Shown piece by piece: positions 1 to 64,000 of a stretch of 64,000 nucleotides of DNA. Numbering within the stretch: the first letter of the stretch is position 1; each line of letters begins with the position of its first letter. The stretch spans positions 308,017 to 372,016 of IMG/VR virus record IMGVR_UViG_3300042367_000228. One strand, 5' to 3'. The position numbers and the translations under genes were made by a program. A model generated the notes under the pieces. The model saw only the letters and a list, made by a program, of their open reading frames with translations. It did not search any database and was not told the origin of the DNA.

Positions 1-46
1 TGTTTTGCTTCTTTGGTTGATAACCATGCGATTCCGTTAGCTGACA

Positions 47-421
47 TTATTGCCCCCTCATTGCTTTAATCATTACAATATGTTCAGGATGATCGTCTGT
101 TGGTTCAAATTCTGTATCAATTAAATGCGGATACGCACTTGGATCTTTAACTCTTATATCAGCAGGATGTTTTGGACCATTCATTCCGCCACCTGCATGT
201 ATTGTAACTGAATCTACACCTGCATACGCCGGATTAGGTTCATTAATAAATCTGTGTCGTTCTGGACTATCTGCCAAATCAACAATTTGCCTAAATCTGT
301 TAATGTCATCACCTGCTGTTACTTTGTGATCAGGTTTAAGTATAAACTCTGGCTCAATAGGTTGTTGTTCTCCCCCGTCTAAAACGTTTAATATGTTTCT
401 AATAATATCTTGAACTCTCAT
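47..421 (-). CDS. hypothetical phage protein, late-promoter class
   Basis: 124-aa ORF; TAAATA and AGAGG RBS upstream. Confidence 0.7.
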   Translation of the reverse strand: MRVQDIIRNILNVLDGGEQQPIEPEFILKPDHKVTAGDDINRFRQIVDLADSPERHRFINEPNPAYAGVDSVTIHAGGGMNGPKHPADIRVKDPSAYPHLIDTEFEPTDDHPEHIVMIKAMRGQ

Positions 422-650
422 TTTTGTGTCCTCTTAGTATATTTAGCGTAAGAATAAACAATACAGAATGAATTTATAAATATCATGTCGCAGTAAAGTC
501 TACGATTTAGGATGATAAGATATTACATGGATGGTAGACATAGTCAATGCCAATGTAGGTAGGTGTAATGAGACAATAATAGGAGCTTACGCTCCTATTT
601 TATTTTAAGTCAATTTTTAATTAAATACATATAAAACTAAGGAGCATAAT

Positions 651-794
651 ATGGACTTAATTAAAAGTATTATCCACAATGTATTAGTACACCCTATTCT
701 ACCATTCTTACCACGCAGATTAGCAAGAACAATACATGAAAAGAATGCGCTATGGGCGTATGGAAAAGATGGCCCGTTTAACGGCTTAGACTAG
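651..794 (+). CDS. small hypothetical protein, paralog of 41904-42062
   Basis: 47 aa MDLIKSIIHNVLVHPILPFLP; AAGGAG RBS; shared HN.lVHP..F.P...A..lH..NA.W. Confidence 0.65.
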   Translation: MDLIKSIIHNVLVHPILPFLPRRLARTIHEKNALWAYGKDGPFNGLD

Positions 795-803
795 GAGAGT
801 ATT

Positions 804-1541
804 ATGATATCAGATTTGACGTTTGAGCAAAAATCATTAACAATGGCAACATTAAGCAGTCTTGCATATAATGACGATCAAGAATTTAAAGAATTAGGAT
901 ATGACAGTAAATTTATAAGCCATGGTGGGTCAGACTTGTATGTATTATGGGACAACGATGATTTAATAGTAGTGTGTCGTGGAACACAACCAACTCACTT
1001 TAATGATGTTGCACATGACATAGAATTTGCACTAGTACCAAGTAGATCAGGATACGGGTTAGTGCATCATGGATTTAGAACAAGTGTAGATCTTATTTGG
1101 GTTGACTTATTAAAGATGTTACAAAAATACGGTGCTAATCGTAAAGTATGGTGTACAGGTCATAGTTTAGGTGCAGCAATGGCAACCCTTATAACTGCAA
1201 GATGTGCGCGTACAGAAAAATTAACTACGCCGTTTTTATATACATACGGTAGTCCGCGTGTTGGTGATATGACATTTATTAAACACATGAATAGCTTAAA
1301 CATTGAACATCATAGATGGGTAAACAATGCAGATGCAGTTACACGGAATCCAATATTTCCATATAAGCATCATGGTCAGCTACACTACTTTGATCATCAT
1401 GGTAATGTAAGAGTTTTTACAAGATGGCAGACAATCAAAGATAGAGTAAAAGGTTTTTATATTGGACTTAAAAAAGGTAAGATTAATTTCTTTGTTAATC
1501 ACGATATTGGAAATTACATTAAAAATTTAGGAAGGTTATAA
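804..1541 (+). CDS. class 3 lipase (alpha/beta hydrolase)
   Basis: VVCRGT, VHHGF, TGHSLG nucleophile elbow, YGSPRVGD, NNADAV. Confidence 0.9.
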   Translation: MISDLTFEQKSLTMATLSSLAYNDDQEFKELGYDSKFISHGGSDLYVLWDNDDLIVVCRGTQPTHFNDVAHDIEFALVPSRSGYGLVHHGFRTSVDLIWVDLLKMLQKYGANRKVWCTGHSLGAAMATLITARCARTEKLTTPFLYTYGSPRVGDMTFIKHMNSLNIEHHRWVNNADAVTRNPIFPYKHHGQLHYFDHHGNVRVFTRWQTIKDRVKGFYIGLKKGKINFFVNHDIGNYIKNLGRL

Positions 1542-2291
1542 ACCTTTCCATAAGTTACGATTAATAGTTTGTTCAATTGGACTAGTCCCAAGTGCCGGAA
1601 AGAAGTTAATGTTTACTACGTTTTGTAACTGCTCAACAGTTAAAATAAACTTAGGTAACTCTCTAGCAGAAATTCCGTCATTTGGTATTAAGAATGCAAT
1701 TGTTTGATTATTAGTTGCATCATAAATTGCCTTCCATAAGTAATCAGGAATAGCTACACCTTTACCAATTGTTTTAATTTGTTTACTAGGTTGATAATAA
1801 GTTCCAGAAGTTACATAAATGTCACGCCCTTCCCCTGCCCAGTTACGAACAGTTGATTCTAACTTATTCCAAATACCTCTGTTGTTGGCAGGTACTTGTG
1901 GAACCATATTAGTAAGTGCAAAACTTTCACTCATAATTTCTTTAGTTTGAGTACTGTCACCTGCAGGAACTAGGTGTCCTCTGTCATATGGATGACCTGC
2001 ATAGTCGTGTAGTGTTGCTCTAAATTGTTCCGGTACATCTAAGTCTGGATGAAAGTCGTCTTGACGATGAACTACTCCACTCATATCTTCAGGTGATACA
2101 TGTTCAACTACATACTCTGCAGTTTTAGTATCGTAACGATAATGAATAGCATAATTTTGTTTACACAAGTATTGTGAAGCAGTAAGTTGCGACACTGGAG
2201 CACCGTGTATAGAAAACTGTGGACATTTGTCATCAATGGGATTTGCTGCTACCGTTAAAGGTAACAGGAGTAATAATAAAAGTTTTTTCAT
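1536..2291 (-). CDS. secreted DNA/RNA non-specific endonuclease (NucA/EndoG family)
   Basis: signal peptide; DRGHLVP, NMVPQ..NNRG.W motifs. Confidence 0.9.
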   Translation of the reverse strand: MKKLLLLLLLPLTVAANPIDDKCPQFSIHGAPVSQLTASQYLCKQNYAIHYRYDTKTAEYVVEHVSPEDMSGVVHRQDDFHPDLDVPEQFRATLHDYAGHPYDRGHLVPAGDSTQTKEIMSESFALTNMVPQVPANNRGIWNKLESTVRNWAGEGRDIYVTSGTYYQPSKQIKTIGKGVAIPDYLWKAIYDATNNQTIAFLIPNDGISARELPKFILTVEQLQNVVNINFFPALGTSPIEQTINRNLWKGL

Positions 2292-2704
2292 TTAAACCAG
2301 CCTATTCGTTTGTTGTTAGTAATACGGAAGTTGTAGTCTTCTACACTTCCGGGGAATCTCCATGCCCATATTGCAACTAGTATCATAAATCCACCAGAAC
2401 CAATTATAGCATGTAAATTATGTGTTGTGAACCAAATTATAAGTAATGAACTAGACATTACAAGTAACATCATGTATTTCATTTTAGTTGGAAAAACTTG
2501 TTTGTTTACCCAATTAGTTAAAAATGGTCCAAAATGTTTGTGATCATAAATCCATTTATGCATAGTAGGACTGCCTTTGCTAAATGCATAAGCAGCTCCT
2601 ACTAAGAACGGACTAAAAGGAATACCTGGAGTAACAACTCCAATGTATGCTAGTCCTAATAATATAAAACCTAGTATTTTCCAAAGGCCTGCTTTTAATT
2701 TCAT
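2288..2704 (-). CDS. YbaN/DUF454 family membrane protein
   Basis: LGLAYIGVVTPGIPFSPF...A..F.KGSP..H.W....FGP.L.NW. Confidence 0.85.
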   Translation of the reverse strand: MKLKAGLWKILGFILLGLAYIGVVTPGIPFSPFLVGAAYAFSKGSPTMHKWIYDHKHFGPFLTNWVNKQVFPTKMKYMMLLVMSSSLLIIWFTTHNLHAIIGSGGFMILVAIWAWRFPGSVEDYNFRITNNKRIGWFK

Positions 2705-3252
2705 AGCATAAAGTTTTGTGCAAATTCTAAACTACATCTTTCTAATGCAATATCCCAGGTGTCGTCGAGATCAGCATCGAAAATTAGTTCAGGGTCGCAC
2801 GTAGATGTACACCAGTTGATATAACTATTACCAGTAATGTCACCAGTTATTTGTTTTGTAAGTTTTTCAACAGGCCAAACACACATGCCTAAAAACATTC
2901 TCCATTGATTCGGTTCGTCACCTTCTTGGAATCTTTTAAGTACATCGTCATTTGACGTAATAGAAAAGTGTTTTGATATTCTATATGTATTTTTACACTT
3001 CCATTCTGGCGAATGTAAAATTGTAAAACTTGTCTGTCTTTCAGGTCCACCGATGTGTAACATTCCTGAAACATGATCTAAGTCATAACCAAGTCTATCA
3101 CCGAACTCAGAAAGTGACATTCGACTAATTTTATTTGTAATTAGTCCTATTGCGTTGTCCCCTTCGATATCTGTAATTAATATGGTCGAACTACCCCATA
3201 AATTATGTTGTACTGACGGTGGAGCTATTAATAATGTTCCTTGTTTTATCAT
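2701..3252 (-). CDS. YqgE/AlgH (DUF179) family protein
   Basis: LLIAPP, GLITNK, GGP, RMFLG..VW...L, W..AL. Confidence 0.8.
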   Translation of the reverse strand: MIKQGTLLIAPPSVQHNLWGSSTILITDIEGDNAIGLITNKISRMSLSEFGDRLGYDLDHVSGMLHIGGPERQTSFTILHSPEWKCKNTYRISKHFSITSNDDVLKRFQEGDEPNQWRMFLGMCVWPVEKLTKQITGDITGNSYINWCTSTCDPELIFDADLDDTWDIALERCSLEFAQNFML

Positions 3253-3333
3253 TGTTTATTATGTGTTATAATGTTTAAAATAATTGATTACATCACCGTT
3301 AGTGTAATAATCTTGTCATTTGTACCGATTAAG

Positions 3334-4185
3334 TTAGACCGTAGTTACTGTTCCAACTTTAAAACCTTCCAACTTAGCTTGTTTCTTAAGCATGTTCTTT
3401 AATTGCTCATCAGACAAGTCAGATACTTTAGTGTGTATCGAAGCGCCAGCGGCATTGGCCATGTCAATAGTATACTGACTAGTTCCTGTCTTTTTACCCA
3501 CTCCAGTTGCCCACGTTCTACACGCTTGGTTGATAGTTAAATTGTTGTATTTAGGTCGTCTCCACTGCACCATTTGCAATTTCAATCCGTCCTCTAATGT
3601 AGGCATGATAGCAACCGGTTCACCATCAGCTGCACGAATATAACCTAATGCGCCATAACTTTTAGCAATACCGCTGTACGCAATATTACCTGGATTGTTT
3701 GTTCTCCAAGAGATAGACCCGCCGGTGCGTCTTTCGTTGCCAATAATAACTTCTCTGCCTTTTGCAGATGCGGTCGTTGGTGCAGGTCCTGATCTCGACG
3801 GTTCAAGTTCTGCTCCTACATCTACAGACGCTTTAGATTTTACTTCAGGTTTCGATGGAGCTGGCTCGCTCTTAACTATACTTAATGAACTCGGTAATGC
3901 ACCTTTACTCATGTAATCTGACATGCCTGGTACTTGTTTAATCGCACCATTCATTGCGTCAATTGTAGTAGCATCCGGTTTGCCTGTAACAGGCAAACCC
4001 ATTTCTTGTTGGGCTTTTGAAATAGCAGCAGTTGTGAGATCGTCCATTTCACCAGTTGTATTAACATTATAATTAAATGCCGCTAATGCCTTTTGCAAGT
4101 TTGCAATTTCGGATCCACTAGGACTAGCAGGTACTTTTAGTAAAGAGCTAGCTTCTTGTAATGTTTTAAATTCTGAAAATCTCAT
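3334..4185 (-). CDS. peptidoglycan-binding domain + NNPGNI lysozyme-like domain protein
   Basis: G.EI..LQ.AL...G.MD..T..AI...Q...GL..TG..D; SWRTNNPGNI. Confidence 0.7.
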   Translation of the reverse strand: MRFSEFKTLQEASSLLKVPASPSGSEIANLQKALAAFNYNVNTTGEMDDLTTAAISKAQQEMGLPVTGKPDATTIDAMNGAIKQVPGMSDYMSKGALPSSLSIVKSEPAPSKPEVKSKASVDVGAELEPSRSGPAPTTASAKGREVIIGNERRTGGSISWRTNNPGNIAYSGIAKSYGALGYIRAADGEPVAIMPTLEDGLKLQMVQWRRPKYNNLTINQACRTWATGVGKKTGTSQYTIDMANAAGASIHTKVSDLSDEQLKNMLKKQAKLEGFKVGTVTTV

Positions 4186-4196
4186 GTGTTGTCCTA

Positions 4197-4529
4197 TTAT
4201 GAATAGTCAGGTAACGGACCGCCGTATTTAGAACTTTTAATTGATTTACCGTCTAGTTTAACACGTTTTTTACCAATCTTTTGTGTTTTGCCAGTTTTAC
4301 GAGCCATAAATCCTTGTGCTTTACAACTCGATTCGTCACTTGCACCTTTTTTCTTATTACTTAAACATAATTCTTTACTAGCTTTGCCACGTTCGTCTAA
4401 TTGTGCGTCTGCTTTGACTTTGTATCTCGATTCAGTTGCATGCCCGCGTGCAGGACGATCGCTTGTGCGCCCTGGGCGTTTTGAACTAACACCCAATTTT
4501 TCTTCTTTAATAAACTCTTGAGCTCTCAT
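4197..4529 (-). CDS. basic hypothetical protein
   Basis: 110-aa ORF in operon; MRAQEFIKE leader. Confidence 0.7.
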   Translation of the reverse strand: MRAQEFIKEEKLGVSSKRPGRTSDRPARGHATESRYKVKADAQLDERGKASKELCLSNKKKGASDESSCKAQGFMARKTGKTQKIGKKRVKLDGKSIKSSKYGGPLPDYS

Positions 4530-4540
4530 GTTATTTCCTA

Positions 4541-5350
4541 TTATCTGTTAATGTATTCAAATACATTAAGCCATTGACGTTTGCCAATTGTAGATTTTAA
4601 CAATGTTAAATCAGCGCACGTCTTGTAGCGCACATCAATTCCATTTGATTCTACTACTGTTATCACTGCATCTTCTTGATCTGCAACAGCCTCTGCTATA
4701 TCTAAATAGCTGTGTGCTAGACCTGAACCTGCATTCCAAATACCCGAACCATGTATGTTTTTAATAAAATCAATGTGTAATTTACACACATCACCTACCC
4801 ATACCCAATCACGTTTAACTTGATCTGCATTGTTCCAAACTGATATACATCCTGTTTTACGAGCTTCTTCTTGCCACTTGTATATTATGTTAGCTTGATT
4901 ACCTCGCAAGTGCATGTACTTGCCGTAAACATTAAAGTATCTAAATCCTTGTACAGATGCTTTGTGAGCAGGTTGTCTAAATACCCAACGATCAAACAAA
5001 TATTTGCTTATTGCATATGGTGTTAATGGTGTACAATCGGCGGTTTCGCTAAAGTCTTTTCCATCACCATATACAGAACTTGTACTAGCATACTGTAAGT
5101 GTACTTCATTTATTTGGCATTCATTAAACAACCATTGACTAAATTCATAATTTTGAATCATAAACTTGTCAATGTTAGTTTCTGATTTATCAGTTAAAGC
5201 ACCTAAATGTATTACCCATTGATATTTTTTAATATCGGGTAAGTTATTAGGATCATAGTCCCATCCTTCTACATGCCATCCTTCAGCAGATAACCATTCA
5301 ACCATATTACGGCCGATAAAGCCGTTATGGCCAGTTACTAATATATTCAT
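4541..5350 (-). CDS. hldD: NAD-dependent epimerase, ADP-L-glycero-D-manno-heptose 6-epimerase-like
   Basis: TGHNGFIG, YASTSSVYG, YAISK (YxxxK), GFRYFNVYG, RDWVWVGD. Confidence 0.75.
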   Translation of the reverse strand: MNILVTGHNGFIGRNMVEWLSAEGWHVEGWDYDPNNLPDIKKYQWVIHLGALTDKSETNIDKFMIQNYEFSQWLFNECQINEVHLQYASTSSVYGDGKDFSETADCTPLTPYAISKYLFDRWVFRQPAHKASVQGFRYFNVYGKYMHLRGNQANIIYKWQEEARKTGCISVWNNADQVKRDWVWVGDVCKLHIDFIKNIHGSGIWNAGSGLAHSYLDIAEAVADQEDAVITVVESNGIDVRYKTCADLTLLKSTIGKRQWLNVFEYINR

Positions 5351-5358
5351 AGTATTTA

Positions 5359-5559
5359 TTAGTCTTCTTCGTGTATAACTAAAGAATATTCAACACTAGG
5401 GAATGGATAGAGAATGTACTCTTCGGCATCTTCTCTATTCTCAAAAGTTTCCATTTCGCATCGAGTGTCGGTATATTTAAAGACATGGATCAATCCGTCG
5501 TCATCTTGGTTAACCGAAACTGCATGTGTATTAAAAGTTATTGTACAAATTTTAATCAT
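5359..5559 (-). CDS. hypothetical protein, similar to 13376-13582
   Basis: shared FK....RC.ME.F motif. Confidence 0.6.
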   Translation of the reverse strand: MIKICTITFNTHAVSVNQDDDGLIHVFKYTDTRCEMETFENREDAEEYILYPFPSVEYSLVIHEED

Positions 5560-5596
5560 CGAAACACTCCCTTATTGTAATATTTATGTATTACAT

Positions 5597-6091
5597 CTAA
5601 GAGCGCGGTAAAAGGACAGACTCAAGCCATACTTTACAATCTTCCCATGTCTTATACTGGTAACCGACTCCGCCTGCTTCATTCCATTCGGTAATATTGC
5701 TTAATCGATCGTCGATTAATATATCTCCAAAGTTACATCTCTTTACTTTTTCATGGCTGCGAGGACCAATAAACACAGGTATACCCGGAAAGTACTTTTG
5801 ACACCATTCAACTTTATCCATTATTGCATATGGAATATCATTGTTTCTTGGAATAGCTGTTAAAAAGAATAAACCAACATTATGTTTTGCGCAATATACT
5901 CGTAACCAATTGATAAGTTCGTAACTACCATCTCTCACTTTAAGATCGCGATATAATCGTTCGCAACTAGCTAATCGCGTCCACTCTTCAGGAGGTAACC
6001 TTTCTCTATTATCTAAATTTCTTTGAAAGAATTCCTCAGCAAATCCTTTAAAGTCAGCAACGACTTCGTCCATATCTACGTATATATTCAT
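5597..6091 (-). CDS. 5'(3')-deoxyribonucleotidase, HAD family
   Basis: IYVDMDEVVADF, FLTA, K..W, ILIDDR..NI.EW. Confidence 0.85.
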   Translation of the reverse strand: MNIYVDMDEVVADFKGFAEEFFQRNLDNRERLPPEEWTRLASCERLYRDLKVRDGSYELINWLRVYCAKHNVGLFFLTAIPRNNDIPYAIMDKVEWCQKYFPGIPVFIGPRSHEKVKRCNFGDILIDDRLSNITEWNEAGGVGYQYKTWEDCKVWLESVLLPRS

Positions 6092-6435
6092 ACAGCTTCC
6101 TTTACTTGTTGTACTACTACTTCTTTATTTGGAAAACGAGCTTTAACTGCTTCGACTGCTTCGTCTAAACTTTTGCCTTGTCCTGCAAACATTTTAGTTG
6201 ATACATCATACAAAAACCATTGTGTATTAACTTTCTCAAATGATACAATTATAGAATTTGGATCATCGATATCTTCGTCGTCATCTAAATCATCCTGATG
6301 TGCTGCGTGAAATTCTCTAATACCTTCAATTAATTCATTCGGGGAATGTTTCATTGCTTGTCTATACATTGTTATGTTTAACCATAATCCTGCTAAAACA
6401 CCAGTTAAAAATGCTCCAATAATAACACCGATCAT
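6088..6435 (-). CDS. membrane-anchored hypothetical protein
   Basis: N-terminal hydrophobic helix; operon context. Confidence 0.65.
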   Translation of the reverse strand: MIGVIIGAFLTGVLAGLWLNITMYRQAMKHSPNELIEGIREFHAAHQDDLDDDEDIDDPNSIIVSFEKVNTQWFLYDVSTKMFAGQGKSLDEAVEAVKARFPNKEVVVQQVKEAV

Positions 6436-6447
6436 ATATTTCTCCTA

Positions 6448-6789
6448 TTAAACTAAAATTGATTCATCGATATAGATGAACATGTTTGCATACGACTTAT
6501 CTTCTGCTAGCTTAACTATGCAGTAGTGTCCGTCTTTAATTAATCTTTCTTCAATAAACAACAGTGTTTCTTGAAATTCTCCTATCTTCTCATGTCCTAT
6601 TAGTGCAATAGGTGCAGAGTACTGTGAATCAGGTATTACTACTCCAGTATCAGATATTATTAAAATACAGTGTTCGTTTTGACATCGGCGGCTGTCTATT
6701 TCAGCTAATACCTGTTGTAATATCTGCTCTCTCAATGATACAGTAGGTTTACGAAACAGATGTGTTATATGTTTCAAGAATCCAGTCAT
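6448..6789 (-). CDS. hypothetical protein
   Basis: ORF in - strand operon. Confidence 0.55.
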   Translation of the reverse strand: MTGFLKHITHLFRKPTVSLREQILQQVLAEIDSRRCQNEHCILIISDTGVVIPDSQYSAPIALIGHEKIGEFQETLLFIEERLIKDGHYCIVKLAEDKSYANMFIYIDESILV

Positions 6790-6790
6790 G

Positions 6791-7072
6791 TTACTCCTTT
6801 AAGTTATCAAGATGTTGTATGTATTTAAACGTATCTTTCTTATTTCTAGGCTGCCATAGTAACGCTTTTGGACCACATACCGATCTATCAAGGCGTGCTG
6901 TGCTGCATGCTCCTATATAACTCGGCGTAGTTTTACCTAATACAGGATCATATACTTCTTCTATAGTATATTTTGTACATTCGTATCCGTATTTGTTCTT
7001 AGTTAGTTTTGAAAACCAACTGGCTTTTGCATGTATACAATCGCAGCATTTTAGTTTTGATTGTTCTATCAT
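6791..7072 (-). CDS. Cys-rich hypothetical protein
   Basis: CxxCxH...C...C...R...CG pattern. Confidence 0.6.
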   Translation of the reverse strand: MIEQSKLKCCDCIHAKASWFSKLTKNKYGYECTKYTIEEVYDPVLGKTTPSYIGACSTARLDRSVCGPKALLWQPRNKKDTFKYIQHLDNLKE

Positions 7073-7147
7073 AAGTTATCTCATTACGTTAAAGTATGTG
7101 TATATTATACATGTATTGTATTTAAATGTCAAACTGTGTTTTATCAA

Positions 7148-7155
7148 TATAAATA
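7148..7155 (+). promoter_or_regulatory. T4-type late promoter TATAAATA
   Basis: exact TATAAATA ~35 nt upstream of 7189; same at 9073-9080; TAAATA cores precede 421, 651, 5350, 12005, 13376, 13634, 16926 and both HNH leaders. Confidence 0.6.
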
Positions 7156-7188
7156 TAGCATATACTCTGTAAAGAGAAAGGAATACTA

Positions 7189-8508
7189 ATGTTATTAAGA
7201 GAATTGTTTTTATTAAATGAAGGGTACAAAGAAGCCCAATCAGAGTTTTCAAAATATGGAAATCCAGAACGTATAAAAGATATAATTAGCAAGTTTAGAC
7301 AGCTTGTTGATCGCAATCAAGTACAAGGTGAACAACGTAATATTGATGCATGGCGTAAAAAAGGCTGGTTTGAATTTCAAAGATTTGTATTTGATAAATC
7401 ACAAGAACAAAGTAAAACACAGAAAAAGAAATTAGTAAAAAAAGAACAAGATTCAGTAACTGTGTATGATCATAATAACATTACTGGAGTTATGCCATTA
7501 AACAAAAATGCTAGCGTTAACATTGGTAGACATAGTGATTGGTGTACTACTAAAGCAGAACAGCAGCATTGGGAAGAATACACCGGAAAAGGTGTAGTTC
7601 TAATTTATTGTTTCCTTAATTATCAAGGCGACGGTGACGGTGATGATAGGTGGGCAATTGCATTTTACAGAAATCAACCAAATAGTTTTGAATTGTTTAC
7701 TGGCGCTGATGATAAAATGTCCAACGAGCAGTTTTTAGAAGAAACTGGAGTAGCAGCAACTGATATCATTCGTGCTGCGCTTGCTAATCCTAATATTGAT
7801 AATGTTGAATCAGAACCGCCTAAAGAACAAAAACCAACAACATATCTTGATACAATTGCTGATATGTTGACAATTAATCAACATGACTATCGTGGTAAAC
7901 GTAATCCAGAAATTGAATATGCGTTGCTTAATTTCTTTGATAGAAATCATAATGCATATTCTATAAATGATGAATATTCAGGAAGAAGTTTTAAGAGATT
8001 ACTTAGAACGTATACTGCAGATATTAAACCAGCAGATATGAAAGAGATGGATATTCTATTTCAAACAGATTACTTGCAAGTGCATCCTGATTTTATAAAG
8101 CATATTAGTAATCCAACAGATCAACAGATCAAGGCTGCAGTTAGAGGTAACCCAAGACTTATTAAAAAAATACCAAATCCATCGAGAGAGCAAATTGAAA
8201 TGGCAATATGGACATATCCTAAAATATTTTATGATATTAGTGAAAATCCTATTGCACAAGATGTTTATGCTGATATGGTAATATCATCAAAAAATGGAGT
8301 ACAAACTTTATTTAACGCATTAAATCCCCAAACACTTGATCCGAGTGTTGAGATGAAACTTGCAAAAGCATTCCCGTATAACATGCATATGCTAGGGTAC
8401 CTTAGACCAGAAACAATTGAATATATAAAAGCAACTAATCCTAGAGATTTACAATTTGTTAAAGGTCAAAACATAAATGGTGTCTTGCAACCATTTACCC
8501 AAACTTAA
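7189..8508 (+). CDS. large hypothetical protein with WCT motif and C-terminal helical repeats
   Basis: 439 aa; SDWCTT; IKHISNPTDQQ/IKKIPNPSREQ repeats (DUF4116-like). Confidence 0.75.
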   Translation: MLLRELFLLNEGYKEAQSEFSKYGNPERIKDIISKFRQLVDRNQVQGEQRNIDAWRKKGWFEFQRFVFDKSQEQSKTQKKKLVKKEQDSVTVYDHNNITGVMPLNKNASVNIGRHSDWCTTKAEQQHWEEYTGKGVVLIYCFLNYQGDGDGDDRWAIAFYRNQPNSFELFTGADDKMSNEQFLEETGVAATDIIRAALANPNIDNVESEPPKEQKPTTYLDTIADMLTINQHDYRGKRNPEIEYALLNFFDRNHNAYSINDEYSGRSFKRLLRTYTADIKPADMKEMDILFQTDYLQVHPDFIKHISNPTDQQIKAAVRGNPRLIKKIPNPSREQIEMAIWTYPKIFYDISENPIAQDVYADMVISSKNGVQTLFNALNPQTLDPSVEMKLAKAFPYNMHMLGYLRPETIEYIKATNPRDLQFVKGQNINGVLQPFTQT

Positions 8509-8719
8509 GAATTACATACGTAGTCCACTTCCCTTCTTTAAATGAAAATCTAATATAGTCAGTTAGCGGAACATTGAACTCGTCATATTCCGCTACTGCT
8601 ACTAAATCAAAATCAAAATCTACACCAACTTGTAAATTTTTAGATCGCAAATCATCTATAATATCTATAAAGCTAGATAACGGAATTTCTAGATTAGCAA
8701 TGTGTTCAAAATGATTCAT
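8495..8719 (-). CDS. hypothetical protein
   Basis: 74-aa ORF coupled to thioesterase gene. Confidence 0.55.
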   Translation of the reverse strand: MNHFEHIANLEIPLSSFIDIIDDLRSKNLQVGVDFDFDLVAVAEYDEFNVPLTDYIRFSFKEGKWTTYVILKFG

Positions 8720-9065
8720 TTAACTCGCGTTTATTACCGTTCTTATCAATACTAACAAATGTAATGTTAGTACTGAATGCATGTTCTCTTGGATTTGATC
8801 TGTCATCGCAATAAACATCAATTTTAAATGTAACTGATGATTTACCTTTGTGTGTAAGTACTGCATCGAATTCTAAAATAGAACCAGCTGGTACACGTTT
8901 AGTAAACGATACACTGTCTAATCCGCGTGTAACAAACTCGTGTCCCGGAAAGGCATAGTTAGCAGATACATAGCCAACAGAGTCAATCCAATGGAGCATG
9001 GTTCCTCCGAATAAAAATCCGTAATGATTAAGATGACTTGTTAAAACTAATTTGTGATGTTTCAT
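8706..9065 (-). CDS. acyl-CoA thioesterase, hotdog fold (YciA-like)
   Basis: LNHYGFLFGGTMLHWID, V.F...V..G, G.SSV, TFVSID. Confidence 0.85.
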   Translation of the reverse strand: MKHHKLVLTSHLNHYGFLFGGTMLHWIDSVGYVSANYAFPGHEFVTRGLDSVSFTKRVPAGSILEFDAVLTHKGKSSVTFKIDVYCDDRSNPREHAFSTNITFVSIDKNGNKRELNESF

Positions 9066-9098
9066 AAATTCCTATAAATATATTAAATTGGATACAAC

Positions 9099-9821
9099 AT
9101 GAAGATTGAAGAACTATTAAGTGAAATAAAATTTAAACCACGTATAACAAATAAATCTACTAGTGGTGTAATACAGTCACCTAAACTTAAATATATAGCA
9201 AACGGCTGCCAGGCAATCGCTTACTATCATAAAACACATCCTAATACAGTAGTTAAAGTAGCTGCAGTATCAGGTGAAACTGATCCACTATGGCAATTTT
9301 TAAGGATTTGCATTAATCATCCTAACAATCCTTATTTCCCAAAAGTATTTAATCATAAAATCTTTAATTTAAAAACAATTACTCCTGAAGAGGAAGAGTA
9401 TTTAGAAACACTTCCAGAATTTGAATATTTGCCTATATACGATAATATGAAAATGCAAATAGTAATGGTAACTGAACACCTTAAAGAAATCACTCCAGCT
9501 GAGTTTGATTCAGCATTGCATAATATCGGACTAACTCCGTTATTAAATTCAGCTAAAAAAGTGTTACAACCTAAAAGTAGATTTCCGTTATCACCTGAAC
9601 TACTTTGGGGTAAGCTAATGGATAACGAAAACGGTCGTAAGTACCTACGAAAACATTCAAAAGATAAACATTTTAGTGACGCAATACGACTATTAAGTCC
9701 GTTGCTTGCAACAGGTAAAATGTATGCTGATGTCCACTTAGGTAATATAATGTTACGCAATGATGGACATCTAGTGTTTAACGATCCGTTAGCAGTTATA
9801 TCTACTGGTCATAATTCTTAA
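9099..9821 (+). CDS. putative protein kinase-like protein
   Basis: ANGCQA..Y / VVKV; DVHLGNIM...VFNDP resembles the T7 gp0.7-type catalytic loop. Confidence 0.6.
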   Translation: MKIEELLSEIKFKPRITNKSTSGVIQSPKLKYIANGCQAIAYYHKTHPNTVVKVAAVSGETDPLWQFLRICINHPNNPYFPKVFNHKIFNLKTITPEEEEYLETLPEFEYLPIYDNMKMQIVMVTEHLKEITPAEFDSALHNIGLTPLLNSAKKVLQPKSRFPLSPELLWGKLMDNENGRKYLRKHSKDKHFSDAIRLLSPLLATGKMYADVHLGNIMLRNDGHLVFNDPLAVISTGHNS

Positions 9822-10057
9822 GGTACTAGGTAAGTCGAACCGTCTGATGTTTCTTTAGGTAAGCTATCACTCCAGCGTAAGATAAACCAGTCACGTTTCT
9901 TTTCGCTTTTAAAGCTCCAAAGTGTTTCAGTCATGCGTGTTCCACACTTGTTTTCTTTACACCATTCTTCCATTTCGTTACCAAGTTCTTCGCTAACTTG
10001 ATTTTTATCAAAAGTAAGTCCTGGTAATTTGAACATACCTACTTGACAGTGTTTCAT
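9818..10057 (-). CDS. hypothetical protein
   Basis: W.F.SEK.R.WF.LRW C-terminal motif common in small phage ORFs. Confidence 0.6.
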   Translation of the reverse strand: MKHCQVGMFKLPGLTFDKNQVSEELGNEMEEWCKENKCGTRMTETLWSFKSEKKRDWFILRWSDSLPKETSDGSTYLVP

Positions 10058-10066
10058 TATATTCTC

Positions 10067-10330
10067 CTAGTTTGAGTTTGCTAAAATATATGCAGTTACA
10101 TGTGATCCTTCTATAATAACTACATCATCTGGTGGACGTTGATATGCAGTTTGCTTAAACCATCTGTTTGGATCATGTGCAGTAATACGATTTATCTTAA
10201 CACGTCTTGGTGTTAACTTAGTTATCTTACCAACATACTGCGATCCGCTTTCTGCAAACGCAACAATGTCACCTACTGCTATTTTTTTATTAAGTAAGTC
10301 TCTATGTTCTATTGGCTCTTTCTTACTCAT
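10067..10330 (-). CDS. hypothetical protein (KOW/SH3-like)
   Basis: D...K.I.VGD.VAF..G...GKI.K.TP.RV.I. Confidence 0.6.
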   Translation of the reverse strand: MSKKEPIEHRDLLNKKIAVGDIVAFAESGSQYVGKITKLTPRRVKINRITAHDPNRWFKQTAYQRPPDDVVIIEGSHVTAYILANSN

Positions 10331-10613
10331 AATCGTATTCAGTCCATGTGTTATTTTTGTAACTCCAATGTCTACTATCGTACATGTTTATGTTTAATTC
10401 AAAACATAATAATCCAATGCGTAAACATGGACCTGCGTGATCAGAACCCCATAAGTGTGTGCCTAGTTCAAACCCTGCTATAATATCTTTATTAAATATA
10501 CCTTCTATTTCCCAGTGTTTGTGTTTAGTAAACGATCCATGCAAGTTAAACAGATCACGAAATCCATTGTGTGTTACAAATGGATTAGTTACTCCTATAC
10601 TTATTTCAAGCAT
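10323..10613 (-). CDS. hypothetical protein
   Basis: start reassigned to ATG after GGAGC RBS; sigma70 promoter upstream on - strand. Confidence 0.6.
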   Translation of the reverse strand: MLEISIGVTNPFVTHNGFRDLFNLHGSFTKHKHWEIEGIFNKDIIAGFELGTHLWGSDHAGPCLRIGLLCFELNINMYDSRHWSYKNNTWTEYDYE

Positions 10614-11002
10614 TGTTGCTCCTGTAGTTAAAAATGTTTGCATATTATAAACTATTATATACAGTGTGTCAAGCAAATAAATACAGTTGCTATACCACTA
10701 CGAGGACCTATGAAACCAAAACTATATAAAAAACAAAACACCTGGTACTGCAAACTAGGCCAAACTACCGGGCACGGCCCATCTCCTAAACGCGCTTACA
10801 CAAACTTTTATACACTATATAATAAGTGTAAAGTTGTTATTTCAGACGATTTAATACATCATTATAAACAATGATTACGATATTGTAATAGTGTTAGCTT
10901 GATTGTTTACTAAATGTAGATAGTTATTTTACTGTTTAGCCACTTGTTTTTCGTGTTAAAATAGCATAAAATACTATGTAGACATTAACAAAGGAGGCTA
11001 CA

Positions 11003-11158
11003 ATGATTAACACTATTACTGATTACACTTCTTCACGAAGTACAAACGACATCTTAATTGATGTATTGCATGTTGCAAGCGTAGTATGCTTTGCAACACT
11101 AGTATGGGTAATGTTCTGCGGATACATTATAACACCCCCAGTTTGGTGGCATGCGTAA
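11003..11158 (+). CDS. small membrane protein
   Basis: 51 aa; AGGAGG RBS; hydrophobic C-terminus. Confidence 0.55.
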   Translation: MINTITDYTSSRSTNDILIDVLHVASVVCFATLVWVMFCGYIITPPVWWHA

Positions 11159-11170
11159 TCCAATCCAGTA

Positions 11171-11200
11171 GCCTGCGCATACTACAATACTTGCGCAGGC
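11171..11200 (+). terminator. putative stem-loop/terminator
   Basis: GCCTGCGCA/TGCGCAGGC 9-bp stem after small ORF. Confidence 0.45.
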
Positions 11201-11274
11201 ACTTCTTTCGAGTCATTTGACTTGTCCTACACAACTTGTTATACTTTATTAAACTACTTTAATACAGGTGTAAT

Positions 11275-11532
11275 ATGAAATTTGAAACAGCTCCAATCCA
11301 AAATCAAATTCAATGCAGATCCTATGATGAAGCCAAAATGTATCTAATGTTCTTAGAAATAGACGGCAAACGAGGATGGCGCATGCCTACGCGATACGAA
11401 CGCACTAAATATTTTAGAGTAGGTCAACATGTTAATGAACCTGTATGGGATCTTCTAGATGAAGACACAGTTTTATTAAATAATAAAACACGACGATTAA
11501 TACCAGTAAGAGACAGAAACGATGACAATTGA
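11275..11532 (+). CDS. DUF1566/Lcl-like C-type-lectin-fold mini protein
   Basis: YDEA.MY...IDGKRGWRMPT..E...PVRD. Confidence 0.8.
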   Translation: MKFETAPIQNQIQCRSYDEAKMYLMFLEIDGKRGWRMPTRYERTKYFRVGQHVNEPVWDLLDEDTVLLNNKTRRLIPVRDRNDDN

Positions 11533-11755
11533 GATATCACCAAAGGAATACTGGAAAGAAATGTGCCGAGACGAAGCACAGCTGTATTGTTTGTTCTTAG
11601 ATATAGACGGTAAAAGAGGGTGGCGATTTCCTAAGTCTGATGAATTAAGTCACCATATCATGTGGTATAAAGAAGATTTAAACAATCCTGATTTAGGTGA
11701 TCCTGACGATTTGTACCCCATAGTACCAGTACGAGATAGAAAAGATGACGATTGA
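11522..11755 (+). CDS. DUF1566/Lcl-like mini protein
   Basis: EA.LYC...DGKRGWRFP...E...PVRD. Confidence 0.8.
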   Translation: MTIEISPKEYWKEMCRDEAQLYCLFLDIDGKRGWRFPKSDELSHHIMWYKEDLNNPDLGDPDDLYPIVPVRDRKDDD

Positions 11756-11999
11756 AATATCACCAATAGGTACCTGGAAGAAACCACTTCCTAAAGATCA
11801 AGCACAGCTTTATTGTATGTTCTTTGAACATGACGGCAGAGGATGGAGATTCCCAACTGAAGAAGAATGCTTAACCGATATGCGCGGAATCCCAACAATT
11901 ATAGGATGGTGTTGGAACGCAGAACGTATAGAAAGTGCCGACTATGATACTGCAAAATGCGATGTAATTTTAGTTCGCGATGTAAAAAATGATAAATAA
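11745..11999 (+). CDS. DUF1566/Lcl-like mini protein
   Basis: A.LYC...GWRFPT.EE...LVRD. Confidence 0.8.
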   Translation: MTIEISPIGTWKKPLPKDQAQLYCMFFEHDGRGWRFPTEEECLTDMRGIPTIIGWCWNAERIESADYDTAKCDVILVRDVKNDK

Positions 12000-12004
12000 T
12001 TTAT

Positions 12005-12274
12005 ATGACAATAGACGAACTTTTAACTGAATTAACCTTTCACGGTTCACAATGTACTAAAGACTGTAGTGGACATCGCGCAGGCTGGAAATGGGGTAAA
12101 GCCCATCCGAATGTTGCAACAACAAACAGTGCTTCTCATCCAAGTTTTAATAACGGTGTGCGCATTGCTAACGCTAATTCTAAAGTAGTAATGATGCCAG
12201 GTGTGCGTGGTGCAGGTGGTCGTTTTGTTAAGTTTACTCCAGAACCTAAACCATCTAAACGCAATAAACCTTAA
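12005..12274 (+). CDS. hypothetical protein
   Basis: CTKDCSGHRAGWKW motif; TAAATA upstream. Confidence 0.7.
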   Translation: MTIDELLTELTFHGSQCTKDCSGHRAGWKWGKAHPNVATTNSASHPSFNNGVRIANANSKVVMMPGVRGAGGRFVKFTPEPKPSKRNKP

Positions 12275-12293
12275 TAGGCCCCGCTGTACATAT

Positions 12294-13181
12294 ATGAGAG
12301 CATACGAATTTATATTAAAAGAGCTATTAGAACCAAAGAAACCTGGATCAGCTGTTAAAAGTTCAACTGTATCCGTGTCTGGAGCACAAGGGAGTATTTC
12401 TAAAATCTCCCAACAAAAATTTACCACATCTAAAGGAAATGTAGTTAAGGTTTGGTTTAAGCCAACTCAAGCTGATGACGGTAATCCATCAGTTGAAATT
12501 ACGTTTTATGTTAACGACACTGTTTACGATAATTCATCAAGTGAAGGTAAGGATATTGCAAACGATTTTGAAATTTTATCAGGAGTTGGATATCTAGTTA
12601 ATAACACGCTTGACAGAAAGAAGCTTAATCATTGTACATTTTTAGCATACTCGAGCAACCGAGATACTCGAACTAAATTTAATATTCCACTTGAAAAATA
12701 CCTAGTTAAATTAAATCACTCGTTAACAACGTTTTATGATCAAATTGCAAATTTTAATCCTACTCCTGAACAACTATCTGCAGAGTTAGAAAGAAGGAAT
12801 GCATTACTAGCAAGACTTAAAAGACCTTTAGAAACGTCTGTTAATATGGTAGACCCTAACCTAACAAACGCATTATCTCAAATGCATGCGTTTATTAATC
12901 AACCATTTGACGAAACATCTTTAGAACGCTATTCTAAGTTACTTACTGCAATTGAACATTCTTCATCTCACTACGTATATAATAACACCGGTTTTCCTAA
13001 ATTAATTAACGATCTGCATGAATTTAAATTGATAGTAAGAAGTTATTCGAAAGACGGAGCTGAAATTACATCTAATCGTAGAGCGTCAGTATATTCAAAA
13101 TTAATACAAAAGTTCTTTTCAGATAAATGGGATATCAAAACACAAGGTGCTCACTTTACCTTAACCCGCAAACTATCTTAA
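12294..13181 (+). CDS. hypothetical protein
   Basis: start reassigned to MRAYEFILKE leader. Confidence 0.7.
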   Translation: MRAYEFILKELLEPKKPGSAVKSSTVSVSGAQGSISKISQQKFTTSKGNVVKVWFKPTQADDGNPSVEITFYVNDTVYDNSSSEGKDIANDFEILSGVGYLVNNTLDRKKLNHCTFLAYSSNRDTRTKFNIPLEKYLVKLNHSLTTFYDQIANFNPTPEQLSAELERRNALLARLKRPLETSVNMVDPNLTNALSQMHAFINQPFDETSLERYSKLLTAIEHSSSHYVYNNTGFPKLINDLHEFKLIVRSYSKDGAEITSNRRASVYSKLIQKFFSDKWDIKTQGAHFTLTRKLS

Positions 13182-13375
13182 TAGGCCCCGCTGTACACTC
13201 TGCTGTACACATATATTCGCACGAATATACTCACGCATTATATAATATACATATAATGCGCTCATATACATTGACAACACACACTTACACATATATACTA
13301 TAAGCATAACACGTTGTATGCAATAGGCCCCGCTGTACACATACACTAAATAATATTATCAATTAAGGAGTAACC

Positions 13376-13582
13376 ATGGAAACGATTTATACTGATAGAA
13401 GAATAGTAGAAACTGGATGTATGTTGTATATGAGAATAATTTCAATTGGTACTAGCATTACTGTCTATGCTTTTAAACATGACGAGTTCCGTTGTGATAT
13501 GGAAATCTTCACCGGCGACAACTACACAGGTAACTTAGAAGAATGGTTGTTACTTCCTGTTAGTACTGCTGCATCTTACTAA
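13376..13582 (+). CDS. hypothetical protein, similar to 5359-5559
   Basis: AAGGAG RBS; FK....RCDME.F. Confidence 0.65.
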   Translation: METIYTDRRIVETGCMLYMRIISIGTSITVYAFKHDEFRCDMEIFTGDNYTGNLEEWLLLPVSTAASY

Positions 13583-13633
13583 AGGCCCCGCTGTAGCATA
13601 TACACGAATAAATAATACTTGTGGAGATATACA

Positions 13634-14524
13634 ATGAGAGCAAGAGAATTTATTGTTGAAGCGGTTAAGCTATCTATTAAAAGTATAGTACCGCCAACAG
13701 ACATTAGTCAAGAAGACAAACAACAGGCATTTGCTAACCTTAGTCAAACTGAAATTGATCAATTAGATCAGCCTAGATACATTTCAAAAGAAATGTGGCC
13801 TCAGTTCCGCAAATGGCTGGTGCAACGCAGTTTAGCAAGTAACCCTACACTTGATCCAGTTCTTACTGCATATACCCCGGGTGAAACTCTTGCTCTCTTT
13901 AAACATCCTGAGATTGCTAAATGGCATCAAGAGATTGTTCATTACAAAGTTCCTCCTGAATACAAAATGGTAGCATTTGTTCCTTGTGGCAAAACTAAAC
14001 CCTGGGCCAATGCAGCACGCGGCATTTACAAAAGCTACAATCAAATCATAAAAGACAAAAGATATCCGGTATACTTTGTAACGGTATCTGAACCACTAGG
14101 AATTGTTCCAAGTAGTCTTTGGAGTGATTTCCCTCAATACGATAATCCGGGTTTATTTAAAGATGATACTCAGCAATCCGGAGGATTGTTTACAGCTGAT
14201 TGGAAACAGTACTATGGTACAGGTAAACAGAAAATGCCATTTGATCCGGCAGCCTATTCTCAGTGTATCCAATTTTTAGGTAATATCATTAATCAGTTTA
14301 TTGAAAACAATCCGCAAGTTCAATATGTTAGTTTTGTTGAAGATAAGATGTTTAAGGCTAGTTCTAACAATGTTGGAACACATAGTGCAATGCTCTCCCA
14401 TACCAATAAAATAGATCCTGCGCATCGTTACCTGAAACGAGCCGCACCACGTGAAGAACCATATAACTATGTGGATCAATCTCTTTCAACTCATTTCGAT
14501 AAACCGGAATCCGATCAACCATAA
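13634..14524 (+). CDS. DUF5591-like (ArcS archaeosine-synthase core-like) protein
   Basis: FVPCGKTKPW and VTVSEPLGIVP...FPQYDNPG match the PC..KP / SP.G.VP..YD.P pattern. Confidence 0.6.
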   Translation: MRAREFIVEAVKLSIKSIVPPTDISQEDKQQAFANLSQTEIDQLDQPRYISKEMWPQFRKWLVQRSLASNPTLDPVLTAYTPGETLALFKHPEIAKWHQEIVHYKVPPEYKMVAFVPCGKTKPWANAARGIYKSYNQIIKDKRYPVYFVTVSEPLGIVPSSLWSDFPQYDNPGLFKDDTQQSGGLFTADWKQYYGTGKQKMPFDPAAYSQCIQFLGNIINQFIENNPQVQYVSFVEDKMFKASSNNVGTHSAMLSHTNKIDPAHRYLKRAAPREEPYNYVDQSLSTHFDKPESDQP

Positions 14525-14540
14525 TTGGTAAAAATACCAC

Positions 14541-14569
14541 TTGACATTCTGCTGTAAACATTGTATAGT
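14541..14569 (+). promoter_or_regulatory. sigma70 promoter upstream of structured non-coding region
   Basis: TTGACA-17-TATAGT. Confidence 0.65.
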
Positions 14570-14575
14570 GTACGC

Positions 14576-15050
14576 ATAACTACAGCAGGTGTCGCGCAAA
14601 CTGTATTATCTATGCGCCCTATAACTGGACAGATGTATCACAGTGATGGAATTGTTGAACTGTAGCAACGACATAACCACCTACCCATTTGGATGAACAT
14701 GAGATGTACCTTTACAAAACTCATTACAGGTTATGGCCCCGCTGTACACGTAAGGTTAAAAGAAGGAGTAGCACTCCTACGACTGATTATATGGTTAGCA
14801 TTGTATAATCAGTCCGCCGTCATATATCACCAGGACGGAGCTCGAGGTACCGGATGACCGCCTCTGTAATGCTCTAATGCTAAGACAAAAAACGAACTCG
14901 ACAAATGTCTTTTTTGCCACATGGCCTAGTTGGGCCATTGTGACTATTTGAATCTGACAAAATGAAATAAAAGAAAAATAAAATTATAATAATTGATATG
15001 AGTGCCAACGAATATAAAATTATTATAATTTAGGACTATAGTCCTTTATA
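14576..15050 (+). ncRNA. candidate large structured ncRNA or leader
   Basis: ~480 nt without a convincing ORF, at least 5 stems incl. 11-bp (14781-14814) and 14-bp (14981-15031). Confidence 0.45.
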
Positions 15051-15065
15051 CCTATAGGAGAAATT

Positions 15066-15284
15066 ATGATTGAACTAGCACCACTATCTGATTATAAGAT
15101 GTCATACGACAAAGCCTGGTTGTATTGTGCTACCTTGACCTATAAGAACAAATACGATTGGCGTATTCCGACTGATGCCGAGTTTACATATAACGAAGAA
15201 ATTGATGAAGAATCTTTTGATCAATCAGACGAACCACATCATAGCCATTGGCGTGTTCAACCAGTGAGGACTAAAGATGCTTGA
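15066..15284 (+). CDS. DUF1566/Lcl-like mini protein
   Basis: MIELAP..YDKAWLYC..KYDWRIPT..E...PVRT. Confidence 0.85.
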   Translation: MIELAPLSDYKMSYDKAWLYCATLTYKNKYDWRIPTDAEFTYNEEIDEESFDQSDEPHHSHWRVQPVRTKDA

Positions 15285-15501
15285 GTTTGCCCCAATGCCG
15301 GCCGGCCGGTTCTCATTTGATGATGCCTGGTTATATTGTGCTACACTAACATATAATAACAATTATGACTGGCGCATACCAACTGAAGATGAATTTTGCA
15401 ACTACGAAGAAATTGATTGCGATGCGTTTGATCAGAATGATGAAGGTCTTAAGATAGCTAAAGTAACACATAAAATCTGTCCAGTGCGCACTGCTGATTA
15501 A
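15277..15501 (+). CDS. DUF1566/Lcl-like mini protein
   Basis: family motif; close paralog of 15066. Confidence 0.85.
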   Translation: MLEFAPMPAGRFSFDDAWLYCATLTYNNNYDWRIPTEDEFCNYEEIDCDAFDQNDEGLKIAKVTHKICPVRTAD

Positions 15502-15560
15502 AATACCATTTGTAAAGTCCTAAGTTTTGCGCTATAATAATGTTTTATGTAAGGAGCCAT

Positions 15561-15851
15561 ATGCTAGTAGCCACTTGTCAATCAAAATTTATAACGTATG
15601 CCGAAGCTGTTATGTATTGTTTGTTTTTAGATCACCAAGGAAAGAAAGGCTGGCGGTTGCCAACTTTACTTGAATGGGCAGATACTGCAGATGGCAGACT
15701 TACAACTAATACATGGTATCGAGAGAGTACGAATGAAGAACGAGCATTGCTTGCAAAACAATACAAACATACCCAGCAAGCTATAGAAGCTATGATTGAA
15801 CCATATGAAAATCGTAAAACAGGTATAGCAGTTGCAGTGAGGGATGAATGA
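15561..15851 (+). CDS. DUF1566/Lcl-like mini protein
   Basis: EAVMYC..GKKGWRLPT; start after AGGAG. Confidence 0.8.
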   Translation: MLVATCQSKFITYAEAVMYCLFLDHQGKKGWRLPTLLEWADTADGRLTTNTWYRESTNEERALLAKQYKHTQQAIEAMIEPYENRKTGIAVAVRDE

Positions 15852-16075
15852 TAGAAATATTAGCTAACCCACCTGGGATCAGTCGGAAGTTATATAATCG
15901 CGATGCAGCCTTTTTGTATATAATTACTCTAGTCCATAATGGACATGCAGACTGGCGATTTCCTACTCCAGACGAATGGGTTAACAGTCCTTTAGCGTAT
16001 ATGGCATGGCATCAAGGAAGAATTGATGACGATAGATTTTTCAGCTATCACATATACCCAGTGAGAGATATATGA
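15848..16075 (+). CDS. DUF1566/Lcl-like mini protein
   Basis: DWRFPT.DE...PVRD. Confidence 0.8.
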   Translation: MIEILANPPGISRKLYNRDAAFLYIITLVHNGHADWRFPTPDEWVNSPLAYMAWHQGRIDDDRFFSYHIYPVRDI

Positions 16076-16266
16076 TTAGATTTGCTAAACCATCCGGATG
16101 GTTAAACAACACAACTCCGGAAGCTGCTGACATGCACGTATTGTTTTATGAAGAAGACGGTTTAAAATACTGGAGGAGAGCAACTAACGAAGATTTTATT
16201 GACTTTGCAATACACGTTCCTGAATCATTGTTATCTAATACATGTATTCCGGTAAAGGATTTATGA
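16072..16266 (+). CDS. divergent DUF1566/Lcl-like mini protein
   Basis: EDG..YWR.AT.ED...PVKD. Confidence 0.65.
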   Translation: MIRFAKPSGWLNNTTPEAADMHVLFYEEDGLKYWRRATNEDFIDFAIHVPESLLSNTCIPVKDL

Positions 16267-16484
16267 GTATGCTTGAATTAGCCCCGCCATCAGAAAAAAT
16301 GACATATGACGAAGCAATTATGTATTGCTTTTGGTTAGAACACGATGGAAAGAAAGGCTGGAGAATGCCAACACATGAAGAATGGGCAAAGACTAAAGGC
16401 ATCATGGTGTACACTTGGAGACAGAATGATCACCGTACGATGATGGATACGATGCCTGTAGTACCGGTAAGAGGACAATTATGA
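16263..16484 (+). CDS. DUF1566/Lcl-like mini protein
   Basis: YDEAIMYC..GKKGWRMPT. Confidence 0.85.
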   Translation: MSMLELAPPSEKMTYDEAIMYCFWLEHDGKKGWRMPTHEEWAKTKGIMVYTWRQNDHRTMMDTMPVVPVRGQL

Positions 16485-16894
16485 AATGGTTTAACCGAAT
16501 ATTCAATCGCAATGTATATTTAAAATTTGACGTACCTACAAACCCTCCAGACAACAACAGAGTGCGTTATGTTGTAGGAGTCCCGGTTAATCACTATGAG
16601 AAAAAAATCATTGAAATCGTTTATACTGGAATACTATGTTCCAGTGATGATGAAGCAACGATGCATTTGTTTATGATGAGTAAGCATGATGGAAAGAGAG
16701 GATGGCGACTACCTACAATACACGAAGCTATATACTGTTCAGAGCTATCAGTAGTTAAGCATTTCTCTGATTGGAATTCACTTAGAGTTCCATTAGAATT
16801 AGTTTTAGTAAGAGATGTTACAGAAGATGAGTATAACTATTACAATGGACCTATAACACGTTTCTTTAAGCAGTTTGCGCAGTGGACTTATTGA
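16481..16894 (+). CDS. DUF1566/Lcl-like protein with N- and C-terminal extensions
   Basis: DEA.M...DGKRGWRLPT..E...LVRD. Confidence 0.75.
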   Translation: MKWFNRIFNRNVYLKFDVPTNPPDNNRVRYVVGVPVNHYEKKIIEIVYTGILCSSDDEATMHLFMMSKHDGKRGWRLPTIHEAIYCSELSVVKHFSDWNSLRVPLELVLVRDVTEDEYNYYNGPITRFFKQFAQWTY

Positions 16895-16925
16895 TAGCTA
16901 AATAGCAGACAATAAGGAGAGTGTT

Positions 16926-17909
16926 ATGTCAAAAGAAGAAGTAGGTACAGGTGTAAGCCAAGAAGAGTCAGTTACGCTTAATGGCGTAACAGTAACAGAA
17001 GAATCACATGCTGATGTATATGCTGAAGCACACGCAGGTGCAAGTGCAGAAGTAACTGATACAAGTGTATCGGCAGAAGCACACGCAGGTGCAAGTGTTG
17101 GTGCAGAAGCCGGTGCAAGTGTTACTTTAGGTGATGTTACATTAGAAGCTGAAGCACACGCTACTGCTGAAGTTGAAGCCACTGCTAACGCAAATGCAGG
17201 ATGGACAGGTACAGATGTAGTAGCTGAAGCAAGCGCAGGTGTTGAAGCGCGTGCAGAAATTGGTGCAAGTGCATCAGTTGGTAATGAAGATGTTGGCACA
17301 GTTAGTGTTTCGAGTGGTGCATACGCAGAAGCTAATGCAGGTGTTGAAGTAAGTGGTTCAGTTGGATTACACGGCGCACAAGGATATGCCGGAGCATCAG
17401 TTGGTGCAAGTGTTGGTGTAGAAGCTAATGCAGTAGCAGAAAGCCATGGTGTGTCTGCTGAAGCAGGTGCAGGTGTTAGCATTGGATTACAAGCAGGTGC
17501 AGAAGTTGGCGGTAAAGCTGAAGTACATGGCAACACTATTAGCATCGGTGTAGAAGGTGAACTAGAGTTATTAGCAGGTGTAGAACTTAATGCTGAATTA
17601 TCAGTTGATACTACTCCAGTTGTAGAATTAGCAGAACAAGTAGCCGATGACACTGCAAAGCTAGCAGAGCAAGCAGCGTTAGAAGCAGCCCGCATTGCTC
17701 AAGCAAAAGCAGAATACGCTGCTCGCGTTGCCCAAGAAGAAGCAGAACACGCAGCTAGAGAAGCACGAGAAGCATCAGAAAGAGCAGCTAGAGAAACACA
17801 AGCCGCAGCTGAAAGTGCAGCTAGAGAAGCAGATCGTTTAGCTAGAGAAGCAGCCAATCGTGCAGCAAATGAGATGAATAAAGCATTTAAAAAAGTAAAG
17901 TTCTGGTAA
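16926..17909 (+). CDS. Ala/Gly/Val/Glu-rich repeat protein with C-terminal coiled coil
   Basis: AEAHAGAS/GASVG repeats; AAREA heptads; AGGAG RBS; TAAATA upstream. Confidence 0.75.
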   Translation: MSKEEVGTGVSQEESVTLNGVTVTEESHADVYAEAHAGASAEVTDTSVSAEAHAGASVGAEAGASVTLGDVTLEAEAHATAEVEATANANAGWTGTDVVAEASAGVEARAEIGASASVGNEDVGTVSVSSGAYAEANAGVEVSGSVGLHGAQGYAGASVGASVGVEANAVAESHGVSAEAGAGVSIGLQAGAEVGGKAEVHGNTISIGVEGELELLAGVELNAELSVDTTPVVELAEQVADDTAKLAEQAALEAARIAQAKAEYAARVAQEEAEHAAREAREASERAARETQAAAESAAREADRLAREAANRAANEMNKAFKKVKFW

Positions 17910-18016
17910 AAGGCCCCGCTGTAACATGTATAGAGTAAACTTTCAGTTGACAAATTGTAAAGTTTACTTTATACTTTAATTTGTTTTAAGCAATCACACA
18001 GTAAAAAGGAGAAGTT

Positions 18017-18277
18017 ATGCACAAAATTATCTTATCCGCACTCAAATCTGGTGCAAAAACTCCGATAGAGCTTTATGATCTGTGTAGATGTGATCCATAT
18101 GATTTCGCAAGGATGCTAACTGATTTAGCTGATGCTGAAAAGATCGAACGACGCATTATTATTCCTAATCACGATCAAGTATATCGTTCACTAACACTAA
18201 TCCCTAACAACGTAATTGATGGATTGCCATGGGAAGTTATTCGGATAGAATACCGCTTGACAAACAAAACACACTAA
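18017..18277 (+). CDS. hypothetical protein (possible winged HTH)
   Basis: IL.AL..G.KT..EL...C; sigma70 promoter and RBS upstream. Confidence 0.6.
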   Translation: MHKIILSALKSGAKTPIELYDLCRCDPYDFARMLTDLADAEKIERRIIIPNHDQVYRSLTLIPNNVIDGLPWEVIRIEYRLTNKTH

Positions 18278-18313
18278 TTTATAATAAACACTTAACAACC
18301 GCAGGAGCTATAA

Positions 18314-18535
18314 TTGAAAATGCTAGAAGGAACAAATCAACAAGGCGATTTCGTAGTTATGTATGACGAAGAAACTTTATTAAATCAAAACTATTGGGAT
18401 TGTGATTGTTCGCATGAGTATATAAGACCCGTAACTGAACATCATTGCCAAGAATGCGGAGCTGATCGTGACGATAGTGAAATATCACACGAAGTCGAAG
18501 TTCAGCAACTTGTTTATAAAATAATTATTCACTAA
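18314..18535 (+). CDS. Zn-finger-like hypothetical protein, similar to 33169-33393
   Basis: TTG start after AGGAG; YWDCDC...C..C. Confidence 0.6.
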   Translation: MKMLEGTNQQGDFVVMYDEETLLNQNYWDCDCSHEYIRPVTEHHCQECGADRDDSEISHEVEVQQLVYKIIIH

Positions 18536-18549
18536 CAATGGAGGTAACT

Positions 18550-19620
18550 ATGCCGAATACACTTGAAACCACTGCTATTGCTATTTTAGAAGGAGAAGTA
18601 ACTACCACTACTATTTCCGATTCTGATTCACTCGAATTAATTGAACATCTGCAGGCATGGTTACCAAACTATCCTAAAGGCTCAAACAAATTTATTTCTT
18701 TCTTGCAACACAATGTATCGCCATTGTATGCAATATACGGTGTTTACTCTGCAGTTGATAATGGCAGCTTAGAGTTAACTTCACGTAACTTTCAATCTAT
18801 GATGCTATTTGAATCGGAGTTTAAAGACTTAATTAAGCATTTTGAGAATCCAGATAAGAAGACTAACTTCTTTGAATCGATGCGTAATGGTACTGAGATA
18901 TCAAGAGTGGAATTAGAATTAACCAGTCCATTCTGTATCCAACCTGAAGATGAGATCGGTACCGGTACATGGGAATACGTTGAACCCGAGTTACCTGAGA
19001 TTGATGATGACGATACAACAAATCCAGCTACTACGACAACCGCAAGTGCTCCTGGTACTATTCAAATTCCGTTAAAAGATATTCTTGATACTGCTGCTAA
19101 GAAGGTATTTGGTGTAGGAGTTAAAAAGACAGTTGCTGAAAAAGATCAAGAACAAGATGATCATGATGCATACTATGTATATACACAGTATTTGTATCAG
19201 TTCACTAGTGCATGGTTCCCTAACGACGCTCCTACTATCAATGTAGTATCGCAAAAGTTTTGGGATGAACATGAATGTATTGATGATCAACACATTTCAG
19301 AGTACTTAGAATCGATTATTCCAGATTGGTCTAATAACTGGTGTGAAACTACGGACAGTGTATTTGAATACACTGGCGGTTCAACTAAAGCAGAAGCTAT
19401 TGCTTATTTAAAAGCAACAGGGTTCTTTAAAGAAGAAGAACTATTTGATGTTGATGATGAAGAATCTGATAAAACAGATATCTTACTAAGTTATCTTGAA
19501 GGTCAACCTGAAGAAGTAATTTCTAAGTTTCTCAAAGAGGCACTTACACATCTTGATGATAGCCAAATTCAAGACTTAATTCAAAAGTATGAAGACGTTT
19601 GGCACGAAGAGGATGAATAA
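18550..19620 (+). CDS. acidic hypothetical protein
   Basis: long ORF; GGAGG RBS. Confidence 0.75.
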   Translation: MPNTLETTAIAILEGEVTTTTISDSDSLELIEHLQAWLPNYPKGSNKFISFLQHNVSPLYAIYGVYSAVDNGSLELTSRNFQSMMLFESEFKDLIKHFENPDKKTNFFESMRNGTEISRVELELTSPFCIQPEDEIGTGTWEYVEPELPEIDDDDTTNPATTTTASAPGTIQIPLKDILDTAAKKVFGVGVKKTVAEKDQEQDDHDAYYVYTQYLYQFTSAWFPNDAPTINVVSQKFWDEHECIDDQHISEYLESIIPDWSNNWCETTDSVFEYTGGSTKAEAIAYLKATGFFKEEELFDVDDEESDKTDILLSYLEGQPEEVISKFLKEALTHLDDSQIQDLIQKYEDVWHEEDE

Positions 19621-19689
19621 ATAACTGCTTGCACATCCGCGTGTAGTTTGTTATAATATGTTTTTACTTACTAACACGCGGAGCTTACA

Positions 19690-20394
19690 GTGTTTCTTTT
19701 ACTATCAACTAGCAACATCAAAACACAAAAAGGTGTTAAATTAGGATATGCTACTTATGTCTTACACTTATCACCATCTGATCTCAGTGGTGTTATCAAC
19801 ACTTGCCCAAAAGCAACACTAGGTTGCAAAATAGGTTGCCTAAACACTTCAGGTCACGGCGGCATGTACACTGACATTGAAGACAGTGTAGTTCAACAAG
19901 CTCGCATACGCAAAACAAAATGGTTTGCTACAGGACGCGACAGTTTCTTAGAAGCTCTAGTAGTTGACATCAAACGCGCAATTAAACAAGCTACAAAGAA
20001 AGGTCTTATTCCTGTATTTCGCCTCAATGGCACAAGTGATCTCTCATGGGAGAAATACAAAATTAACGGTATGAATATCTTTGAACTATTTCCAACTGTT
20101 CAATTCTACGACTACACTAAGGTGTTGCATCGTAAAGTTGGACACATCCATAACTATCATTTAACATTCTCTAGAGGCGAGTCTAATCAAGCAGAAGTTG
20201 ATTATGCTATTGCTAACGGTATGAATGTTGCTTATGTATTTGATAAAACTCCAGCGACATACGATGGTATGACTGTATTTGATGGCGACGACACTGACTT
20301 ACGATTCCTTGATCCGACAGGTGTAATTGTAGGTCTTAAGGCAAAAGGTCGCGCACGTAAAGACACTAGTGGATTTGTAATTAGAACAAAATAG
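19690..20394 (+). CDS. GP88-family protein (CxxxxxxCxxxC)
   Basis: TCPKATLGCKIGCL, FRLNGTSD, FYDYTK, YHLTFS, DGD.TDLRFLDP, GLKAKG. Confidence 0.75.
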   Translation: MFLLLSTSNIKTQKGVKLGYATYVLHLSPSDLSGVINTCPKATLGCKIGCLNTSGHGGMYTDIEDSVVQQARIRKTKWFATGRDSFLEALVVDIKRAIKQATKKGLIPVFRLNGTSDLSWEKYKINGMNIFELFPTVQFYDYTKVLHRKVGHIHNYHLTFSRGESNQAEVDYAIANGMNVAYVFDKTPATYDGMTVFDGDDTDLRFLDPTGVIVGLKAKGRARKDTSGFVIRTK

Positions 20395-20401
20395 GATTAT
20401 T

Positions 20402-20614
20402 ATGATTGAATCAGGAATGTGTTCTAGTAATTTTCTAACATACGATGAAGCCTGGCTCTTCTGTATCACTTGCACACACTTCAAGAAATATGACTGGCGA
20501 ATGATGACACGACGTGAATTTATAGAGTATAAACCAAGAGAAAAATGGTTCGAAGTCACCGGCGTGTCACATTTAATAGCCCAGGTACTACCTGTGAGAG
20601 ATGTAAATGATTAG
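20402..20614 (+). CDS. DUF1566/Lcl-like mini protein
   Basis: YDEAWLFC..KYDWRM.T. Confidence 0.8.
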   Translation: MIESGMCSSNFLTYDEAWLFCITCTHFKKYDWRMMTRREFIEYKPREKWFEVTGVSHLIAQVLPVRDVND

Positions 20615-20858
20615 AAGAGATTTAGCTTACAATACACACTTAGAATACTTAGATTATTCTAACTATAAAATGGATTGGGACAGCGCATGGTTATACTGTG
20701 CTACCTGTACATATAAAGACATGTATGATTGGCGAATGCTTACTCCATATGAATTTCGTAATGATCTATACATACACAGCTGGCATGCCGCTTCACGAAA
20801 GGACAACTTTCCAGCATTTGTATTACCAGTTCGAGATAGAGGCCCCGCTGTAACATGA
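20607..20858 (+). CDS. DUF1566/Lcl-like mini protein
   Basis: WDSAWLYC..YDWRM.T..E...PVRD. Confidence 0.8.
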   Translation: MIRRDLAYNTHLEYLDYSNYKMDWDSAWLYCATCTYKDMYDWRMLTPYEFRNDLYIHSWHAASRKDNFPAFVLPVRDRGPAVT

Positions 20859-21073
20859 GCATAGAAATATTACCAACAATTGATAAACAATTTACATACG
20901 ATGAAGCAATGATGTACTGCTTTTTTCTTATTATAGACGGCAAAAAAGGATGGAGACTACCTACAAGAGAAGAATATAATTCTTCTGTTAAAATATGGGG
21001 TTGGCATCAAGATGATGGTAGAGCATCAACATCTGATCTTTTCAAAGTAACCCCAGTGCGGGACTCTGACTAA
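20855..21073 (+). CDS. DUF1566/Lcl-like mini protein
   Basis: YDEAMMYC..GKKGWRLPT.EE. Confidence 0.85.
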   Translation: MSIEILPTIDKQFTYDEAMMYCFFLIIDGKKGWRLPTREEYNSSVKIWGWHQDDGRASTSDLFKVTPVRDSD

Positions 21074-21144
21074 ATTACCATTTGCTTACTAATAAATATT
21101 TTGCTATAATATGTTTTTATTTACAAACCTTACGGAGTACGTTT

Positions 21145-21441
21145 ATGTCTACAGAACTTATTGAAAAATTAGCACACGCACCAGGTCCGCATTCAGCTTA
21201 CATTGAGGATTCTGAATTACGTGATATGGCAATTGTATGGGCAGTTGCAATTCGTAATGAAAATCGAGTATCGGGTACTGAATCAGAGTATTTAAAACTA
21301 ATGCGTGACATGATGGAAAATGAGCCATTTTTGTATAGACGATTTGCTGACTATCTAATCAATACTGTTGATGAAGGCACATATAAAGAAGCGTGGAGTC
21401 AAACAGCAGATAGAATTCGTAAAACATTACTACCTAAGTGA
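21145..21441 (+). CDS. hypothetical protein
   Basis: promoter cassette; start after GGAG. Confidence 0.65.
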   Translation: MSTELIEKLAHAPGPHSAYIEDSELRDMAIVWAVAIRNENRVSGTESEYLKLMRDMMENEPFLYRRFADYLINTVDEGTYKEAWSQTADRIRKTLLPK

Positions 21442-21448
21442 GGTAAGC

Positions 21449-21655
21449 ATGACACACGTAGAACATGGACCGAGATCCGAAAACAAAATGACTTATGATG
21501 AAGCAATAATGTATTGCTTCTGGTTTACTTACAATGGTAAGAAAGGATGGCGACTTCCGACCTTTCATGAATTTGTAGATGGGAACTCTTGGTATAAAGA
21601 TGCTGAGATTACTAAACGCAAGTGGTATGTAAAACCTGTGAGGGACATAAAATGA
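21449..21655 (+). CDS. DUF1566/Lcl-like mini protein
   Basis: family motif; start after GAGG. Confidence 0.85.
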   Translation: MTHVEHGPRSENKMTYDEAIMYCFWFTYNGKKGWRLPTFHEFVDGNSWYKDAEITKRKWYVKPVRDIK

Positions 21656-21969
21656 ACTTTGAAATAGCACCACGCGACAAATGGTTAGCAGAAACTCCTT
21701 ACGACCAAGGAGCGATGTATTGCCTATTCCTTGAAATTGATGGAAAGAAAGGATGGCGATTGCCAACTAATGAAGAAGCTGACATGTTAGTAAACACAGT
21801 AGATCCGGGTAATGATTTTGAGAATCCCGAAGTCCTTCCAGAGTTAGAGGAGTTTAATTCCTATTGGTTTGATCCTGATCATTGGGGGTTTTGGACACAC
21901 GAAGATACAGTTGACGACTTTGATCTTGACGAACTGTTTACTGCGATTCCAGTAAGGGACATAACATGA
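21652..21969 (+). CDS. DUF1566/Lcl-like protein with acidic insert
   Basis: MNFEIAP...YC..GKKGWRLPT.EE...PVRD. Confidence 0.8.
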   Translation: MNFEIAPRDKWLAETPYDQGAMYCLFLEIDGKKGWRLPTNEEADMLVNTVDPGNDFENPEVLPELEEFNSYWFDPDHWGFWTHEDTVDDFDLDELFTAIPVRDIT

Positions 21970-22259
21970 ATATTGAAATAGCACCAAAAACAACGGAGAT
22001 ACAAGCCACGTGGGATGAAGCAGTTATGTATTGTTTTTTTCTTGAAATAGATGGAAAGAAAGGATGGAGACTGCCTACTAAAGAGGAATTAGATTATATC
22101 TACCATTCAAAAAATGATTTCATTGATGCCTACTACTGGTCCTCTACTGAGTACAATGGCAGCAGCGCCTGGGGTCAGGTTTTCACCAGTGGCACCCAGT
22201 TCAGCTCCAGTAAGAACGGCGGCAGCTACTACGTTAGAGCAATAAGGGACATAATATGA
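21966..22259 (+). CDS. DUF1566/Lcl-like protein with DGR-type variable region
   Basis: WRLPTKEEL...YWSSTEY....AW.Q.F.SG........YVRAIR. Confidence 0.9.
   Translation: MNIEIAPKTTEIQATWDEAVMYCFFLEIDGKKGWRLPTKEELDYIYHSKNDFIDAYYWSSTEYNGSSAWGQVFTSGTQFSSSKNGGSYYVRAIRDII
22128..22250 (+). other. putative DGR variable region (VR) plus IMH-like 3' end
   Basis: 22 of 35 codons end in C and none in A; variable codons are all derivable from AAY by A-to-N change. Confidence 0.7.
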
Positions 22260-22333
22260 ACTTTGAAGTCGCACCTAACGGTGCTCGAACTGATAATTGC
22301 CATATGCAAAACTTAACTGGAGAACTACGATGA
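22256..22333 (+). pseudogene. truncated DUF1566-family remnant
   Basis: MNFEVAP start, stop after 25 aa. Confidence 0.5.
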
Positions 22334-22806
22334 GAAAATCCCTATCACATAAAGAAATCCTAATACTAAAACTCAATAATCTTTTAGCTACTTCTGAATC
22401 ACTCGAAGACAAACTCGTAACCGAGAATAATCAATGGCAATGCCGTGCAACAGTCCTACGCAGCGATATTCAAAATTTGATTGACTATGTAGGCTGGTCG
22501 GTAGAAGAGAATAATATGAATATTGAAATAGCACCAAAATCTGCCGAGGAGTCATGTAGTTGGGATACTGCACGAACATATTGTTTATTTCTTAACTTTG
22601 ATGGAAAAACTGATTGGCGACTTCCAACAAAAGAAGAACTAAATCAAATCTATGAATCAGATAATGATTTTCGTAGTGGTCGATACTGGGCTTCTAATGA
22701 ACAAAGTGTAGATACTGCTTGGAGTCAAAGTTTTGAAAATGGTAGCAGATACCCTAACTTTAAGTTCCACGGTGGCCTATACGTTAGACCAGTAAGGGAC
22801 TTATGA
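22330..22806 (+). CDS. N-terminal helical domain fused to DUF1566/Lcl-like domain (internal start 22516)
   Basis: MNIEIAPK...DWRLPTKEEL...YWAS.E....AW.Q.F.NG...YVRPVR. Confidence 0.8.
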   Translation: MRKSLSHKEILILKLNNLLATSESLEDKLVTENNQWQCRATVLRSDIQNLIDYVGWSVEENNMNIEIAPKSAEESCSWDTARTYCLFLNFDGKTDWRLPTKEELNQIYESDNDFRSGRYWASNEQSVDTAWSQSFENGSRYPNFKFHGGLYVRPVRDL

Positions 22807-23069
22807 TTATTGATTATAAGATTGATCGTGCTCCGTCACGTATAGTAAACAACTATGAAGAGGCTTGGCTGTATTGCCTTACCTGTAATCATGATGGACA
22901 TAATGATTGGAGGTTACCTACTGTAGACGAATGGCAATATTCGTCTACAAACACAATGCCTTTAGAAGCTTATTATGAAAACAATTATTTCTTTAAAGTT
23001 GAACCGGCTATGCAGAATAAGGCAGTTCCAGTACGTGAAGTAAAATATTCTTTACAAATCAACAAATAA
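22803..23069 (+). CDS. DUF1566/Lcl-like mini protein
   Basis: YEEAWLYC..GHNDWRLPT. Confidence 0.85.
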   Translation: MIIDYKIDRAPSRIVNNYEEAWLYCLTCNHDGHNDWRLPTVDEWQYSSTNTMPLEAYYENNYFFKVEPAMQNKAVPVREVKYSLQINK

Positions 23070-23135
23070 TTGTTATACTATATTTTTTTAAACACTACAG
23101 CAAGCAAGGCCCCGCTGTACAAACAGGAGCATAAC

Positions 23136-23723
23136 ATGGCAACACGTAGCGCAATTGGTTATATGAGAAACGATGGTACTGTTCGAGCAGTGTACGTGCA
23201 TTGGGACGGATACTTATCACATGTTGGTAAAACACTTATTGAGAACTATGACTTAATTGGTGTAGGCGATTTATGTGATTTAGGTGACATAAGCTCATTA
23301 GGCGAAACAATTGAAGATACTGAGTTTTACGGACGCGATCGCAACGAAGATGATATTGAAGCACATGAGTTTGCATCTGAACATGAGTTTGTAGATTGGT
23401 ATAATGATTCTGAGTTTTTCTATTTAATAAAAGATGACACATGGTATGTGTCAGAACATTGCGCAGAGTTCTTGTTACTTGCAGATCGGTTAAAAGCTAC
23501 AAAAGTTGAGTATACCGATTATATTCGCCCAGATGAAACAACAACATCCTACAGTGCAAGAGATGCAGTAGTAGCAATGGTAGCTGATGGTGCAGTTGAA
23601 CCAGTGTACATGATTAAGCTGTTACTTGATCGTATTGATCATGAAACATTAGAAGAGTTGTTGAAAGATGAATTCCATATTGACGATATCAATTCAGAAT
23701 GCTATTTTAAGGAGAACGAATAA
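23136..23723 (+). CDS. conserved phage hypothetical protein
   Basis: MATRSAIG...VYVHWDGY...VG..L. Confidence 0.75.
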   Translation: MATRSAIGYMRNDGTVRAVYVHWDGYLSHVGKTLIENYDLIGVGDLCDLGDISSLGETIEDTEFYGRDRNEDDIEAHEFASEHEFVDWYNDSEFFYLIKDDTWYVSEHCAEFLLLADRLKATKVEYTDYIRPDETTTSYSARDAVVAMVADGAVEPVYMIKLLLDRIDHETLEELLKDEFHIDDINSECYFKENE

Positions 23724-23983
23724 TGACTAACCAAAAAGTTAAAAAGCCAGTTGTAAAGAAACGCATTATACAAGTTGGAACACATAAGTTTCGTATTGCT
23801 GAAACTGATCTACCTCATAACGGAAGAGTTACACTAAGTGATCCTCATATACAAGAACGTGGGCCTGTACAGGAACTCGTAGTATATGCAACAGCAAGTT
23901 CTGATACATACGAACCAGGTCGCAAGTATGCGTGTTTTTACAATCTTCGTAGCAAGCTCGAAGGCTACTTTACGGTTAATTAG
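23723..23983 (+). CDS. hypothetical protein
   Basis: coupled ORF. Confidence 0.55.
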   Translation: MTNQKVKKPVVKKRIIQVGTHKFRIAETDLPHNGRVTLSDPHIQERGPVQELVVYATASSDTYEPGRKYACFYNLRSKLEGYFTVN

Positions 23984-24149
23984 GAGGTACCGTGCTTAAC
24001 CGTGATGTATTTGAAAACAATGTAATCAAGGCACTTGAAGATTACATAAATTACAACAATCAGATAACTCCTCTTAGTGAGGATTTCTTTCATAGAATCG
24101 AAGCACTGAAACAAAAGGCACAGGAGTTACAATCTAAACAGGATAAATC

Positions 24150-24539
24150 ATGAACATTACATTTGCAGGATTAAAGACAACTGGTAAAGTAGAAACCGTT
24201 TGGGCTGTAATTGATTTAGAGAGAATAACTTCACCTAACCGTTGGACTCACTATACTGATTACATTGTAGTATGGGGTAGACGAGGAGGCAAGTTAAGAA
24301 CTATACGGATCAATCAAGATTATCAAATAACCTTAAACGATAAAATATTTATTGACGACTATGAGCCATGGGCCGCTACTTTAATATTAGATCGCGGCTA
24401 TGTAGGCGATGCTGCTAATCGAATATATACAAAGTTTAAAAAAGGTTACAAACCAGTTAAGGCTGAGAATTTAGCAGATGTATATCCAACCTTTGAAAAA
24501 GATTTAGATAAGATCAACTTTTGGGAGCAACTGAAATGA
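24150..24539 (+). CDS. WGR-domain-like protein, paralog 1
   Basis: VVWGRRGGKL...K.KKGY. Confidence 0.55.
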   Translation: MNITFAGLKTTGKVETVWAVIDLERITSPNRWTHYTDYIVVWGRRGGKLRTIRINQDYQITLNDKIFIDDYEPWAATLILDRGYVGDAANRIYTKFKKGYKPVKAENLADVYPTFEKDLDKINFWEQLK

Positions 24540-24880
24540 AAATTACATTTGCAGGTTTGAAGACAACTGGTAAAGTAGAAACCGTTTGGGTTGTACTCGA
24601 GTTAGGTAAACATCAGCCGCAAGACTGGAATTATGATTATGTAATTGCTTGGGGCAGACGAGGCGGAAAGTTGCAATCTATGACTCGATTAGGATGTTGT
24701 CGACCAAACTTGGAATATAACTCTGCTCTTTTCCACAGGTATAGTACCATTGGCAAACTAATCAATAAGAAGATTAACAAAGAGTATGAAAGTATTGATG
24801 AAGCTCGGTTAGATGAAGTATATCCAGAGTTCGAAAAAGATTTAGATAAACTTGCATTTTGGGAAACATTGAAACTATGA
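24536..24880 (+). CDS. WGR-domain-like protein, paralog 2
   Basis: same N- and C-termini as 24150; IAWGRRGGKL. Confidence 0.55.
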   Translation: MKITFAGLKTTGKVETVWVVLELGKHQPQDWNYDYVIAWGRRGGKLQSMTRLGCCRPNLEYNSALFHRYSTIGKLINKKINKEYESIDEARLDEVYPEFEKDLDKLAFWETLKL

Positions 24881-25134
24881 AAATACCAACAACTGACGAG
24901 ATGTTTAATGATGCAATTCGCACTGCCTACAAAGATGCATTTTGTGGTACATATTATGAACGCCATCGTTACTTTCAATACAGTGCAATAGAGCTCGTTA
25001 CTGATTGGGCTAAACAACATGGCATCCGCCCTTATGCTAAATCAAGAGGACGATATGTACAGCTTAGAAAAAGAGACTGGTATATTACCGACCAAAAGAA
25101 GTATATGTGGTTTATTTTGCGATATGGACAGTAA
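24877..25134 (+). CDS. hypothetical protein
   Basis: coupled ORF; WF.LRY C-terminus. Confidence 0.6.
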   Translation: MKIPTTDEMFNDAIRTAYKDAFCGTYYERHRYFQYSAIELVTDWAKQHGIRPYAKSRGRYVQLRKRDWYITDQKKYMWFILRYGQ

Positions 25135-25204
25135 AAATACCATTTGCACACTAGTAAGTAATTTGCTATAATATGTTTTTAGTTAAACAACTGCGGAGCA
25201 CATT

Positions 25205-25378
25205 ATGGACCAAATACAACAATTTGAAGTAGACCAAATCACAGCAAGTCTTGCAGCTCAAGGCGTTACTAATTTCACAATGAAACGTGGTAACAACTGT
25301 GTTTGGGTCTCGTACAACTCAATCGATTGTTATTATATTTTCAAAGATGAAAAACTTGTTAACATACAAGTAGATTAA
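25205..25378 (+). CDS. small hypothetical protein
   Basis: 57 aa; promoter cassette with GGAGC RBS. Confidence 0.6.
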   Translation: MDQIQQFEVDQITASLAAQGVTNFTMKRGNNCVWVSYNSIDCYYIFKDEKLVNIQVD

Positions 25379-26160
25379 ATATGTTTGCAGTTATCAAAAT
25401 GATATCGTTTCATATTTGTAGATCCTTCTTTTCCGCAATGAGGACATATTATTTTTGGTTTATGTTGTTTAGCATAACTCATTTTTGCTTTTGTGTCAGC
25501 CGACATGTTTTGTTTAGAAAGGCGCATTTTTTCTATAGAAGATGCTGAATGAGTTTTGCCTTTGTGTGCGGCACTAATTTTAGCCTTGTGATCGTCTGAT
25601 TTAGGTCTTCCTTTTCCTGCTATACTTAGTTTAGCTTTAGTTTCAGCTGAAAGAGGTTTACCTTTATTAGGTGACGTCCTGCCTTTAGAAGCGACGCTTA
25701 GTTTAGCTTTAGTTTCATCTGAGACAGGTTTACGCGGTTTAGTTGAAACTCTGCCTTTTCCTGCTATACTTAGTTTAGCTTTGGTTTCAGCTGAAAGAGG
25801 AATACCTTTTTTGCGTGACGGCCGGCCTTTACTAGCCTGACTTATCTTTTTTCGGGTTTCAGCTGATGGAGATCGTTCTCTCATTGCAGCTGCATGATTT
25901 CGTTTAAGCCAACTATATAACTTATTATTACGATATTTTCCAGATGACATTCGATGGGCTGCAAATAGCAATTTATGATTATCTGGATAGATTTTTACAA
26001 GCAGTTGATGTGCTACATAATGAGCTTCAGGAGTTAGACGTACTAAGTTACTTGGTTCATTAGAACCGCCCATACATCGCGGAATAATGTGATGCTTTTC
26101 TGTGTAATCTGCAATCATATCTTTTGCAGTGAGTTGTTCGTATATTTTTTGGTAATTCAT
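25375..26160 (-). CDS. HNH homing endonuclease with NUMOD3 repeats
   Basis: EKHHIIPRCMGG...NLV.LT...H..AH; SAETKAKLS repeats; C-terminal CPHC..HF.NC. Confidence 0.9.
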   Translation of the reverse strand: MNYQKIYEQLTAKDMIADYTEKHHIIPRCMGGSNEPSNLVRLTPEAHYVAHQLLVKIYPDNHKLLFAAHRMSSGKYRNNKLYSWLKRNHAAAMRERSPSAETRKKISQASKGRPSRKKGIPLSAETKAKLSIAGKGRVSTKPRKPVSDETKAKLSVASKGRTSPNKGKPLSAETKAKLSIAGKGRPKSDDHKAKISAAHKGKTHSASSIEKMRLSKQNMSADTKAKMSYAKQHKPKIICPHCGKEGSTNMKRYHFDNCKHI

Positions 26161-26210
26161 TGTACTCCCCCAGATAAAAGAGAAGATTTGAATGTGTTAA
26201 ATAAATACAT
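26157..26210 (-). CDS. 17-aa leader peptide coupled to HNH gene
   Basis: MYLFNTFKSSLLSGGVQ*; AGGAG RBS; stop overlaps HNH ATG; conserved in second copy. Confidence 0.55.
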   Translation of the reverse strand: MYLFNTFKSSLLSGGVQ

Positions 26211-26280
26211 GGCTGGTACTCCTATATAGTATTAGAGCCGTTAGATCTGCCAGGATCGTGAACGGCATTTTTATTTATCA
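26211..26280 (-). ncRNA. conserved structured leader (hairpin + pseudoknot) of HNH cassette
   Basis: GCCGTT/AACGGC stem, GATC/GATC inner stem, loop CTGG complementary to CCAG next to RBS. Confidence 0.6.
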
Positions 26281-26371
26281 AAATTCCACTATGTGATTTA
26301 ATTACCATTTGCAATCCAGCTTACACTTTGTTATAATATATTTTTACTTACACAACAACGGAGTAGCAAAA

Positions 26372-26794
26372 ATGGCTTATGTATCAAAAGAAGATAAAGA
26401 CTCAAAAGCACCACGCTTAAGAGCATTAGCTAAACAGTATGGTTTGACTGCTACAGTAGCAGTTCGCCATCACAGCACCTTGCAGTTGAATGTATCAAAA
26501 GGCAAGATTGATTTTATCTCTAATCATGCAGATCGTGTAGCAGAACTTAATCATTGGTCAGCTGACAAAGAAAAAGACTATAATCAAAATAAAGATCGCA
26601 AGTATATGCAAGTGTCGCATCACTGGACTGATCACTTTGATGGCAACGCTAAAGAGTTTTTAGATAAAGCATTTGAGATCATGTTGGAAGGCTACTATAA
26701 TAACAGCGACGCAATGATTGATTATTTTGATACTGCGTTCTATGTTGACATCAATATTGGCAAATGGGATAAACCTTACACCGTTACAGCTTAA
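26372..26794 (+). CDS. conserved phage hypothetical protein
   Basis: IDYFDTAFYVDINIGKWDKPY C-terminal motif. Confidence 0.75.
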   Translation: MAYVSKEDKDSKAPRLRALAKQYGLTATVAVRHHSTLQLNVSKGKIDFISNHADRVAELNHWSADKEKDYNQNKDRKYMQVSHHWTDHFDGNAKEFLDKAFEIMLEGYYNNSDAMIDYFDTAFYVDINIGKWDKPYTVTA

Positions 26795-26808
26795 GAGGAG
26801 ATTAGACA

Positions 26809-27048
26809 ATGGCAATTACAGTAACAACAAATCAAACAGAGTCCATTGAAAAAATTAAGTATCCAATACTCGGAATTTTTCCAAATGGTACTATTGTTTT
26901 GTTTTCTTCTGAAACGTCTAGCACTATCTTGAAAGGAGAATCAAAAGACTATATAGGTCTTGATTGGAATCTCCAAAAAAACCGTTATATGCCCAATACC
27001 TGGGTGCCTTACCAAGGCACTGTAACATTATCTAATGAGACCTTATGA
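26809..27048 (+). CDS. hypothetical protein
   Basis: AGGAG RBS. Confidence 0.6.
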   Translation: MAITVTTNQTESIEKIKYPILGIFPNGTIVLFSSETSSTILKGESKDYIGLDWNLQKNRYMPNTWVPYQGTVTLSNETL

Positions 27049-27260
27049 ACGATTTTAATTTTGATTTAGACAAGATGAAAGCGGCTGTTGAGTCCGGACG
27101 CGCTTCAATTCCTAAAGAAGCCTTAGAGAGTTTTGAGGCATTTGATAAATGGTTAAATGAGGACAACGAACATGTTGTAAAAAAAGTTTGCGATCAAAAA
27201 GTAAATGGCGTTTGTCCATTACATAATCTATTTTGTCAATATCCTGAATGCGAGAACTAA
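27045..27260 (+). CDS. hypothetical protein
   Basis: coupled ORF; CPLHN..C.YP.C. Confidence 0.55.
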   Translation: MNDFNFDLDKMKAAVESGRASIPKEALESFEAFDKWLNEDNEHVVKKVCDQKVNGVCPLHNLFCQYPECEN

Positions 27261-27264
27261 CACG

Positions 27265-27480
27265 ATGTTAGAATTTAAATTAATCGGCTCTGTTCTTACT
27301 GTCATTGAACGACTTCATTCTTTTACCGAAACTCGTACTAGCTTTTGGTACTATAATATTGATACATGGTGTAAAAATCGTAACGGTAAAGAAAACGAAC
27401 CAATGGATTTTCAATGCGACCAAGGCACTATTGACTGGGTGAGAAAATACTACTTCCCAAAAGTTGGATTAACAAGTTAA
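27265..27480 (+). CDS. hypothetical protein
   Basis: ORF; start reassigned. Confidence 0.55.
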   Translation: MLEFKLIGSVLTVIERLHSFTETRTSFWYYNIDTWCKNRNGKENEPMDFQCDQGTIDWVRKYYFPKVGLTS

Positions 27481-27495
27481 CCTGAGGACCAAATA

Positions 27496-27720
27496 ATGAA
27501 CAAACAAATTAGAGATTTTGCAGAGCAAGCTGGTTACATGCCAAATGAACCAACTGCAGAGGCGTTTAACGAATTTAGCATTGAGAAATTCGCTAACTTG
27601 ATTATTAGTGAAGCATTGCGTATTTGCGATGAAGTATCAGAACCAGTTGATGAAGACGACCCTATGGTAAAAGGCGCGATTGTTTGTGCCGAAATGATTA
27701 GAGAAAACTTTGGTATATGA
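27496..27720 (+). CDS. hypothetical protein
   Basis: MN..I...A.QAG...EKFA.LII.E...C phage motif. Confidence 0.65.
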   Translation: MNKQIRDFAEQAGYMPNEPTAEAFNEFSIEKFANLIISEALRICDEVSEPVDEDDPMVKGAIVCAEMIRENFGI

Positions 27721-28094
27721 ACATCTCACGATTTAGCAAACAACGATTAAAAACATTATTTAAGACTGAGCATGTATCGGAAGAGTACTCGCTTCCATTG
27801 TTTAACTATCTGGTACATGGATTTAAACCTGGCAGTTTTTGGGAAAGTGTGTTAGCTAATGATTTTTTAGGCGCAATGATGTCTAGCCATCCAAGTAATC
27901 AAATTGTACATCTCAAGTATGCATCTATTTGGATATCTCATCGTATGCCACCTATAGCAGTTGGTAGTTACGAGAAAGTAGACAATTGGTTAAAGCTATC
28001 GGAAGATGAGCGCAGAACTATTTTAGAAGAGTGTGAGTTAATCTATACATCAAAAGAAGACACTTGGTTAGCACTTACTGAAGTTGAGCAATAA
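27717..28094 (+). CDS. hypothetical protein
   Basis: YL.HG..PGSF...VLAND motif. Confidence 0.7.
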   Translation: MNISRFSKQRLKTLFKTEHVSEEYSLPLFNYLVHGFKPGSFWESVLANDFLGAMMSSHPSNQIVHLKYASIWISHRMPPIAVGSYEKVDNWLKLSEDERRTILEECELIYTSKEDTWLALTEVEQ

Positions 28095-28160
28095 ATATCG
28101 TTACAATCCACTAGCAATTTGCTATAATATGTTTTTAGTTAAACAACTGCGGAGCACATT

Positions 28161-28349
28161 ATGTTATCAAAAGTTATTAGTAAAACTAACTGGGAATTGT
28201 TACGCAACCAAAAAGAATGGTTGTGGAATCAGGAATCCGACGAAGCAATAGGACTTGTTCATTTCTTAGATGCTATCCAAGACGCGGCAGTTGAAGATGG
28301 TATTGCTACTGAGTTAGAAGTGTTTGGAGAGTTAACAGATGATGATTGA
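28161..28349 (+). CDS. hypothetical protein
   Basis: promoter cassette. Confidence 0.65.
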   Translation: MLSKVISKTNWELLRNQKEWLWNQESDEAIGLVHFLDAIQDAAVEDGIATELEVFGELTDDD

Positions 28350-28668
28350 AATTGGCCCACAACTTTTTCAAATAATGCACGAACTGATTATATCAGTATC
28401 GGCATTACTAATTTTGTATGGTTTGTATCGCCTAACTGACAAAGTGTTAGAGCGAATAATGTGAGAGCAGATCGCTATTTAATGTATCGCCAAACAAGCA
28501 TTAAGTTCACTAATGCAGAAAAAGCACGATTGGCGCAACTTAAAAATAAAGATCGTAAGAATAATGGAATGTGGTATGCACCAGCTGGTACACGACGTAA
28601 TTAGTTCTTTACAAATCAACAGCATTTTGCTATAATATGTTTTTACTTACACAACAAAGGAGCACACA

Positions 28669-29067
28669 ATGTCTAAACAAGCACAACTTTCTGATCAACT
28701 TAAAGAGTTACAAGCAAGCGCCTGTAGTCTGTTTGAAGGTGTTGAACTTGCAAAAGGTAAGTTACCATTTGAAATTGCTCCTGAATGTACACAAAATTAT
28801 GGCTCTTGGTATAGTGCAAATGAACTTGCTAAGTTTGTAGGGAACGGTTGGAGATTACCAACCCGTAAAGAAGTACCACTAATAGGTGACTTTTTTGAGT
28901 TTGGAGTAAGATTTAATGAACCAATTTGGACATCGGAAACAATTGATGAAGATATATGGGACGACTTTGACATTTGGTCTGTTGATATTAAGACAGGTAA
29001 AGAAGAACAAAGTTTCATGTTTTCAGATTTTGGAATTGTGTTAGTTCGCGATCGATCAAACGACTAA
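28669..29067 (+). CDS. N-terminal extension + DUF1566/Lcl-like domain
   Basis: FEIAP...GWRLPTRKE...WTSE...LVRD. Confidence 0.75.
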   Translation: MSKQAQLSDQLKELQASACSLFEGVELAKGKLPFEIAPECTQNYGSWYSANELAKFVGNGWRLPTRKEVPLIGDFFEFGVRFNEPIWTSETIDEDIWDDFDIWSVDIKTGKEEQSFMFSDFGIVLVRDRSND

Positions 29068-29151
29068 TTAGAAGTTGATATACAAACTACTTGCAAACCA
29101 GCAAGTAGTTTGCTATAATATATTTTTACTTAAACAACAAAGGAGTACACA

Positions 29152-29370
29152 ATGTCTACTGTCACTGTTACTAATGAAAAGTTAATTGAAATGTTCAGCG
29201 AAGCTAAAATCCTAGTACAAGGTGATGATTCCTATGTAATTGATTTTGCAGATGCTGAAGAGATCCATGTACACCACGAAGACACTGGCGAGGAGTTTGT
29301 ATTGTCATATGACGACATTGACCTTGAACATGATCTTGTATATGGTTTGGTACTCCTAAATAAGAACTAA
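29152..29370 (+). CDS. hypothetical protein
   Basis: promoter cassette. Confidence 0.65.
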   Translation: MSTVTVTNEKLIEMFSEAKILVQGDDSYVIDFADAEEIHVHHEDTGEEFVLSYDDIDLEHDLVYGLVLLNKN

Positions 29371-29371
29371 A

Positions 29372-29632
29372 ATGATTAAGTACGCTAACAACTTGTCTGA
29401 AGATAGGTTTCAATCAGGTCCATTTAAACCTAAACACAAAATGTCAATTGATGAAGCAGTGATGTTTGTTACGTTTTATGAGGAAGACGGCATTAAAGGA
29501 TGGCGTTTTCCAACAGAACAAGAATCCATTGATAACCTAGAACTTACAGGTTGTTGGTATCAAGAAGATTTAAACACTAGCTGGCCACCTGATGAGTGTT
29601 ATTTTGTACGTCCAGTTAAGGACATTGATTAA
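29372..29632 (+). CDS. DUF1566/Lcl-like mini protein
   Basis: IDEA.M...DG.KGWRFPT.QE...PVKD. Confidence 0.8.
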   Translation: MIKYANNLSEDRFQSGPFKPKHKMSIDEAVMFVTFYEEDGIKGWRFPTEQESIDNLELTGCWYQEDLNTSWPPDECYFVRPVKDID

Positions 29633-29704
29633 CACAATTCTTTACAATTCACTAGCAGTTTGCTATAATATGTTTTTACTTACACAACAAATGGAGAGTA
29701 TAAT

Positions 29705-30208
29705 ATGAGCAACAACACTTACTGGAACAGCAATGGAAAACATCAAGCTGCCTATCAAGAACTATCTAAACTAGTTCCGTCAAGTGGTCCTGCAGGTACA
29801 GTTGAAGGCGAGATGTTAAGAGCTGCAACACGATTATATTATGACTATTACAATAACGGATTCTGTAACAACACCTCGGGTGCTGTGAACTATCTTACAC
29901 GTTGCGATGAACTATTTAACTTAGATATTGCTGAAGAGTTAGAGATTGTTGAACCTGAATGCAACACACCATACTACACTAATTTGCCGTTAGCAGGCCC
30001 ATTAGAAACGATTGCTGACGTAGTAATTGAGTATGTGATTAGCAAAGACGGCTTGTACACTGAAAGTGGTGACAACTTGTTTGACTATGCTGATCCAGAT
30101 GCAACTGATGACGATGATACATACGATTTTGACGACGATGACTACTCATGGGAAACAGATGACGTGCTTGCTGATCTTGAGTATGACGAATTAAAATTTG
30201 AAGATTAA
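29705..30208 (+). CDS. conserved phage hypothetical protein
   Basis: YWN.NG..Q..Y..L..LVP..G...T..GE.LRA..RLYYD.YNNG. Confidence 0.75.
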   Translation: MSNNTYWNSNGKHQAAYQELSKLVPSSGPAGTVEGEMLRAATRLYYDYYNNGFCNNTSGAVNYLTRCDELFNLDIAEELEIVEPECNTPYYTNLPLAGPLETIADVVIEYVISKDGLYTESGDNLFDYADPDATDDDDTYDFDDDDYSWETDDVLADLEYDELKFED

Positions 30209-30259
30209 TACACTCAACAGCGCGTAGCAATACGCGCTTTCTCTTTTTAGGAGTATCGC

Positions 30260-30478
30260 ATGAAATTAGATAGAATCGCAGTAATTGAAAACCATATTGC
30301 AACCTTAGACAACTTAGCAAGGAACGCTTCTGTAAAATTCAATAATGAAGAAAATTGGGCATTCATATATGGGTACACACAGTCTGACATTCGTCATATG
30401 CTTGAGTCACTTTCACTTACACAAAAACAATTAAAAACCCTTAACACACGATTAGAAGGATACGAAAAATATGTCTAA
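30260..30478 (+). CDS. hypothetical protein
   Basis: AGGAG RBS. Confidence 0.6.
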   Translation: MKLDRIAVIENHIATLDNLARNASVKFNNEENWAFIYGYTQSDIRHMLESLSLTQKQLKTLNTRLEGYEKYV

Positions 30479-30677
30479 CATCACACACGAACGAGCTATC
30501 GCTAAACACGCCGGCGTACTACCATCACAACTTCGTAAGCTATCAACAGGCAAGTATTTCGTTGATATAAATGTTCCACTTGAACCATTGTGCGATGCAC
30601 GTTATGATTTCACAGTTGAGTTTTCGCAAATACTAATTGGAACTATTGCTGATGTAGGCCCCGCTGTTAATGCGTAG
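30471..30677 (+). CDS. hypothetical protein
   Basis: coupled ORF. Confidence 0.5.
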   Translation: MSNITHERAIAKHAGVLPSQLRKLSTGKYFVDINVPLEPLCDARYDFTVEFSQILIGTIADVGPAVNA

Positions 30678-30811
30678 CATTGCAAGCAATGTTAAAAAGT
30701 TTAAGTTGAAATCCACTTAAAACTTGCGGACTATAGCGCGTTAAATGTTTTTTAATGCTACACTAAGCAAAAACAAAAACGCGCTATTTTAATAATATTT
30801 GGGAGGTTATT

Positions 30812-31207
30812 TTGGGATTAGATATGCATGTATTCGCTGTTTCATCAAATCAAGTACGCGAAGAAGATAAAGATAAAGAAGTAGATTTTGAACCATATTA
30901 CGAGGAAGGCCATACTGAAATTTGGTATTGGAGAAAACACCCAAATTTACACGGTTATTTTGAAAACATGTATCAACGTAAAGGTGGGACCGAGGAGTTT
31001 AATGGTGTTCCAGTAAAGCTCACTGAACGCGATCTAATGCGACTGGAAAAGGAGATTAAGGAACGTACACTTCCAAATACCTCTGGGTTCTTCTTTGGAG
31101 AAAGTAGCGACGATGATGATGCAGTAGAACAGGATTTACGATTTGTTGCTGAAGCAAGAATGCAACTATCACTTGGCAATATGGTATACTACAACTCATC
31201 GTGGTAA
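30812..31207 (+). CDS. conserved phage hypothetical protein
   Basis: TTG start, GGAGG RBS; GLD...YWRKHPNLHG...FN...L...DL. Confidence 0.75.
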   Translation: MGLDMHVFAVSSNQVREEDKDKEVDFEPYYEEGHTEIWYWRKHPNLHGYFENMYQRKGGTEEFNGVPVKLTERDLMRLEKEIKERTLPNTSGFFFGESSDDDDAVEQDLRFVAEARMQLSLGNMVYYNSSW

Positions 31208-31280
31208 TAAAACCATTTGCAATCCAATTAGCAACTTGCTATAATATGTTTTTACTTACAACAACTGCGGAGCAACAACA

Positions 31281-31616
31281 ATGGCAAACTATCTTTTAGT
31301 AGAAGTAGACACTAACGACGGCGACTATGTAACTGCATTTAATCCAATCAGTGACACCGCGTTAGAGAACGTTAAGTTACTAATTGAAAAGATTAAAGAA
31401 AATCCTAATCGTCATAACTTCCCATACGAGCATGATGATACTCAGGTTTACGATTTGTATGCAGATCTAAACGAATATGGATCAGTAGTTGATCAAGATA
31501 TTGCGATTGACACATTTATTGATTATGTACCATCTACTGAATATGGGTTTCATAAAGTAACACGAGTTGAACTGTATGATGTAGGACATGTTGACGGATT
31601 GTTATACAAGAAATGA
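31281..31616 (+). CDS. hypothetical protein
   Basis: promoter cassette; DTNDGDYVT. Confidence 0.65.
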   Translation: MANYLLVEVDTNDGDYVTAFNPISDTALENVKLLIEKIKENPNRHNFPYEHDDTQVYDLYADLNEYGSVVDQDIAIDTFIDYVPSTEYGFHKVTRVELYDVGHVDGLLYKK

Positions 31617-31840
31617 TTGAACTTGGCTATGAATCCAACAGAATGATGTCATATGATGAAGCAGTCATGTACTGCTTCTTCTATTCTCAAGATGGCAAGA
31701 AGGGATGGCGTATGCCAACAGGGGATGAGTACGATGAATATTATGAACTTACCAGCAGCTGGTATCAAGATGACACCTTAAAAGACGATCCTGATGAAAC
31801 ATGGCTAGTAATCCCAGTGAGAGATATAAATGACAATTGA
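31613..31840 (+). CDS. DUF1566/Lcl-like mini protein
   Basis: YDEAVMYC..GKKGWRMPT. Confidence 0.85.
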   Translation: MIELGYESNRMMSYDEAVMYCFFYSQDGKKGWRMPTGDEYDEYYELTSSWYQDDTLKDDPDETWLVIPVRDINDN

Positions 31841-32051
31841 AATCGGACCTCGTGTATCTACTCCTATCCATTATGATGAAGCACTGCTTTATTGTATGAC
31901 TTTATCTTACAACGGATACTACGATTGGCGTTTGCCAGTTGCCAGCGAAGCAATTTTTGAATTTGCAATATGGGTTGATGAGAATGGTATATTATTTGCA
32001 AAATCGCATCCATATGCAAAGTATCCTGCTATTCCGGTACGAGATATATAA
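31830..32051 (+). CDS. DUF1566/Lcl-like mini protein
   Basis: YDEALLYC..YYDWRLP. Confidence 0.85.
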   Translation: MTIEIGPRVSTPIHYDEALLYCMTLSYNGYYDWRLPVASEAIFEFAIWVDENGILFAKSHPYAKYPAIPVRDI

Positions 32052-32117
32052 ACTTCTTTACAACCCAACGACACTTTGCTATAATATGTTTTTACTTAAA
32101 CACACGCGGAGCGCACT

Positions 32118-32555
32118 ATGCCAAACTATGTAAGCAACAGAGCTATTATTAGACACTCTGATCCAGCTAAACTTGCACTACTTGACACTGCATATCAAGA
32201 ACGCAACTTGTTCAATACTATCCTACCATGTCCTGAAGGATTACTTAACACACCATCCGGTCGTTATGCTGATCCAGTAAAGCAAGCTGATATGGAAAAA
32301 CGCCAAGATGAAAATTATAAGCAATTTGGTTACAGCACAGATTATCAATGGCGTGTAGAAAATTGGGGTACAAAATGGGAAGCTATTACACATGAACAAG
32401 GTCCATTGTACAAAGACAGTGACGGCGAGATTGTATTAGAGTTTGAAACTGCATGGGCTCCACCTACTGGCATTTACAAAGCATTACGCGAACAAGGATA
32501 CACAGTAGATTACGATTGGAGTGAGGAATGGGAAACGTTAATTGATGAGGACTAA
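32118..32555 (+). CDS. DUF1281/YubB ferredoxin-like domain protein
   Basis: MPN...N; WR.ENWGTKW; FETAWAPP. Confidence 0.75.
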   Translation: MPNYVSNRAIIRHSDPAKLALLDTAYQERNLFNTILPCPEGLLNTPSGRYADPVKQADMEKRQDENYKQFGYSTDYQWRVENWGTKWEAITHEQGPLYKDSDGEIVLEFETAWAPPTGIYKALREQGYTVDYDWSEEWETLIDED

Positions 32556-32613
32556 TATGAAACATTTAGTATTTGTAATGATCAGTTTACTACAATCCCT
32601 GTGAGATCTATTA

Positions 32614-32826
32614 ATGGCAATTGAGATTGGTAAACAATTTCCAAATCTAGTAACGATTGATGAAGCCGTTATGATTGCCTTTATGACCCCAGGATGGCGG
32701 CTTCCTACAGAACAAGAGTACATTGACCATTACGAGAGCTTAAAGTTTTGTTGGGATCAATCAGATGTAGAACAGTCAAATCCAAACATAAGAAACGGCT
32801 ATCTTAAATTAGTGAGAGATTGCTAA
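32614..32826 (+). CDS. DUF1566/Lcl-like mini protein
   Basis: IDEA.M..GWRLPT.QE...LVRD. Confidence 0.8.
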   Translation: MAIEIGKQFPNLVTIDEAVMIAFMTPGWRLPTEQEYIDHYESLKFCWDQSDVEQSNPNIRNGYLKLVRDC

Positions 32827-32853
32827 GGCCCCGCTGTACGCGTAGGAGGAATT

Positions 32854-33102
32854 ATGATCGAAGTTAATGCGCCATGTACTATTCAACTTGGTATTCCGAG
32901 TGAAAACCCAATGACATATGACGAAGCCGTTTTGTACTGTTTCTTTTATAATCAAGAGGGAAGTACAGGATGGCGAATGCCGACAGATATTGAGTGGCAA
33001 CGCTATGCTCCAGATATTAGTCCGTGGGCGTTAGGTGATAACGACGACTATTTACATATGATAGATACCTTTTATGTTGCACTTCCAGTACGTGATATAT
33101 AA
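32854..33102 (+). CDS. DUF1566/Lcl-like mini protein
   Basis: YDEAVLYC..GWRMPT..E...PVRD. Confidence 0.85.
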   Translation: MIEVNAPCTIQLGIPSENPMTYDEAVLYCFFYNQEGSTGWRMPTDIEWQRYAPDISPWALGDNDDYLHMIDTFYVALPVRDI

Positions 33103-33168
33103 ACTTCTTTACACACCCCGCTGTAAATGCTATAATATGTTTTTACTTAATAAAGTTTGGAGCGCACA

Positions 33169-33393
33169 ATGTCTTTAACTTACAGTTTCAATAACCGTGG
33201 CGAAGTATTAGAACATTTCAGTGACGGTATAACACTAAATTTTAGCTACTGGGAATGTAGTTGCCCTGGCGAATTAACTAACTGGATACATCACGTTGCT
33301 ATACAAGAATGTCCAAGATGTAACGAGTTGAAAGAAGAGCGTCCAAATGCTTACGCAGAAGAAGTTGAGATGATGTTAGAGGAGATAGCATGA
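33169..33393 (+). CDS. Zn-finger-like hypothetical protein
   Basis: YWECSC...C..C; similar to 18314. Confidence 0.6.
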   Translation: MSLTYSFNNRGEVLEHFSDGITLNFSYWECSCPGELTNWIHHVAIQECPRCNELKEERPNAYAEEVEMMLEEIA

Positions 33394-33593
33394 AAGTTTT
33401 TCCAGTTTACTACAATGATGGTTCCGGCGAAGGTGATCGTAGCTGTGGAATATTTGATTCATCTGAAGCTGCTAAGTTGTTTATCAAACAGCAACAATAC
33501 AGTTGGATGTATGATTGGTATTCAGAGGGTGTGCTAACATTAGCTGACTTACCTCCAGATGAAGATGAAGACGACAACGAAGAGGACGAATAG
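33390..33593 (+). CDS. hypothetical protein
   Basis: coupled ORF, acidic tail. Confidence 0.6.
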   Translation: MKVFPVYYNDGSGEGDRSCGIFDSSEAAKLFIKQQQYSWMYDWYSEGVLTLADLPPDEDEDDNEEDE

Positions 33594-33594
33594 T

Positions 33595-33828
33595 ATGCCG
33601 CTTAATATTCACAAAGAACACTTTCAAGGCTTGGTTAACAAGAATAAAGAACTTAGACAACTATTGCAAGCCGCAGCCAAAGCTAAGATAAATGGTGATT
33701 GGTGTATTATTGAAGCAGTACCACTTGATGAAGAAATGGTCTATTGCTTCAATGAAGAAACCTATGCTCAGTACACAATTCCATTTAGAGATATTGACTT
33801 TGATAATCTCAAAACAATTTTGAAATAA
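33595..33828 (+). CDS. hypothetical protein
   Basis: ORF; start reassigned. Confidence 0.55.
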   Translation: MPLNIHKEHFQGLVNKNKELRQLLQAAAKAKINGDWCIIEAVPLDEEMVYCFNEETYAQYTIPFRDIDFDNLKTILK

Positions 33829-33903
33829 GATTTAAAAATCACTTGCAATCCAGCAAGCACTTTACTATAATATGTTTTTAGTTACTACAACGCGGAGCGC
33901 ACT

Positions 33904-34059
33904 ATGCCAAAACTATACAAAGTTTCATTCTTAATTCAAACTGATGAGGATCCTGTAAACTGGATTTGTGAAGCAATTGATGATCAACTTGAAGATGGTG
34001 AAAAACTATTAAAGTACATGAGTTTTGAAACTACACTTGACGAAGAAATTGAGCCATAG
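33904..34059 (+). CDS. small hypothetical protein
   Basis: 51 aa; promoter cassette with GGAGCG RBS. Confidence 0.6.
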   Translation: MPKLYKVSFLIQTDEDPVNWICEAIDDQLEDGEKLLKYMSFETTLDEEIEP

Positions 34060-34068
34060 GAGACTGCT

Positions 34069-34263
34069 ATGAACAGATTTAAAAGATACCATCGTTATTT
34101 TTGTAGAGCTATTGTGGCAGTGGTATTTTTGTTTCTTATGGCATTTGTTATATGGGGAATTTTTGAATATCAGGATGTGCGTTTAGCGTTTGGTCTGATA
34201 ACAGGTTTACTTGTGACTATAGTAATTGTTTGCCATATATGGATAACCGCTTTTATGGAATAG
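34069..34263 (+). CDS. two-helix membrane protein
   Basis: two hydrophobic segments; AGGAG RBS. Confidence 0.6.
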   Translation: MNRFKRYHRYFCRAIVAVVFLFLMAFVIWGIFEYQDVRLAFGLITGLLVTIVIVCHIWITAFME

Positions 34264-34271
34264 GAGATAAC

Positions 34272-34451
34272 ATGAAACTTCAAAATGTAATTGGTTTGTT
34301 AGATAACACAATCACCGGAAAGGAACACTTGCAGGAGATGTTAGAAAATTCCGATGACCCGGGGCATCAGTTTGCAAGAGAATTCCTTAAAATCAACCTT
34401 ACAGAGTTGAATAACATTAAGGACCACTTGCTACAGGTTACAGAGATTTAA
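34272..34451 (+). CDS. hypothetical protein
   Basis: AGGAG RBS; L..NI.EL..I..DL. Confidence 0.6.
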   Translation: MKLQNVIGLLDNTITGKEHLQEMLENSDDPGHQFAREFLKINLTELNNIKDHLLQVTEI

Positions 34452-34458
34452 ATACCAC

Positions 34459-34938
34459 TTGCATACCAGCGCATAGTTTGTTATACTATGCGCTTACTAA
34501 CAAGCAATGCGGAGCGCACTATGCCATATAATACTGTTACTAATCATTTACTTCGTTTAGCTGACTACGTTGAAGCTAAGTTAGTTACTGAATATGAAAG
34601 ACCCAACGGCACAACTACTTACTTCCCAGCTACTGGTTTTGTAATGATAGTTAAAACAGGCAATTACTATGGAATGGATATAGGACGTGTACAAAGCGTT
34701 GACATAGACGTAGACGGTACTGCATCTTGTATCACTATTGATGGCTACTTTCGTAGCTTAGAGGACGATCCGGTTGATGAAGACACATGGGGACTTCATA
34801 TTAAAATGATCACAGCTTCTGAATGGCACAAGGAAGAACGTAGAGAGTTAGTACACGGTTAACAAACCATTTGCATACCAGCGCATAGTTTGTTATACTA
34901 TGCGCTTACTAACAAGCAATGCGGAGCGCACTATGCCA
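34459..34938 (+). repeat. 68-bp identical promoter-leader repeat
   Basis: 34459-34526 = 34871-34938; 57 bp also at 35658-35714. Confidence 0.9.
34521..34862 (+). CDS. hypothetical protein
   Basis: promoter cassette; start after GGAGCG. Confidence 0.65.
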   Translation: MPYNTVTNHLLRLADYVEAKLVTEYERPNGTTTYFPATGFVMIVKTGNYYGMDIGRVQSVDIDVDGTASCITIDGYFRSLEDDPVDEDTWGLHIKMITASEWHKEERRELVHG

Positions 34939-35223
34939 AAGTCAAGAAAAACAGTAAACGTAGAGGAATTAAGACTCTATGCAAATGAAATGCTCAAAGC
35001 AGATCATGGCAACGCACCATGGCGCAATGGCATCATTTTAATGATTGAACGTGTATTACATGACTCAGGTAATTACAGAGGATTCAATTACTTGTTTAGT
35101 GTTGATTGCCCAGACGGTGTACGTCCAGGAATACGCAATATACCAGGCACAACGCATGGTGTTCCGGATGATTACGAAGAACGTTTTAAAGATACAGATT
35201 GCACGAGACGGTTCTATTACTAA
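34933..35223 (+). CDS. hypothetical protein
   Basis: promoter cassette; E.VLH..GNY.GF.YL. Confidence 0.7.
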   Translation: MPKSRKTVNVEELRLYANEMLKADHGNAPWRNGIILMIERVLHDSGNYRGFNYLFSVDCPDGVRPGIRNIPGTTHGVPDDYEERFKDTDCTRRFYY

Positions 35224-35296
35224 TTAAAAACCATTTGCAATTCCAAACTTAGTTTGCTATAATATGTTTTTACTTACACAACACGCGGAGCGCACA

Positions 35297-35650
35297 ATGT
35301 CTACTACTTATAACTTCCCTGAATTTGATCTTAGCGATGGCGATTACTTTGATCCAGAGGATCGTGCAGTCTGGGATGAAATCAACAAGTCAATTGTATA
35401 TGACTTTGAAACTGTTGAAGAAGACATGGCAGTTTACGGCTATGAAGACGTAACAGAAGAAGAGATAGACGCCTTTACAGCCGGTGCAGAGTATGCTTTT
35501 AGCAAGATGAATGAAGCATTAAAAATTGCAGGTATCAACGCTCAAGTATGTTATCTAGACTTAGTTGATGGTACTGGTTACATCTTAACCCGAGTAGACG
35601 AAAGTCCAGAAGACTTTGTGAACAGAGTACTTGGAAACGTTACGGTTTAA
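35297..35650 (+). CDS. acidic hypothetical protein
   Basis: promoter cassette. Confidence 0.65.
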   Translation: MSTTYNFPEFDLSDGDYFDPEDRAVWDEINKSIVYDFETVEEDMAVYGYEDVTEEEIDAFTAGAEYAFSKMNEALKIAGINAQVCYLDLVDGTGYILTRVDESPEDFVNRVLGNVTV

Positions 35651-35719
35651 ATATCATTTGCATACCAGCGCATAGTTTGTTATACTATGCGCTTACTAAC
35701 AAGCAATGCGGAGCACAAA

Positions 35720-36019
35720 ATGTCAAAAGTTATTATTAAACTTGCCCCAACTAAACTACTCGCAGAACTCTACTTTGCGGAAAATAAAGTTAAGTATGCC
35801 AAAGCCTGGTTGCCATTATACACTCAACACTACCCAATCACATTGACTGAAGCTGGCATTGAAGCAGCTGAAGAGGCGTTTGACTTAACTAACAATCCAA
35901 GTCGCGAAGAAGATCGTAATAGATTTTATGGAAGACATCGTTCAGTGTCAGTGGGCGATGTAGTAGAAGTTGATGGTACTGATTACTTATGTGACTCATT
36001 TGGTTGGGTTGCGATGTAA
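35720..36019 (+). CDS. hypothetical protein (YodL-like C-terminus)
   Basis: RSVSVGDVV.VDG..Y.C.S.GW. Confidence 0.65.
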   Translation: MSKVIIKLAPTKLLAELYFAENKVKYAKAWLPLYTQHYPITLTEAGIEAAEEAFDLTNNPSREEDRNRFYGRHRSVSVGDVVEVDGTDYLCDSFGWVAM

Positions 36020-36088
36020 TTACTACTTGCAACACCAAAATAAGTTTGCTATAATATGTTTTTACTTACACAAACTGCGGAGCACGTT

Positions 36089-36427
36089 ATGATAAATGAA
36101 CTTACAGCAAGAGTAGCAGTACAACTTGGACTCGAAGCTCAAGACAGACTTACAAAGACTCTTACAGAGTCTGTAATCAATCAAATCGACACTATAATTA
36201 GAGCCACAGCTGAAACGGGCGACACATATGGTCAGGTTGATGTTGTTCACAACATTGGCAAATGGAATCGCTCTAGAAGTAAGGATGCAGTTTATATAGA
36301 CGCACCAAGTATGTGTGTATTAGATAATGTTGTAGAAAATATCAATCGTCATTATGACGAACTTGAGTTTCAAACAGAATTTGAATTGGTTAACGACCAC
36401 CCAGTAACATCTATCTGTTGGGAATAG
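36089..36427 (+). CDS. hypothetical protein, tandem paralog A
   Basis: high similarity to 36511-36849, each with its own promoter. Confidence 0.7.
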   Translation: MINELTARVAVQLGLEAQDRLTKTLTESVINQIDTIIRATAETGDTYGQVDVVHNIGKWNRSRSKDAVYIDAPSMCVLDNVVENINRHYDELEFQTEFELVNDHPVTSICWE

Positions 36428-36510
36428 TTATGTTGGTTTAAACAGTTCTTTACAAGTCAGTTTTAATTTGCTATAATATGTTTTTACTTACACAAACTGT
36501 GGAGCGTAAT

Positions 36511-36849
36511 ATGTTAAATGAACTTACTGCAATACAAGCAATTGAACTCGGCCGCGAGGTTCAAGCTATTATGATAGAGAAACTAACAGAGTCTGTGATT
36601 GCTCGTATAAACGGAGTAATTAAACTAAAAGCTGAAAACGGTCACACATCCGGTGAAGTTGATGTTGTTCACCATGTTGGTGTATGGCGGCACACTAAAG
36701 GTAAAGACACAGTGTACTGCGAAGCACAGACACAAGAAATATTAGACTATGTTATAGAAAACATCGATCGTCATTATGAAGAACTTGGGTTTGACACAGA
36801 GTTTGAATTTGTTAGCGATGACCCTGTAACAACTATTTGTTGGGGGTAG
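36511..36849 (+). CDS. hypothetical protein, tandem paralog B
   Basis: high similarity to 36089-36427. Confidence 0.7.
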   Translation: MLNELTAIQAIELGREVQAIMIEKLTESVIARINGVIKLKAENGHTSGEVDVVHHVGVWRHTKGKDTVYCEAQTQEILDYVIENIDRHYEELGFDTEFEFVSDDPVTTICWG

Positions 36850-36945
36850 CTGATGTAAATAGTTCTTTACAAGTCAGTTTTAATTTGTTATAATATGTTT
36901 TTTTAAATTGCTTTACTTTTTTAATTTTATTTAGGAGTGTACAAA

Positions 36946-37455
36946 ATGACTACAACTATTGAATCTACAGTTCCTGCTACTACAACTGCGGAAAAAACAT
37001 TTACTGTCGCAGGGGTATCTTGCTTAAAAGGTGAGTACAAAGTTAGACACGCTAACAATTTAGATCGTGTGAAAGTGCTACAAGCAAACGAACACACTGA
37101 CATACGTTTAATTGAGTTGCCTAACGCAATGACTAAAATGGAAGCAGTACAATACTTAATTAGCTTACCAACTAATGATGAAATTGAAGACGAATCATTA
37201 AAAACCTTCTTTGAGGACATTGATGCACAACGAGCGTTTGATGACTTCTTATCAGCTAAAGCTCCTAAGCCACCAAAACCAGCTAAAGCTCCTAAAGAGC
37301 CCAAAGTTAAAAAAGCAGTAGCTGAGGTAGTTGAGGATCTTGTAGAGACTCCAGTTGACTTAACTGACTTGTATGAGTCAGTAGGGCTTGTTCCTCCGAC
37401 TGTATATGAAGATGCAGTTGCTGAAGAATTTGATACAGAAGATCAACCTTTCTAA
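36946..37455 (+). CDS. hypothetical protein, paralog of 56352-56759
   Basis: EKTFTVAGVS...HTDIRLIELPNAMTK.EA. Confidence 0.75.
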   Translation: MTTTIESTVPATTTAEKTFTVAGVSCLKGEYKVRHANNLDRVKVLQANEHTDIRLIELPNAMTKMEAVQYLISLPTNDEIEDESLKTFFEDIDAQRAFDDFLSAKAPKPPKPAKAPKEPKVKKAVAEVVEDLVETPVDLTDLYESVGLVPPTVYEDAVAEEFDTEDQPF

Positions 37456-37466
37456 AAAGTAGTACA

Positions 37467-37549
37467 AATGCCGTAAGGGTGCAGTGCAGGTGATACCTGA
37501 TTGAATTGAACTGCATCTTTTAAACTACTCTAATCAAGTAGGCGGCATT
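37467..37549 (+). ncRNA. candidate structured RNA at start of tRNA cluster
   Basis: 8-bp closing stem plus three internal stems; strand uncertain. Confidence 0.35.
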
Positions 37550-37595
37550 AGTTTTAAAACTAAATAGATTACAAGATTGTAACAGAATATTTAAT

Positions 37596-37667
37596 CCGTT
37601 CTTAGCATAAAGGTAATGCCAGGTCCTCATAAGACCCACTATCTCAGTTCGACCCTGAGGGAACGGA
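37596..37667 (+). tRNA. tRNA-CAT (Met or Ile2)
   Basis: cloverleaf: CCGTTCT/GGAACGG, loop CT-CAT-AA, CTCAG-TTCGACC-CTGAG; no encoded CCA. Confidence 0.85.
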
Positions 37668-37707
37668 TTAAATGTTTTGTAATAATACAGTTAACAACCA
37701 TTTTTAT

Positions 37708-37857
37708 ACTTGAGTAACTCAGTTGGCCAGAGTTGGGGCTATTTGCATGCCCCCAGTAACAGTTGTGCCGTTAACACTATAATCGCGATATAGTTAGGAA
37801 CAATCAAACTGCCCTGCATGCCCGGGGAGACGCGCGGTTCGAATCCCGCCTCAAGTA
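37708..37857 (+). ncRNA. tRNA-like RNA with ~71-nt insertion in anticodon arm
   Basis: ACTTGAG/CTCAAGT acceptor, canonical D arm, GGTTCGAATCC T loop; TGCATGCCC direct repeat at 37744 and 37815. Confidence 0.6.
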
Positions 37858-37867
37858 CCTTCTTTAT

Positions 37868-37942
37868 GGAACTATAGTATAACAGTAGTATGCAGGTCTG
37901 CAAAACCTTGCGGTGCCGATGCAAATTTGGCTAGTTCCTCCA
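37868..37942 (+). tRNA. tRNA-Cys(GCA)
   Basis: GGAACTA/TAGTTCC, CT-GCA-AA loop, U discriminator, CCA; atypical TGCAAAT T loop. Confidence 0.85.
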
Positions 37943-37955
37943 AAATTTAAGCATA

Positions 37956-38675
37956 TTAGGGTTTGCGTTTACAGTTATCAAAATGGTATCGTTTCATATT
38001 TCCACCTCTTCCTATTTTATTACAGTAAGGGCAGGTTAATTCAATTTTTTGTTTTCCCTTCATTGCGGCACTTATGTTAGCTTTATGATTAGCTGATTTA
38101 AGTATACCAGTTTTAGCAGAACTTATGTTAGATTTATGATTATCTGAAAGTTGTTTACCATTATGCGCAGACCGCATCTTAGATTTAGTTTCCTCTGAAT
38201 GTCTTTTTCCTGTATTAGTAACACTTAATTTAGCTCGTGTTTTGGATGAAACAACTCTTCCTGTATTTGTAGAACTTAGCTTAGTCCGCATACTATCTGG
38301 CATACTTTTACCTTTGTTAGGCGACGGCCTTCCTGTAAGAGATGCACTTATTTTAGCCTTATGTTCATCTGATATAGTTTTTCCTTTATTAGCAATACTG
38401 GCTGCTATAGAAAACTTTCGTCTAAGCCATCCATACAATTTATTTGTAATTCTACAATTACCCATCATATTAGCCGCATACACTAATTTATGATTATGTG
38501 GGTAGATTTTTACAAGTAGCTGATGTGCTACATAATGAGCCTCGGGAGTTAATAATACTAAGTTACTTGGATTGTTAGAACCGCCCATACAACGAGGAAT
38601 TATGTGATGCTTTTCTGTATAGTCTGCAATCATATCTTTTGCAGTTAATTGTTCATATATCTTTTGATAGTTCAT
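37956..38675 (-). CDS. HNH homing endonuclease with NUMOD3 repeats
   Basis: N-terminal ~60 aa nearly identical to 25375-26160; S.E.K.K.S repeats; CPYC..HFDNC. Confidence 0.9.
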   Translation of the reverse strand: MNYQKIYEQLTAKDMIADYTEKHHIIPRCMGGSNNPSNLVLLTPEAHYVAHQLLVKIYPHNHKLVYAANMMGNCRITNKLYGWLRRKFSIAASIANKGKTISDEHKAKISASLTGRPSPNKGKSMPDSMRTKLSSTNTGRVVSSKTRAKLSVTNTGKRHSEETKSKMRSAHNGKQLSDNHKSNISSAKTGILKSANHKANISAAMKGKQKIELTCPYCNKIGRGGNMKRYHFDNCKRKP

Positions 38676-38725
38676 TGTACTTCTCCATTTATAAAAGAAG
38701 AGGTGAAAGTGTTGAATAAATACAT
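38672..38725 (-). CDS. 17-aa leader peptide coupled to HNH gene
   Basis: MYLFNTFTSSFINGEVQ*; same length and overlap as 26157-26210. Confidence 0.55.
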   Translation of the reverse strand: MYLFNTFTSSFINGEVQ

Positions 38726-38795
38726 TGCTGGTACTCCTATATAGTATTAGAGCCGTTAGATATTCCAGTATCGTGAACGGCTTTTTTATTTATCA
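38726..38795 (-). ncRNA. conserved structured leader of HNH cassette, copy 2
   Basis: GATA/TATC compensates GATC/GATC of copy 1; CTGG loop conserved. Confidence 0.6.
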
Positions 38796-39028
38796 AAAAT
38801 CAAATCAGGTTCCAACAACTGTTGCTAAATTACGCAACAAACAACAAAAAAACTCCAAAAAAAAGCATAGGATACCTGCGTTTTAACGCGGGTATTTTTG
38901 TGTTTAATGCTACACTATACACAACACAACACGCGCTAAATACGCAACGAAAAGAGCGTATTAACTCTTTACAATCCAACACAACTTTGTTATAATATAT
39001 TTTTACTTACAACACAGGAGCAAGTAGC

Positions 39029-39244
39029 ATGGCCTTAAAAGAAACTAACAAAAACAAAACAAAACCTGCAGAGCCGGTATGTTGCGGACAAGGGTGTAAC
39101 AATCATGAGAACATGAAGCCTGGCATTAAACCAGTGTCAGTAGATAAAACGTGTAAACTAGATAACCAAATTGTATTTGGATTTATCTTAATTGTAGGCG
39201 GTGTATTCTTACTGCTCAACGCGTTTATATTCCCATTACTATAA
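39029..39244 (+). CDS. small membrane protein
   Basis: promoter cassette; C-terminal TM helix. Confidence 0.6.
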   Translation: MALKETNKNKTKPAEPVCCGQGCNNHENMKPGIKPVSVDKTCKLDNQIVFGFILIVGGVFLLLNAFIFPLL

Positions 39245-39254
39245 CGGAGACACT

Positions 39255-39839
39255 ATGAAACAAACTACATTGGCATTAGCTATTATAACAGCGTTGGCAT
39301 TAACGGCTTGTGGCGAGAGTGCTGAAGAAAAGCAAGCCAGGCTGATGAAAGAGCAACAAGCACAGATCCAACAGCTCCAGGCCCAACAAGTACAACAGGC
39401 CCAGATCCAACAGCAACAACAATTCCAACAACCCCAACAGTATGCACCGCAGCCTCAAGTTATTCAACAGCCTGCAGCTCCTGTTGTAGTACAAGCCCCA
39501 CATCAAGATAACACCTTAACTAACTTGGCTACAGGTGCGTTGATTGGGCACGCATTGTCAGGTGGGTTTAATGGCGGCAGTAATAGCGCACCGGCTGAAC
39601 GTATTGTAGAGCATAAGACAGTTATTGTAAATAACCATCCAGCCCCTGCAGCACCTACTACATCGTTTGCCCCACCCCCTTCTCCAGTAGTACAAGCTCC
39701 GGCTCCTGCGGCGCCAAGAGCAAGTGGAATGGATATGAACAAGCTATCGCAGTCCTCTAGTTATGCACCACGTCCAAGTACCCCTGCTCCTAGAACATCT
39801 AGCAGTATGAATATGAGTCGTTTATCAAGTAAACGATAA
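39255..39839 (+). CDS. Gln/Pro-rich lipoprotein
   Basis: signal peptide with LTAC lipobox; Gly-zipper-like LATGALIGHALSGG. Confidence 0.75.
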   Translation: MKQTTLALAIITALALTACGESAEEKQARLMKEQQAQIQQLQAQQVQQAQIQQQQQFQQPQQYAPQPQVIQQPAAPVVVQAPHQDNTLTNLATGALIGHALSGGFNGGSNSAPAERIVEHKTVIVNNHPAPAAPTTSFAPPPSPVVQAPAPAAPRASGMDMNKLSQSSSYAPRPSTPAPRTSSSMNMSRLSSKR

Positions 39840-39916
39840 CTGCCTATAGCTCAAATGGACAGAGCGTTCCCCTCCTAAGGGAAAGGCTATGGGTTCAAGT
39901 CCCGTTAGGCAGGCCA
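39840..39916 (+). tRNA. tRNA-Arg(CCT)
   Basis: CTGCCTA/TAGGCAG, CT-CCT-AA loop, GGTTCAAGTCC, CCA. Confidence 0.92.
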
Positions 39917-39997
39917 ACTTTGATATAAAAACTACTTGTATACCAGTGCATAGTTTGTTATACTATGCACTTACTAACACACAACTAGGAGTACACA

Positions 39998-40441
39998 ATG
40001 GGATATCGTTCAGACGTTGCAATTAAGATCTATGGTAACAAAGAAAAAGTACAAAAGGTAAAAGACTTTGCTGATGCTGAGTTGATTAAGTTAGACGATG
40101 AGCAACAAGGCTTCATTAAAGATTTAATAAACCAGTCCGAAGAGTATTTAGATCGTAGCCTTTGGGAAGATGACGAAGATGAAGATGAAGCATCGTTTTT
40201 CTTCTTTGCACAATGGGTTAAATGGTACGAAGGGTATCCGGATGTAGACTACTTTGACGCTATCTTTAAGAAAGCTAAAGAGATTGGTAAAAAAGAGGAT
40301 ACTGAAACTACAGACGATGACGATTCTATACTGTATGGCGAGTATGTTAGAATAGGTGAAGACATGGATGACAACGAAGAAGACCGCTTCAATACTGGCA
40401 TGGACGATCAAGTAACCATTAGACGTTCAATTGAGTATTGA
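39998..40441 (+). CDS. conserved phage hypothetical protein
   Basis: MGYRSDVAI...KWY..YPDV...RIGE..DD.EE. Confidence 0.75.
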   Translation: MGYRSDVAIKIYGNKEKVQKVKDFADAELIKLDDEQQGFIKDLINQSEEYLDRSLWEDDEDEDEASFFFFAQWVKWYEGYPDVDYFDAIFKKAKEIGKKEDTETTDDDDSILYGEYVRIGEDMDDNEEDRFNTGMDDQVTIRRSIEY

Positions 40442-40514
40442 TTTAAATACCATTTGCAAACCAACAAACAATTTGCTATAATATGTTTTTACTTAAACAC
40501 CTGTGGAGCTTACT

Positions 40515-40862
40515 ATGCCATCAATACAAGAAAAAATCACTACTGACATCCACAACACATTTGCGAAGTATGGGTTTGAACCAGTAACTGTTAAATCAGT
40601 TAGCAACATGGGTTATTGGAGCATTCAACGTCCAGATGACTTAACAGAGTACGGACGTGTAGGATTTAACTTCCAAGGTAGCTACAACATCTTTAGCATT
40701 AAGATTGGTGATCGTAAAATTGAAAGCCAACCCGGCCGTGCAGATTACTTTGACTTTCACATTAACACAAGTGAAAATGACAAGTATCAAAACTTTAAGG
40801 AAGTTTTAGCTAAAGAGTTGTTTGAATTGAACTACGAATTAGATAGTGAGGTTGCAGCATGA
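40515..40862 (+). CDS. hypothetical protein
   Basis: promoter cassette. Confidence 0.65.
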   Translation: MPSIQEKITTDIHNTFAKYGFEPVTVKSVSNMGYWSIQRPDDLTEYGRVGFNFQGSYNIFSIKIGDRKIESQPGRADYFDFHINTSENDKYQNFKEVLAKELFELNYELDSEVAA

Positions 40863-41047
40863 TTCCAGTAGACGCAGAAGTTATTAGACACTCAACATCT
40901 GGGTACACAGTTAAACTGTATGTACCTGTGCCCAACCAAGTTAGTATGGATAAGTTCTACTTTACAGGTGATTCTAAGACCCAAGCTATATCTAAAGCCA
41001 GGGCTAAAGCAAGAGCATGTGGTTACAAATTAAATATGGTGATGTAA
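40859..41047 (+). CDS. hypothetical protein
   Basis: coupled ORF. Confidence 0.55.
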   Translation: MIPVDAEVIRHSTSGYTVKLYVPVPNQVSMDKFYFTGDSKTQAISKARAKARACGYKLNMVM

Positions 41048-41194
41048 TGAAAGCATTAACGGTTCTCGTGTATATCGCATGGCTTGGTGTATTAGCTATG
41101 TTAGTATGGAGAGTAATTGATTTAAATACTACTTGCGTTATCAATAGCAGTTTGCTATAATATGTTTTTACTTACACAATAACTGGAGCACACT

Positions 41195-41473
41195 ATGTCA
41201 AAATTTAGTAACACACTTGATCAGTACATTGAACAAGAAGACATTTGGCACTTTGAAGGCGAAACAGGTGTTCGCAACTTGAAGGAAATTATTTCAACAA
41301 TTGGGTATAGCGGCTACGGTGGCGTATTAGAAAACTTCCTAGCTGACAACAGTGGTTGCATTGAAGCAATGATTGAATGGATCAAAGCTAATGACTACTC
41401 AGGTGATTGGGATATGTTAGTATCAGCAGAGCTTGCTCCAGTTAAAGAAGACGAAGAAGAGGATGCAGAATGA
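41195..41473 (+). CDS. hypothetical protein
   Basis: promoter cassette; FL.DN.GCIEAM.EWI. Confidence 0.7.
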   Translation: MSKFSNTLDQYIEQEDIWHFEGETGVRNLKEIISTIGYSGYGGVLENFLADNSGCIEAMIEWIKANDYSGDWDMLVSAELAPVKEDEEEDAE

Positions 41474-41609
41474 ATCAAGAACTAGTTGATAAAGTGTTAG
41501 CACAGATTGTAAGTGATGTTAGGTTCCAAGACTACACAGCTATTGAAGAACTGTTAACAGCTATTCCTGAACACCTATTAGTAGGGTTCCTTGTAGAAGG
41601 TGATGTGTA

Positions 41610-41891
41610 ATGGCTAATAAGTTTGTAAACGATTTGCGTAAAGGTGATGCAGTTATTGTTGAAACTGGAGTCCTGCAAGTAATTAGAGAGCTTCATCCAG
41701 CCGGCGGCAAGAATGTAGCCATTGAGTTTAACAATGGCAAAACAATGATTGTGGGCCTAACTACATTAGTACCAGTGGTATCAAGTAAAGTTGACACTAG
41801 CCTGTCAGTTGAAGAAGTGTATAACATGGTGTTAGATGATAATATGTCGCTAACTGAATTTACTGTATGGGTTGCGGCCCGTGGCAAATAA
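41610..41891 (+). CDS. hypothetical protein
   Basis: ORF, SH3-like N-terminus. Confidence 0.55.
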   Translation: MANKFVNDLRKGDAVIVETGVLQVIRELHPAGGKNVAIEFNNGKTMIVGLTTLVPVVSSKVDTSLSVEEVYNMVLDDNMSLTEFTVWVAARGK

Positions 41892-41903
41892 GAGGACTAC
41901 AAT

Positions 41904-42062
41904 ATGAAACAATGGTTTAAAGAATTTGTTCACAATGCTATCGTTCACCCATTAATGATGTTCATGCCTGCAAAGTATGCTAACTGGTTACATGATCGTA
42001 ATGCTACATGGACATTTAACTTAGGACGTTACGACGAGCTACAGCTCGAAGGTAAGGAGTAG
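41904..42062 (+). CDS. small hypothetical protein, paralog of 651-794
   Basis: 52 aa; GAGG RBS. Confidence 0.65.
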   Translation: MKQWFKEFVHNAIVHPLMMFMPAKYANWLHDRNATWTFNLGRYDELQLEGKE

Positions 42063-42064
42063 GT

Positions 42065-42358
42065 ATGTATTTGATTCCAATAGCAAAGCAGTATCCAAAA
42101 AATGTATTGCCATTGCAGTTTAAGTTACGGTTGTTTCACAAATTGCCTCAACGTACTATGCGCACCTCGAGTGGCAGAACAATGCCAGCACCACGTACAA
42201 ACGGTCCTGTGACATATTTGCAAGTAGCATGGGTAGAGGACCAACGAGTTAAGAAGACTATTCGTATGACGCGAATAATGTTCCGCATGGGAATGAGAGA
42301 ATGGAGTGCATCTATTAAGCCTAACATTCACCCTGAGCACGTTATAGCAGACAACTGA
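42065..42358 (+). CDS. hypothetical protein
   Basis: ORF with GGAG/AGG RBS. Confidence 0.5.
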   Translation: MYLIPIAKQYPKNVLPLQFKLRLFHKLPQRTMRTSSGRTMPAPRTNGPVTYLQVAWVEDQRVKKTIRMTRIMFRMGMREWSASIKPNIHPEHVIADN

Positions 42359-42549
42359 TGTAAAAACCATTTGCAAACCAGCGCATAGTTTGTTATACTA
42401 TGCGCTTACTAACAAACAATTAGGAGCACAATATGCAATCGTTACGCAACAAGTTATTTCCATCAGGCGACTACACATTAGGGTTTGCTATTGTGGATGC
42501 AATTTTAGTAGTATTAGTAATCACTTTAATAGTAATTTAGGAGCGCGTT

Positions 42550-42879
42550 ATGTTACATGAAACAAGACTTGGCAAAACTATGCACGGCGTGTGGAAAGCA
42601 GAATCAAATGTAATGCTTGATGACACATTATGCTTCACTTTAACAACAATGAAACGCGCATCAGGTTCAGTAGTTACTTCAGCATCCGTTGCTAAACGTG
42701 AAGGTAACTTCTATACACACAGAATGTATGAAGACTATAGCCGTCAACTTGAGAGTCACAAGTATTCAAGGGTCACTGCTAAAGTAATTGAAACTCAGCA
42801 CATTGGCGTGTTAAGTGGTATCGATGAATACATTAACGAAGCCCGTGCAAAATACGGCATTGAACTAATTTACGCTTAG
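42550..42879 (+). CDS. conserved phage hypothetical protein
   Basis: W.AES...L.L.T.K...G...T.A. Confidence 0.7.
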   Translation: MLHETRLGKTMHGVWKAESNVMLDDTLCFTLTTMKRASGSVVTSASVAKREGNFYTHRMYEDYSRQLESHKYSRVTAKVIETQHIGVLSGIDEYINEARAKYGIELIYA

Positions 42880-42888
42880 GAGATTACT

Positions 42889-43299
42889 ATGGGTTACTGT
42901 GTAACGATTAAACATTCAACTGCAACTATTCCAAATAAGAATCGTGACGAGGTATTACAGATCTGGAAAGATCTTAACAAGCCTGAAAATGATCATCTCA
43001 AACGCGGCGGTGCATATCGCGATGGCGAAAAGCATACTGCGTGGTATTCATGGATGCCTGCAAACTATCACGAGACTGTTGAATCAGTAGAGGACGTACT
43101 CACTGAGTTAGGGTTCGAGACTGAGCTTGGACCATTTGGCGAAGTGCTAATTTGCAATTACGATAGTAAACGAGGCCAAGAGGAGTTATTCTTTAAACGG
43201 GTAGCTCACTTAATGACAGGGCAGATCCAATGGGAAGGTGAAGACGGCGGTACATGGGTCTGGGACTTAGGTAACAAAGATACGGTAACACTTGAGTAA
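42889..43299 (+). CDS. conserved phage hypothetical protein
   Basis: MGY...K.G.E..FF..A....G.I.W.GEDG..W. Confidence 0.7.
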   Translation: MGYCVTIKHSTATIPNKNRDEVLQIWKDLNKPENDHLKRGGAYRDGEKHTAWYSWMPANYHETVESVEDVLTELGFETELGPFGEVLICNYDSKRGQEELFFKRVAHLMTGQIQWEGEDGGTWVWDLGNKDTVTLE

Positions 43300-43367
43300 T
43301 AAACCATTTGCAATCCAGCGCATAGTTTGTTATACTATGCGCTTACTTACTTAGTTTAGGAGCAGTT

Positions 43368-43571
43368 ATGCACTATCATTACAACCAATTCAAAAACAAA
43401 CTAGCCGCTATGAGTTGGGAACAACTTGAAGCCATGTTTGAGCAGTACAGTGAAATGCAATCAAGATCAGTTGGCGATGAACTTAAACTGGAAATGATTG
43501 CAATTGAACTTGACACACGCGAAGCTGATGATGACTTTGAGAGAGTGAGATATGATGTCTACGAATACTAG
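43368..43571 (+). CDS. hypothetical protein
   Basis: promoter cassette. Confidence 0.6.
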   Translation: MHYHYNQFKNKLAAMSWEQLEAMFEQYSEMQSRSVGDELKLEMIAIELDTREADDDFERVRYDVYEY

Positions 43572-43887
43572 TCCTATGAGCAATGACGACATTGCAAGCA
43601 AACTACACGATGTATTAGAGATACTTGACACTGTATATGATACACTAGTTAGTGGCACTAATGACGAGCTTATTACTTCAATTGATGAAGCAACTGAGTC
43701 TGTAGCAAGCGCGTTATGGTTAATACACAAAGAAGTCCAATCGCGTGTAATACGCGAGTCGTATGAAGGCAGTGTATGTCCAGATTGCGGAGAAGAGATT
43801 CCAACTGATGTAGTAAACGGAAAAGCGTGTGAGAATTGCGGACACGTATTTGTTGATCCTAGACTTAATGACGATATAGGTGCATAA
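43552..43887 (+). CDS. Zn-ribbon-containing hypothetical protein
   Basis: CPDCG...C.NCGH. Confidence 0.65.
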   Translation: MMSTNTSPMSNDDIASKLHDVLEILDTVYDTLVSGTNDELITSIDEATESVASALWLIHKEVQSRVIRESYEGSVCPDCGEEIPTDVVNGKACENCGHVFVDPRLNDDIGA

Positions 43888-44180
43888 TGATAAACACTGC
43901 AATGACTGTGAAAAAAGACGAGTACAATGTATTCACTTCTAAGTTAGCCGATAAGTGTAGAGAACAAGGTAGTGTATTAGTTCAGTTACGTAACAACACC
44001 ATTGTAAGTGTTAAGCTGTACGAAGACCTTGAAGACGATACTGAAACAGTACACTTTACATCAGTTGATCATGACTATACGTGGCACTTAGATGGCTCTA
44101 GTTTTAAGAGCTTTAACTATGATATTATGATGATGGGCAGTAACAACTTGTTATCCAATCGTTGGGGAGATTATTTATAA
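43887..44180 (+). CDS. hypothetical protein
   Basis: coupled ORF. Confidence 0.55.
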   Translation: MINTAMTVKKDEYNVFTSKLADKCREQGSVLVQLRNNTIVSVKLYEDLEDDTETVHFTSVDHDYTWHLDGSSFKSFNYDIMMMGSNNLLSNRWGDYL

Positions 44181-44455
44181 TGGCTAGAGCAAAAAAAATG
44201 TTTAGAGTAGTATCAACTCGTCACCGTAGCGGCACTACGTCTGCGATAACAGCAGAATTAGATGTGCTAATCCACGCACACGCTTACACATTGGAATGCG
44301 GCGCAAGCTGGCAACATGAAAAGGGTAACAAAAAGATCAATCAAAAACCTAAGAGCATCGCGTCTCTTATCACTAACTTAAACAATGCTGTAAACAACAC
44401 TGCGGCTAATGGCTATGCAAGTATAAGTTATCATTGGGAAGAGGCAGAAGCTTAA
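44180..44455 (+). CDS. hypothetical protein
   Basis: start after GGAG; YTLECG.SW..EKGN.KIN..PK. Confidence 0.65.
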   Translation: MARAKKMFRVVSTRHRSGTTSAITAELDVLIHAHAYTLECGASWQHEKGNKKINQKPKSIASLITNLNNAVNNTAANGYASISYHWEEAEA

Positions 44456-44727
44456 TGGCTACAATGGTTACACAAAAGTGCCAACGATGTAAGAATCCGT
44501 TTGAAGCAAGGCTTGCAGATGTAAAGCGAGGGTGGGGTAAGTTTTGTTCTAAATCCTGCAAAGCTATTAAGCAAGAAGCTCGCACTGGCCAGTACAAAAA
44601 GATCCTTAAGGATCGTCACTATCATACCGAGTACGGTGGTATACCATCTTATGATAAGAACGGCGAGTATGAAGGGTTTACTGCAATATGGACTGATGAA
44701 GATTTTGATAGTCCAACTTTTAGGTAA
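44455..44727 (+). CDS. Zn-finger hypothetical protein
   Basis: C..C...F.AR.AD.KRGWG.FCSKSCKA. Confidence 0.7.
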   Translation: MATMVTQKCQRCKNPFEARLADVKRGWGKFCSKSCKAIKQEARTGQYKKILKDRHYHTEYGGIPSYDKNGEYEGFTAIWTDEDFDSPTFR

Positions 44728-45008
44728 TTACGGATATGCCAAGTAAAAGAACAATAATTGAAATACTTTTTTTGGTAGCGTGGTTTCTCTACGCTACCAT
44801 TTCTTATGAGTATGAACTCATACCTGCTCCGGGTGTAGTGGATATGGGCAACGGCGTTTATCTTTACACCATTTAACTGCGTTAATTTTGCTGTAAAGTT
44901 TAATATTTTACAGCAAAAAATCATGTGTTAAAGCTGGTATCCAGCGCGTAAATTATAAAGTAATACAATGTATTAGCAAAAACAAAACAAAACAAAAAAG
45001 GAGATTAT

Positions 45009-45272
45009 ATGTTAAACTCAATATCAAGCGTATCAGCAATACTATCAGATGCCAAATATGTTATGGAAGTATTCGCTAAACAAAAAGAAGCTCAACAACC
45101 TATTGTTACTCCAGAGAAAGCATTGCATTCTACACAAGTGATGAACAAGGTGCATAACGATCAATTAGCAAAAGATCCAACGTGGATTAATGGAGTTCAC
45201 TGCCATGGCTCACTTAGCCGACATAACTACACATACTCTTATACGGGTCAAACACCAGTTGCAATCCAGTAA
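45009..45272 (+). CDS. hypothetical protein
   Basis: AGGAG RBS. Confidence 0.55.
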   Translation: MLNSISSVSAILSDAKYVMEVFAKQKEAQQPIVTPEKALHSTQVMNKVHNDQLAKDPTWINGVHCHGSLSRHNYTYSYTGQTPVAIQ

Positions 45273-45317
45273 GTAATTTGCTATAATATATTTTTAGTTA
45301 AACAACAAAGGAGCATT

Positions 45318-45746
45318 ATGTCAAAGGCACACACTAAAGAAATTAGTATCTATTTAGAAGATGTCCAATGGATCGATCTACGTTATTTTAGATCGTGGTT
45401 AGAGAAACATGATGCATCTGAAGCAGCAACAATGCATCAAATCGTTGATAAGTTATGGCATGGAGATACTGACATCAATTGGAGATCCATGCCTGCAATC
45501 AAACAATGGCTTATGACTATTGAACATGATGTTGCAACAAAATTGTATGATTTAATTGAACACTTGCAAGATAGGGTGTTAGATACAGATGTACTAACAC
45601 CTAAAGAAATCTATGGTTGGGAAATTAATGATACAGCTATAGAACACACCCCTAAACACCTTAAGTTGGTTGTTAGCAATTACTTTAGGCCTCTCGAAAG
45701 AATTGATCAGCCTGCAAAGCCTGACCCAGTATTAACTTTGGTATAA
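45318..45746 (+). CDS. hypothetical protein
   Basis: promoter cassette. Confidence 0.65.
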   Translation: MSKAHTKEISIYLEDVQWIDLRYFRSWLEKHDASEAATMHQIVDKLWHGDTDINWRSMPAIKQWLMTIEHDVATKLYDLIEHLQDRVLDTDVLTPKEIYGWEINDTAIEHTPKHLKLVVSNYFRPLERIDQPAKPDPVLTLV

Positions 45747-45815
45747 TTACCACTTGCTTACCAGTGCATAGTATGTTATACTATGCACTTACTAACAACA
45801 ACTGCGGAGCGCACT

Positions 45816-45974
45816 ATGCAATACACACGTGAATATCTAATTAGATTAATCGATCGTAGCTACTCTTTGATTCAAGAGCCTGGGTTGTATTCAGATGCTG
45901 AACAAATAGAATTGCTTGATGATTTGCAAGATGCAATTGATGCCGAAGTTGAAATTGCAGATACCTGGGAGTAA
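45816..45974 (+). CDS. small acidic protein
   Basis: promoter cassette; start after GGAGCG. Confidence 0.6.
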   Translation: MQYTREYLIRLIDRSYSLIQEPGLYSDAEQIELLDDLQDAIDAEVEIADTWE

Positions 45975-45976
45975 TC

Positions 45977-46252
45977 ATGAAACGAGTATTGTTAGCATTA
46001 GCTTTATCATCTAATGTAATGGCTGAGCCATTAGTTACTATTCCAGCATACAAAGACCCTACTGGGTTTTATGCACACGTTCGCTGTTCAGGCCAGAACC
46101 TATACGAAGTATGCCCGACTAAACTTGAAGTGAACTGTTGTGTAGAGGCACAAGCCCCCAAACAGATTCACTTGCCGCGCACAGATACACGAGCGCAACT
46201 GCGTAAGATTGACCCAACCGCGGACTACCGCTATAACTATCGAATTCAATAA
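45977..46252 (+). CDS. exported hypothetical protein
   Basis: signal peptide MKRVLLALALSSNVMA. Confidence 0.6.
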   Translation: MKRVLLALALSSNVMAEPLVTIPAYKDPTGFYAHVRCSGQNLYEVCPTKLEVNCCVEAQAPKQIHLPRTDTRAQLRKIDPTADYRYNYRIQ

Positions 46253-46265
46253 CTAAAAGGAACAC

Positions 46266-46511
46266 ATGAAACAACACGTAATTACCGCTATCAACATCTT
46301 CTGTTACTTTACTACGGCTGCCATATTATCAGCGTTTATATGGGTGTTTACAGGCCCGGCTGATACTAGCCCAGAGGGTGAACAATTTCATCAATGTATG
46401 GACACAGCTAAGACATTAGCACCAGACGCTGATACTAAGCTAATGATCCAACGTGGATGCTTTGGTAACTACTTAATTGGTGTAGGCCAACAGATTGGCA
46501 AATCCGAATAG
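46266..46511 (+). CDS. membrane-anchored hypothetical protein
   Basis: N-terminal TM helix. Confidence 0.6.
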   Translation: MKQHVITAINIFCYFTTAAILSAFIWVFTGPADTSPEGEQFHQCMDTAKTLAPDADTKLMIQRGCFGNYLIGVGQQIGKSE

Positions 46512-46567
46512 CAAATATACGGCGTAGTAGTGATTTCTACTACGCCATCCCTCTTTAAGGAACTATC

Positions 46568-46765
46568 ATGCACTTTATAACATTAAAAAGAGTAGTCAAT
46601 AAATCAACAGTACAAGTAGACACATTTGAAATAGACATTAGAGTAAAAGACATTGTAGCATTTCATGATGGCCTGATTGTAGTAGGCGCCCATCAGTTCC
46701 ATGTAATTGAATCAAGAAGAGACATCCACGATAAAATTCGTAAAGCAGATACAACATGGGAATAA
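46568..46765 (+). CDS. hypothetical protein
   Basis: AAGGA RBS; V.ES..DI..KI. Confidence 0.6.
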   Translation: MHFITLKRVVNKSTVQVDTFEIDIRVKDIVAFHDGLIVVGAHQFHVIESRRDIHDKIRKADTTWE

Positions 46766-46917
46766 TTCCGACTAACCCGCCACCGAGCATGCCACTGCAG
46801 ACATTGCAAAGTTCATATTTTTCAAGTCCTGTGATTAGCAACAGCCATATGCAAGAGTTAAGGACAGGACTTAGCGAACAAATTATTAAGCCAGTACTTA
46901 AATGGGCAGGTAGAACG

Positions 46918-47145
46918 ATGTTAAACTTAGACCTAGCTCCTAGGTCACAAAACAAAATGTCATTTGACGAAGCTCAAATGTATATTCTCTTTTGTAAACA
47001 CAATGGATACAAGAACTGGAGACTTCCAACGCGTGAAGAATGGGAAACTATTAACGGTTGGGAGACACCTGTATGGTTAGTTGAAAAGGACAACGTAGTA
47101 ACGGATAAAGACTGGTATGCACAACCAGTACGGGACAAGAAATGA
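46918..47145 (+). CDS. DUF1566/Lcl-like mini protein, array 1
   Basis: FDEA.MY..GYKNWRLPT.EE...PVRD; longer in-frame ORF from 46756. Confidence 0.8.
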   Translation: MLNLDLAPRSQNKMSFDEAQMYILFCKHNGYKNWRLPTREEWETINGWETPVWLVEKDNVVTDKDWYAQPVRDKK

Positions 47146-47384
47146 TAGAGCTAGCGCCACATGAGCTATGGAAGTATGACGTAAACAAACATGAAGCTAG
47201 GCTGTACATATTCATGCTTAAAGGCTATAGAATGGGTACATTAGGAGAGATGCAATCATTAATCGACGCTATACGAGAAGTTGATCATGAAATGTGGGAC
47301 GCATGGACACTAGATGCAATAGATAGCGACGCTATACCAGACGACGAAACCGGAACAGCTATACCACTGAGAGATATAACATGA
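47142..47384 (+). CDS. divergent DUF1566/Lcl-like mini protein, array 2
   Basis: MIELAP..EA.LY..GYRM.T..E...PLRD. Confidence 0.75.
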   Translation: MIELAPHELWKYDVNKHEARLYIFMLKGYRMGTLGEMQSLIDAIREVDHEMWDAWTLDAIDSDAIPDDETGTAIPLRDIT

Positions 47385-47623
47385 TAGAATATGGAAAGAA
47401 ATCAGAAAACGATTTAAACTACGATGCGGCATTTATGTATTGCTTTTGGCATGAGCCAGTGGGCACTTGGAGGCTTCCGACTGAGCAGGAATACTTCCAA
47501 AAGATGCGACTAAAACACCCAAGTAGTATAATTCCCACTTGGTATGAAGATAGAGATCAGCTTGCAGAGAAAGTACATCAACAACCTGCTAAAATGCGAG
47601 TAGTGCCTGTACGATCGCTATGA
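47381..47623 (+). CDS. DUF1566/Lcl-like mini protein, array 3
   Basis: family motif. Confidence 0.8.
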   Translation: MIEYGKKSENDLNYDAAFMYCFWHEPVGTWRLPTEQEYFQKMRLKHPSSIIPTWYEDRDQLAEKVHQQPAKMRVVPVRSL

Positions 47624-47877
47624 CCCAGGTTAGTTACTATGCTAATAATATAAGGTTTCACCATTTGATTGAAGTAGCTCCAACGTCTAATGAAATGATG
47701 ACGTACGACCATGCTAAGATGTATATCATGTTCTATGAACACAATGGACATAGAGATTGGAGGTTGCCTACGTTACAAGAATGGCTAAGCCATAATCCGC
47801 CATTGATAGGGTGGGATGATCACGGAGAACATATTAGTGATATAGTTCGTTATGTAACCCCAGTAAGAGACCTATGA
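47620..47877 (+). CDS. DUF1566/Lcl-like mini protein, array 4
   Basis: family motif. Confidence 0.8.
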   Translation: MTQVSYYANNIRFHHLIEVAPTSNEMMTYDHAKMYIMFYEHNGHRDWRLPTLQEWLSHNPPLIGWDDHGEHISDIVRYVTPVRDL

Positions 47878-48101
47878 AACTTGAACTAGCTCCTCCATCT
47901 ATTCAACTACACAGAGATGAAGCATTCCTATATGTTTGGACGTGTACACACAACAACAAGTATGACTGGCGTCTGCCTACCCTACATGAATCAAGCAAAA
48001 ATAGTCTTACTGGCTGGAATGAATATGACTTATATGTATTTGCACATGAGATATCATACGACCCAATCTATTGGACAATTACCCCAGTGAGAGACTTATG
48101 A
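47874..48101 (+). CDS. DUF1566/Lcl-like mini protein, array 5
   Basis: family motif. Confidence 0.85.
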   Translation: MKLELAPPSIQLHRDEAFLYVWTCTHNNKYDWRLPTLHESSKNSLTGWNEYDLYVFAHEISYDPIYWTITPVRDL

Positions 48102-48313
48102 TTGAATTAGCTCCAGTATCTACAGAAAGGATGACCTATGACAATGCTAAATTGTACATCCTGTTCTATGAATATAATGGCTATAGAGATTGGCGTCTGC
48201 CTACATTCACTGAATGGATCACCCGCGACGATGTATATGGGTGGGATGATACAGAACCATCAATTGATTATGGTCCAAAACTTCGTGTTGTAACCCCAGT
48301 GAGAGACTTATGA
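48098..48313 (+). CDS. DUF1566/Lcl-like mini protein, array 6
   Basis: family motif. Confidence 0.85.
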   Translation: MIELAPVSTERMTYDNAKLYILFYEYNGYRDWRLPTFTEWITRDDVYGWDDTEPSIDYGPKLRVVTPVRDL

Positions 48314-48591
48314 TTGAAATAGCCCCAAGATTCGCACAACGTATGACATACGACGAAGCCATATTAAACTTATTCATGTTTGTACATAATGGAAAGAAAG
48401 ACTGGCGCATGCCTACCGAATACGAATACTACTACGGTACCGCCCGAGCTATAGAGAAGTCGTGGCATCGCGAAAAAGTAGATGAGTTTACTAACTGGTA
48501 CTTAACCCCTGTGAGAGATGTCAAATTTGTTTACATACCCAGCATAACGTGTTATAATAAAGACATACTGTTTAATAAGAGATACAGATGA
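48310..48591 (+). CDS. DUF1566/Lcl-like mini protein, array 7
   Basis: family motif with C-terminal tail. Confidence 0.8.
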   Translation: MIEIAPRFAQRMTYDEAILNLFMFVHNGKKDWRMPTEYEYYYGTARAIEKSWHREKVDEFTNWYLTPVRDVKFVYIPSITCYNKDILFNKRYR

Positions 48592-48848
48592 TAGAACTAG
48601 CACCTAAAGAACTATGGCTTGAACAATCTACACAAAACGAAGCATTGATGCACATATTCTTCCAAAAGGGTTATCGCTTGCCTACATTTGAAGAACTACC
48701 TCAAATGAGACAAATACTAAACCGAGAAGTAATATTAGTGTGGACTGAAAACACAGTACGTGACCCATTGTTTGAAATGTTTGATCTAGATAACAGGTCA
48801 TTGCTTCCGTTTAAAGCTAAAGTTATTCCAGTGAGGGATGTATGTTAG
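48588..48848 (+). CDS. divergent DUF1566/Lcl-like mini protein, array 8
   Basis: MIELAP..GYRLPT.EE...PVRD. Confidence 0.75.
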   Translation: MIELAPKELWLEQSTQNEALMHIFFQKGYRLPTFEELPQMRQILNREVILVWTENTVRDPLFEMFDLDNRSLLPFKAKVIPVRDVC

Positions 48849-49087
48849 AGTTTGGACCGAGATTAGAAAGAGGTATCAACTCGTATGAGTTAATATCTCA
48901 AGGCATTAACTCATATGATGATGCGTTTTTGGCCTGTTTAACATGTGACCATAGGGGATATTATGATTGGCGTTTACCAACCAGAAAAGAGTATTTTGAC
49001 GAGGATTTAATGTCTGGAGCGTGGTATGAAAGCAAGCCATCATGGCGCAGAGCATGGTATGTAGTACCAGTGAGGGATAAATGTTAG
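48842..49087 (+). CDS. DUF1566/Lcl-like mini protein, array 9
   Basis: family motif; internal duplicated GINSY. Confidence 0.8.
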   Translation: MLEFGPRLERGINSYELISQGINSYDDAFLACLTCDHRGYYDWRLPTRKEYFDEDLMSGAWYESKPSWRRAWYVVPVRDKC

Positions 49088-49299
49088 AAATAGGCCCATG
49101 CTCATCTCACACACTAATATTAGATGAAGCCTGGCTATACTGTATTACACTAGAACATAACGGACATAGAGATTGGAGATTGCCTACTTGGCAGGAAATG
49201 AATAGCCATCAAATGCGAAACTGTAGAGGCTGGACGAACCCGTACTATCTTAGTTCTAGTCTTAGCCAAATGCTTGTTTACCCAGTGAGAGATTTATGA
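49081..49299 (+). CDS. DUF1566/Lcl-like mini protein, array 10
   Basis: family motif. Confidence 0.85.
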   Translation: MLEIGPCSSHTLILDEAWLYCITLEHNGHRDWRLPTWQEMNSHQMRNCRGWTNPYYLSSSLSQMLVYPVRDL

Positions 49300-49514
49300 T
49301 TGAAACAGGATACCAATCAGCACAACAATTAGAGTATGACGAAGCACTGCTGTATTGTTATACCTGTACCGATAGACAAAAATATGACTGGCGTATGCCT
49401 ACATCAAAAGAACACAACCACTTCCCAGCTACTACTTGGCATATTGATAGAATACCCGATATGGTCCTATGGATGGAACTTTATGTAATTCCAGTGAGAG
49501 ATAAAGATGTTTGA
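49296..49514 (+). CDS. DUF1566/Lcl-like mini protein, array 11
   Basis: family motif. Confidence 0.85.
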   Translation: MIETGYQSAQQLEYDEALLYCYTCTDRQKYDWRMPTSKEHNHFPATTWHIDRIPDMVLWMELYVIPVRDKDV

Positions 49515-49734
49515 ACAAGCACCTATGATCAAGTATGTTACTATAGACGAAGCTGAACTGTACACGATGACGCTAACCTATAACAATCACTACGATTGGA
49601 GGCTCCCTACTATAATAGAACTACGTCACGCTACGCCTGATATATCCAAACGCCCAGTATGTTGGCATCAGCATGATCTTATGGGTCAGTTGGATGATAT
49701 GAAATGCGCATTGATCCCAGTGAGAACTATATGA
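49507..49734 (+). CDS. DUF1566/Lcl-like mini protein, array 12
   Basis: family motif. Confidence 0.85.
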   Translation: MFEQAPMIKYVTIDEAELYTMTLTYNNHYDWRLPTIIELRHATPDISKRPVCWHQHDLMGQLDDMKCALIPVRTI

Positions 49735-49967
49735 TTGAATTAGGACCACATGACGACTGCTTTGTAACGATAGACGAAGCAATGTTATACATCTATACCC
49801 TAACCCACAACAACAAATATGACTGGCGTTTTCCGACAGCAGCAGAATATGATGACACTGATGAGATGCCTCCTATGACCTGGCATAGCACCTGGTATGA
49901 CTATACCGTACATTACGCTAATGATTCAGAACGAGCAGTTTACCCAGTGAGAGATATAGATGATTGA
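49731..49967 (+). CDS. DUF1566/Lcl-like mini protein, array 13
   Basis: family motif. Confidence 0.85.
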   Translation: MIELGPHDDCFVTIDEAMLYIYTLTHNNKYDWRFPTAAEYDDTDEMPPMTWHSTWYDYTVHYANDSERAVYPVRDIDD

Positions 49968-50184
49968 CATACACACAAACAGTAAACTGGTCTCATACAC
50001 AGAAGCCGAACTATATGCTTGGACTTGTACCAATCAAGGCTATTATGATTGGCGATTACCTAACTTTGATGACCCTATACCATTCTTTATGCAAACCGAA
50101 TGCTGGATTTCCTATACGTTGCCATATACTGATTACTTCGCAGAAGGCAGAACAATAGTAGTAGTGAGAGATAAAGATGATTGA
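49960..50184 (+). CDS. DUF1566/Lcl-like mini protein, array 14
   Basis: family motif. Confidence 0.8.
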   Translation: MIDIHTNSKLVSYTEAELYAWTCTNQGYYDWRLPNFDDPIPFFMQTECWISYTLPYTDYFAEGRTIVVVRDKDD

Positions 50185-50401
50185 AGCTAAACTTGTATCA
50201 CACTCAAAATCGTGTGAAGAAGCTGAACTTTACATTTGGACACTAACACACGAAAACAAGTACGATTGGCGTTTTCCAACACGCGATGAATGCGTAAAAC
50301 TTACAGGTGGTCCAATATGGTGTGATTCACTAATCAAAAGTCCATATATAGAGCCACTCGACCGCTTTTATTTAATAGCAGTGAGAGATACAGATGCTTG
50401 A
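50177..50401 (+). CDS. DUF1566/Lcl-like mini protein, array 15
   Basis: family motif. Confidence 0.8.
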   Translation: MIEAKLVSHSKSCEEAELYIWTLTHENKYDWRFPTRDECVKLTGGPIWCDSLIKSPYIEPLDRFYLIAVRDTDA

Positions 50402-50597
50402 GTTTGCTAGTCAATCCCATTTACTCCCTTATTACGAAGCTTGGCTTTACTGCGTTACTTGTACTCACAACAACAAGTATGACTGGCGATATCCTACTAT
50501 TGGAGATGTATGGGAGCATCCGCAGATTCTCAAGAATAATTTTACACCACCATACGACTTGTTCTACATAACCCCAGTGAGAACTCAAGATGATTGA
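50394..50597 (+). CDS. DUF1566/Lcl-like mini protein, array 16
   Basis: family motif. Confidence 0.85.
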   Translation: MLEFASQSHLLPYYEAWLYCVTCTHNNKYDWRYPTIGDVWEHPQILKNNFTPPYDLFYITPVRTQDD

Positions 50598-50811
50598 ACA
50601 AGCTACTACTAAACGGCGTGACTTCTCATATGACGAAGCTTGGCTATACGTAGCCACTTGCACCCATAAAAAGAAATACGATTGGCGCATGCCTACTATG
50701 CTAGAACACTTTGGAAGAAAGTATCGACCTCTGATACTTGGACAATGGTATGAGCGAGACTATTTTGAACACCGAACATACGTAACCCCTGTGAGAACAA
50801 ACGATGATTGA
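50590..50811 (+). CDS. DUF1566/Lcl-like mini protein, array 17
   Basis: family motif. Confidence 0.85.
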   Translation: MIEQATTKRRDFSYDEAWLYVATCTHKKKYDWRMPTMLEHFGRKYRPLILGQWYERDYFEHRTYVTPVRTNDD

Positions 50812-51001
50812 AGCAGCCCCTATGTCACATTTAATGCCATACAACGATGCATTCTTATATGCGATAACTTGCACCCATAACGACAAGTATGACTGGCGAA
50901 TGCCAACTGCTGGCGACTTCTCCAATAATGTTAAACTAAGAACAACTGATCAACGCCGCAACATACAATTTTGTCCTATCAGAGGATCAAGAGATGATTG
51001 A
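50804..51001 (+). CDS. DUF1566/Lcl-like mini protein, array 18
   Basis: family motif, short variable segment. Confidence 0.8.
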   Translation: MIEAAPMSHLMPYNDAFLYAITCTHNDKYDWRMPTAGDFSNNVKLRTTDQRRNIQFCPIRGSRDD

Positions 51002-51209
51002 ACTAGCCCCACGAACACCGGAACTTATGGACTATGACCTAGCTTGGCTATACTGTATTACACTTGGCCACAATGACTGTTATGACTGGCGTATACCAAC
51101 AGCCGACGAATATAAGAGTTCTCGGTGTAGTTTGTCTTGGCATGAAACTAGATATATGTTCCTAGATCCATTATATCATGTAACCCCAGTGAGAACTAAC
51201 AATGATTGA
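50994..51209 (+). CDS. DUF1566/Lcl-like mini protein, array 19
   Basis: family motif. Confidence 0.85.
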   Translation: MIELAPRTPELMDYDLAWLYCITLGHNDCYDWRIPTADEYKSSRCSLSWHETRYMFLDPLYHVTPVRTNND

Positions 51210-51426
51210 ACAAGCCCCTAAGACTACTGACAAATTTGATGCCTATAGTGCCGAAATTTACATATACACTTGCACACACGACAACAAGTATGACTGGCGA
51301 ATGCCTACTATAAGAGAATGTGCAGACTTGATTATAACCGGTAGTTGGAATGCTAGTGATTTTAACCATATGACAATGTCCCCACATAGGTGGAAGGTAA
51401 CCCCTGTGAGAACTAACAATGATTGA
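51202..51426 (+). CDS. DUF1566/Lcl-like mini protein, array 20
   Basis: family motif. Confidence 0.85.
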   Translation: MIEQAPKTTDKFDAYSAEIYIYTCTHDNKYDWRMPTIRECADLIITGSWNASDFNHMTMSPHRWKVTPVRTNND

Positions 51427-51652
51427 ATATGGCCTTAAATTAGAAAAAGTCGTAGCCTATGACACAGCTTGGTTATACTGCGCTACACTAACACACGACA
51501 ACAAGTACGACTGGAGATTACCAACCAACACAGAATGGCATAAGTTCTTTAGACAAGACCCAGTTGCACCAAACTATTCACGGGTTTGGTATAAAGATAG
51601 ACTCACACCATATCAGTGGTATTGCTTACCGGTGAGAACTAACAATGATTGA
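51419..51652 (+). CDS. DUF1566/Lcl-like mini protein, array 21
   Basis: family motif. Confidence 0.85.
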   Translation: MIEYGLKLEKVVAYDTAWLYCATLTHDNKYDWRLPTNTEWHKFFRQDPVAPNYSRVWYKDRLTPYQWYCLPVRTNND

Positions 51653-51857
51653 ACTTGCTATACGACCTCAAGAAGAAATGGATTACGATACTGCATGGCT
51701 GTATTGTCTAACACTTGACTATAACGGACATAAAGATTGGCGATTGCCTACAGGAACTGAATATACTACTACGGATGCGCTATCATTTAGTTGGTTTGAA
51801 GAAAGAAAAACCGGCGAAAGATGGGTATGCCAACCAGTAAGGACTATAAATGATTGA
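51645..51857 (+). CDS. DUF1566/Lcl-like mini protein, array 22
   Basis: family motif. Confidence 0.85.
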   Translation: MIELAIRPQEEMDYDTAWLYCLTLDYNGHKDWRLPTGTEYTTTDALSFSWFEERKTGERWVCQPVRTIND

Positions 51858-52077
51858 ACTAGCCCCAGAAGCAAAAGAATATATGAACTATGACACCGCC
51901 TGGCTATACTGCGCTACGCTAACCCGCAACAACAAGTATAACTGGCGATTACCGACTCATAGAGAATACAACAGATCCCTACTTATAATGAATTGGTTTG
52001 AAGATAGATATCGTATCTTGGGATTGGGCGATGCGCGTGACCTTCATGTAACCCCAGTAAGGACTATAAATGATTGA
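51850..52077 (+). CDS. DUF1566/Lcl-like mini protein, array 23
   Basis: family motif. Confidence 0.85.
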   Translation: MIELAPEAKEYMNYDTAWLYCATLTRNNKYNWRLPTHREYNRSLLIMNWFEDRYRILGLGDARDLHVTPVRTIND

Positions 52078-52285
52078 ACTAGCACTACAAACACAACAAG
52101 AAATAACTTATGATCTAGCTTGGCTATACTGTATTACACTTGACTACAATGGCCATAAGGACTGGCGACTACCAACAGCTAACGAATATAAAAGTTTTCA
52201 GTTTACATCAGCTTGGCATGAAGGTAGATTTCAAGTTCTACAAGAATATTATGTACTCTATGTAATCCCAGTGAGAACCTTATGA
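52070..52285 (+). CDS. DUF1566/Lcl-like mini protein, array 24
   Basis: family motif. Confidence 0.85.
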   Translation: MIELALQTQQEITYDLAWLYCITLDYNGHKDWRLPTANEYKSFQFTSAWHEGRFQVLQEYYVLYVIPVRTL

Positions 52286-52554
52286 TCGAACTTGCTCCCT
52301 ACTTATACCAAACGAAACAAGACGATGCGTTCTTATTCATTATTACTTGCACACACAAAGACAAATACGACTGGCGTTTCCCTACTATGTTTGAAATCTT
52401 ATATAGTGGTATGTTTGAGAATTTAGATCCATGGAGATCTGATAATGTATATCCTAAACTTATTCACTTGATTGACTTGACATACACAGCTGTTCCGGTA
52501 AGAGATTATCCTTTTCCAACTAGACCTCCCGGACTTTATGTACAAAAGCAATGA
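52282..52554 (+). CDS. DUF1566/Lcl-like mini protein, array 25
   Basis: family motif with C-terminal tail. Confidence 0.8.
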   Translation: MIELAPYLYQTKQDDAFLFIITCTHKDKYDWRFPTMFEILYSGMFENLDPWRSDNVYPKLIHLIDLTYTAVPVRDYPFPTRPPGLYVQKQ

Positions 52555-52617
52555 ATAAGTAGCTTATCCATAAAAAAGCAACATAATTGTAGCAAAACAA
52601 AAAGAAAACAACTTATC

Positions 52618-52820
52618 CATTGCTTACTTATAGTAAGCAATGACTATAGTGATAATATAAACTCTTTACACACCATAACACACTATAGTATAATAACAAA
52701 CAGTAACAACAGTCCAAACTATAGTAGCAATACACGCTATACTATAGACTATAGTGATAAACGCTATAGTAAGAGTACAAGAGATCTCTCGTATAGCGTG
52801 ACTATAGTGAACTATAGTAA
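52618..52820. repeat. cluster of ACTATAGT palindromes with 10-bp inverted repeat
   Basis: ACTATAGT at 52643, 52682, 52718, 52748, 52801, 52811; CATTGCTTAC/GTAAGCAATG IR at 52618-52642. Confidence 0.7.
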
Positions 52821-53136
52821 TAAGACAAATAGGCCCCGCTGTACATATATAGAGATTGATGCTGTACGATGAGAGGCTTTGAATTTTCTTTTGAGATTTG
52901 GTAAACAATGAGAAGATTGATGGGAGGCCTATGGGATTTGTGGGGACAAATGGTAAACAATGTGAAAAATACGGTTTTGAGTGGGGTATTCATTGTAGCT
53001 ACCCCTGCCTCCACCCAGCCAATCAAAACTTCATTAAGTATATAGACAATGGTAAAATAGTGCCAAAATAGTGCTTTACTTTGCCAAAACAGTGTGTTAT
53101 ACTGTGCGCATACTTTAATTTAATAGGAGCGCAACA

Positions 53137-53325
53137 ATGTTCATGTTCATATTCTCCACCGCTGTTACTATAGTAGTAATTGGTATAGTAGTTTGGCTCG
53201 GTTGGTTAGTACTCAGTGTGGGATTAATCTGCGGAGGAATATTTGCCTGGGAAGACACGCAGAATATAGCGTGGTTAGGACTATCGGCATTAGGATTGTG
53301 CTTTGCAAGCGCGGGATTGCGGTAA
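53137..53325 (+). CDS. small membrane protein
   Basis: promoter and AGGAGCG RBS; hydrophobic. Confidence 0.6.
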   Translation: MFMFIFSTAVTIVVIGIVVWLGWLVLSVGLICGGIFAWEDTQNIAWLGLSALGLCFASAGLR

Positions 53326-53393
53326 ACAAACCATTTGACAGTCATACTATACTATAGTATAATATGCACTTACTATAAAACAACGGAGCAACT

Positions 53394-54266
53394 ATGTCTA
53401 CAGCAACACTACAACCGCGTATTATATCAACAGACATGCCGCGTGCTACTATAGCGCAAAGAGCAGTAGAACCTGCAGTACACGAAACAGATGACCAGAT
53501 CGTAGATAGGTTACGCACTCGCTTTACTATACTAGAAGACATGACCAAAGCAGTAAAGAAAGGTGATGTACGAGCAATGATAGTAAGTGGACCACCTGGA
53601 GTTGGTAAGTCATTTGGTGTAGAAGCAGTGTTATCAAAGAACGACATGTTCGCTGCTATAGCGCAAGATCCGAGTCTAAAGAAGTATGAAATCGCAAAAG
53701 GCAATATATCAGCATTAGGACTATATCAATTACTATGGCAATACCGCGATAAGAAGTCTATAGTAGTGTTCGATGACTGTGATAGTGTACTGTTCGACGA
53801 TATCGCGTTAAACCTGTTAAAGGCTGCGTTAGATAGCGGTCGAAACAGATGGATCAGTTGGCACACAGAATCGCGAATACTGAAAGAAGCAGGTATTCCA
53901 AACACATTCAACTTTGAGGGCGGATGTATATTCATTACTAATGTTAAGTTCGATCATGTTCGTAGTAAGAAGTTAAAGGACCATTTGGAAGCTCTTGAGT
54001 CACGTTGCCACTACTTGGATCTTACTATAGACACAGATAGGGAAAAGATGTTGCGCATCAAGCAAATCATAAGCGACGGTATGCTTGACAAGTATGAGTT
54101 CGAGAACAACGAGCAGCAAGAGATCTTAGACTATATAGACACACATAAGCACAAGATGCGCGAACTAAGTTTGCGTATGGTACTCAAAGTCGCAGATTTG
54201 CGTAAGAGTATGCCAAACACATGGGAGTCAGTAGCTTCCGTGACGTGTATGCGACCAAAACGATAA
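53394..54266 (+). CDS. AAA+ family ATPase
   Basis: Walker A GPPGVGKS, Walker B IVVFDDCD, FITN, ALESRC arginine finger. Confidence 0.88.
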   Translation: MSTATLQPRIISTDMPRATIAQRAVEPAVHETDDQIVDRLRTRFTILEDMTKAVKKGDVRAMIVSGPPGVGKSFGVEAVLSKNDMFAAIAQDPSLKKYEIAKGNISALGLYQLLWQYRDKKSIVVFDDCDSVLFDDIALNLLKAALDSGRNRWISWHTESRILKEAGIPNTFNFEGGCIFITNVKFDHVRSKKLKDHLEALESRCHYLDLTIDTDREKMLRIKQIISDGMLDKYEFENNEQQEILDYIDTHKHKMRELSLRMVLKVADLRKSMPNTWESVASVTCMRPKR

Positions 54267-54283
54267 TTATCAGTTGCATACTA

Positions 54284-54410
54284 TAGTATAGTATGATTCG
54301 CTCCCATACTATACTAACCTCTTACTATAGTGTAAACTCGCTCCTTATACTATAGTTACTTCAAAGACTCAAAATGAATTCGCTCCTCGTTTTGGGTCTT
54401 TTTCTTTATA
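54284..54410 (+). ncRNA. three-hairpin RNA with A(U/C)UCGCUCC loops; last hairpin doubles as terminator
   Basis: 12-, 12- and 15-bp stems, 9-nt conserved loops, G-U pairs on + strand, U-tract. Confidence 0.75.
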
Positions 54411-54699
54411 TTAAAAACCGGACCCTGTACTCTGGTACTAGGTCGGTCTATAAATGCAAAAAACGGCAAAAACATGGGGCTACAGACCGCTAACGACGCG
54501 GGCCAAAAACCAAAGATGAGTCTTAATTATAGGTGCCTGGATACTAAAAAGGCCCCGCTGTACATATCGGACTATGCGCATTATATATGAATATAGTATA
54601 ACACATATACGCGTGGAAGTAAAGAGTTAATTAGTTCTTTACAAACCATTACTATAGTGTTATACTATACACATATTAACAACTAACGGGGTAAGCAGT

Positions 54700-54996
54700 A
54701 TGAAGCTATGTAATGTACCGCAGGACTTATTAGCAAAGCAAGTTATAATAGACACCATTCCAGACATTGCCTCTATAGTAGTAATATCTGGAGTATTAGT
54801 TGGATCGTATTATCTGTTTAGGTTATTAAAAGATGAGTTCAATGGATCGGATGTGTTTACCTATGTATGTGTAATGATTGTAGCATGGTTAGGTGGGATT
54901 GCGATGATCTCTCACTTGCTCACACATATAGTAACAGCATTCGCCAATCCAGAGTATGCCGCAATGGTTAAGTTTGCCGCAGAGTGCGCCAAATGA
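54700..54996 (+). CDS. membrane protein
   Basis: two TM helices; promoter cassette. Confidence 0.65.
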   Translation: MKLCNVPQDLLAKQVIIDTIPDIASIVVISGVLVGSYYLFRLLKDEFNGSDVFTYVCVMIVAWLGGIAMISHLLTHIVTAFANPEYAAMVKFAAECAK

Positions 54997-55568
54997 TCCG
55001 CGCTGCCATTCTCGCTACTATAGTAGTAATGCCGGTGAATGCGGATGTATATAGATATACCGGACCGGATGGACGAGTTTGGTTAACTGATCATCCTCCG
55101 GTAGTTGTTAAACCAGAAGTCCAAACAGCTGCCAAACCAGTTCGCCAAGACCCTGCTACTATAGTAAAGACTGTGACTAAACCATTAACTCGATGGGAAG
55201 TCAATCATTATGTCCATAAAGCCGCAGTTAAGTATGGAGTAGATGAGAAGTTAGTACATGCAGTGATAAAGACTGAGAGTACATATAGGAAAGCGGCAGT
55301 GAGTAAGAAGGGCGCAGTTGGATTGATGCAGTTGATGCCAGCTACTGCTAGTAGGTTTGGAGTAAGTGATCGATTAGATGAAAAGCAGAATATAGATGGA
55401 GGGGTTAAGTTCCTTAAGTTCTTATTAGATACATTCAAAGACCCAAAGTTAGCGGTTGCGGGTTACAATGCGGGCGAGCATGCAGTGATGCGACATAAGA
55501 ATAAGATACCTCCATATCCCGAGACAGTGAATTATGTGGGATTGGTGATGGCGGCATACAACGAATAA
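54993..55568 (+). CDS. lytic transglycosylase (SLT) with DUF4124-like N-terminus
   Basis: signal peptide; YRYTGPDG; VIKTES, GA.GLMQLMP, AGYNAGE. Confidence 0.9.
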   Translation: MIRAAILATIVVMPVNADVYRYTGPDGRVWLTDHPPVVVKPEVQTAAKPVRQDPATIVKTVTKPLTRWEVNHYVHKAAVKYGVDEKLVHAVIKTESTYRKAAVSKKGAVGLMQLMPATASRFGVSDRLDEKQNIDGGVKFLKFLLDTFKDPKLAVAGYNAGEHAVMRHKNKIPPYPETVNYVGLVMAAYNE

Positions 55569-56025
55569 AAAGTTCTTTACAAACCATATAGCATTTGCTA
55601 TACTATATACACTTTAATATATACGGAGTTACACAAAATGTCGTTTTTATATAGTTTCACAGTGTTTACTACTATAGTATTGTTAAGCGCAATCGCATTG
55701 TTGAACTGGTATGAGATTGTGATATAATTAGTTCTTTACAAACCAAAACTAGTTTGCTATACTATATACAAGTTAAACAACAATGCGGAGCGTGTTATGC
55801 AAGCTAAGATAAAACAATTAGTTGAAAAAGCAAACAAGTATGCCATTTGGGAAAACGTGGAAACGGCGTACTATGCTAGTCCGGAGATAGTTGGCTACAA
55901 TGCAAAGGGCAAACGGGTTCTGAGAAGAGTTGAAAGATTATTGAAAGCGGTTTAAAAACTTCTTTACAAACCAAAATTGTTTTGCTATACTATATGCAAG
56001 TTAAACAACAATGCGGAGCGTAAAA

Positions 56026-56241
56026 ATGTACAAGTTACAAATTACTACCACTAGCAACAACATCGTTACTATCTACTTTAACACTAACATCACAGTGTCG
56101 GAGTATAAAAATAGAAACACAGGAATTATGGAAACTTCAGTACAAGATGGACGTCACAACAACGGCGGCTGGACAACACTTGAGAGCGCAGAGAGCATTG
56201 TGGCGCGTATTGATGCGTTGATTGCTGAAGGCAAGCGGTAA
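56026..56241 (+). CDS. hypothetical protein
   Basis: promoter cassette. Confidence 0.6.
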   Translation: MYKLQITTTSNNIVTIYFNTNITVSEYKNRNTGIMETSVQDGRHNNGGWTTLESAESIVARIDALIAEGKR

Positions 56242-56351
56242 ACAAAGTGCTTGCTAATTTGTTTTGTTGCTGTATAATATGCAACAAGTTAGCAAGCAAG
56301 CTAATTTAACTAAGCAGTACAATTTAACTTTACTATTTCGGAGCGTACAAC

Positions 56352-56759
56352 ATGGCTAAAATTATTACTAACACTATCGCAGAAAAAACATTCACAGTTG
56401 CCGGCGTAAGCAACTTAAAAGGTGTGTACAAATTGCGTGTAGCGAACAGCACGGGGCGCGGCAAAGTGTTACAAGCAAACGGGCACACAGACATTAGATT
56501 AATTGAGTTGCCAAACGCAATGACAAAATTGGAAGCTGCGGATTACTTGTACAGCTTGGAGTTTGATACAAAGTTAATTGAGGACAACGATCCATTGGCA
56601 ATATACTTTACGGATATTGATGCGCAACAGGCGTTTGCGGACTTTTACGCTAAAGCTAAAGTGGTAGCACCAACTGTTGCTACAGTAACAGAGGCAGCTG
56701 AGGATGTAGACTTTGCTGAAGCAGCTGAGTTACTGGAAGCTGACTTAGCAGTAGCATAA
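56352..56759 (+). CDS. hypothetical protein, paralog of 36946-37455
   Basis: EKTFTVAGVS...HTDIRLIELPNAMTK.EA. Confidence 0.75.
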   Translation: MAKIITNTIAEKTFTVAGVSNLKGVYKLRVANSTGRGKVLQANGHTDIRLIELPNAMTKLEAADYLYSLEFDTKLIEDNDPLAIYFTDIDAQQAFADFYAKAKVVAPTVATVTEAAEDVDFAEAAELLEADLAVA

Positions 56760-56826
56760 GGCAAAAGGCCCCGCTGTACTATATGTGTATGGCGGGGCGG
56801 TTACTTACTTTATTAGGAGCAATAAG

Positions 56827-56985
56827 ATGAGAGACTTCAAAGATCCATTTGACACTGATGACTTGTTGGAAGACAACAAGGTAAAGCTAACTGATCTGCC
56901 TGTATTGGAATCAGAAGACTGGGATGCCGATGTAGATGACTTCCTAGGTGAGATTGACGATCACAATTGGGACGATTGGGACTAG
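56827..56985 (+). CDS. small acidic protein
   Basis: AGGAG RBS; Asp/Glu-rich. Confidence 0.55.
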   Translation: MRDFKDPFDTDDLLEDNKVKLTDLPVLESEDWDADVDDFLGEIDDHNWDDWD

Positions 56986-57087
56986 ACACTCCAAAAAAGT
57001 ATGGCAAACGGTAAACAAAGTTCTTTACAAGCCGTTTGCTATACTATATAATATACACTTACTTAACAACAACAAGCGTGTACTACT

Positions 57088-57360
57088 ATGCCAAAAACTA
57101 TTAATCCTGTTGTAATCGCTACCCTCAAACAATGTGTTACTAACTTTAATGCCCAAGCAAAAGAGTATGCTGAAGCAGATGAATGGGACTTTATGGACTT
57201 AGCAATTGAAGATGGCAAGTACAACCAAAAGTGTTTACTTAGTTATATGAAGAGTGGCGACTACGATCAGTTAATCAACTCGCTGGTATATCAAGATACG
57301 CTACCAAGAGAACGAGTTATATATGCAATGATGGAAGCTGGCTGCTATCCAGAGGGGTGA
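57088..57360 (+). CDS. hypothetical protein
   Basis: promoter cassette with SD-less AGCGTG leader. Confidence 0.65.
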   Translation: MPKTINPVVIATLKQCVTNFNAQAKEYAEADEWDFMDLAIEDGKYNQKCLLSYMKSGDYDQLINSLVYQDTLPRERVIYAMMEAGCYPEG

Positions 57361-57443
57361 TAAACGAGTAACAAAGTTCTTTACAACCAGCGCATACTAT
57401 AGTATAATATGCGCTTACTTAACTTAATAGCGTGTATAAAACT

Positions 57444-57722
57444 ATGTCAAATTCTCGTATAGCAACATTAAACTCATTCGTAGCAGCCACTAAAGCAACT
57501 GCTATTACCGTCCCATACACTATGTCAACATTCTATCGTCCATGTCCGGGATATGAACTAATCCTAACTGATGGATGGTATAGCTACTTTGCAGACGATA
57601 TTGAAGTAACGAGTGCAGGTGTTATATTTTACCACGACCTCGAAGGCAACTTACACGAAGCAGAGTGGGGCGATGGCGAGGAGTATAGCATACACTGTGA
57701 ACTTGAAGTAGCAACCGCATAA
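57444..57722 (+). CDS. hypothetical protein
   Basis: promoter cassette; terminator follows. Confidence 0.65.
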   Translation: MSNSRIATLNSFVAATKATAITVPYTMSTFYRPCPGYELILTDGWYSYFADDIEVTSAGVIFYHDLEGNLHEAEWGDGEEYSIHCELEVATA

Positions 57723-57734
57723 CTCATAACACGG

Positions 57735-57760
57735 CGAGCACCTAGCGTGCTCGTTTTTTT
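57735..57760 (+). terminator. intrinsic terminator
   Basis: CGAGCAC/GTGCTCG stem + T7. Confidence 0.8.
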
Positions 57761-57761
57761 G

Positions 57762-57870
57762 GTCGTCCCTGAACCGGAATGCCGGTCCTATGAGCTACCA
57801 CCATTTTGGTTTTATTTATCATCGATATATCGGTCCTAGGATATAATCGGCATTCCGGTTCAGGGACGAC
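57762..57870. repeat. 23-bp perfect inverted repeat element containing CGGCATTCCGG
   Basis: 57762-57784 and 57848-57870 are exact reverse complements. Confidence 0.85.
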
Positions 57871-57978
57871 ACGGGGCGCGGAACTGCGATAAAATTACCA
57901 CTTTACAACCAATACGCAGTTTGCTATAATATGTGCAAGTTAGCAATAGTGCTAACTTATAACTATAGCGTGTATATT

Positions 57979-58173
57979 ATGCAAAAACAACTATATATCC
58001 CAAGTGCCGCACGTATTGCTTACATTAACACGCTTACACGCCGTTTGCGTACACAAGCCAAAAACTCTAAATCGTTTCTCGAAACAAACAATGCAATCAA
58101 CAAGTTCTATGTAGAGGAACTTGAAGCTGCGGACGCAGTAGCGCGTGGCGAATATGTAGAACACGCAGGATAA
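57979..58173 (+). CDS. hypothetical protein
   Basis: promoter + hairpin leader. Confidence 0.6.
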   Translation: MQKQLYIPSAARIAYINTLTRRLRTQAKNSKSFLETNNAINKFYVEELEAADAVARGEYVEHAG

Positions 58174-58272
58174 AAACTGCTTGCTAACTTGTACATAGTT
58201 TGCTATAATATGTGCAAGTTAGCAATGTTGCTAACTGTTACAAAACTTTATATAACTTTCGGAGCGTATCGT

Positions 58273-58677
58273 ATGTCAAAATTACTAAAAAACACTGTTA
58301 ACGCAATTAACGCAATAGTAAACAGCAAAACCGAGGAGTTCAAGCTTCCAGCTTATGTGGTGCTTGCTGATGTTAAACGACGCAACGCGGAAAACGAATG
58401 CTTGTACAACGAACAGCAGTTACTTGCTGGGGAAGCGTTGTTAGCAGGTATTGAGGATGTGTACTTATGCAGTAGAGTTTTTTTGAACTACAGACAACGC
58501 TTTATTGCAGTTAAAGTCAACGCACCGAGCTTTAAGGACAAAGTAAGTTTACGCGCTGCGAAACTAGATGCGTGGTGCGATGCAAACGGCATTGTTAAGG
58601 AGTATACGAGACACGGACACATTGTATACAGAGCTAACACGGACGCACTGGATAACATAAGCACAGTGGCTGCATAG
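58273..58677 (+). CDS. hypothetical protein
   Basis: promoter + hairpin leader; GGAGCG RBS. Confidence 0.65.
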   Translation: MSKLLKNTVNAINAIVNSKTEEFKLPAYVVLADVKRRNAENECLYNEQQLLAGEALLAGIEDVYLCSRVFLNYRQRFIAVKVNAPSFKDKVSLRAAKLDAWCDANGIVKEYTRHGHIVYRANTDALDNISTVAA

Positions 58678-58942
58678 GCCCCGCTGTACATATACACACG
58701 CGCAGGCTACACGGTAAACAAAGTGCTTGCAATGCGCGTGTGTATAGCGTATAATATGTTTTTACATTAAAGCAAAACGGAGCGCAAATGCAATACAATA
58801 ACACTTACCCACAACGCCCATATTGCACTACGTGCGGGGACTTAGAGGTACTATACAACATGGAAACAGATGAGCTTGAACCATGTTGGGATTGTGAGCA
58901 AACTGAATCAAATGACTTTAACGATAAAGCGGAGCGTGTATA

Positions 58943-59209
58943 ATGGCAACAGGTATCATGAACAACGAAGTTAAACAAAAACAAGCAGCCGAACTAGCTC
59001 AACGCGTAGCAATGTTCTTAGCAACCGGCGGCGCAATTAAAACGACTAAAACGGGACGCAGAGGACGCACAACTGTTTCACAAGTCCACACTCCCCGAGT
59101 TGTGGTAGTAGAGAAACAACGATACACATGGGACGAGGCTACACAGGATTTGGCATCAATGGGCTTGTTGGACAAACAGGTAAAAGCTGCTATCAAAGCA
59201 CGCCGATAG
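58943..59209 (+). CDS. hypothetical protein
   Basis: GGAGCG RBS; A.FLA.GG.I motif. Confidence 0.65.
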   Translation: MATGIMNNEVKQKQAAELAQRVAMFLATGGAIKTTKTGRRGRTTVSQVHTPRVVVVEKQRYTWDEATQDLASMGLLDKQVKAAIKARR

Positions 59210-59218
59210 GAGAGCAAC

Positions 59219-59584
59219 ATGACTATACAGACGCAGTTGAGAAACCATATTAAGTTTCTAAGTACCTTAAATGAGAACTTAGATGCAATCCACAACTCCA
59301 TACAAGAGAACAATGAAGTGTTCCGGTTAGTATCGAGTGGCTTCCAAAGACTCCCTGCTAAGGATCGCAAGACAGCTTCGAAAGTAATGTTAGATCAAAT
59401 ATCAATACACACTAACTGCCAGCAAATGGATGTAGTCACAATAGTCGAGCAACTCCATTATACAAGTTTAATCGGTACAGTGAGTACAACGGAAAGTGAT
59501 GTGTATGACTTAGTGTACTGCATTGATATTCCAACAATGATCAATCGTATGAAACATCAACACGCCAGTTTAATGACAATGTAG
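59219..59584 (+). CDS. hypothetical protein
   Basis: GGAG RBS; terminator follows. Confidence 0.6.
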   Translation: MTIQTQLRNHIKFLSTLNENLDAIHNSIQENNEVFRLVSSGFQRLPAKDRKTASKVMLDQISIHTNCQQMDVVTIVEQLHYTSLIGTVSTTESDVYDLVYCIDIPTMINRMKHQHASLMTM

Positions 59585-59595
59585 AAACTCCGTTG

Positions 59596-59624
59596 AACGG
59601 GCGCAGTGATGCGCTCGTTTTTTT
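59596..59624 (+). terminator. intrinsic terminator
   Basis: AACGGGCGCA/TGCGCTCGTT stem + T-tract. Confidence 0.8.
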
Positions 59625-59676
59625 GAACAGTATTATAACCGGCATTCCGGATAGACCCCGCTGTATATGTGTGTAC

Positions 59677-59755
59677 CGGCATTCCGGTCCGTGGTTGAAT
59701 CAGTTAATCGGCATTCCGGTCCGTGGTTGAATCAGTTAATCGGCATTCCGGTCCA
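59677..59755 (+). repeat. 32-bp tandem repeat (2 copies + partial)
   Basis: CGGCATTCCGGTCCGTGGTTGAATCAGTTAAT at 59677 and 59709, partial at 59741. Confidence 0.9.
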
Positions 59756-59897
59756 GGGACAATTCCATATGCATCACCGGCATATCGCATACGTGATCAC
59801 ACGGATATAAACTTGTAAAATAAATTTGCATTGTTTGTTGTTTACTGTATAATAAGCATTGTAGCAATATTGCTACGTTAACTTAAAAGTGTATATT

Positions 59898-60248
59898 ATG
59901 CAAACATTAAACACAGCAACAAAAAACGCAATTAACACAACAACAGCTAACACAAGCAAAGTGCCCGGAATGTATCCGAGCAACACGAGTATACTGGCAC
60001 TATTGGCGGACGCTGGGTTTGCCGAAGAGTGGAGCACAACGACACATCCGACGCACGTGGTATTAAAGATAGCAGCGATATACAACGAGCATAAGGCAGC
60101 AGTTGAGGACATTTGGAATAACGATGCTGCAATGGATGCGTGTATAGCGGAAGTTGAGGAGCATGCGGACTTAGTGGACTACATAAACTACACGGCACTG
60201 CAGGACGCAGTGTTTGTGTACGATTGCTTATGCTGCAGCGGACTATAG
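59898..60248 (+). CDS. hypothetical protein
   Basis: promoter + hairpin; SD-less leader. Confidence 0.65.
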   Translation: MQTLNTATKNAINTTTANTSKVPGMYPSNTSILALLADAGFAEEWSTTTHPTHVVLKIAAIYNEHKAAVEDIWNNDAAMDACIAEVEEHADLVDYINYTALQDAVFVYDCLCCSGL

Positions 60249-60309
60249 AGTAACACGAAGCACACGGACGTGCAAACAAACTAACTTAATGATAATTTGG
60301 AGCGTAAAG

Positions 60310-60483
60310 ATGAAAACGGTACAAGAATATACAGCAGTATTGAGCGCAAGACTAATTGATACACGAAGCCGTAGACAAGCCGAACGCACACGGGATGCCA
60401 TACTACGCGAACGCCGCGAGAATAAAGAAACAATGAAGTATGCGGACTTTGTGGCGCTTAGAGCTAGCGCGTTAGTAGACTAA
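60310..60483 (+). CDS. small basic protein
   Basis: GGAGCG RBS. Confidence 0.55.
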   Translation: MKTVQEYTAVLSARLIDTRSRRQAERTRDAILRERRENKETMKYADFVALRASALVD

Positions 60484-60497
60484 TTGGAGAGCGAACA

Positions 60498-60704
60498 ATG
60501 ACTACGCTATTTGTTTTGAAAGTTATGATGTTTATTGGCGCACAGGAAATTGAGAACACATTCATATATCCAACTGAAGCGGAGTGCCAACAACACCGGG
60601 CGATGGAAGTACAGCTACTAGACAGACTGAACGAAACGGTACTAACAGGGTACGCGACACGATGCGATGTGGCAAAGGACAGTGATATGGTTAACACGAA
60701 GTAG
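60498..60704 (+). CDS. hypothetical protein
   Basis: GGAG RBS; Y.T.AEC....C motif. Confidence 0.6.
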   Translation: MTTLFVLKVMMFIGAQEIENTFIYPTEAECQQHRAMEVQLLDRLNETVLTGYATRCDVAKDSDMVNTK

Positions 60705-60717
60705 TGATTTGTGAACT

Positions 60718-60743
60718 AACGGGCACTTCGGTGCTCGTTTTTT
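60718..60743 (+). terminator. intrinsic terminator
   Basis: AACGGGCAC-TTCG-GTGCTCGTT + T-tract. Confidence 0.85.
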
Positions 60744-60962
60744 ATGGCATGTCATTATTCGACATATCGGTCTCGGGACACAATCGATATATCGGTACAG
60801 ACATAGCATCGGCATTCCGGTTTCTCGATATATCGGTCCTTCGGCGGCTGCGGATCCATGGATATAAACTTGTAAAATAAATTTGCATTTTGTTTTTACT
60901 ATGCTATACTATGTGCAAGTTAGCAATAACGCTAACTGTTAACTTAACTATAGTACACTACA

Positions 60963-61148
60963 ATGCAAAATACTAAACAACAACAAGTTACACGTTTTTT
61001 AAACAAACAAGCGCAAGCACACAAACAACAATACAGCACTGCGGCACAAACGGGCTTTATGGATCACGTAGTAACAGCTTTGGAGTTTATGATTGTTGCG
61101 GTTCCGTTTGCTATTGCAATAGTTGGATTTTGCGGTGCATTTAATTAA
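60963..61148 (+). CDS. small membrane protein
   Basis: promoter + hairpin; C-terminal TM helix. Confidence 0.6.
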   Translation: MQNTKQQQVTRFLNKQAQAHKQQYSTAAQTGFMDHVVTALEFMIVAVPFAIAIVGFCGAFN

Positions 61149-61667
61149 TAAAAAACGCTTGCAATTTAAAATAACAAGCGTATAATATAAAGCGTGTTAA
61201 GCAATAACGTTTAACACGCGCTTTTTAACAATTTAACTATAGTGTGTATATTATGCAAACAATAACAGCTACGTGCAAACAAGCACAAAAAAACAGTAAT
61301 AACGCAATGCAACAAGCAATGCTGCAAGTGCTTAATGCTTATGTTGCAACAAACAAAGTAACAGCAACAAAGCAAAAACACGCTAAAAAAGTAACTTACA
61401 CAGCAAATAAAAACTATGTTTTATGCTATGTAACACGCGCTTTTGTTGCAAATATTTGTTTTGCAAGTGCTAACAGTGTAAGTTATACGCTAACACTTGC
61501 GCAAAATGCTAACTTAACGCAAGCAAATATTAACAATGCTTACATTAAGTGTGTAACTAAAAAAACGTTTAACAAGTATGTTAACAAAGTTAAAAACACT
61601 GTAATTAACTAAGCAATAAATAATGCAAGCACTTTTTACAGTGCTTGCATTTTAACACTACAAATAG
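61136..61667. other. GR-free island (no GA, GG, TC, CC)
   Basis: line-by-line inspection of ~530 bp. Confidence 0.9.
61253..61612 (+). CDS. 119-aa protein lacking D, E, G, P and W, inside GR-free island
   Basis: promoter 61159-61186, hairpin leader, stem-loop after stop. Confidence 0.6.
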   Translation: MQTITATCKQAQKNSNNAMQQAMLQVLNAYVATNKVTATKQKHAKKVTYTANKNYVLCYVTRAFVANICFASANSVSYTLTLAQNANLTQANINNAYIKCVTKKTFNKYVNKVKNTVIN

Positions 61668-62789
61668 GAGTAACGACAATGGCAAGACGATCAGACCGAG
61701 CAACTACAGCAAACAAAAAAGCAGTTCGTCGAGTACTAAGACGTAACAAGAAGTAGTAAATAGGCCCCGCTGTAGCATTACATGATATTGAAACGTATGG
61801 CACACATTGACCCCGCTGTACGGATACCTTAACTAACATTTCTATCTACCATACCTAATACACACGCTCCACTTAACCCTGTATGTGCCGCATAACACAT
61901 ATGGGGTTTCCTTTTGATCGATCCATCAAACATAACGGCATTCCGGTCATTGGAGACTCTTGGAGGTTTGGTATTCGATAAACTAACTATACTTGACTAT
62001 TCGAAATGCCATATGCTATAATACCCCGCTGTAACATAGCACGTTTTAGTATATGCGTGTAACACTTACACAATATTAAAACAATATATGTAAAATTTAC
62101 GTTTTAACGCATGTACACAGCACGTTTATACACTAAGCAATACAGCTATAGCACTATACACAATAAAACAGCTTACACGCAAATTTTGCGCTAGTTAGTA
62201 TGGATTGTATGATATTCCATATAGAGGAATCACCATGCTATATCAATACCCCGCTGTAAGGTTACACGGTTAAACACATACTTGCATTTTATACGTTTAC
62301 TTGCTATAATATATTTTTTTAACTTACTTACTATAACAACAATGCTAACACAAAAATTATATATGTATAACATGTCCAGCGCAACCAAATTGCGTGTAAT
62401 GATGACACACGGTGATGCAGCCGCTAGACTAATCACAAAGGTTAAACGAGTTAAAGGATATCAGGCCCCGCTGTAGGATCGTGTGGGCAGGCTAGGATTG
62501 AACAGGCATCTGGTTAGGTGCCTGATACACACAAACTATGCAACCGGAATGCCGATAGCTTTTATTATATCTAAACCGATATGTCGATGAAGGTACAGTG
62601 GAACGGATTGGTAGGTGCATGGATGGTATTAGAATGGAACGATTTGACATCGAATGGTTGACATCGGTACCGGCCGTTATGGTGTATACGATTACGGTAC
62701 GAATTAAGTGTGTGTTTTATTATGCACTGTTTTGGTGCTATAAAACAAAATAAAAAAGTGCAACCCTTTCGAGTTGCACTCATTTGGTG

Positions 62790-62975
62790 CTATCTGTAAA
62801 TTAAAGGCATTGATAACACGCTAATACGTTCGCCATTACGCATTAAAAGAATGCGCCCACCTGTTTTGTCATTGTCTAACACTCGCACAATATTACGCGC
62901 GTCAATGTCTACAATCTCTTGGCACTCATTTGGTGCAATGGTGTCAAATAACCCGTTATTTAATAATACTTTCAT
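62790..62975 (-). CDS. hypothetical protein
   Basis: AAGGA RBS on - strand. Confidence 0.55.
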   Translation of the reverse strand: MKVLLNNGLFDTIAPNECQEIVDIDARNIVRVLDNDKTGGRILLMRNGERISVLSMPLIYR

Positions 62976-63041
62976 GTTTTAAATTCCTTAAATGAGTTAA
63001 AAAAGTGCATCATCTTATTGATGATGCACTATTGTGAAGCG

Positions 63042-63473
63042 TTAGCCGAAAATACCGTCTTTTTCTACAATATCCAAGTCTACCAATTCGCCTTCACTTT
63101 GTGCAATCGCTGATTGACTATGTGAGTTAATGAATGTATTTAGTGCATTCAAGTGATTTTCAGTAAACCCGTTGATTCTTTTTTGTGCATCGCAAATATC
63201 TTTGTATTCGTCATAGTTATTGCGTAAAAATAGTGCCGCTGTCAATTCAGATACAGCACGGTTTAATTGCACCATGAACACTTCAGAATGTGCATGAACA
63301 CCACTTTCTTTCACCTTATTTAAGTGCAACCAACGTGCTTTACAAGTTAAACCGTCGCCCGAAAAACGTGCTTTGTAGCCTAGACGATGATGCAAGCTAA
63401 CACCCACACCTTGCACTACTTTTGCGCCATTGCCGAAAGTGTTTGTTGTTGTTTGTTGTGCAAAATTTGACAT
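63042..63473 (-). CDS. hypothetical protein
   Basis: 143 aa; AGGTG RBS; divergent from GR-free region. Confidence 0.65.
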   Translation of the reverse strand: MSNFAQQTTTNTFGNGAKVVQGVGVSLHHRLGYKARFSGDGLTCKARWLHLNKVKESGVHAHSEVFMVQLNRAVSELTAALFLRNNYDEYKDICDAQKRINGFTENHLNALNTFINSHSQSAIAQSEGELVDLDIVEKDGIFG

Positions 63474-63481
63474 AATATCAC

Positions 63482-64000
63482 CTATTTAAAGTATGTTATG
63501 CGCTTTTTTTGTGCATACTTAATGCACAATAAATGCGCGTTAAAAGTAAAGTAAAAATAAATTGTTAAAAAGCTAACTTAAAAATGCGTTTTTTTATGCG
63601 CTTGTTTTTTTAAGTTGTGCATAGTTTACAGCATATAAAAAAAAAGTAAAATTTAATTGCAATTTATTTTTACAATTTAGCACTAAAAATGCGCATTTTT
63701 AAAAAAAGTGTATAAAAAACAATAACTTATAATTTAAAAATAATTTTATTTAATGCGCATTTTTTGCGCATAATGCGCATTTATAGCGTTTTTAATGCGC
63801 ATTTTTAGTGCTATATATTGCAAGCGCATAGCAAGCGCATAGCAAGCGCATAGCACAGGCCCCGCTGTTAGCGCATAGCAAGCGCATAGCATAGCAAGCG
63901 CATAGCATAGCAAGCGCATAGCATAGCAAGCGCATAGCATAGCAAGCGCATAGCATAGCAAGCGCATAGCATAGCAAGCGCATAGCATAGCAAGCGCATA
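63482..64000. other. GR-free non-coding island broken only by the GGCCCC motif
   Basis: no GA/GG/TC/CC in 63482-63857 and 63864-64000. Confidence 0.9.
63820..64000. repeat. GCAAGCGCATA / 16-bp tandem repeat running off the window end
   Basis: 3 x 11-bp units, then 8 copies at 16-bp period (GCAAGCGCATA-GCATA). Confidence 0.95.

Follow-up and report, generated by a model that had tools for sequence, protein, structure and literature searches.

Six clusters of family genes in the window

The window analysed is a stretch of 64,000 nucleotides that forms the last 64 kb of the 372-kb genome of an uncultured jumbo phage (IMG/VR record IMGVR_UViG_3300042367_000228, positions 308,017 to 372,016). Between positions 11275 and 52554 it carries 49 intact genes of a single family, most of which encode a minimal ~70-aa C-type-lectin-like domain. 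We identified these genes by a motif scan and by an HMM built from the window. All 49 ORFs lie on the + strand and none was found elsewhere in the window. With a seed HMM that did not include them, 47 scored E<1e-5, while two are divergent: 16072-16266 (E 3e-4) and 28669-29067 (E 0.012). The observation of a 49-member family made in the initial annotation is therefore confirmed. However, the span 11275-52554 that it assigned to the family only marks the first start and the last stop, as the family is not contiguous and is distributed over six clusters, listed here together with single members, promoters and a possible remnant:

11275-11999 (+), cluster 1: three family genes (11275-11532, 11522-11755, 11745-11999) overlapping by 11 nt, HMM E 6e-14 to 7e-21
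15066-16894 (+), cluster 2: seven family genes (15066-15284, 15277-15501, 15561-15851, 15848-16075, 16072-16266, 16263-16484, 16481-16894), the last with a ~55-aa N-terminal extension
20402-23069 (+), cluster 3: eight family genes with one non-family ORF (21082-21441) between them, downstream of the GP88-family gene 19690-20394
21966-22259 (+), canonical full-size Lcl_C/DUF1566 member (97 aa)
22297-22806 (+), second canonical Lcl_C member; the ORF runs from TTG 22297 (169 aa), likely starts being ATG 22330 or ATG 22516
28669-29632 (+), cluster 4: divergent member 28669-29067 (132 aa, N-terminal extension, own promoter cassette 28587-28676) and member 29372-29632, with a non-family gene (29152-29370) between them
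31613-33102 (+), cluster 5: four family genes (31613-31840, 31830-32051, 32614-32826, 32854-33102), interrupted by a promoter cassette and the non-family gene 32118-32555
32556-32624 (+), possible C-terminal remnant of a lost copy, ending in an IPVR-type motif immediately before gene 32614 (not significant, E 2.4)
45734-45796 (+), promoter cassette of the palindrome-bearing class (repeat families D1/D10), inferred from sequence only, heading the transcription unit that runs through four small non-family genes into cluster 6
46756-52554 (+), cluster 6: unbroken run of 25 family genes, each overlapping the next by 4-8 nt; the first has an N-terminal extension if it starts at 46756, the domain beginning at 46918
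48530-48558 (+), internal sigma-70-like promoter (11 of 12 consensus bases, TG-extended; consensus match only) in the C-terminal tail of gene 48310-48591

Family genes make up 11.8 kb of the 41.3-kb span. The rest holds other genes, including two HNH/NUMOD3 endonucleases, the GP88-family gene and two tRNAs. Where the initial annotation counted one remnant, we found three short motif fragments that could be remnants (32556-32624, 22238-22333 and 28336-28464), but none is statistically significant.

The shared motif given in the initial annotation, M(I/L)E(L/I)AP-x-(Y/W)DEAxLYC-x-(D/G)WR(L/M)PTxxE...W...PVR(D/T), is right. R of WR is invariant (49/49), while E/D of PTxxE is found in 49/49, A of DEA in 48/49, W in 47/49, P in 45/49 and T in 46/49 members, the mid-segment W in 43/46, and V and R of PVR in 45/48 and 47/48 respectively. 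We then examined whether variability is uniform along the gene, an outcome that had been set beforehand, together with a fold that is not C-type-lectin-like and a majority of unexpressed pseudogenes, as one that would contradict the initial reading. It is clearly non-uniform: column entropy is 0-1.3 bits at the scaffold motif positions, but 3.1-4.05 bits at profile positions 19-24 (a short N-terminal loop) and at 52-78 except the Trp. The latter segment, between PTxxE and PVR, also carries the length variation. No member has a hydrophobic stretch that could be a signal peptide or membrane helix (maximum 19-residue Kyte-Doolittle mean 1.02), and net charge and pI are unremarkable compared with neighbouring small ORFs.

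Relationship to Lcl_C/DUF1566 and predicted fold

The family is homologous to Lcl_C/DUF1566 (Pfam PF07603). The two canonical, longer members exceeded the gathering cut-off of 34.9 bits when scanned (49.9 bits for 21966-22259 and 57.1 bits for 22297-22806), and 29 of the 49 members reached E<0.1. The eight ~70-130-aa members scanned individually scored 13-25 bits or gave no hit (11275-11532) and matched only profile positions ~10-63 of 117; the mini form falls outside the curated model. No member hit the canonical Ca2+-dependent Lectin_C model at E<0.1, there is no conserved cysteine pair, and no Ca2+ or carbohydrate motifs were detected.

The AF2 model of the canonical member 21966-22259 is confident (pLDDT 96.4), and Foldseek placed it on 8q4e, the solved C-terminal domain of Legionella pneumophila Lcl (E 2.1e-6, TM 0.84), followed by many CTLDs, with a Bdellovibrio fibre-tip domain among the structural hits. 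The second canonical member hit 8q4e_A by phmmer (E 2.8e-7). The model of the mini form is also confident (pLDDT 94.3) and all 18 of its PDB hits are CTLDs, with a compact poxvirus CTLD on top at TM 0.70, although none is significant (E 1.6 at best). The mini form comprises strand 1, two helices, a conserved Trp, an irregular variable segment and a closing C-terminal strand, with only two short strands after helix 2. Alignment with the canonical member showed that it is a deletion form, lacking a ~20-residue beta-hairpin that is absent from 47 of 49 copies, and hence the C-terminal beta-sheet is not complete. The invariant residues (WR..PT..E, PVR) match residues that are structural in the solved Lcl domain, and the R...E spacing of six residues matches the Arg338-Glu344 salt bridge described for Lcl (PMC11162425).

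The variable segment is the positional counterpart of the region that DGRs diversify in DUF1566 proteins (PMC5758913), in support of the initial annotation, which had noted DUF1566/Lcl folds as common DGR targets. Variability concentrated in a C-terminal segment of a CLec fold is a resemblance in layout and not evidence of retro-mutagenesis. Moreover, the ~70-aa form has lost the hairpin at the heart of the canonical C-terminal variable region, thus its binding surface cannot be assumed to equal that of DGR targets.

Orthologues and selection

Related metagenomic phages (designated L005, L006, L009 and L011) carry largely colinear 1:1 orthologues, mostly 75-96% identical (a few 58-64%), against a median of 31% between paralogues. 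Of the 25 genes of cluster 6, 19 have reciprocal best hits in L006/L005, and cluster 1 genes have orthologues in L011 at 67% and 85% identity. In all 31 computable orthologue pairs dN/dS was below 1 (0.02-0.64). Pooled values were 0.22 for the N-terminal scaffold and 0.43 for the variable segment, compared with 0.05-0.11 for flanking enzymes and 0.19-0.34 for other hypothetical genes. Within each orthologue line the variable segment is therefore conserved and is not evolving freely. Since dN/dS never exceeds 1, an arms-race signature is not demonstrated; closest-paralogue comparisons have saturated dS (about 1.2-1.3). The members are intact genes under purifying selection and not pseudogenes.

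Arrays nevertheless gain and lose members, with 25 copies here, at least 31 in L009 and at least 38 in L006. In L011 the interior genes of cluster 2 are replaced by different paralogues, while the flanks stay about 81% identical at the DNA level. The same phage was assembled identically from several samples.

Translational coupling and promoter cassettes

Family genes overlap by 4-11 nt and form translationally coupled polycistrons, in which the PVR codons of one gene provide the Shine-Dalgarno sequence of the next. The Arg codon of PVR is AGA/AGG in 31 of 34 cases where an ORF starts 4-13 nt downstream, against 5 of 13 otherwise (Fisher p 4.7e-4; across all loci p 5.9e-5). By contrast, 95 of 128 Arg codons in the WR motif are CGN. 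Sigma-70-type promoter cassettes fill the region: 22 promoters match at least 11 of 12 consensus bases, 19 of them on the + strand, and about 25-30 conserved promoter/5′UTR cassettes are present.

Possible roles of the arrays

The interpretation offered in the initial annotation, a stored library of binding specificities expressed early in the cytoplasm as anti-defence decoys, host-factor binders or a donor pool for a displayed adhesin, is partly supported. Our analysis establishes the family and its homology to Lcl_C/DUF1566, the minimal form with its lost hairpin, the restriction of paralogue differences to two segments, the maintenance of each paralogue as a separate orthologue under purifying selection, and the coupled gene organization. 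Expression, its timing and location, and binding itself are inferred. Early or mid-infection transcription by host RNA polymerase is presumed from promoter consensus alone for its timing, and cytoplasmic location from the absence of signal peptides and the gene neighbourhood, in a phage known only from metagenomes. In the explanation we favour, tentatively and with a probability of roughly 0.45, the products would act as a co-expressed cocktail of small binding modules, each with a fixed specificity. The most likely roles would be neutralising or sequestering different host factors, such as defence proteins or their signals, across a range of hosts. The mini form, however, lacks most of the sheet that forms the ligand surface in canonical relatives, so it may bind weakly or act mainly through oligomerisation. 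This arrangement would resemble the terminal multigene families of large eukaryotic DNA viruses and would be a germline-encoded counterpart of what DGRs achieve by mutagenesis. In a stronger version, which is not excluded but seems unlikely, the arrays are a phage innate library of minimal lectin-fold modules, all co-expressed at once from coupled polycistrons, in which each module is locked onto a different host defence protein, signal or surface precursor. The set, rather than any one gene, would then determine which hosts the phage can overcome, as the fixed-gene alternative to DGR hypervariation on the same fold and a new scaffold class for anti-defence proteins.

Other explanations appear less likely. 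Lcl-CTD is a trimer, with Trp315 at its interface, and by analogy the mini domains could assemble into homo- or mixed trimers whose combinatorial surfaces bind small ligands or glycans inside the cell (nucleotide-sugars, cell-wall precursors, modified DNA or signalling nucleotides) rather than proteins. Translational coupling would give roughly equal amounts of neighbouring paralogues, natural two-domain fusions exist (P0057, P0058), and sugar-nucleotide enzymes (epimerase/dehydratase family) lie nearby in the genome; but the missing part of the canonical domain and the lack of Ca2+ or carbohydrate motifs leave this doubtful. Display on capsid, tail or fibres, widening the range of surfaces to which the particle sticks as CLec-fold tips do in DGR-bearing phages, is suggested by the typical use of CLec-fold and DUF1566 domains as phage and bacterial adhesion modules and DGR targets (PMC5758913). 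It is improbable, since members are only ~70 aa without any anchoring or fibre-attachment domain, none in the window exceeds 169 aa, and they sit among small genes headed by sigma-70-type promoter cassettes and not in a structural module.

We consider similarly improbable that the family consists of largely dispensable duplicates, expanded by unequal crossing-over in a tolerant region. Selection is indeed more relaxed than on neighbouring enzymes, copy number varies and possible decayed remnants are present. Yet all 49 reading frames are intact despite about 31% median identity, which implies ancient duplications, codon choice is tuned for coupling, and orthologues are retained across phages whose synonymous divergence reaches saturation. 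The least likely is a pool of silent donor cassettes for one expressed, displayed member, as in pilin or VSG-type antigenic variation, or a set of DGR-linked targets. The tandem layout of a conserved scaffold with variable inserts would fit, and several metagenome assemblies break inside the array, which could reflect population heterogeneity but is equally explained by repeats. Against this, every copy has its own ATG and Shine-Dalgarno sequence, and protein-level purifying selection extends to the N terminus. DNA identity between copies (60-90% over at most 137 nt, with no long identical tracts) is too low for recombination, orthologues are stable between phages, and no anchored long family member exists in the window. 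Nor was a reverse transcriptase or a template-repeat-like duplicate found in the window: of the nine ORFs of 240 aa or more, leaving out 804-1541 and 1536-2291, which were not scanned, five gave no Pfam hit (7189-8508, 9099-9821, 12201-13181, 16926-17909 and 18538-19620), while 13619-14524 hit DUF5591 and 25375-26160 hit HNH/NUMOD3, neither of which is a reverse transcriptase.

Comparison with related systems

No description of a comparable expansion was found in the literature or in the deposited phage genomes searched, in agreement with the initial annotation. The nearest lineage-specific expansion in a phage is the set of about 35 zinc-ribbon copies in Bacillus phage G (PMC7824862). Poxviruses and African swine fever virus carry terminal multigene families. 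In these cases too, dozens of small diverged paralogues lie in arrays in a variable region of a very large virus, with copy-number turnover between relatives. This is a functional analogy only: the fold is different, the copy number here is higher than in phage G, and the genes here overlap and are translationally coupled.

With Lcl the family shares the GWRLPT..E core and a disulfide-free C-type-lectin-like fold, predicted here. Lcl, however, is a secreted, surface-attached trimeric adhesin on a collagen-like stalk that binds glycosaminoglycans, whereas here the domain stands alone without signal peptide. In cellular proteins the domain typically occurs as 4-17 repeats inside giant proteins, while here each repeat is its own gene. 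DGR variable proteins of the CLec2/DUF1566 class (e.g. Legionella LdtA) and of the FGE-type class (Treponema TvpA, Bordetella phage Mtd) belong to the same fold superfamily, and weak profile hits to TvpA and FGE-like domains were observed. Here diversity is stored as many fixed genes rather than generated by a reverse transcriptase, the variable segment is shorter, and there is no surface anchor. Finally, the best structural matches for the 70-aa model were compact C-type-lectin-like domains (poxvirus A33/A35 ectodomain, Link module, intimin/invasin tip), similar in size and topology but without sequence relationship. Those domains are extracellular and disulfide-bonded, and A33 is a dimer on a membrane anchor.

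Organization of the family

A motif scan and a profile HMM built from the window found 49 ORFs of one family, all on the + strand, and none elsewhere in the 64 kb. With a seed HMM from which they had been excluded, 47 scored E<1e-5, while two, 16072-16266 (E 3e-4) and 28669-29067 (E 0.012), are divergent. Hence the observation made in the initial annotation, a 49-member family of small genes, is confirmed. The ORFs lie in six clusters, which together cover 11.8 kb:

11275-11999 (+), cluster 1, 3 genes
15066-16894 (+), cluster 2, 7 genes
20402-23069 (+), cluster 3, 8 genes
28669-29632 (+), cluster 4, 2 genes
31613-33102 (+), cluster 5, 4 genes
46756-52554 (+), cluster 6, 25 genes, unbroken

The motif proposed in the initial annotation proved accurate: the Arg of WR is invariant, and the Ala of DEA, the Trp, Pro-Thr, the Glu three residues later, a mid-segment Trp and Val-Arg of PVR are each at or above 90%. 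Three short fragments could be decayed copies but are not significant.

The region forms the last 64,000 bases of a 372,031-bp JGI metagenome contig (3300042400 Ga0454393_0000001), and identical sequence was assembled from several other samples, including an IMG/VR genome of 372,016 bp. Its gene content is phage-like, with HNH/NUMOD3 homing endonucleases, a GP88-family gene, two tRNAs, a lytic transglycosylase and an NrdC.10-like AAA ATPase, whose best isolate match is Pseudomonas jumbo phage PA5oct at 48% identity. A scan of GTDB genomes with this ATPase found nothing and thus gave no clue to the host. Similarly, Pfam searches with neighbouring small gene families gave nothing useful.

Predicted fold and relatives

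Pfam Lcl_C (DUF1566) was hit by 29 of 49 members at E<0.1, but only the two longer members, 21966-22259 and 22297-22806, passed the curated cut-off. The 97-aa member was modelled with pLDDT 96.4 and matched the solved Legionella Lcl C-terminal domain (8q4e; E 2.1e-6, TM 0.84), followed by dozens of C-type-lectin-like domains. A 72-aa member was modelled with pLDDT 94.3 as strand, helix, helix, loop and two short strands. All 18 PDB hits and most BFVD hits of this mini form are C-type-lectin-like domains, led by the compact poxvirus A33/A35 ectodomain (TM up to 0.70); this structure-search support is consistent, although none of the E-values is statistically significant. Alignment of the two forms showed that the mini form keeps the conserved Trp and the closing strand but lacks a ~20-residue beta-hairpin.

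The invariant Arg and Glu are six residues apart. This is the spacing of the Arg338-Glu344 salt bridge, which the Lcl structure paper lists among the few conserved surface residues, the rest being core (PMC11162425). The conserved motif is therefore structural. We also considered the N-terminal MIE motif as a capsid-targeting or cleavage signal, by analogy with T4, but the model places it in strand 1, so that it reads as a fold element.

A profile search of 1.84 billion representative proteins found 4,833 relatives at E up to 1e-3. Giant proteins with 4-17 repeats matched only the N-terminal half of the profile, whereas 70-110-aa proteins matched it end to end. Natural two-domain fusions also occur: in two metagenome proteins (P0057 and P0058) two mini domains are fused head to tail in one ORF, showing that gene boundaries in these arrays can be lost, giving repeat proteins. 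The phmmer hits to ETV6/TELSAM fusion constructs are spurious sums of weak repeats.

Against 50,697 deposited phage records, megablast of the array gave no match, and neither did tblastn of two 70-aa members, while the canonical member gave only five weak hits. In PHROGs, only 7 of 49 members gave weak hits. The mini family is therefore absent, or undetectable, in the deposited phage genomes searched.

Variation and selection

We next examined how variability is distributed along the gene, since uniform variability had been named beforehand as a result that would refute the initial reading. Column entropy is 0-1.3 bits at the scaffold motif positions, but 3.1-4.05 bits at profile positions 19-24 and at 52-78 (apart from the Trp), where length also varies. 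Uniform variability is thus ruled out. Paralogues are old, with a median identity of 31% and a maximum of 60%. Accordingly, recent amplification (a gene accordion) was rejected, as the closest paralogues are only 60% identical and dS for paralogue comparisons is saturated.

Related metagenomic phage contigs (designated by L numbers) have the same layout, with the array followed by the ATPase and the transglycosylase, and carry at least 38 members (L006), at least 31 (L009) and 13 (L007, interspersed). Nineteen of the 25 genes of the big array have reciprocal best hits in L006/L005, largely in the same order and mostly at 75-96% identity, and six do not. In L011, the interior of cluster 2 is replaced by other paralogues between conserved flanks. 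In contrast, strain-level turnover between L009 and L010 was rejected: they are 99.8% identical and the apparent gene differences are gene-calling artefacts. Five independent contigs of related phages (L005, L006, L009, L010 and L012) begin or end inside the mini-lectin array, owing either to repeat-induced assembly breaks or to population heterogeneity in the array.

dN/dS between orthologues
Family, 31 computable orthologue pairs: 0.02-0.64
Family, N-terminal scaffold (pooled): 0.22
Family, variable segment (pooled): 0.43
Family, closing strand (pooled): 0.26
Neighbouring ATPase and transglycosylase: 0.05-0.11
Other hypothetical genes: 0.19-0.34

The copies are therefore real genes, each kept for its own sequence, in a birth-and-death regime, and no positive selection was demonstrated. 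The flanking ATPase (53394-54266) showed a much higher dS against L005 (1.8) than the array genes showed against L006 (0.1-0.9), suggesting mosaicism or recombination around the array, or simply that L005 and L006 are different phages.

Expression signals

Neighbouring family genes overlap by 4-11 nt. The codons of the C-terminal PVR motif lie 5-10 nt before the next start and read as purine-rich Shine-Dalgarno-like strings. The Arg codon there is AGA/AGG in 31 of 34 cases where an ORF follows within 4-13 nt, but in only 5 of 13 where none follows (Fisher p 4.7e-4; p 5.9e-5 over all loci), while the Arg of the WR motif mostly uses CGN. On this sequence evidence, the motif therefore does double duty, and the arrays are translationally coupled.

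The window holds 22 sigma-70-type promoters, predicted from a match to at least 11 of 12 consensus positions, 19 of them on the + strand; by our own rough estimate about 4 would be expected by chance. In addition, some 25-30 copies of a conserved promoter/5′UTR cassette in two classes were found on the + strand between 19600 and 58800. The cassette comprises a -35-like hexamer, a 17-nt spacer, a TG-extended TATAAT, a T-rich leader, then GGAG and ATG, and each copy heads a small gene or gene group. Examples are:

28587-28676 (+), promoter/5′UTR cassette
35223-35315 (+), promoter/5′UTR cassette
40433-40522 (+), promoter/5′UTR cassette

The second class has TATACT as its -10 element, bracketed by an inverted repeat (GCGCATAG / CTATGCGC), which looks like an operator for a dimeric regulator:

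34439-34501, second-class cassette
34851-34913, second-class cassette
35638-35700, second-class cassette
39916-39978, second-class cassette
42351-42413, second-class cassette
43288-43350, second-class cassette
45734-45796, second-class cassette, upstream of the big array
57360-57422, second-class cassette

The big array also contains one internal promoter-like site (48530-48558). No member has a hydrophobic segment. The idea of DNA mimicry or extreme acidity was rejected, the median pI being 5.07 against 5.42 for neighbouring ORFs.

Possible role of the arrays

The initial annotation had proposed a stored library of binding specificities expressed early in the cytoplasm, as anti-defence decoys, host-factor binders or a donor pool for a displayed adhesin, and this interpretation is only partly supported. 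The family, its layout, its pattern of variation and the maintenance of its members between related phages are shown by the sequence analysis, and fit a co-expressed, cytoplasmic set of small binding modules with fixed, distinct surfaces; expression, location and binding are themselves inferred from sequence alone. That the modules would act on host factors or defences is an inference from analogy and context, to which we give a probability of about 0.45.

Among the alternatives, oligomeric lectin-like ligand binders seem unlikely but come next, ahead of virion adhesins and dispensable duplicates, both of which we regard as doubtful. A recombination or DGR-linked cassette pool is the least compatible with the data: every copy has its own start and ribosome-binding site, DNA identity between copies is low, orthologues are stable, and no reverse transcriptase turned up among the larger ORFs scanned within the 64-kb window.

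The domain family and its use as a DGR target are already known (PMC5758913). We found no description of a stand-alone minimal form or of a ~50-gene expansion in a phage, literature searches having returned nothing relevant and those on generic paralogue terms and on 'HbP1' being uninformative. A comparative study of 224 jumbo phages reported no C-type-lectin-fold FGS domain in jumbo phages and called a ~35-copy zinc-ribbon expansion in Bacillus phage G unprecedented (PMC7824862).

If the members are specific binders, this clade of giant phages would solve the many-targets problem by keeping dozens of fixed variants of one tiny scaffold, rather than by mutagenising one gene as DGR phages do on the same fold. 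This would give a ready-made panel of about 50 natural variants per genome, and hundreds across relatives, for finding new anti-defence or host-takeover activities, and would define the smallest known functional form of the DUF1566/CLec fold. It would also show that multigene families of the kind known from large eukaryotic viruses exist in phages. In this view, the codon-level fusion of a protein motif with the next gene's ribosome-binding site is a neat example of dual coding that stabilises an array.

Other features of the region

Six consecutive genes of 107-128 aa (34488-36849) each have their own promoter cassette, and none has a Pfam match. A 327-aa ORF (16926-17909) carries 12/24-nt periodic internal repeats encoding an Ala/Gly/Glu/Val-rich sequence and has no Pfam or PHROG hit; the 265-aa ORF on the opposite strand is probably a shadow of it. 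Two HNH plus NUMOD3 homing endonuclease genes are inserted among the + strand small genes:

25375-26160 (-), HNH plus NUMOD3 homing endonuclease gene
37956-38675 (-), HNH plus NUMOD3 homing endonuclease gene

A relative, L011's sister contig, has one at a different position next to GP88. Finally, a 16-nt tandem repeat (9 units) at 63857-64000, in which the 372-kb contig ends, contains the same GCGCATAG half-site as the operator-like promoters. A second assembly (L014, 20607-20870) reads through into more GCGCAT-rich and hairpin-like repeats, so this may be a regulatory, origin or terminus region.

Follow-up and report, generated by a model that had tools for sequence, protein, structure and literature searches.

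A strictly oriented, promoter-like motif array in a T4-like jumbo phage from lake metagenomes

The window analyzed here (64,000 nt, referred to throughout as the window) is the last 64 kb of a 372-kb T4-like jumbo phage from lake metagenomes. Nearly all genes between 11 and 62.5 kb of the window are on the + strand, and this 52-kb block of small rightward genes contains 22 copies of a short GC-rich motif, interspersed with many strong sigma70-type promoters and with hairpin terminators. At its right-hand end the block meets convergent - strand genes, followed by an AT-rich, origin-like region with arrays of a 16-bp tandem repeat next to primase/helicase genes.

Table 1. Motif copies in the window and their surroundings.
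Position	Strand	Form	Context
12277..12288	+	TAATA-GGCCCCGCTGTA; 12/17 identical to the T7 consensus	2 nt after a stop, 5 nt before the ATG of a strain-variable cassette gene
13184..13195	+		2 nt after a stop; right-hand boundary of the motif-to-motif insertion 12277-13184
13326..13337	+		About 20 nt downstream of the start expected from sigma70 promoter 13271-13299; 38 nt before the ATG; conserved in related loci L080 and L109
13584..13595	+		1 nt after a stop; a strain-variable gene is inserted 5 nt after it
14735..14746	+	T at -1	Conserved in related loci L080, L109 and L121
17912..17923	+		2 nt after a stop, 24 nt before sigma70 promoter 17947-17975; boundary between a variable segment (left) and a conserved one (right)
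20841..20852	+		Inside an ORF end (GPAVT*); next ATG 2 nt downstream
23108..23119	+		In the leader downstream of sigma70 promoter 23051-23079; 16 nt before the ATG of a conserved 195-aa gene
30657..30668	+	GTT variant	Inside an ORF end (GPAVNA*)
32827..32838	+		Abuts a stop codon; 15 nt before the ATG, with an SD in between
33114..33125	+	CA head	In the spacer of a TTTACA-N17-TATAAT promoter
52832..52843	+		In a long non-coding stretch
54551..54562	+		75 nt before sigma70 promoter 54638-54666
56767..56778	+		7 nt after a stop; the only copy that forms a hairpin, with downstream GGCGGGGC
58677..58688	+		Overlaps a TAG stop; 38 nt before sigma70 promoter 58727-58755
59654..59665	+	GA head	About 30 nt after an intrinsic terminator
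61763..61774	+		First copy of the five-copy cluster at the end of the + block
61809..61820	+	GA head	Cluster copy, 34 nt after the previous copy
62022..62033	+	TA head	Cluster copy, abutting the -10 of promoter 61993-62022
62247..62258	+	TA head	Cluster copy, 24 nt before a TTGCAT-N17-TATAAT promoter
62464..62475	+		Last cluster copy, before the convergent - strand genes
63858..63869	+	GTT variant	Between arrays of the 16-bp tandem repeat in the AT-rich, origin-like region next to primase/helicase genes

A sequence-only reading of the window had described a strictly polar dispersed motif with 15 exact copies and 7 one- or two-base variants, and our analysis confirms this observation. We counted 22 exact matches to CCCCGCTGT, all on the + strand and none on the - strand, while 100 dinucleotide shuffles gave a mean of 0.09 and a maximum of 1. 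Fifteen of the 22 are exact GGCCCCGCTGTA, and the other seven (30657, 33114, 59654, 61809, 62022, 62247, 63858) differ by one or two bases. There are no degenerate copies: for the 13-mer, 22 copies have 0-2 mismatches on the + strand and 0 on the - strand, and the counts fall to chance level at higher divergence (4 versus 1 at 3 mismatches, 26 versus 24 at 4 mismatches). The claim that copies usually lie right after stop codons can be quantified: 11 of 22 lie at a + strand ORF end against 2.8 expected (0 of 5000 random placements reached 11), and 6 of 22 lie within +-2 nt against 0.57 expected. The two copies inside ORF ends, the copy in a promoter spacer, and the copy within the tandem repeat were also as described. 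Two points required correction. First, the repeat described as terminal is the end of the contig and not necessarily of the genome, as sister contigs read through it into replication genes. Second, the strict polarity is confounded with gene direction in the + strand block. An assembly artefact had been named as a possible refutation; we found the region in independent runs from 2016, 2020, 2024, and 2025, and the motif is not an assembly artefact.

To define the element, we built sequence logos from 48 and then 184 non-redundant copies collected across a large clade of such phages. Both show information only from -3 to +14 of the 12-mer, giving a self-contained element A-W-A-G-R-CCCCGCTGT-A of about 17 bp with no partner element and no fixed -10 or -35. 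Information content is about 0 from +15 to +62, which does not fit a T4 MotA-box middle promoter, with its activator box at -30 and a sigma70 -10 element 11-13 bp downstream. Folding energies do not differ from those of motif-less gene ends and only 1 of 22 copies forms a hairpin, so the element does not have the GC-rich hairpin and U tract of an intrinsic terminator. The lack of a conserved partner sequence or excess structure likewise does not fit an integron attC site, whose imperfect inverted repeats fold into a bulged hairpin.

Across the clade, all copies share one orientation in 90 of 90 multi-copy loci. In many lineages, clusters of 2-5 copies sit in the divergent gap between a leftward block and a rightward block of small genes, at the head of the latter. 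In 19 independent clusters, downstream genes lie on the motif strand in 17 (p=7e-4), but upstream genes do so in only 12 (p=0.36). The sequence-only reading had proposed, by analogy with Chi and KOPS, a directional protein-loading signal for packaging, ejection, recombination, segregation, or modification nucleation. This interpretation is partly supported: the element is asymmetric, invariant, unstructured, and strictly oriented, consistent with a directional signal read by a protein, but neither the specific analogy to Chi or KOPS nor the readings as a packaging, ejection, segregation, or modification signal are supported. Chi and KOPS are also short, asymmetric, polar, and over-represented, and the motif is GC-rich in an AT-rich genome, with copies densest near the repeat region at the contig end. 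However, Chi and KOPS are genome-wide, tolerated in coding DNA, and oriented relative to replication or DNA ends, while this motif is confined to 12.3-63.9 kb of the window, is absent from about 68 kb sampled elsewhere in the genome, sits at gene boundaries rather than being scattered through coding DNA, and is oriented relative to downstream genes. In other lineages the clusters lie at the opposite end of the block, and two 372-kb assemblies start at different points and appear circular or permuted, so that a fixed physical end is not established. In a scan of 185,579 bacterial species genomes, performed with the extended 17-mer because the 9-mer core was too short, we found no enrichment, only single hits in 36 unrelated genomes, consistent with chance by our own rough estimate. 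We therefore consider a signal read by a DNA translocase (RecBCD/AddAB, FtsK, terminase, or the ejection machinery) very unlikely.

The placement of individual copies suggests two other readings, both of which we regard as unlikely. Copies overlap sigma70 promoter elements (33114, 62022) or lie about 20 nt downstream of promoter starts (13326, 23108), the common order is stop - motif - sigma70 promoter - gene, and five copies sit at the end of the + block. A phage DNA-binding protein might thus use the motif as an operator, roadblock, or insulator to shut off or insulate the early cassettes: copies after stop codons would stop read-through, copies at about +20 of leaders would block fresh initiation, and copies inside promoters would occlude them. 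Yet clusters at divergent junctions point away from the upstream genes and have nothing to block, real hairpin terminators are also present, one only 30 nt upstream of a copy, and this reading gives no explanation for the T7-like register described below or for the stop codon falling at -17..-15. Alternatively, the motif could be read in the transcript or the transcribing complex, either as an intercistronic RNA-processing or stability site recognized by an RNA-binding protein, like the yeast mitochondrial dodecamer or chloroplast PPR footprints, or as an ops/nut-like element on the non-template strand that loads an elongation factor onto host RNA polymerase. The motif is always on the sense strand of a co-directional block, hugs stop codons at cistron boundaries, occurs within leaders 15-38 nt upstream of start codons, and is a 12-nt linear element without structure, with the same length and polarity as the RfaH ops element. 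However, it matches ops at only about 5 of 12 positions, its copy number is much higher, and some copies lie upstream of any plausible start. Most copies are transcribed in principle, but the copies at 62022 and L113:12371 are problematic here: at 62022 the predicted sigma70 start falls inside the motif, so the RNA would carry only part of it, and in the related locus L113 the first copy lies about 23 nt from the start of a divergent gene, with no room for an upstream promoter. Clusters at divergent junctions would similarly need unseen upstream promoters. We found no NusG-like or RNA-binding candidate among the proteins screened, and complementarity to rRNA is at chance level.

Comparison between strains showed that three breakpoints coincide with motif copies. 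The segment 12277-13184 is an exact motif-to-motif insertion, 13601-14532 is inserted 5 nt after a copy, and the 17912 copy separates a variable from a conserved segment. In the L029 group of loci, two direct copies bracket an MjaI-type restriction endonuclease gene on the opposite strand. Direct orientation is what deletion/insertion recombination requires, and the genome is rich in homing endonucleases, raising the possibility that the motif is a target for a site-specific recombinase, homing-type nuclease, or nickase that mobilizes cassettes in an integron-like manner or leaves strand-specific nicks as in T5-type phages. We consider this doubtful, as the motif shows no inverted-repeat or attC-like structure, no recombinase was found, and most copies are conserved at orthologous positions without rearrangement. 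Repeated regulatory elements are already known to mediate such shuffling as a by-product, as in the PeSL cassettes of T4-type phages (PMC4122927). Like PeSL and PmSL cassettes (PMC2839356, PMC4122927), the motif is a repeated module at gene boundaries in hyperplastic regions full of small ORFans, co-oriented with transcription, associated with insertions, deletions, and swaps, and linked to internal-protein-like loci; it also occupies the slot held by the stem-loop in PeSL cassettes. PeSLs, however, consist of a hairpin plus a sigma70 (or MotA-box) promoter and are only loosely conserved, while this element is an invariant, unstructured 13-17-mer that is neither, and sits beside separate, variably spaced sigma70 promoters and hairpins.

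We next compared the element with promoters of T7-group single-subunit RNA polymerases, which are also contiguous elements of about 17 bp present in many nearly identical copies on the transcribed strand, in short intergenic gaps and sometimes in tandem. The element aligns to the T7 consensus in one register only (14/23 identities versus 2-8 for all other shifts), and the copies at 12277 and 13184 are 12/17 identical to TAATACGACTCACTATA. Identity to T7 (12) and K11 (11) lies within the range seen among genuine T7-group promoters (T7-SP6 10, T7-K11 13), although when corrected for registers, strands, and three reference promoters the sequence resemblance alone is moderate, with P of about 0.007-0.04. 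T7-group promoters have an AT-rich stretch at -17..-13, lineage-specific positions -12..-8 in a GC-rich middle that differs between phages, and C-R-C-T-R-T-A before the start, and the element likewise has a GC-rich core. In this register the A-W-A flank falls on T7's A-T-A at -15..-13, and positions -7..-1 read CGCTGTA, identical to the T7-group CACTATA at 5 of 7 positions with two A-to-G transitions at -6 and -3. Stop codons of upstream genes overlap the AT-rich 5' end, as in T7, where 7 of 17 promoters use their own TAA at -17..-15 as the upstream stop, and in K11, where 7 of 13 abut or overlap the stop; the copies at 12277, 13184, and 17912 carry TAA in the same register. Positions -12/-11, part of the specificity region of T7-type promoters, are uniform within a genome (57/60 loci; 0.93 versus 0.53 expected) but differ between genomes (GG versus TA/AA), which implies a co-evolving phage-encoded reader, although this homogeneity would fit any phage-encoded binder. 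T7-group promoters initiate with GGG; by sequence alone, the base after the element in the window's lineage is C in 56% and A in 25% of copies, while in TA-head lineages it is G in 61% of copies and GGG is the commonest triplet.

Taken together, these data suggest that the motif is a phage-specific promoter, with start at or just after the final A, from which a phage-specified transcription enzyme would transcribe rightward into the block of small accessory or "takeover" genes, in parallel with the host sigma70-type promoters there. We assign this reading a probability of about 0.5. Its most specific form is that a T7-type polymerase encoded elsewhere in the genome reads the element, a promoter type not reported in giant T4-like phages; the fallback is a phage sigma-like factor redirecting the host polymerase. 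In this view, the marking of junctions at which gene cassettes are gained and lost is a side effect of the repeated element. Our analysis establishes the sequence anatomy, polarity, placement, conservation, and co-variation by genome of the element, while initiation of transcripts at the motif and the identity of its reader are inferred from sequence alone. Several findings weigh against the proposal. Searches by tblastn with T7, K11, and SP6 polymerases detected no cognate polymerase, and Pfam and PHROGs searches returned no RNA_pol or sigma hit, in the roughly 132 kb (36%) of the genome sampled; no such polymerase was found in about 4 Mb of related loci either. The genome is that of a 372-kb T4-like myovirus rather than a 40-kb podovirus, encoding UvsW/X/Y and gp32-, gp41-, and gp61-like proteins, and T4-like jumbo phages are reported to encode sigma factors but no polymerase of their own (PMC7824862). 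Proximity to the next start codon is not enriched in the window, and the abundant sigma70-type promoters mean that a second promoter class is not obviously needed. The array also differs from T7-group promoters in that copies are restricted to one accessory-gene block and do not drive the replication or structural genes.

Additional features are consistent with a promoter. Leaders would be short: the SD starts 5-8 nt after the motif in several copies, and two genes start 2-5 nt after it without an SD. The T4 late promoter TATAAATA, read by gp55, is likewise a single, compact, -35-less element read by a phage-specified factor, as we infer for this motif, and it occurs upstream of three + strand genes in this genome; its sequence is entirely different, while the motif is GC-rich, longer, and marks a different gene class. 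One copy precedes an AT-rich, repeat-rich, origin-like region beside primase/helicase genes, and the primary origin of T7 has the same layout of tandem promoters followed by an AT-rich region. Finally, tandem copies of the motif 31-57 nt apart parallel T7 phi1.1A/phi1.1B, which are 75 nt apart.

Our data show that the core CCCCGCTGT occurs 22 times in the 64-kb window, always on the + strand, whereas dinucleotide-preserving shuffles of the window give 0.09 copies on average. Fifteen copies are exact GGCCCCGCTGTA and seven differ at one or two flanking positions, as the sequence-only reading had reported, and that observation holds: it is real and far from chance. We found no halo of decayed copies: for the 13-mer AGGCCCCGCTGTA, 22 copies have 0-2 mismatches on the + strand and none on the - strand, and both strands are at chance level at 3-4 mismatches. 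The sequence is present in many independent lake-water runs from 2016 to 2025, which rules out an assembly artefact. A literature search for the sequence string in both orientations returned only unrelated primers.

The window forms the last 64 kb of a 372,016-bp IMG/VR contig (IMGVR_UViG_3300042367_000228). Sister contigs of about 372 kb start at other points, so the contig end, which falls inside a 16-bp tandem repeat, is an assembly break and not a proven genome end. Beyond the repeat lie genes for a UvsW-like helicase, a primase, a DnaB-type helicase, UvsX, UvsY, a gp32-like SSB, a terminase split by a homing endonuclease, and the tail sheath and tube, all on the opposite strand, and to the left of the window are virion and accessory genes. 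The T4 late-promoter sequence TATAAATA occurs three times on the + strand; it lies 19 and 34 nt before two of the three + strand genes embedded in the leftward block, and upstream of the third, 169 nt before the nearest ORF candidate. The genome is therefore a T4-like jumbo myovirus with no close cultured relative. It also carries many free-standing homing endonucleases (HNH-NUMOD3, GIY-YIG-NUMOD3), in addition to a LAGLIDADG domain inside the UvsW-like helicase. The region of the assembly break is AT-rich and contains repeated ATGCGCAT-type palindromic boxes, at least eight copies of the 16-bp tandem repeat (GCATAGCAAGCGCATA) and then AACAACATTTTGTTGT inverted repeats next to primase/helicase genes, and it looks like a replication origin.

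Positions 11-62.5 kb of the window form a block of about 140 small, mostly ORFan genes, almost all on the + strand, with many textbook sigma70-type promoters (TTGACA/TTTACA-N17-TATAAT), several hairpin terminators and two tRNA genes. All motif copies lie in this block or just beyond it, and the strict polarity noted from the sequence alone is therefore confounded with gene direction. The motif is absent from the leftward genes at 1-10.6 kb, from 10 kb to the left of the window, from about 31 kb to the right, and from a 27-kb sample at contig positions 223-250 kb. The extended form GGCCCCGCTGTACAYAT hits this contig only inside the window.

To define the element, we built a logo from 48 and then 184 non-redundant copies. 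It reads A(-3) W(-2) A(-1) [G/T][G/A] CCCCGCTGT [A/G/T, never C], followed by weak preferences: CAYATA in this lineage and G-rich/GGTCT in others. Nothing else is conserved within 40-60 nt on either side; there is no second element, which rules out a MotA-box-type or any other bipartite promoter. Folding energies around the motif do not differ from those at motif-less gene ends, and its pairing state is inconsistent, so that the element is neither a hairpin terminator nor an attC-like site. We also compared it by eye with sigma54, ECF, sigma32 and LexA half-sites and saw no consistent match, and its complementarity to rRNA, which would be expected of a tether for termination-reinitiation, is at chance level.

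We next examined how the copies are placed relative to genes. Eleven of the 22 sit at a + ORF end (2.8 expected; 0 of 5000 random placements reached 11), and six sit within ±2 nt of one (0.57 expected), while proximity to the next start codon is not enriched (4 vs 2.4, p = 0.22). Where an ORF runs through the motif, it always does so in the frame GGC CCC GCT GTN and stops 0-9 nt later. A common layout is a stop codon, the motif, 12 to 75 nt, a sigma70 promoter and a gene, but two conserved genes instead have a sigma70 promoter, about 20 nt, the motif and then the gene, and one copy lies in a promoter spacer and one abuts a -10 element. Spacing to host promoters is not fixed, so the motif is an independent module.

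Pattern scans of IMG/VR show that the motif is a trait of a large clade of related phage contigs at 36-49 % GC, which share proteins with the window at 23-99 % identity, along with hallmark accessory genes. In 90 AT-rich loci with at least two copies, none has mixed orientation. Many lineages have 2-5 copies, 31-57 nt apart, in the non-coding gap between a leftward gene block and a rightward block of small genes, all pointing rightward. In 19 independent clusters, the downstream genes lie on the motif's strand in 17 (p = 7e-4), but the upstream genes do so in only 12 (p = 0.36). The motif thus points at the genes it precedes, a start-of-unit logic that argues against a terminator or a 3'-end processing signal. 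In at least eight other lineages, a conserved non-coding box, GAGTAACCATTTWAACTATGCC, lies 30-100 nt downstream of the last motif copy of the cluster; the ORFs starting at its ATG are not conserved, and the box is absent from the window.

We also compared the element with promoters of T7-type phages. The annotated T7 record shows that seven of its 17 phage promoters start exactly 15 nt after the last base of the preceding stop codon, because the promoter's own TAA (-17..-15) is that stop, and K11 promoters abut or overlap the upstream stop in 7 of 13 cases. Stop-codon hugging is therefore a hallmark of T7-type promoters in compact genomes. The motif aligns with the T7 consensus in one register only (14/23 identities; every other shift gives 2-8). 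In that register, the window copies at 12277 and 13184 read TAATAGGCCCCGCTGTA against TAATACGACTCACTATA, which is 12/17 identical, with the upstream TAA stop at -17..-15, and the conserved A-W-A flank falls on T7's A-T-A at -15..-13. The differences fall at -12, -10 and -8, the specificity region, and as A-to-G transitions at -6 and -3. Identity to T7 (12) and K11 (11) is within the range seen among genuine T7-group promoters (T7-SP6 10, T7-K11 13, K11-SP6 14). However, corrected for all registers, both strands and three references, the resemblance of the conserved 13-15-mer alone has P of about 0.007 against shuffles and 0.03-0.04 against random window k-mers, so that the case rests on the combination with placement, polarity and the co-variation described next.

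Positions 1-2 of the 12-mer (-12/-11 in the T7 register) are GG (or GA) in some genomes and TA (or AA) in others, but are uniform within a genome. Of 60 loci, 57 use a single class, and within-locus agreement is 0.93, against 0.53 expected and a maximum of 0.64 in 2000 permutations. The TA class is followed by G at +1 in 61 % of copies. Variation between genomes but not within them, at the positions that set specificity in T7-type promoters, is what a co-evolving, phage-encoded reader would produce, and it argues against a conserved host factor. Consistent with this, the extended motif gave only 36 single hits in bacterial genomes, in line with chance by our rough estimate, and the AT-rich ones are ordinary coding sequence, leading us to reject a host genomic repeat or prophage as the source of the extended motif.

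These data suggest that the motif is a phage-specific promoter serving the hypervariable small-gene block of a clade of freshwater T4-like jumbo phages, with an architecture that resembles T7-group promoters; we put the probability of this reading at about 0.5. The recurrence, orientation, placement, conservation and co-variation of the element are observed directly, whereas transcription from it and the nature of its reader are inferred from sequence alone. The Chi/KOPS-type signal proposed in the sequence-only reading is not supported. An operator or roadblock, an RNA-level or elongation-complex signal, and a recombination or nick site each explain part of the data and remain possible. The single candidate RNA run, which is of unknown type and contig-level, showed strain variants and not transcript ends.

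To look for a reader, we walked along the genome and fetched loci around paralogous homing endonucleases. No T7-, K11- or SP6-like polymerase, sigma factor, NusG paralog or recombinase was found in the roughly 132 kb (36 %) of this genome reached in this way or in roughly 4 Mb of related loci. Within the window, about 45 proteins were screened by Pfam/PHROGs, two conserved motif-preceded genes were compared with PDB sequences, and one of these, plus the largest unknown protein, was compared with the ESM Atlas; none of these searches returned an informative match. A survey of 224 jumbo phages reports that T4-like ('group 2') jumbo phages encode sigma factors and gp33 but no polymerase of their own (PMC7824862), making a phage sigma-like factor the main alternative reader. 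Two proteins show weak matches (E of 1e-5 and 3e-4) to the C-terminal, host-transcription-shutoff part of the T7 gp0.7-type family (phrog_15752), but this is only a hint.

That a T7-type polymerase reads the motif is a doubtful but not excluded sub-claim. In this view, a widespread clade of freshwater T4-like jumbo myoviruses would carry a T7-type single-subunit RNA polymerase, either virion-delivered or early-expressed, and would use T7-like promoters solely to drive a hypervariable block of small host-takeover and anti-defence genes, while host polymerase with T4-type factors expresses the rest. Such a hybrid T4/T7 transcription programme has not been reported in any jumbo phage; it would overturn the current view that T4-like jumbo phages encode no polymerase of their own, and would add a new orthogonal polymerase/promoter pair with natural specificity variants (GG vs TA heads). 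If the motif is a promoter of any type, it gives a ready-made map of a dedicated transcription programme for the most variable and least understood part of giant phage genomes, the hundreds of small ORFan genes thought to take over the host and defeat its defences. It also defines a sequence tag (A-NN-CCCCGCTGT-D) that finds this block and this clade in metagenomes.

Whatever its reader, the element marks the junctions where gene cassettes are exchanged, which helps explain how these regions evolve. In strain and lineage comparisons, one gene is an exact motif-to-motif insertion, a second is inserted 5 nt after a copy, between it and the next sigma70 promoter, and the copy at 17912 separates a variable left side from a conserved right side. 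In another lineage, two direct copies 721 bp apart bracket an MjaI-type restriction endonuclease gene on the opposite strand. This parallels the PeSL/PmSL cassettes of T4-type phages, in which repeated regulatory elements mediate modular shuffling (PMC4122927), and we regard it as a consequence of having many identical oriented copies, not as the primary function. The two cassette genes inserted after motif copies, each of about 295 aa, are unrelated apart from a shared N-terminal peptide (MRAYEFILKE and MRAREFIVE) and have no nuclease hits, which speaks against their acting as a motif-targeting nuclease. The peptide resembles the T4 internal-protein capsid-targeting peptide (MKTYQEFIAE), and as both genes are strain-variable insertions directly after motif copies, they may be injected internal proteins or anti-defence cassettes.

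Locations of features in the window and in other contigs (L numbers denote contig loci outside the window)
Location	Strand	Feature
window 475, 7148, 9073	+	TATAAATA, the T4 late-promoter sequence
window 9099-9821; L275:20294-20647		weak matches to the T7 gp0.7-type family
window 12277-13184		motif-to-motif insertion
window 12294-13181 and 13634-14524 (also the gene starting about 56818)		genes with the internal-protein-like N-terminal peptide
window 13601-14532		gene inserted 5 nt after a motif copy
window 17912		motif copy between variable and conserved segments
window 25375-26160 (-), 37956-38675 (-); L277:8135-8914; L275:6235-6999; L288:16680-17330; L122:562-3144		homing endonucleases, including the one that splits the large terminase gene and the LAGLIDADG domain
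window 37595-37668, 39840-39916		tRNA-Met(CAT) and tRNA-Arg(CCT) genes
window 46.5-52.6 kb		tandem array of paralogous genes
window 59640-59760, 61937, 62545 (inverted)		second repeated box, CGGCATTCCGG(T)
window 61680-61758		basic ORF
window 63480-64000, continuing in L122/L123		AT-rich, origin-like region
L029:10269-11001 (and L056, L066, L067, L072, L085, L088)	opposite to motif	MjaI-family restriction endonuclease gene between motif copies
L216:11297, L233, L025:8019, L055:13856, L172, L195, L243, L260, L264		GAGTAACCATTTWAACTATGCC box
L392		83-kb relative of contig region about 250-260 kb

The window and other contigs hold further features. A tandem array of about 25 paralogous genes of 65-90 aa has overlapping stop/start codons and no motif copies, and its paralogs are also abundant in the sister contigs L080, L109 and L121. 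The second repeated box includes a perfect 32-bp tandem repeat (2.4 copies) right after the motif copy at 59654. Immediately before the five-copy motif cluster lies a 25-aa, highly basic ORF (MARRSDRATTANKKAVRRVLRRNKK) with a good SD. In L392, accessory genes include a ferredoxin-dependent bilin reductase, a RimK-like ligase, CsgF/CsgG, a FecR-domain protein, a CHASE2-adenylate cyclase and an RNA ligase, and the bilin reductase may hint at the host group.

What the first reader, a model, noticed from the sequence alone, without database searches (positions are those of the whole stretch)
13634..14524. DUF5591/ArcS-like gene points to 7-deazaguanine chemistry
Seen: PCGKTKPW and VSEPLGIVP..YDNPG motifs. 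Established: archaeosine synthase ArcS carries this core and some phages make 7-deazaguanine DNA modifications using ArcS/QueF-like/Gat-QueC with DpdA. Inference: may be part of a G-modification pathway, which would fit the GR-free islands; it could instead act on tRNA. No dpdA/folE/queC/queD/queE is seen in this window.
Basis: partly seen in the sequence, partly recalled or inferred. Interest (0 to 1): 0.6.

Follow-up and report, generated by a model that had tools for sequence, protein, structure and literature searches.

The report
Phage ArcS-core enzyme with capsid-targeting leader
A freshwater jumbo phage encodes a stand-alone copy of the catalytic core of archaeosine synthase that seems to be packed into the virion, and its genome holds a 7-deazaguanine DNA-modification gene set elsewhere, but no evidence makes this enzyme a fixed step of that pathway.

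Summary
Window 13634-14524 (+) is a real 296-aa gene with both quoted motifs. It passes Pfam DUF5591 (27.9 bits, cut-off 26). Its AlphaFold model (pLDDT 92.9) matches best the one solved ArcS-core structure, 2q07/AF0587 (Z 11.4), which the tested Vibrio phage nt-1 ArcS2 also hits by sequence (3e-8).

The 372-kb genome, outside the window, encodes FolE, QueD, QueE, a DpdL homologue (LxxxHRHxF) and a 573-aa protein that Pfam misses. That protein has a TGT fold and the motifs GDSGGFQ and YDCASPF..NGQ, so it is a DpdA-like transglycosylase. There is no QueC or QueF.

The DUF5591 gene is not tied to this set. It lies about 130-170 kb away. Its family occurs in four near-complete phage genomes that have none of these genes. 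PA5oct-like phages have the set without it. DpdL chemistry would leave no nitrile for ArcS-type chemistry.

Unexpectedly, the protein starts MRAREFIVE|A, like the T4 capsid-targeting sequence MKTYQEFIAE|A. Twelve genes share this leader (0.24 expected), and the phage has an S77 prohead protease. In other phages the module sits inside giant ORFs.

Best reading: a virion-packaged, ejected ArcS-core enzyme whose substrate is unproven.

The parts
13623..13626 (+). Shine-Dalgarno GGAG, 7 nt before the ATG
   Evidence: Read directly from the sequence.
13634..14524 (+). Gene for the 296-aa stand-alone DUF5591 / ArcS-core protein (P0001), stop codon included
13634..13660 (+). N-terminal leader MRAREFIVE (residues 1-9). 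It looks like a T4-type capsid-targeting sequence, with a predicted prohead-protease cut after Glu9.
   Evidence: T4 IPII/IPIII start MKTYQEFIAE|A. Twelve G000 ORFs share the leader against 0.24 expected. Leaderless homologues start exactly after it, at MKKTIKSV. The first 10 residues of the model have low pLDDT.
13661..13912 (+). Family-specific helical N-terminal module (residues 10-93) with invariant E40, W55, R59 and the AYTPxET motif (79-85)
   Evidence: Alignment A1 and model secondary structure. NCBIfam ArcS alpha aligns from residue 75.
13913..14506 (+). DUF5591 / ArcS C1-like alpha/beta core (residues 94-291)
   Evidence: Pfam match over residues 94-170. Structural match to 2q07 over residues 95-291, Z 11.4.
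13982..14005 (+). PCGKTKPW loop, the PC-X3-KP[YW] part of the ArcS signature, with the invariant candidate nucleophile Cys118
   Evidence: Invariant P117, C118, K122, P123, W124. It aligns with LPCTARKPY of AF0587 and LCTTTRPY of nt-1 ArcS2.
14084..14152 (+). VSEPLGIVP...FPQYDNPG block, the second conserved active-site region
   Evidence: Invariant S152, E153, P154, L155, V158, P159, W163, F166, P167, Y169, P172, G173. AF0587 has ISSPLVVPREFELLYPAVNYDTP at the same place.
12294..13181 (+). Upstream neighbour (295 aa, no family hit) with the same kind of leader, MRAYEFILKE
9099..9821 (+). 240-aa gene with leader MKIEELLSE, another putative capsid-targeted protein in this gene neighbourhood
4197..4529 (-). 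110-aa gene with leader MRAQEFIKE, another putative capsid-targeted protein

Best explanation
The gene encodes a stand-alone ArcS-core (DUF5591) enzyme. It belongs to a distinct, tightly conserved and mostly viral family. Shown: the fold, the Cys-x3-Lys-Pro-aromatic loop and the S-x-P-L..VP..YD.P block are those of the ArcS catalytic core. Inferred: like ArcS/ArcS2, it binds a C7-substituted 7-deazaguanine carried on a (deoxy)ribose 5'-phosphate. It would attack the C7 nitrile with Cys118 and pass the thioimidate intermediate to an amine or to water. Shown: the protein begins with a 9-residue leader, MRAREFIVE|A, like the T4 capsid-targeting sequence. Eleven other genes of this phage carry the same leader, and the genome encodes a T4-type S77 prohead protease, a scaffold-like protein and a Gp23-like capsid protein. 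Inferred: the protein is loaded into the prohead core, trimmed after Glu9, kept in the head with the DNA and ejected into the cell, as T4 internal proteins are. It would therefore act at the very start of infection, or on DNA at packaging. Shown: the phage has its own 7-deazaguanine DNA cassette (FolE, QueD, QueE, DpdL, TGT-fold DpdA-like), but this gene is neither linked to it nor co-distributed with it. Inferred: it is an accessory cargo enzyme and not a step of that pathway. Its likeliest substrate is a preQ0-type base in nucleic acid or nucleotide of the infected cell, made with the host's QueC or sitting in host tRNA or DNA.
For: Family and fold. 2q07 is a genuine ArcS core, because the tested nt-1 ArcS2 hits it at 3.3e-8 over LPCTARKPYLTSRTH. 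hhalign of the family against nt-1 ArcS2 gives 90% probability.

ArcS chemistry and substrate: preQ0 nucleoside 5'-monophosphate is the minimal ArcS substrate (PMC11298593). nt-1 ArcS2 makes dG+ from dPreQ0 DNA (PMC10516641).

Leader: T4 IPII/IPIII N-termini. Twelve G000 ORFs match against 0.24 expected, with a maximum of 2 in 200 trials, and 1 of 1513 internal Met sites matches. In homologues the leader ends [ILVF]xE just before the conserved (T/S)IKS(V/I), and leaderless members start MKKTIKSV. The S77 protease, scaffold-like protein and Gp23-like capsid protein lie at C1:84919-87849, and their N-termini carry LxE sites. The capsid-targeting concept and gp21 processing are described in PMC9026906, PMC3012670 and PMC10229621.

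Independent hints of delivery with the DNA: the module sits inside giant ORFs of 2243, 825, 536 and 417 aa in other phages. One homologue is fused to ART-PolyVal. In G006-type phages the gene lies beside the head genes.

Cassette.

Uncoupling from the cassette.
Against: No biochemical, proteomic or expression data exist for any member of this family. The Ser and His of the ArcS signature PC-X3-KPY-X2-S-X2-H are Ala and Gly here, so the chemistry may differ. Only the first half of the Pfam profile matches. The leader could be a shared N-terminal helix with another role. Its resemblance to the T4 sequence is short, and cleavage has not been observed. The giant ORFs carry no other recognisable domain, so calling them polyvalent or ejected proteins is conjecture. 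Members on bacterial-looking contigs (L010/L011, and a 1.69-Mb contig) have no leader and cannot be virion cargo, so the core function must also make sense inside a cell. In fragment G002 the gene lies 4.3 kb from QueD, a hint of linkage that this reading treats as chance.
Confidence: 0.4

Rival explanations
1. One reading: an ArcS2-type tailoring enzyme of the phage's own DNA modification. The DpdA-like transglycosylase would insert preQ0, made from phage CDG by the host's QueC, and P0001 would convert dPreQ0 in DNA into dG+ or a related amidine, amide or acid.
For: Remote but real homology to nt-1 ArcS2, which does exactly this. A TGT-fold DpdA-like gene plus FolE, QueD and QueE are present in the same genome. 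The three closest relatives carrying the gene (G000, G002, G006) all have the cassette. In G002 the gene is 4.3 kb from QueD. A capsid-targeted enzyme could act on DNA as it is packaged.
Against: No QueC, QueF or Gat-QueC in the genome. The DpdL homologue with the LxxxHRHxF motif predicts decarboxylation of CDG to 7-deazaguanine, which has no C7 group to modify. The gene is about 160 kb from the DpdA-like/DpdL/FolE/QueE genes and 129 kb from QueD, whereas nt-1 arcS2 sits inside its que cluster. Four near-complete phage genomes carry the family with no FolE, QueD, QueC, QueF, TGT or DpdA-like gene. The DpdA-like family has more than 7,600 members and the DUF5591 family 269. PA5oct-like phages have the cassette and modified G but no homologue.
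Confidence: 0.25
2. A tRNA-modifying enzyme. It would act on a 7-deazaguanine precursor in host or phage tRNA, as archaeal ArcS does, to tune translation or to protect GUN-anticodon tRNAs.
For: The founding function of the fold is on tRNA. The phage encodes 7 tRNAs including tRNA-Tyr(GTA), a queuosine-family substrate. All 7 cellular genomes carrying the family have a TGT, including CPR genomes without QueC. A CCA-adding-enzyme gene lies within about 10 kb in two unrelated loci.
Against: No PUA or other RNA-binding domain is present. Bacterial tRNA carries preQ1 or Q, not the nitrile preQ0. TGT is near-universal, so its presence says nothing. No neighbour is conserved across 38 loci.
Confidence: 0.12
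3. The ArcS-core fold is reused here for a substrate unrelated to 7-deazaguanine. Examples would be another modified base, a nucleotide signal or a host defence factor, with the protein serving as an ejected anti-defence effector.
For: Ser and His of the ArcS signature are lost and only half of the Pfam profile matches. There is a family-specific N-terminal module with its own invariant motifs, LSxxExxQLG and AYTPGET. The family's distribution is independent of any deazaguanine gene in phages. One homologue is fused to an ADP-ribosyltransferase of polyvalent proteins. T4 internal proteins are anti-restriction factors (PMC3012670).
Against: The Cys-x3-Lys-Pro-aromatic loop and the second block are invariant and superimpose on the ArcS core. 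No other function has ever been shown for this fold. The host can supply deazaguanine substrates without any phage genes.
Confidence: 0.2
4. Not a functional gene: a chance ORF or a decaying remnant.
For: None found.
Against: It has a good RBS and 269 full-length homologues with 38 invariant columns at 42-94% identity. The fold is confidently predicted. The stretch recurs in at least 19 further lake-water metagenomes.
Confidence: 0.02

Closest known systems
ArcS2 of Vibrio phage nt-1 (VPFG_00169), the phage stand-alone ArcS core that turns dPreQ0 in DNA into dG+ (Hutinet et al. 2023, PMC10516641)
   Same: Both are stand-alone DUF5591 cores without a TGT-like N domain or PUA. Both have the Cys-x3-[KR]-P-[YW] loop and the ..P..[FW]...[YF]P..YD.. 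block. Both are phage-encoded, in genomes that also hold FolE, QueD, QueE and a DNA transglycosylase.
   Different: The relationship is only remote: hhalign 90% over 98 columns at 20% identity, and phmmer is not significant. Ours is 70 aa longer, with a family-specific N-terminal module and a capsid-targeting-like leader. nt-1 arcS2 lies inside the que/dpdA2 cluster next to QueC, while ours is unlinked and the genome has no QueC. Ours has Ala where the signature has Ser.
Archaeosine synthase ArcS (alpha subunit) of Euryarchaeota, and AF0587 (PDB 2q07)
   Same: The C1 catalytic-core fold is shared (Z 11.4, 133 residues) along with the PC-X3-KP[YW] loop. The only NCBIfam hits are the ArcS alpha models.
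   Different: There is no TGT-like N domain, C2 or PUA domain, and no RaSEA partner was found (the only radical-SAM hit in the genome is QueE). Scores are far below the equivalog cut-offs (33 against 600 bits). Ser and His of the signature are absent. The setting is viral or bacterial, not archaeal tRNA.
T4 internal proteins IPI, IPII, IPIII and Alt, which are capsid-targeted, gp21-processed, ejected cargo
   Same: A short N-terminal leader of the same pattern (T4 MKTYQEFIAE|A, here MRAREFIVE|A). The genome has an S77 prohead protease and a Gp23-like capsid protein. Several otherwise unrelated genes share only the leader, and four of them lie in this window.
   Different: There is no sequence similarity beyond the leader. 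T4 IPs are small basic proteins or an ADP-ribosyltransferase, and none is an ArcS-like enzyme. Packaging and cleavage have not been observed here.
The phiST / PA5oct type of 7-deazaguanine DNA modification cassette (FolE, QueD, QueE, DpdL, DpdA3 or another DpdA)
   Same: The genome carries FolE, QueD (CxxxHGH), QueE, DpdL (LxxxHRHxF) and a TGT-fold protein next to the DNA polymerase gene, as in Cellulophaga phage phiST/phi19:2. FolE (58%) and the DpdA-like protein (38%) are closest to those of the PA5oct-like jumbo phages, whose DNA has a modified G.
   Different: The transglycosylase is neither DpdA1-4 nor detectable with PF01702 or PF20314. It is 573 aa long and belongs to a very large unannotated family. 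None of the described cassettes includes a member of the P0001 family.

Membership tests
Pfam DUF5591 (PF17884), the ArcS C1 core | Score above the family's gathering threshold | tested here: met
   27.9 bits against 26, E 2.4e-6. Only profile positions 1-74 of 150 match. The six-frame genome search gives the same result.
Pfam DUF5591 (PF17884), the ArcS C1 core | Fold of the solved representative (2q07 / AF0587) | tested here: met
   VIA-align Z 11.4, rmsd 3.3 A, 133 residues, model residues 95-291, with the next hit at Z 6.4. Foldseek also ranks 2q07 first, but weakly (E 3e-3). 2q07 is tied to ArcS2 by sequence.
Canonical archaeosine synthase ArcS (alpha) | Four-domain architecture: TGT-like N domain, C1, C2, PUA | tested here: not met
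   The protein is 296 aa with no TGT or PUA hit in Pfam. NCBIfam ArcS models score 33 and 27.5 bits against cut-offs of 600 and 440.
Canonical archaeosine synthase ArcS (alpha) | Signature PC-X3-KPY-X2-S-X2-H | tested here: inconclusive
   Here it reads PC-GKT-KPW-AN-A-AR-G. P, C, K, P and the aromatic residue are invariant in the family, while Ser is replaced by Ala and His by Gly. The active nt-1 ArcS2 is also degenerate (LC-TTT-RPY-EN-S-RK-W).
Phage ArcS2 (dPreQ0 to dG+ in DNA) | Stand-alone C1 core encoded by a virus | tested here: met
   ESM Atlas places it in a cluster whose recorded taxa are all viral.
Phage ArcS2 (dPreQ0 to dG+ in DNA) | Genome supplies preQ0 (FolE, QueD, QueE and QueC) and a DpdA | tested here: not met
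   FolE, QueD, QueE and a DpdA-like protein are present. QueC is absent by the PF06508 six-frame search and by phmmer with nt-1 QueC. DpdL is present instead.
Phage ArcS2 (dPreQ0 to dG+ in DNA) | Gene linked to, or co-distributed with, the deazaguanine genes | tested here: not met
   The gene is 129-170 kb from the cassette genes. Four near-complete family-bearing phage genomes have none of these genes. No neighbour is conserved across 38 loci. The one exception is G002, where it lies 4.3 kb from QueD.
Phage ArcS2 (dPreQ0 to dG+ in DNA) | Amidinotransferase activity on dPreQ0-DNA | not testable with these tools
   This needs expression together with a preQ0-inserting DpdA, followed by LC-MS/MS of deoxynucleosides.
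T4-type capsid-targeted internal (ejected) proteins | N-terminal leader of about 10 residues ending [IL]xE, resembling the T4 capsid-targeting sequence | tested here: met
   MRAREFIVE|A compared with T4 MKTYQEFIAE|A. The leader class is enriched about 50-fold at gene starts in this genome.
T4-type capsid-targeted internal (ejected) proteins | Genome encodes a gp21-family (Peptidase_S77) prohead protease and a Gp23-type capsid | tested here: met
   phmmer with the Pfam-annotated S77 and Gp23 proteins of L007 gives C1:87223-87849 (1.7e-73) and C1:84919-86091 (1.5e-181).
T4-type capsid-targeted internal (ejected) proteins | Protein found in virions with the leader removed | not testable with these tools
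   No cultured phage carries the gene. Virion proteomics is needed.
DpdA / TGT superfamily (for the 573-aa protein at C1:159261-160979, outside the window) | TGT TIM-barrel fold with the two catalytic Asp motifs | tested here: met
   All of the top 50 Foldseek PDB hits are TGTs (E 7e-7, probability 1.00, TM about 0.51 by target; model pLDDT 71). GDSGGFQ and SYDCASPFLATANGQ are invariant in 23 homologues. Reading these as the TGT motifs rests on my own knowledge of TGT sequences.
DpdA / TGT superfamily (for the 573-aa protein at C1:159261-160979, outside the window) | Recognised by the PF01702 (TGT) or PF20314 (DpdA4) models, or similar to DpdA2 or DpdA3 | tested here: not met
   No hit at E up to 10. 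phmmer against nt-1 DpdA2 and phi19:2 DpdA3 is not significant. hhalign is weak but puts the motifs in register (E 0.004 and 0.03).

The most novel reading that the evidence does not exclude
An ArcS-core enzyme has been recruited as virion cargo. It is either capsid-targeted by a T4-like leader or embedded in giant ejected proteins, and it enters the cell with the DNA. There it rewrites a 7-deazaguanine base in host nucleic acid, for example preQ0/Q-pathway tRNA or dPreQ0 in Dpd-modified host DNA, as an immediate-early takeover or anti-defence act. This would be the first ejected nucleic-acid base-tailoring enzyme of this kind, and it would work independently of the phage's own DNA modification pathway.
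Probability: 0.15. Interest if true: 0.8.

Novelty: new variant of a known kind. Interest (0 to 1): 0.55.

Why it matters
Phage ArcS2 has been tested in a single case, Vibrio phage nt-1, and its role in STSV-2 is still unexplained. This work defines a separate, well-conserved, mostly viral branch of the same catalytic core. That branch is not tied to deazaguanine biosynthesis genes and carries marks of virion packaging. If it is an ejected enzyme, it widens the known repertoire of phage internal proteins from inhibitors and ADP-ribosyltransferases to base-tailoring chemistry.

The side result also has practical value. The standard TGT model misses a TGT-fold DpdA-like family with more than 7,600 metagenomic members. 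That family sits beside FolE, QueD and DpdL in jumbo phages. Surveys that use PF01702 as the signature of 7-deazaguanine DNA will therefore undercount such phages.

Tried and rejected
- **Known phages.** megablast and tblastn of the locus and the protein against 50,697 phage records found no match. No cultured relative carries the gene.
- **PHROGs.** Only a weak hit to an unnamed family.
- **PDB by sequence.** The family profile against PDB gave nothing relevant.
- **BFVD fold search.** One unnamed hit only.
- **Uracil-DNA-glycosylase fold.** I recalled this from an old COG description. A UDG appears only at Z 4.8, among unrelated Rossmann-like folds, so I dropped the idea.
- **PF01702 as the test for DpdA.** It was negative in G000 and in 23 related records. 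This was a false negative for the divergent DpdA-like family, so I repeated the co-occurrence test with that protein itself.
- **PF20314 (DpdA4).** Negative.
- **Conserved gene neighbours.** Across 38 family loci only clade-specific synteny and one chained multi-domain cluster turned up. A CDA-type deaminase domain follows the gene in G006-type phages only.
- **Window neighbours.** No informative family hits.
- **Domain content of the giant ORFs and of the other leader-bearing proteins.** Nothing beyond DUF5591, DUF6321 and sub-threshold hits.
- **Papers.** Phillips 2010 and 2012 on the ArcS motif are not held, so the roles of the Ser and His residues could not be checked. The supplements of Hutinet 2023 are not held.
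- **Tools left unused.** The big representative search, the complex prediction and read laying, because none would have changed the verdict.
Full report
**Setting.** The window is the last 64 kb (C1:308017-372016) of a 372,016-bp virus record with direct terminal repeats, rated complete. The same stretch recurs in lake-water and freshwater metagenomes from at least 19 further samples. No record in the 50,697-phage collection resembles the locus or the protein.

**Observation.** The ORF at 13634-14524 (+) gives a 296-aa protein. GGAG lies 7 nt upstream of the ATG. Both quoted motifs are present.
- Pfam DUF5591 is passed: 27.9 bits against 26, E 2.4e-6, residues 94-170, first half of the profile.
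- The only NCBIfam hits are the two ArcS alpha models, far below their cut-offs.
- The word-index search found 269 proteins of similar length.
- In an alignment of 48 of them, at 42-94% identity, 38 columns are invariant. These include P117, C118, K122, P123, W124, S152-E153-P154-L155, V158-P159, Y169, P172-G173-L174-F175, H250 and K268.

**Fold.** With that alignment AlphaFold2 gives pLDDT 92.9 and pTM 0.89. An exhaustive comparison with 48,161 PDB representatives returns one outlier, 2q07 (AF0587): Z 11.4, rmsd 3.3 A, 133 residues, model residues 95-291. The next hit scores Z 6.4. 2q07 is an ArcS core: the experimentally tested ArcS2 of Vibrio phage nt-1 hits it by sequence at 3.3e-8, across LPCTARKPYLTSRTH, the published PC-X3-KPY-X2-S-X2-H signature. 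The P0001 family profile aligns to nt-1 ArcS2 at 90% probability. The chain from P0001 to the ArcS core to a validated phage enzyme is therefore sound, but the relationship is remote. The signature here reads PC-GKT-KPW-AN-A-AR-G, so the Ser and His are missing.

**The rest of the genome.** Six-frame family searches found three pathway genes.
- FolE lies at C1:153366-154043 (198 bits; NCBIfam equivalog 298 bits).
- A QueD-type PTPS with an intact CxxxHGH lies at C1:192907-193440.
- A radical-SAM protein at C1:151041-151883 has only QueE models as NCBIfam hits, all below threshold.

QueC, TGT (PF01702) and DpdA4 (PF20314) gave nothing. I then took the DpdL and DpdA3 proteins of Cellulophaga phage phi19:2 from their position in the published cassette and searched all ORFs with them. 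This found a DpdL homologue at C1:158367-158741 (E 3.5e-12). It carries LENIHRHIF, the published DpdL motif LxxxHRHxF.

Two genes further on, beside the family-B DNA polymerase, lies a 573-aa ORF (C1:159261-160979) containing GDSGGFQ and SYDCASPFLATANGQ. From my own knowledge of TGT sequences, these match the two catalytic-Asp motifs of tRNA-guanine transglycosylases. Pfam sees nothing in this protein, even at E 10. Its AF2 model (pLDDT 71, pTM 0.74) nevertheless matches TGT structures only: all of the top 50 hits, E 7e-7, TM about 0.51 by target. Both motifs are invariant in 23 homologues.

The gene is linked to FolE in four lineages:
- 6 kb away in G000;
- 4 kb away in G002;
- 2 kb away in G006, where QueD is also adjacent;
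- about 5 kb away in Vibrio phage 2.275.O.

A 364-aa and a 180-aa protein of unknown function travel with it in G000 and G006. The family has more than 7,600 members in the metagenome collection. Among cultured phages it occurs in the PA5oct-like Pseudomonas jumbo phages, Sinorhizobium phage Phosso and Vibrio phage 2.275.O. PA5oct DNA resists enzymes in a pattern that suggests a modified G in GA and/or GG (PMC12191111). PA5oct was also listed as having a deazaguanine synthesis and incorporation system (PMC7824862). The phage therefore very probably modifies its DNA with a 7-deazaguanine. By analogy with phiST, the DpdL homologue and the lack of QueC point to 2'-deoxy-7-deazaguanosine.

**Is the DUF5591 gene part of that pathway?** Several results say it is not a fixed part.
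- *Position.* It lies about 160-170 kb from the DpdA-like, DpdL, FolE and QueE genes and 129 kb from QueD. The nt-1 arcS2 gene sits between the PTPS-like and FolE genes, next to QueC.
- *Chemistry.* ArcS and ArcS2 act on the nitrile of preQ0. The phage encodes no QueC, and DpdL would remove the C7 carboxyl altogether.
- *Distribution.* The family was found in 24 IMG/VR loci, 23 of whose records could be searched. G012, G015, G016 and G017 are 81-100% complete. None of them has FolE, QueD, the DpdA-like protein or TGT, and none has QueC or QueF above the cut-off. Only the closest relatives, G002 and G006, share the cassette with G000.
- *The converse.* PA5oct-like phages have the cassette but no homologue, and the DpdA-like family is about 30 times larger.
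- *Neighbours.* No neighbour is conserved across 38 loci.
- *Cellular genomes.* The family is rare: 7 loci in 185,579 species. They are Bacteriovoracaceae, Bdellovibrionales, three CPR lineages, an Undinarchaeales MAG and a Desulfobacterales MAG. All 7 have a TGT and 4 have QueC. TGT is near-universal, so this decides nothing.

The one hint in the other direction is G002, where the gene lies 4.3 kb from QueD.

**An unexpected feature.** P0001 starts MRAREFIVE|AVKLSIKS. T4 IPII and IPIII start MKTYQEFIAE|A. That 10-residue stretch is the capsid-targeting sequence: it loads proteins into the prohead core and is then removed by the gp21 protease (PMC9026906, PMC3012670, PMC10229621).

Twelve ORFs of this genome begin with M[KR]x(1-3)[ED][FIL][ILV]x(1-2)E. 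Random N-termini of the same composition give 0.24 on average and at most 2 in 200 trials. Only 1 of 1513 internal Met sites matches. Four of the twelve lie in this window: 4197-4529 (-), 9099-9821 (+), 12294-13181 (+) and P0001 itself.

The genome encodes a Peptidase_S77 prohead protease, a scaffold-like protein and a Gp23-like capsid protein (C1:84919-87849). Their N-termini carry LxE|[AGS] sites. Within the DUF5591 family, most phage members carry such a leader. It ends [ILVF]xE immediately before the conserved (T/S)IKS(V/I). Other members start MKKTIKSV, exactly where the leader would be cut off, and some of these sit on contigs that look bacterial.

In the more distant phages the module is not a separate gene. 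It sits inside ORFs of 417, 536, 825 and 2,243 aa. One homologue is fused to an ADP-ribosyltransferase domain typical of polyvalent proteins. In G006-type phages the gene lies next to the head genes. These independent features all suggest a protein that travels in the virion and enters the cell with the DNA.

**Most likely mechanism.** The core fold, the invariant Cys loop, the leader class, the head protease, the cassette and the uncoupled distribution are shown. The rest is inferred:
- ArcS-type attack of Cys118 on a C7 nitrile of a 7-deazaguanine carried on a ribose 5'-phosphate, the minimal ArcS substrate (PMC11298593);
- packaging through the leader, and cleavage after Glu9;
- ejection and early action on a substrate that the infected cell supplies.

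I put 0.40 on this composite.

**Comparison and novelty.** The protein is a member of Pfam DUF5591. It is not a canonical ArcS. It meets the architectural definition of phage ArcS2, but not the contextual one: preQ0 supply and linkage are both missing. It is best filed as a new variant of a known kind. The DpdA-like family is a known kind of enzyme (the TGT/DpdA superfamily) that current profile models do not capture.

**Limits.** All functional statements rest on homology and context. There are no expression, proteomic or nucleoside data. The TGT-fold model is of moderate confidence. Absence of a gene from metagenomic viral records is only as good as their completeness estimates. The papers that define the roles of the ArcS signature residues could not be read.

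Noticed in passing
outside the window: G000 C1:151041-160991 and C1:192907-193440 (loci L048, L049): A 7-deazaguanine DNA-modification gene set: QueE, FolE, DpdL homologue, TGT-fold DpdA-like protein and QueD. HNH and GIY-YIG homing endonuclease genes are inserted between QueE and FolE and after FolE. A family-B DNA polymerase follows at C1:163728-166391.
   Followed up: yes
outside the window: G000 C1:159261-160979 (L048:15261-16979, minus strand): The 573-aa DpdA-like protein belongs to a family of more than 7,600 metagenomic proteins, mostly about 540 aa and 65-70% identical. It has no Pfam domain and no PDB hit by sequence, so PF01702-based surveys of deazaguanine DNA miss it.
   Followed up: partly
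outside the window: G000 C1:155473-156003 (minus strand): A purine-type phosphoribosyltransferase (Pfam Pribosyltran 2e-16; closest NCBIfam model is xanthine PRT) lies 1.4 kb from FolE. It could convert a 7-deazaguanine base into a nucleotide. That would be a pre-replicative route, unlike base exchange by DpdA.
   Followed up: no
outside the window: G000 C1:156415-157509 and C1:158741-159280; G006 locus L052:2721-3842 and 510-1112: A 364-aa and a 180-aa protein, neither with any family hit, travel with the DpdA-like gene in two distantly related jumbo phages. They are candidates for further steps of the modification.
   Followed up: partly
window 4197-4529 (-), 9099-9821 (+), 12294-13181 (+), 13634-14524 (+); eight more in G000: Twelve genes start with a leader of the type MK/R-x-x-E-[FIL]-[ILV]-x-E, like the T4 capsid-targeting sequence (0.24 expected by chance). 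Apart from P0001, only one has a family hit above threshold (DUF6321). This looks like a set of internal or ejected proteins.
   Followed up: partly
window 61104-61691 and 63469-63860; shorter ones between 56154 and 62216: These stretches have no GA or GG on either strand (533-587 bp and about 380 bp; the longest in 50 shuffles is 117 bp). The first includes an ORF starting at ATG 61254 written entirely without GA, GG, TC or CC. PA5oct, which has the related DpdA-like gene, is reported to carry a modified G in GA and/or GG. These islands may therefore be kept free of the modification target.
   Followed up: partly
window 11275-11999 and 15066-16894 (+): Two tandem arrays hold about ten small paralogous genes (64-137 aa) that share the motifs DGK[RK]GWR[LFM]PT and PVRD. 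There is only a sub-threshold hit to the FGE-sulfatase domain (E 0.004). The DUF5591 gene lies between the two arrays.
   Followed up: no
window 16898-17909, both strands: Two long overlapping ORFs lie on opposite strands in an Ala/Glu/Gly/Val-rich low-complexity stretch, with GC skew +0.20. The + strand ORF (327 aa) ends in a coiled-coil-like AEAAR repeat.
   Followed up: no
window 37595-37668 and 39840-39916 (+); outside the window C1:231402-233622 and C1:242596-243017: tRNA-Met(CAT) and tRNA-Arg(CCT) lie in the window. Elsewhere there are five more tRNAs, including tRNA-Tyr(GTA), and a tmRNA-like gene (ARAGORN).
   Followed up: no
outside the window: G000 C1:257038-257844 (minus strand): A leader-bearing 268-aa protein has sub-threshold hits to a putative metallopeptidase family and to QueH (epoxyqueuosine reductase; 18 bits, cut-off 23.5). 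This is probably noise but is recorded because of the pathway.
   Followed up: no
locus L062:10615-17346 (G016, a 74-kb complete viral record); L029:9875-12349; L027:9971-11578: The DUF5591 module is embedded in giant ORFs (2,243, 825 and 536 aa) whose other parts match no Pfam family.
   Followed up: partly
window 19690-20394 (+) and 8706-9065 (-): A GP88-family protein (E 1.6e-43) and a 4HBT hot-dog thioesterase (E 4.5e-10) are the only nearby genes with family hits.
   Followed up: no
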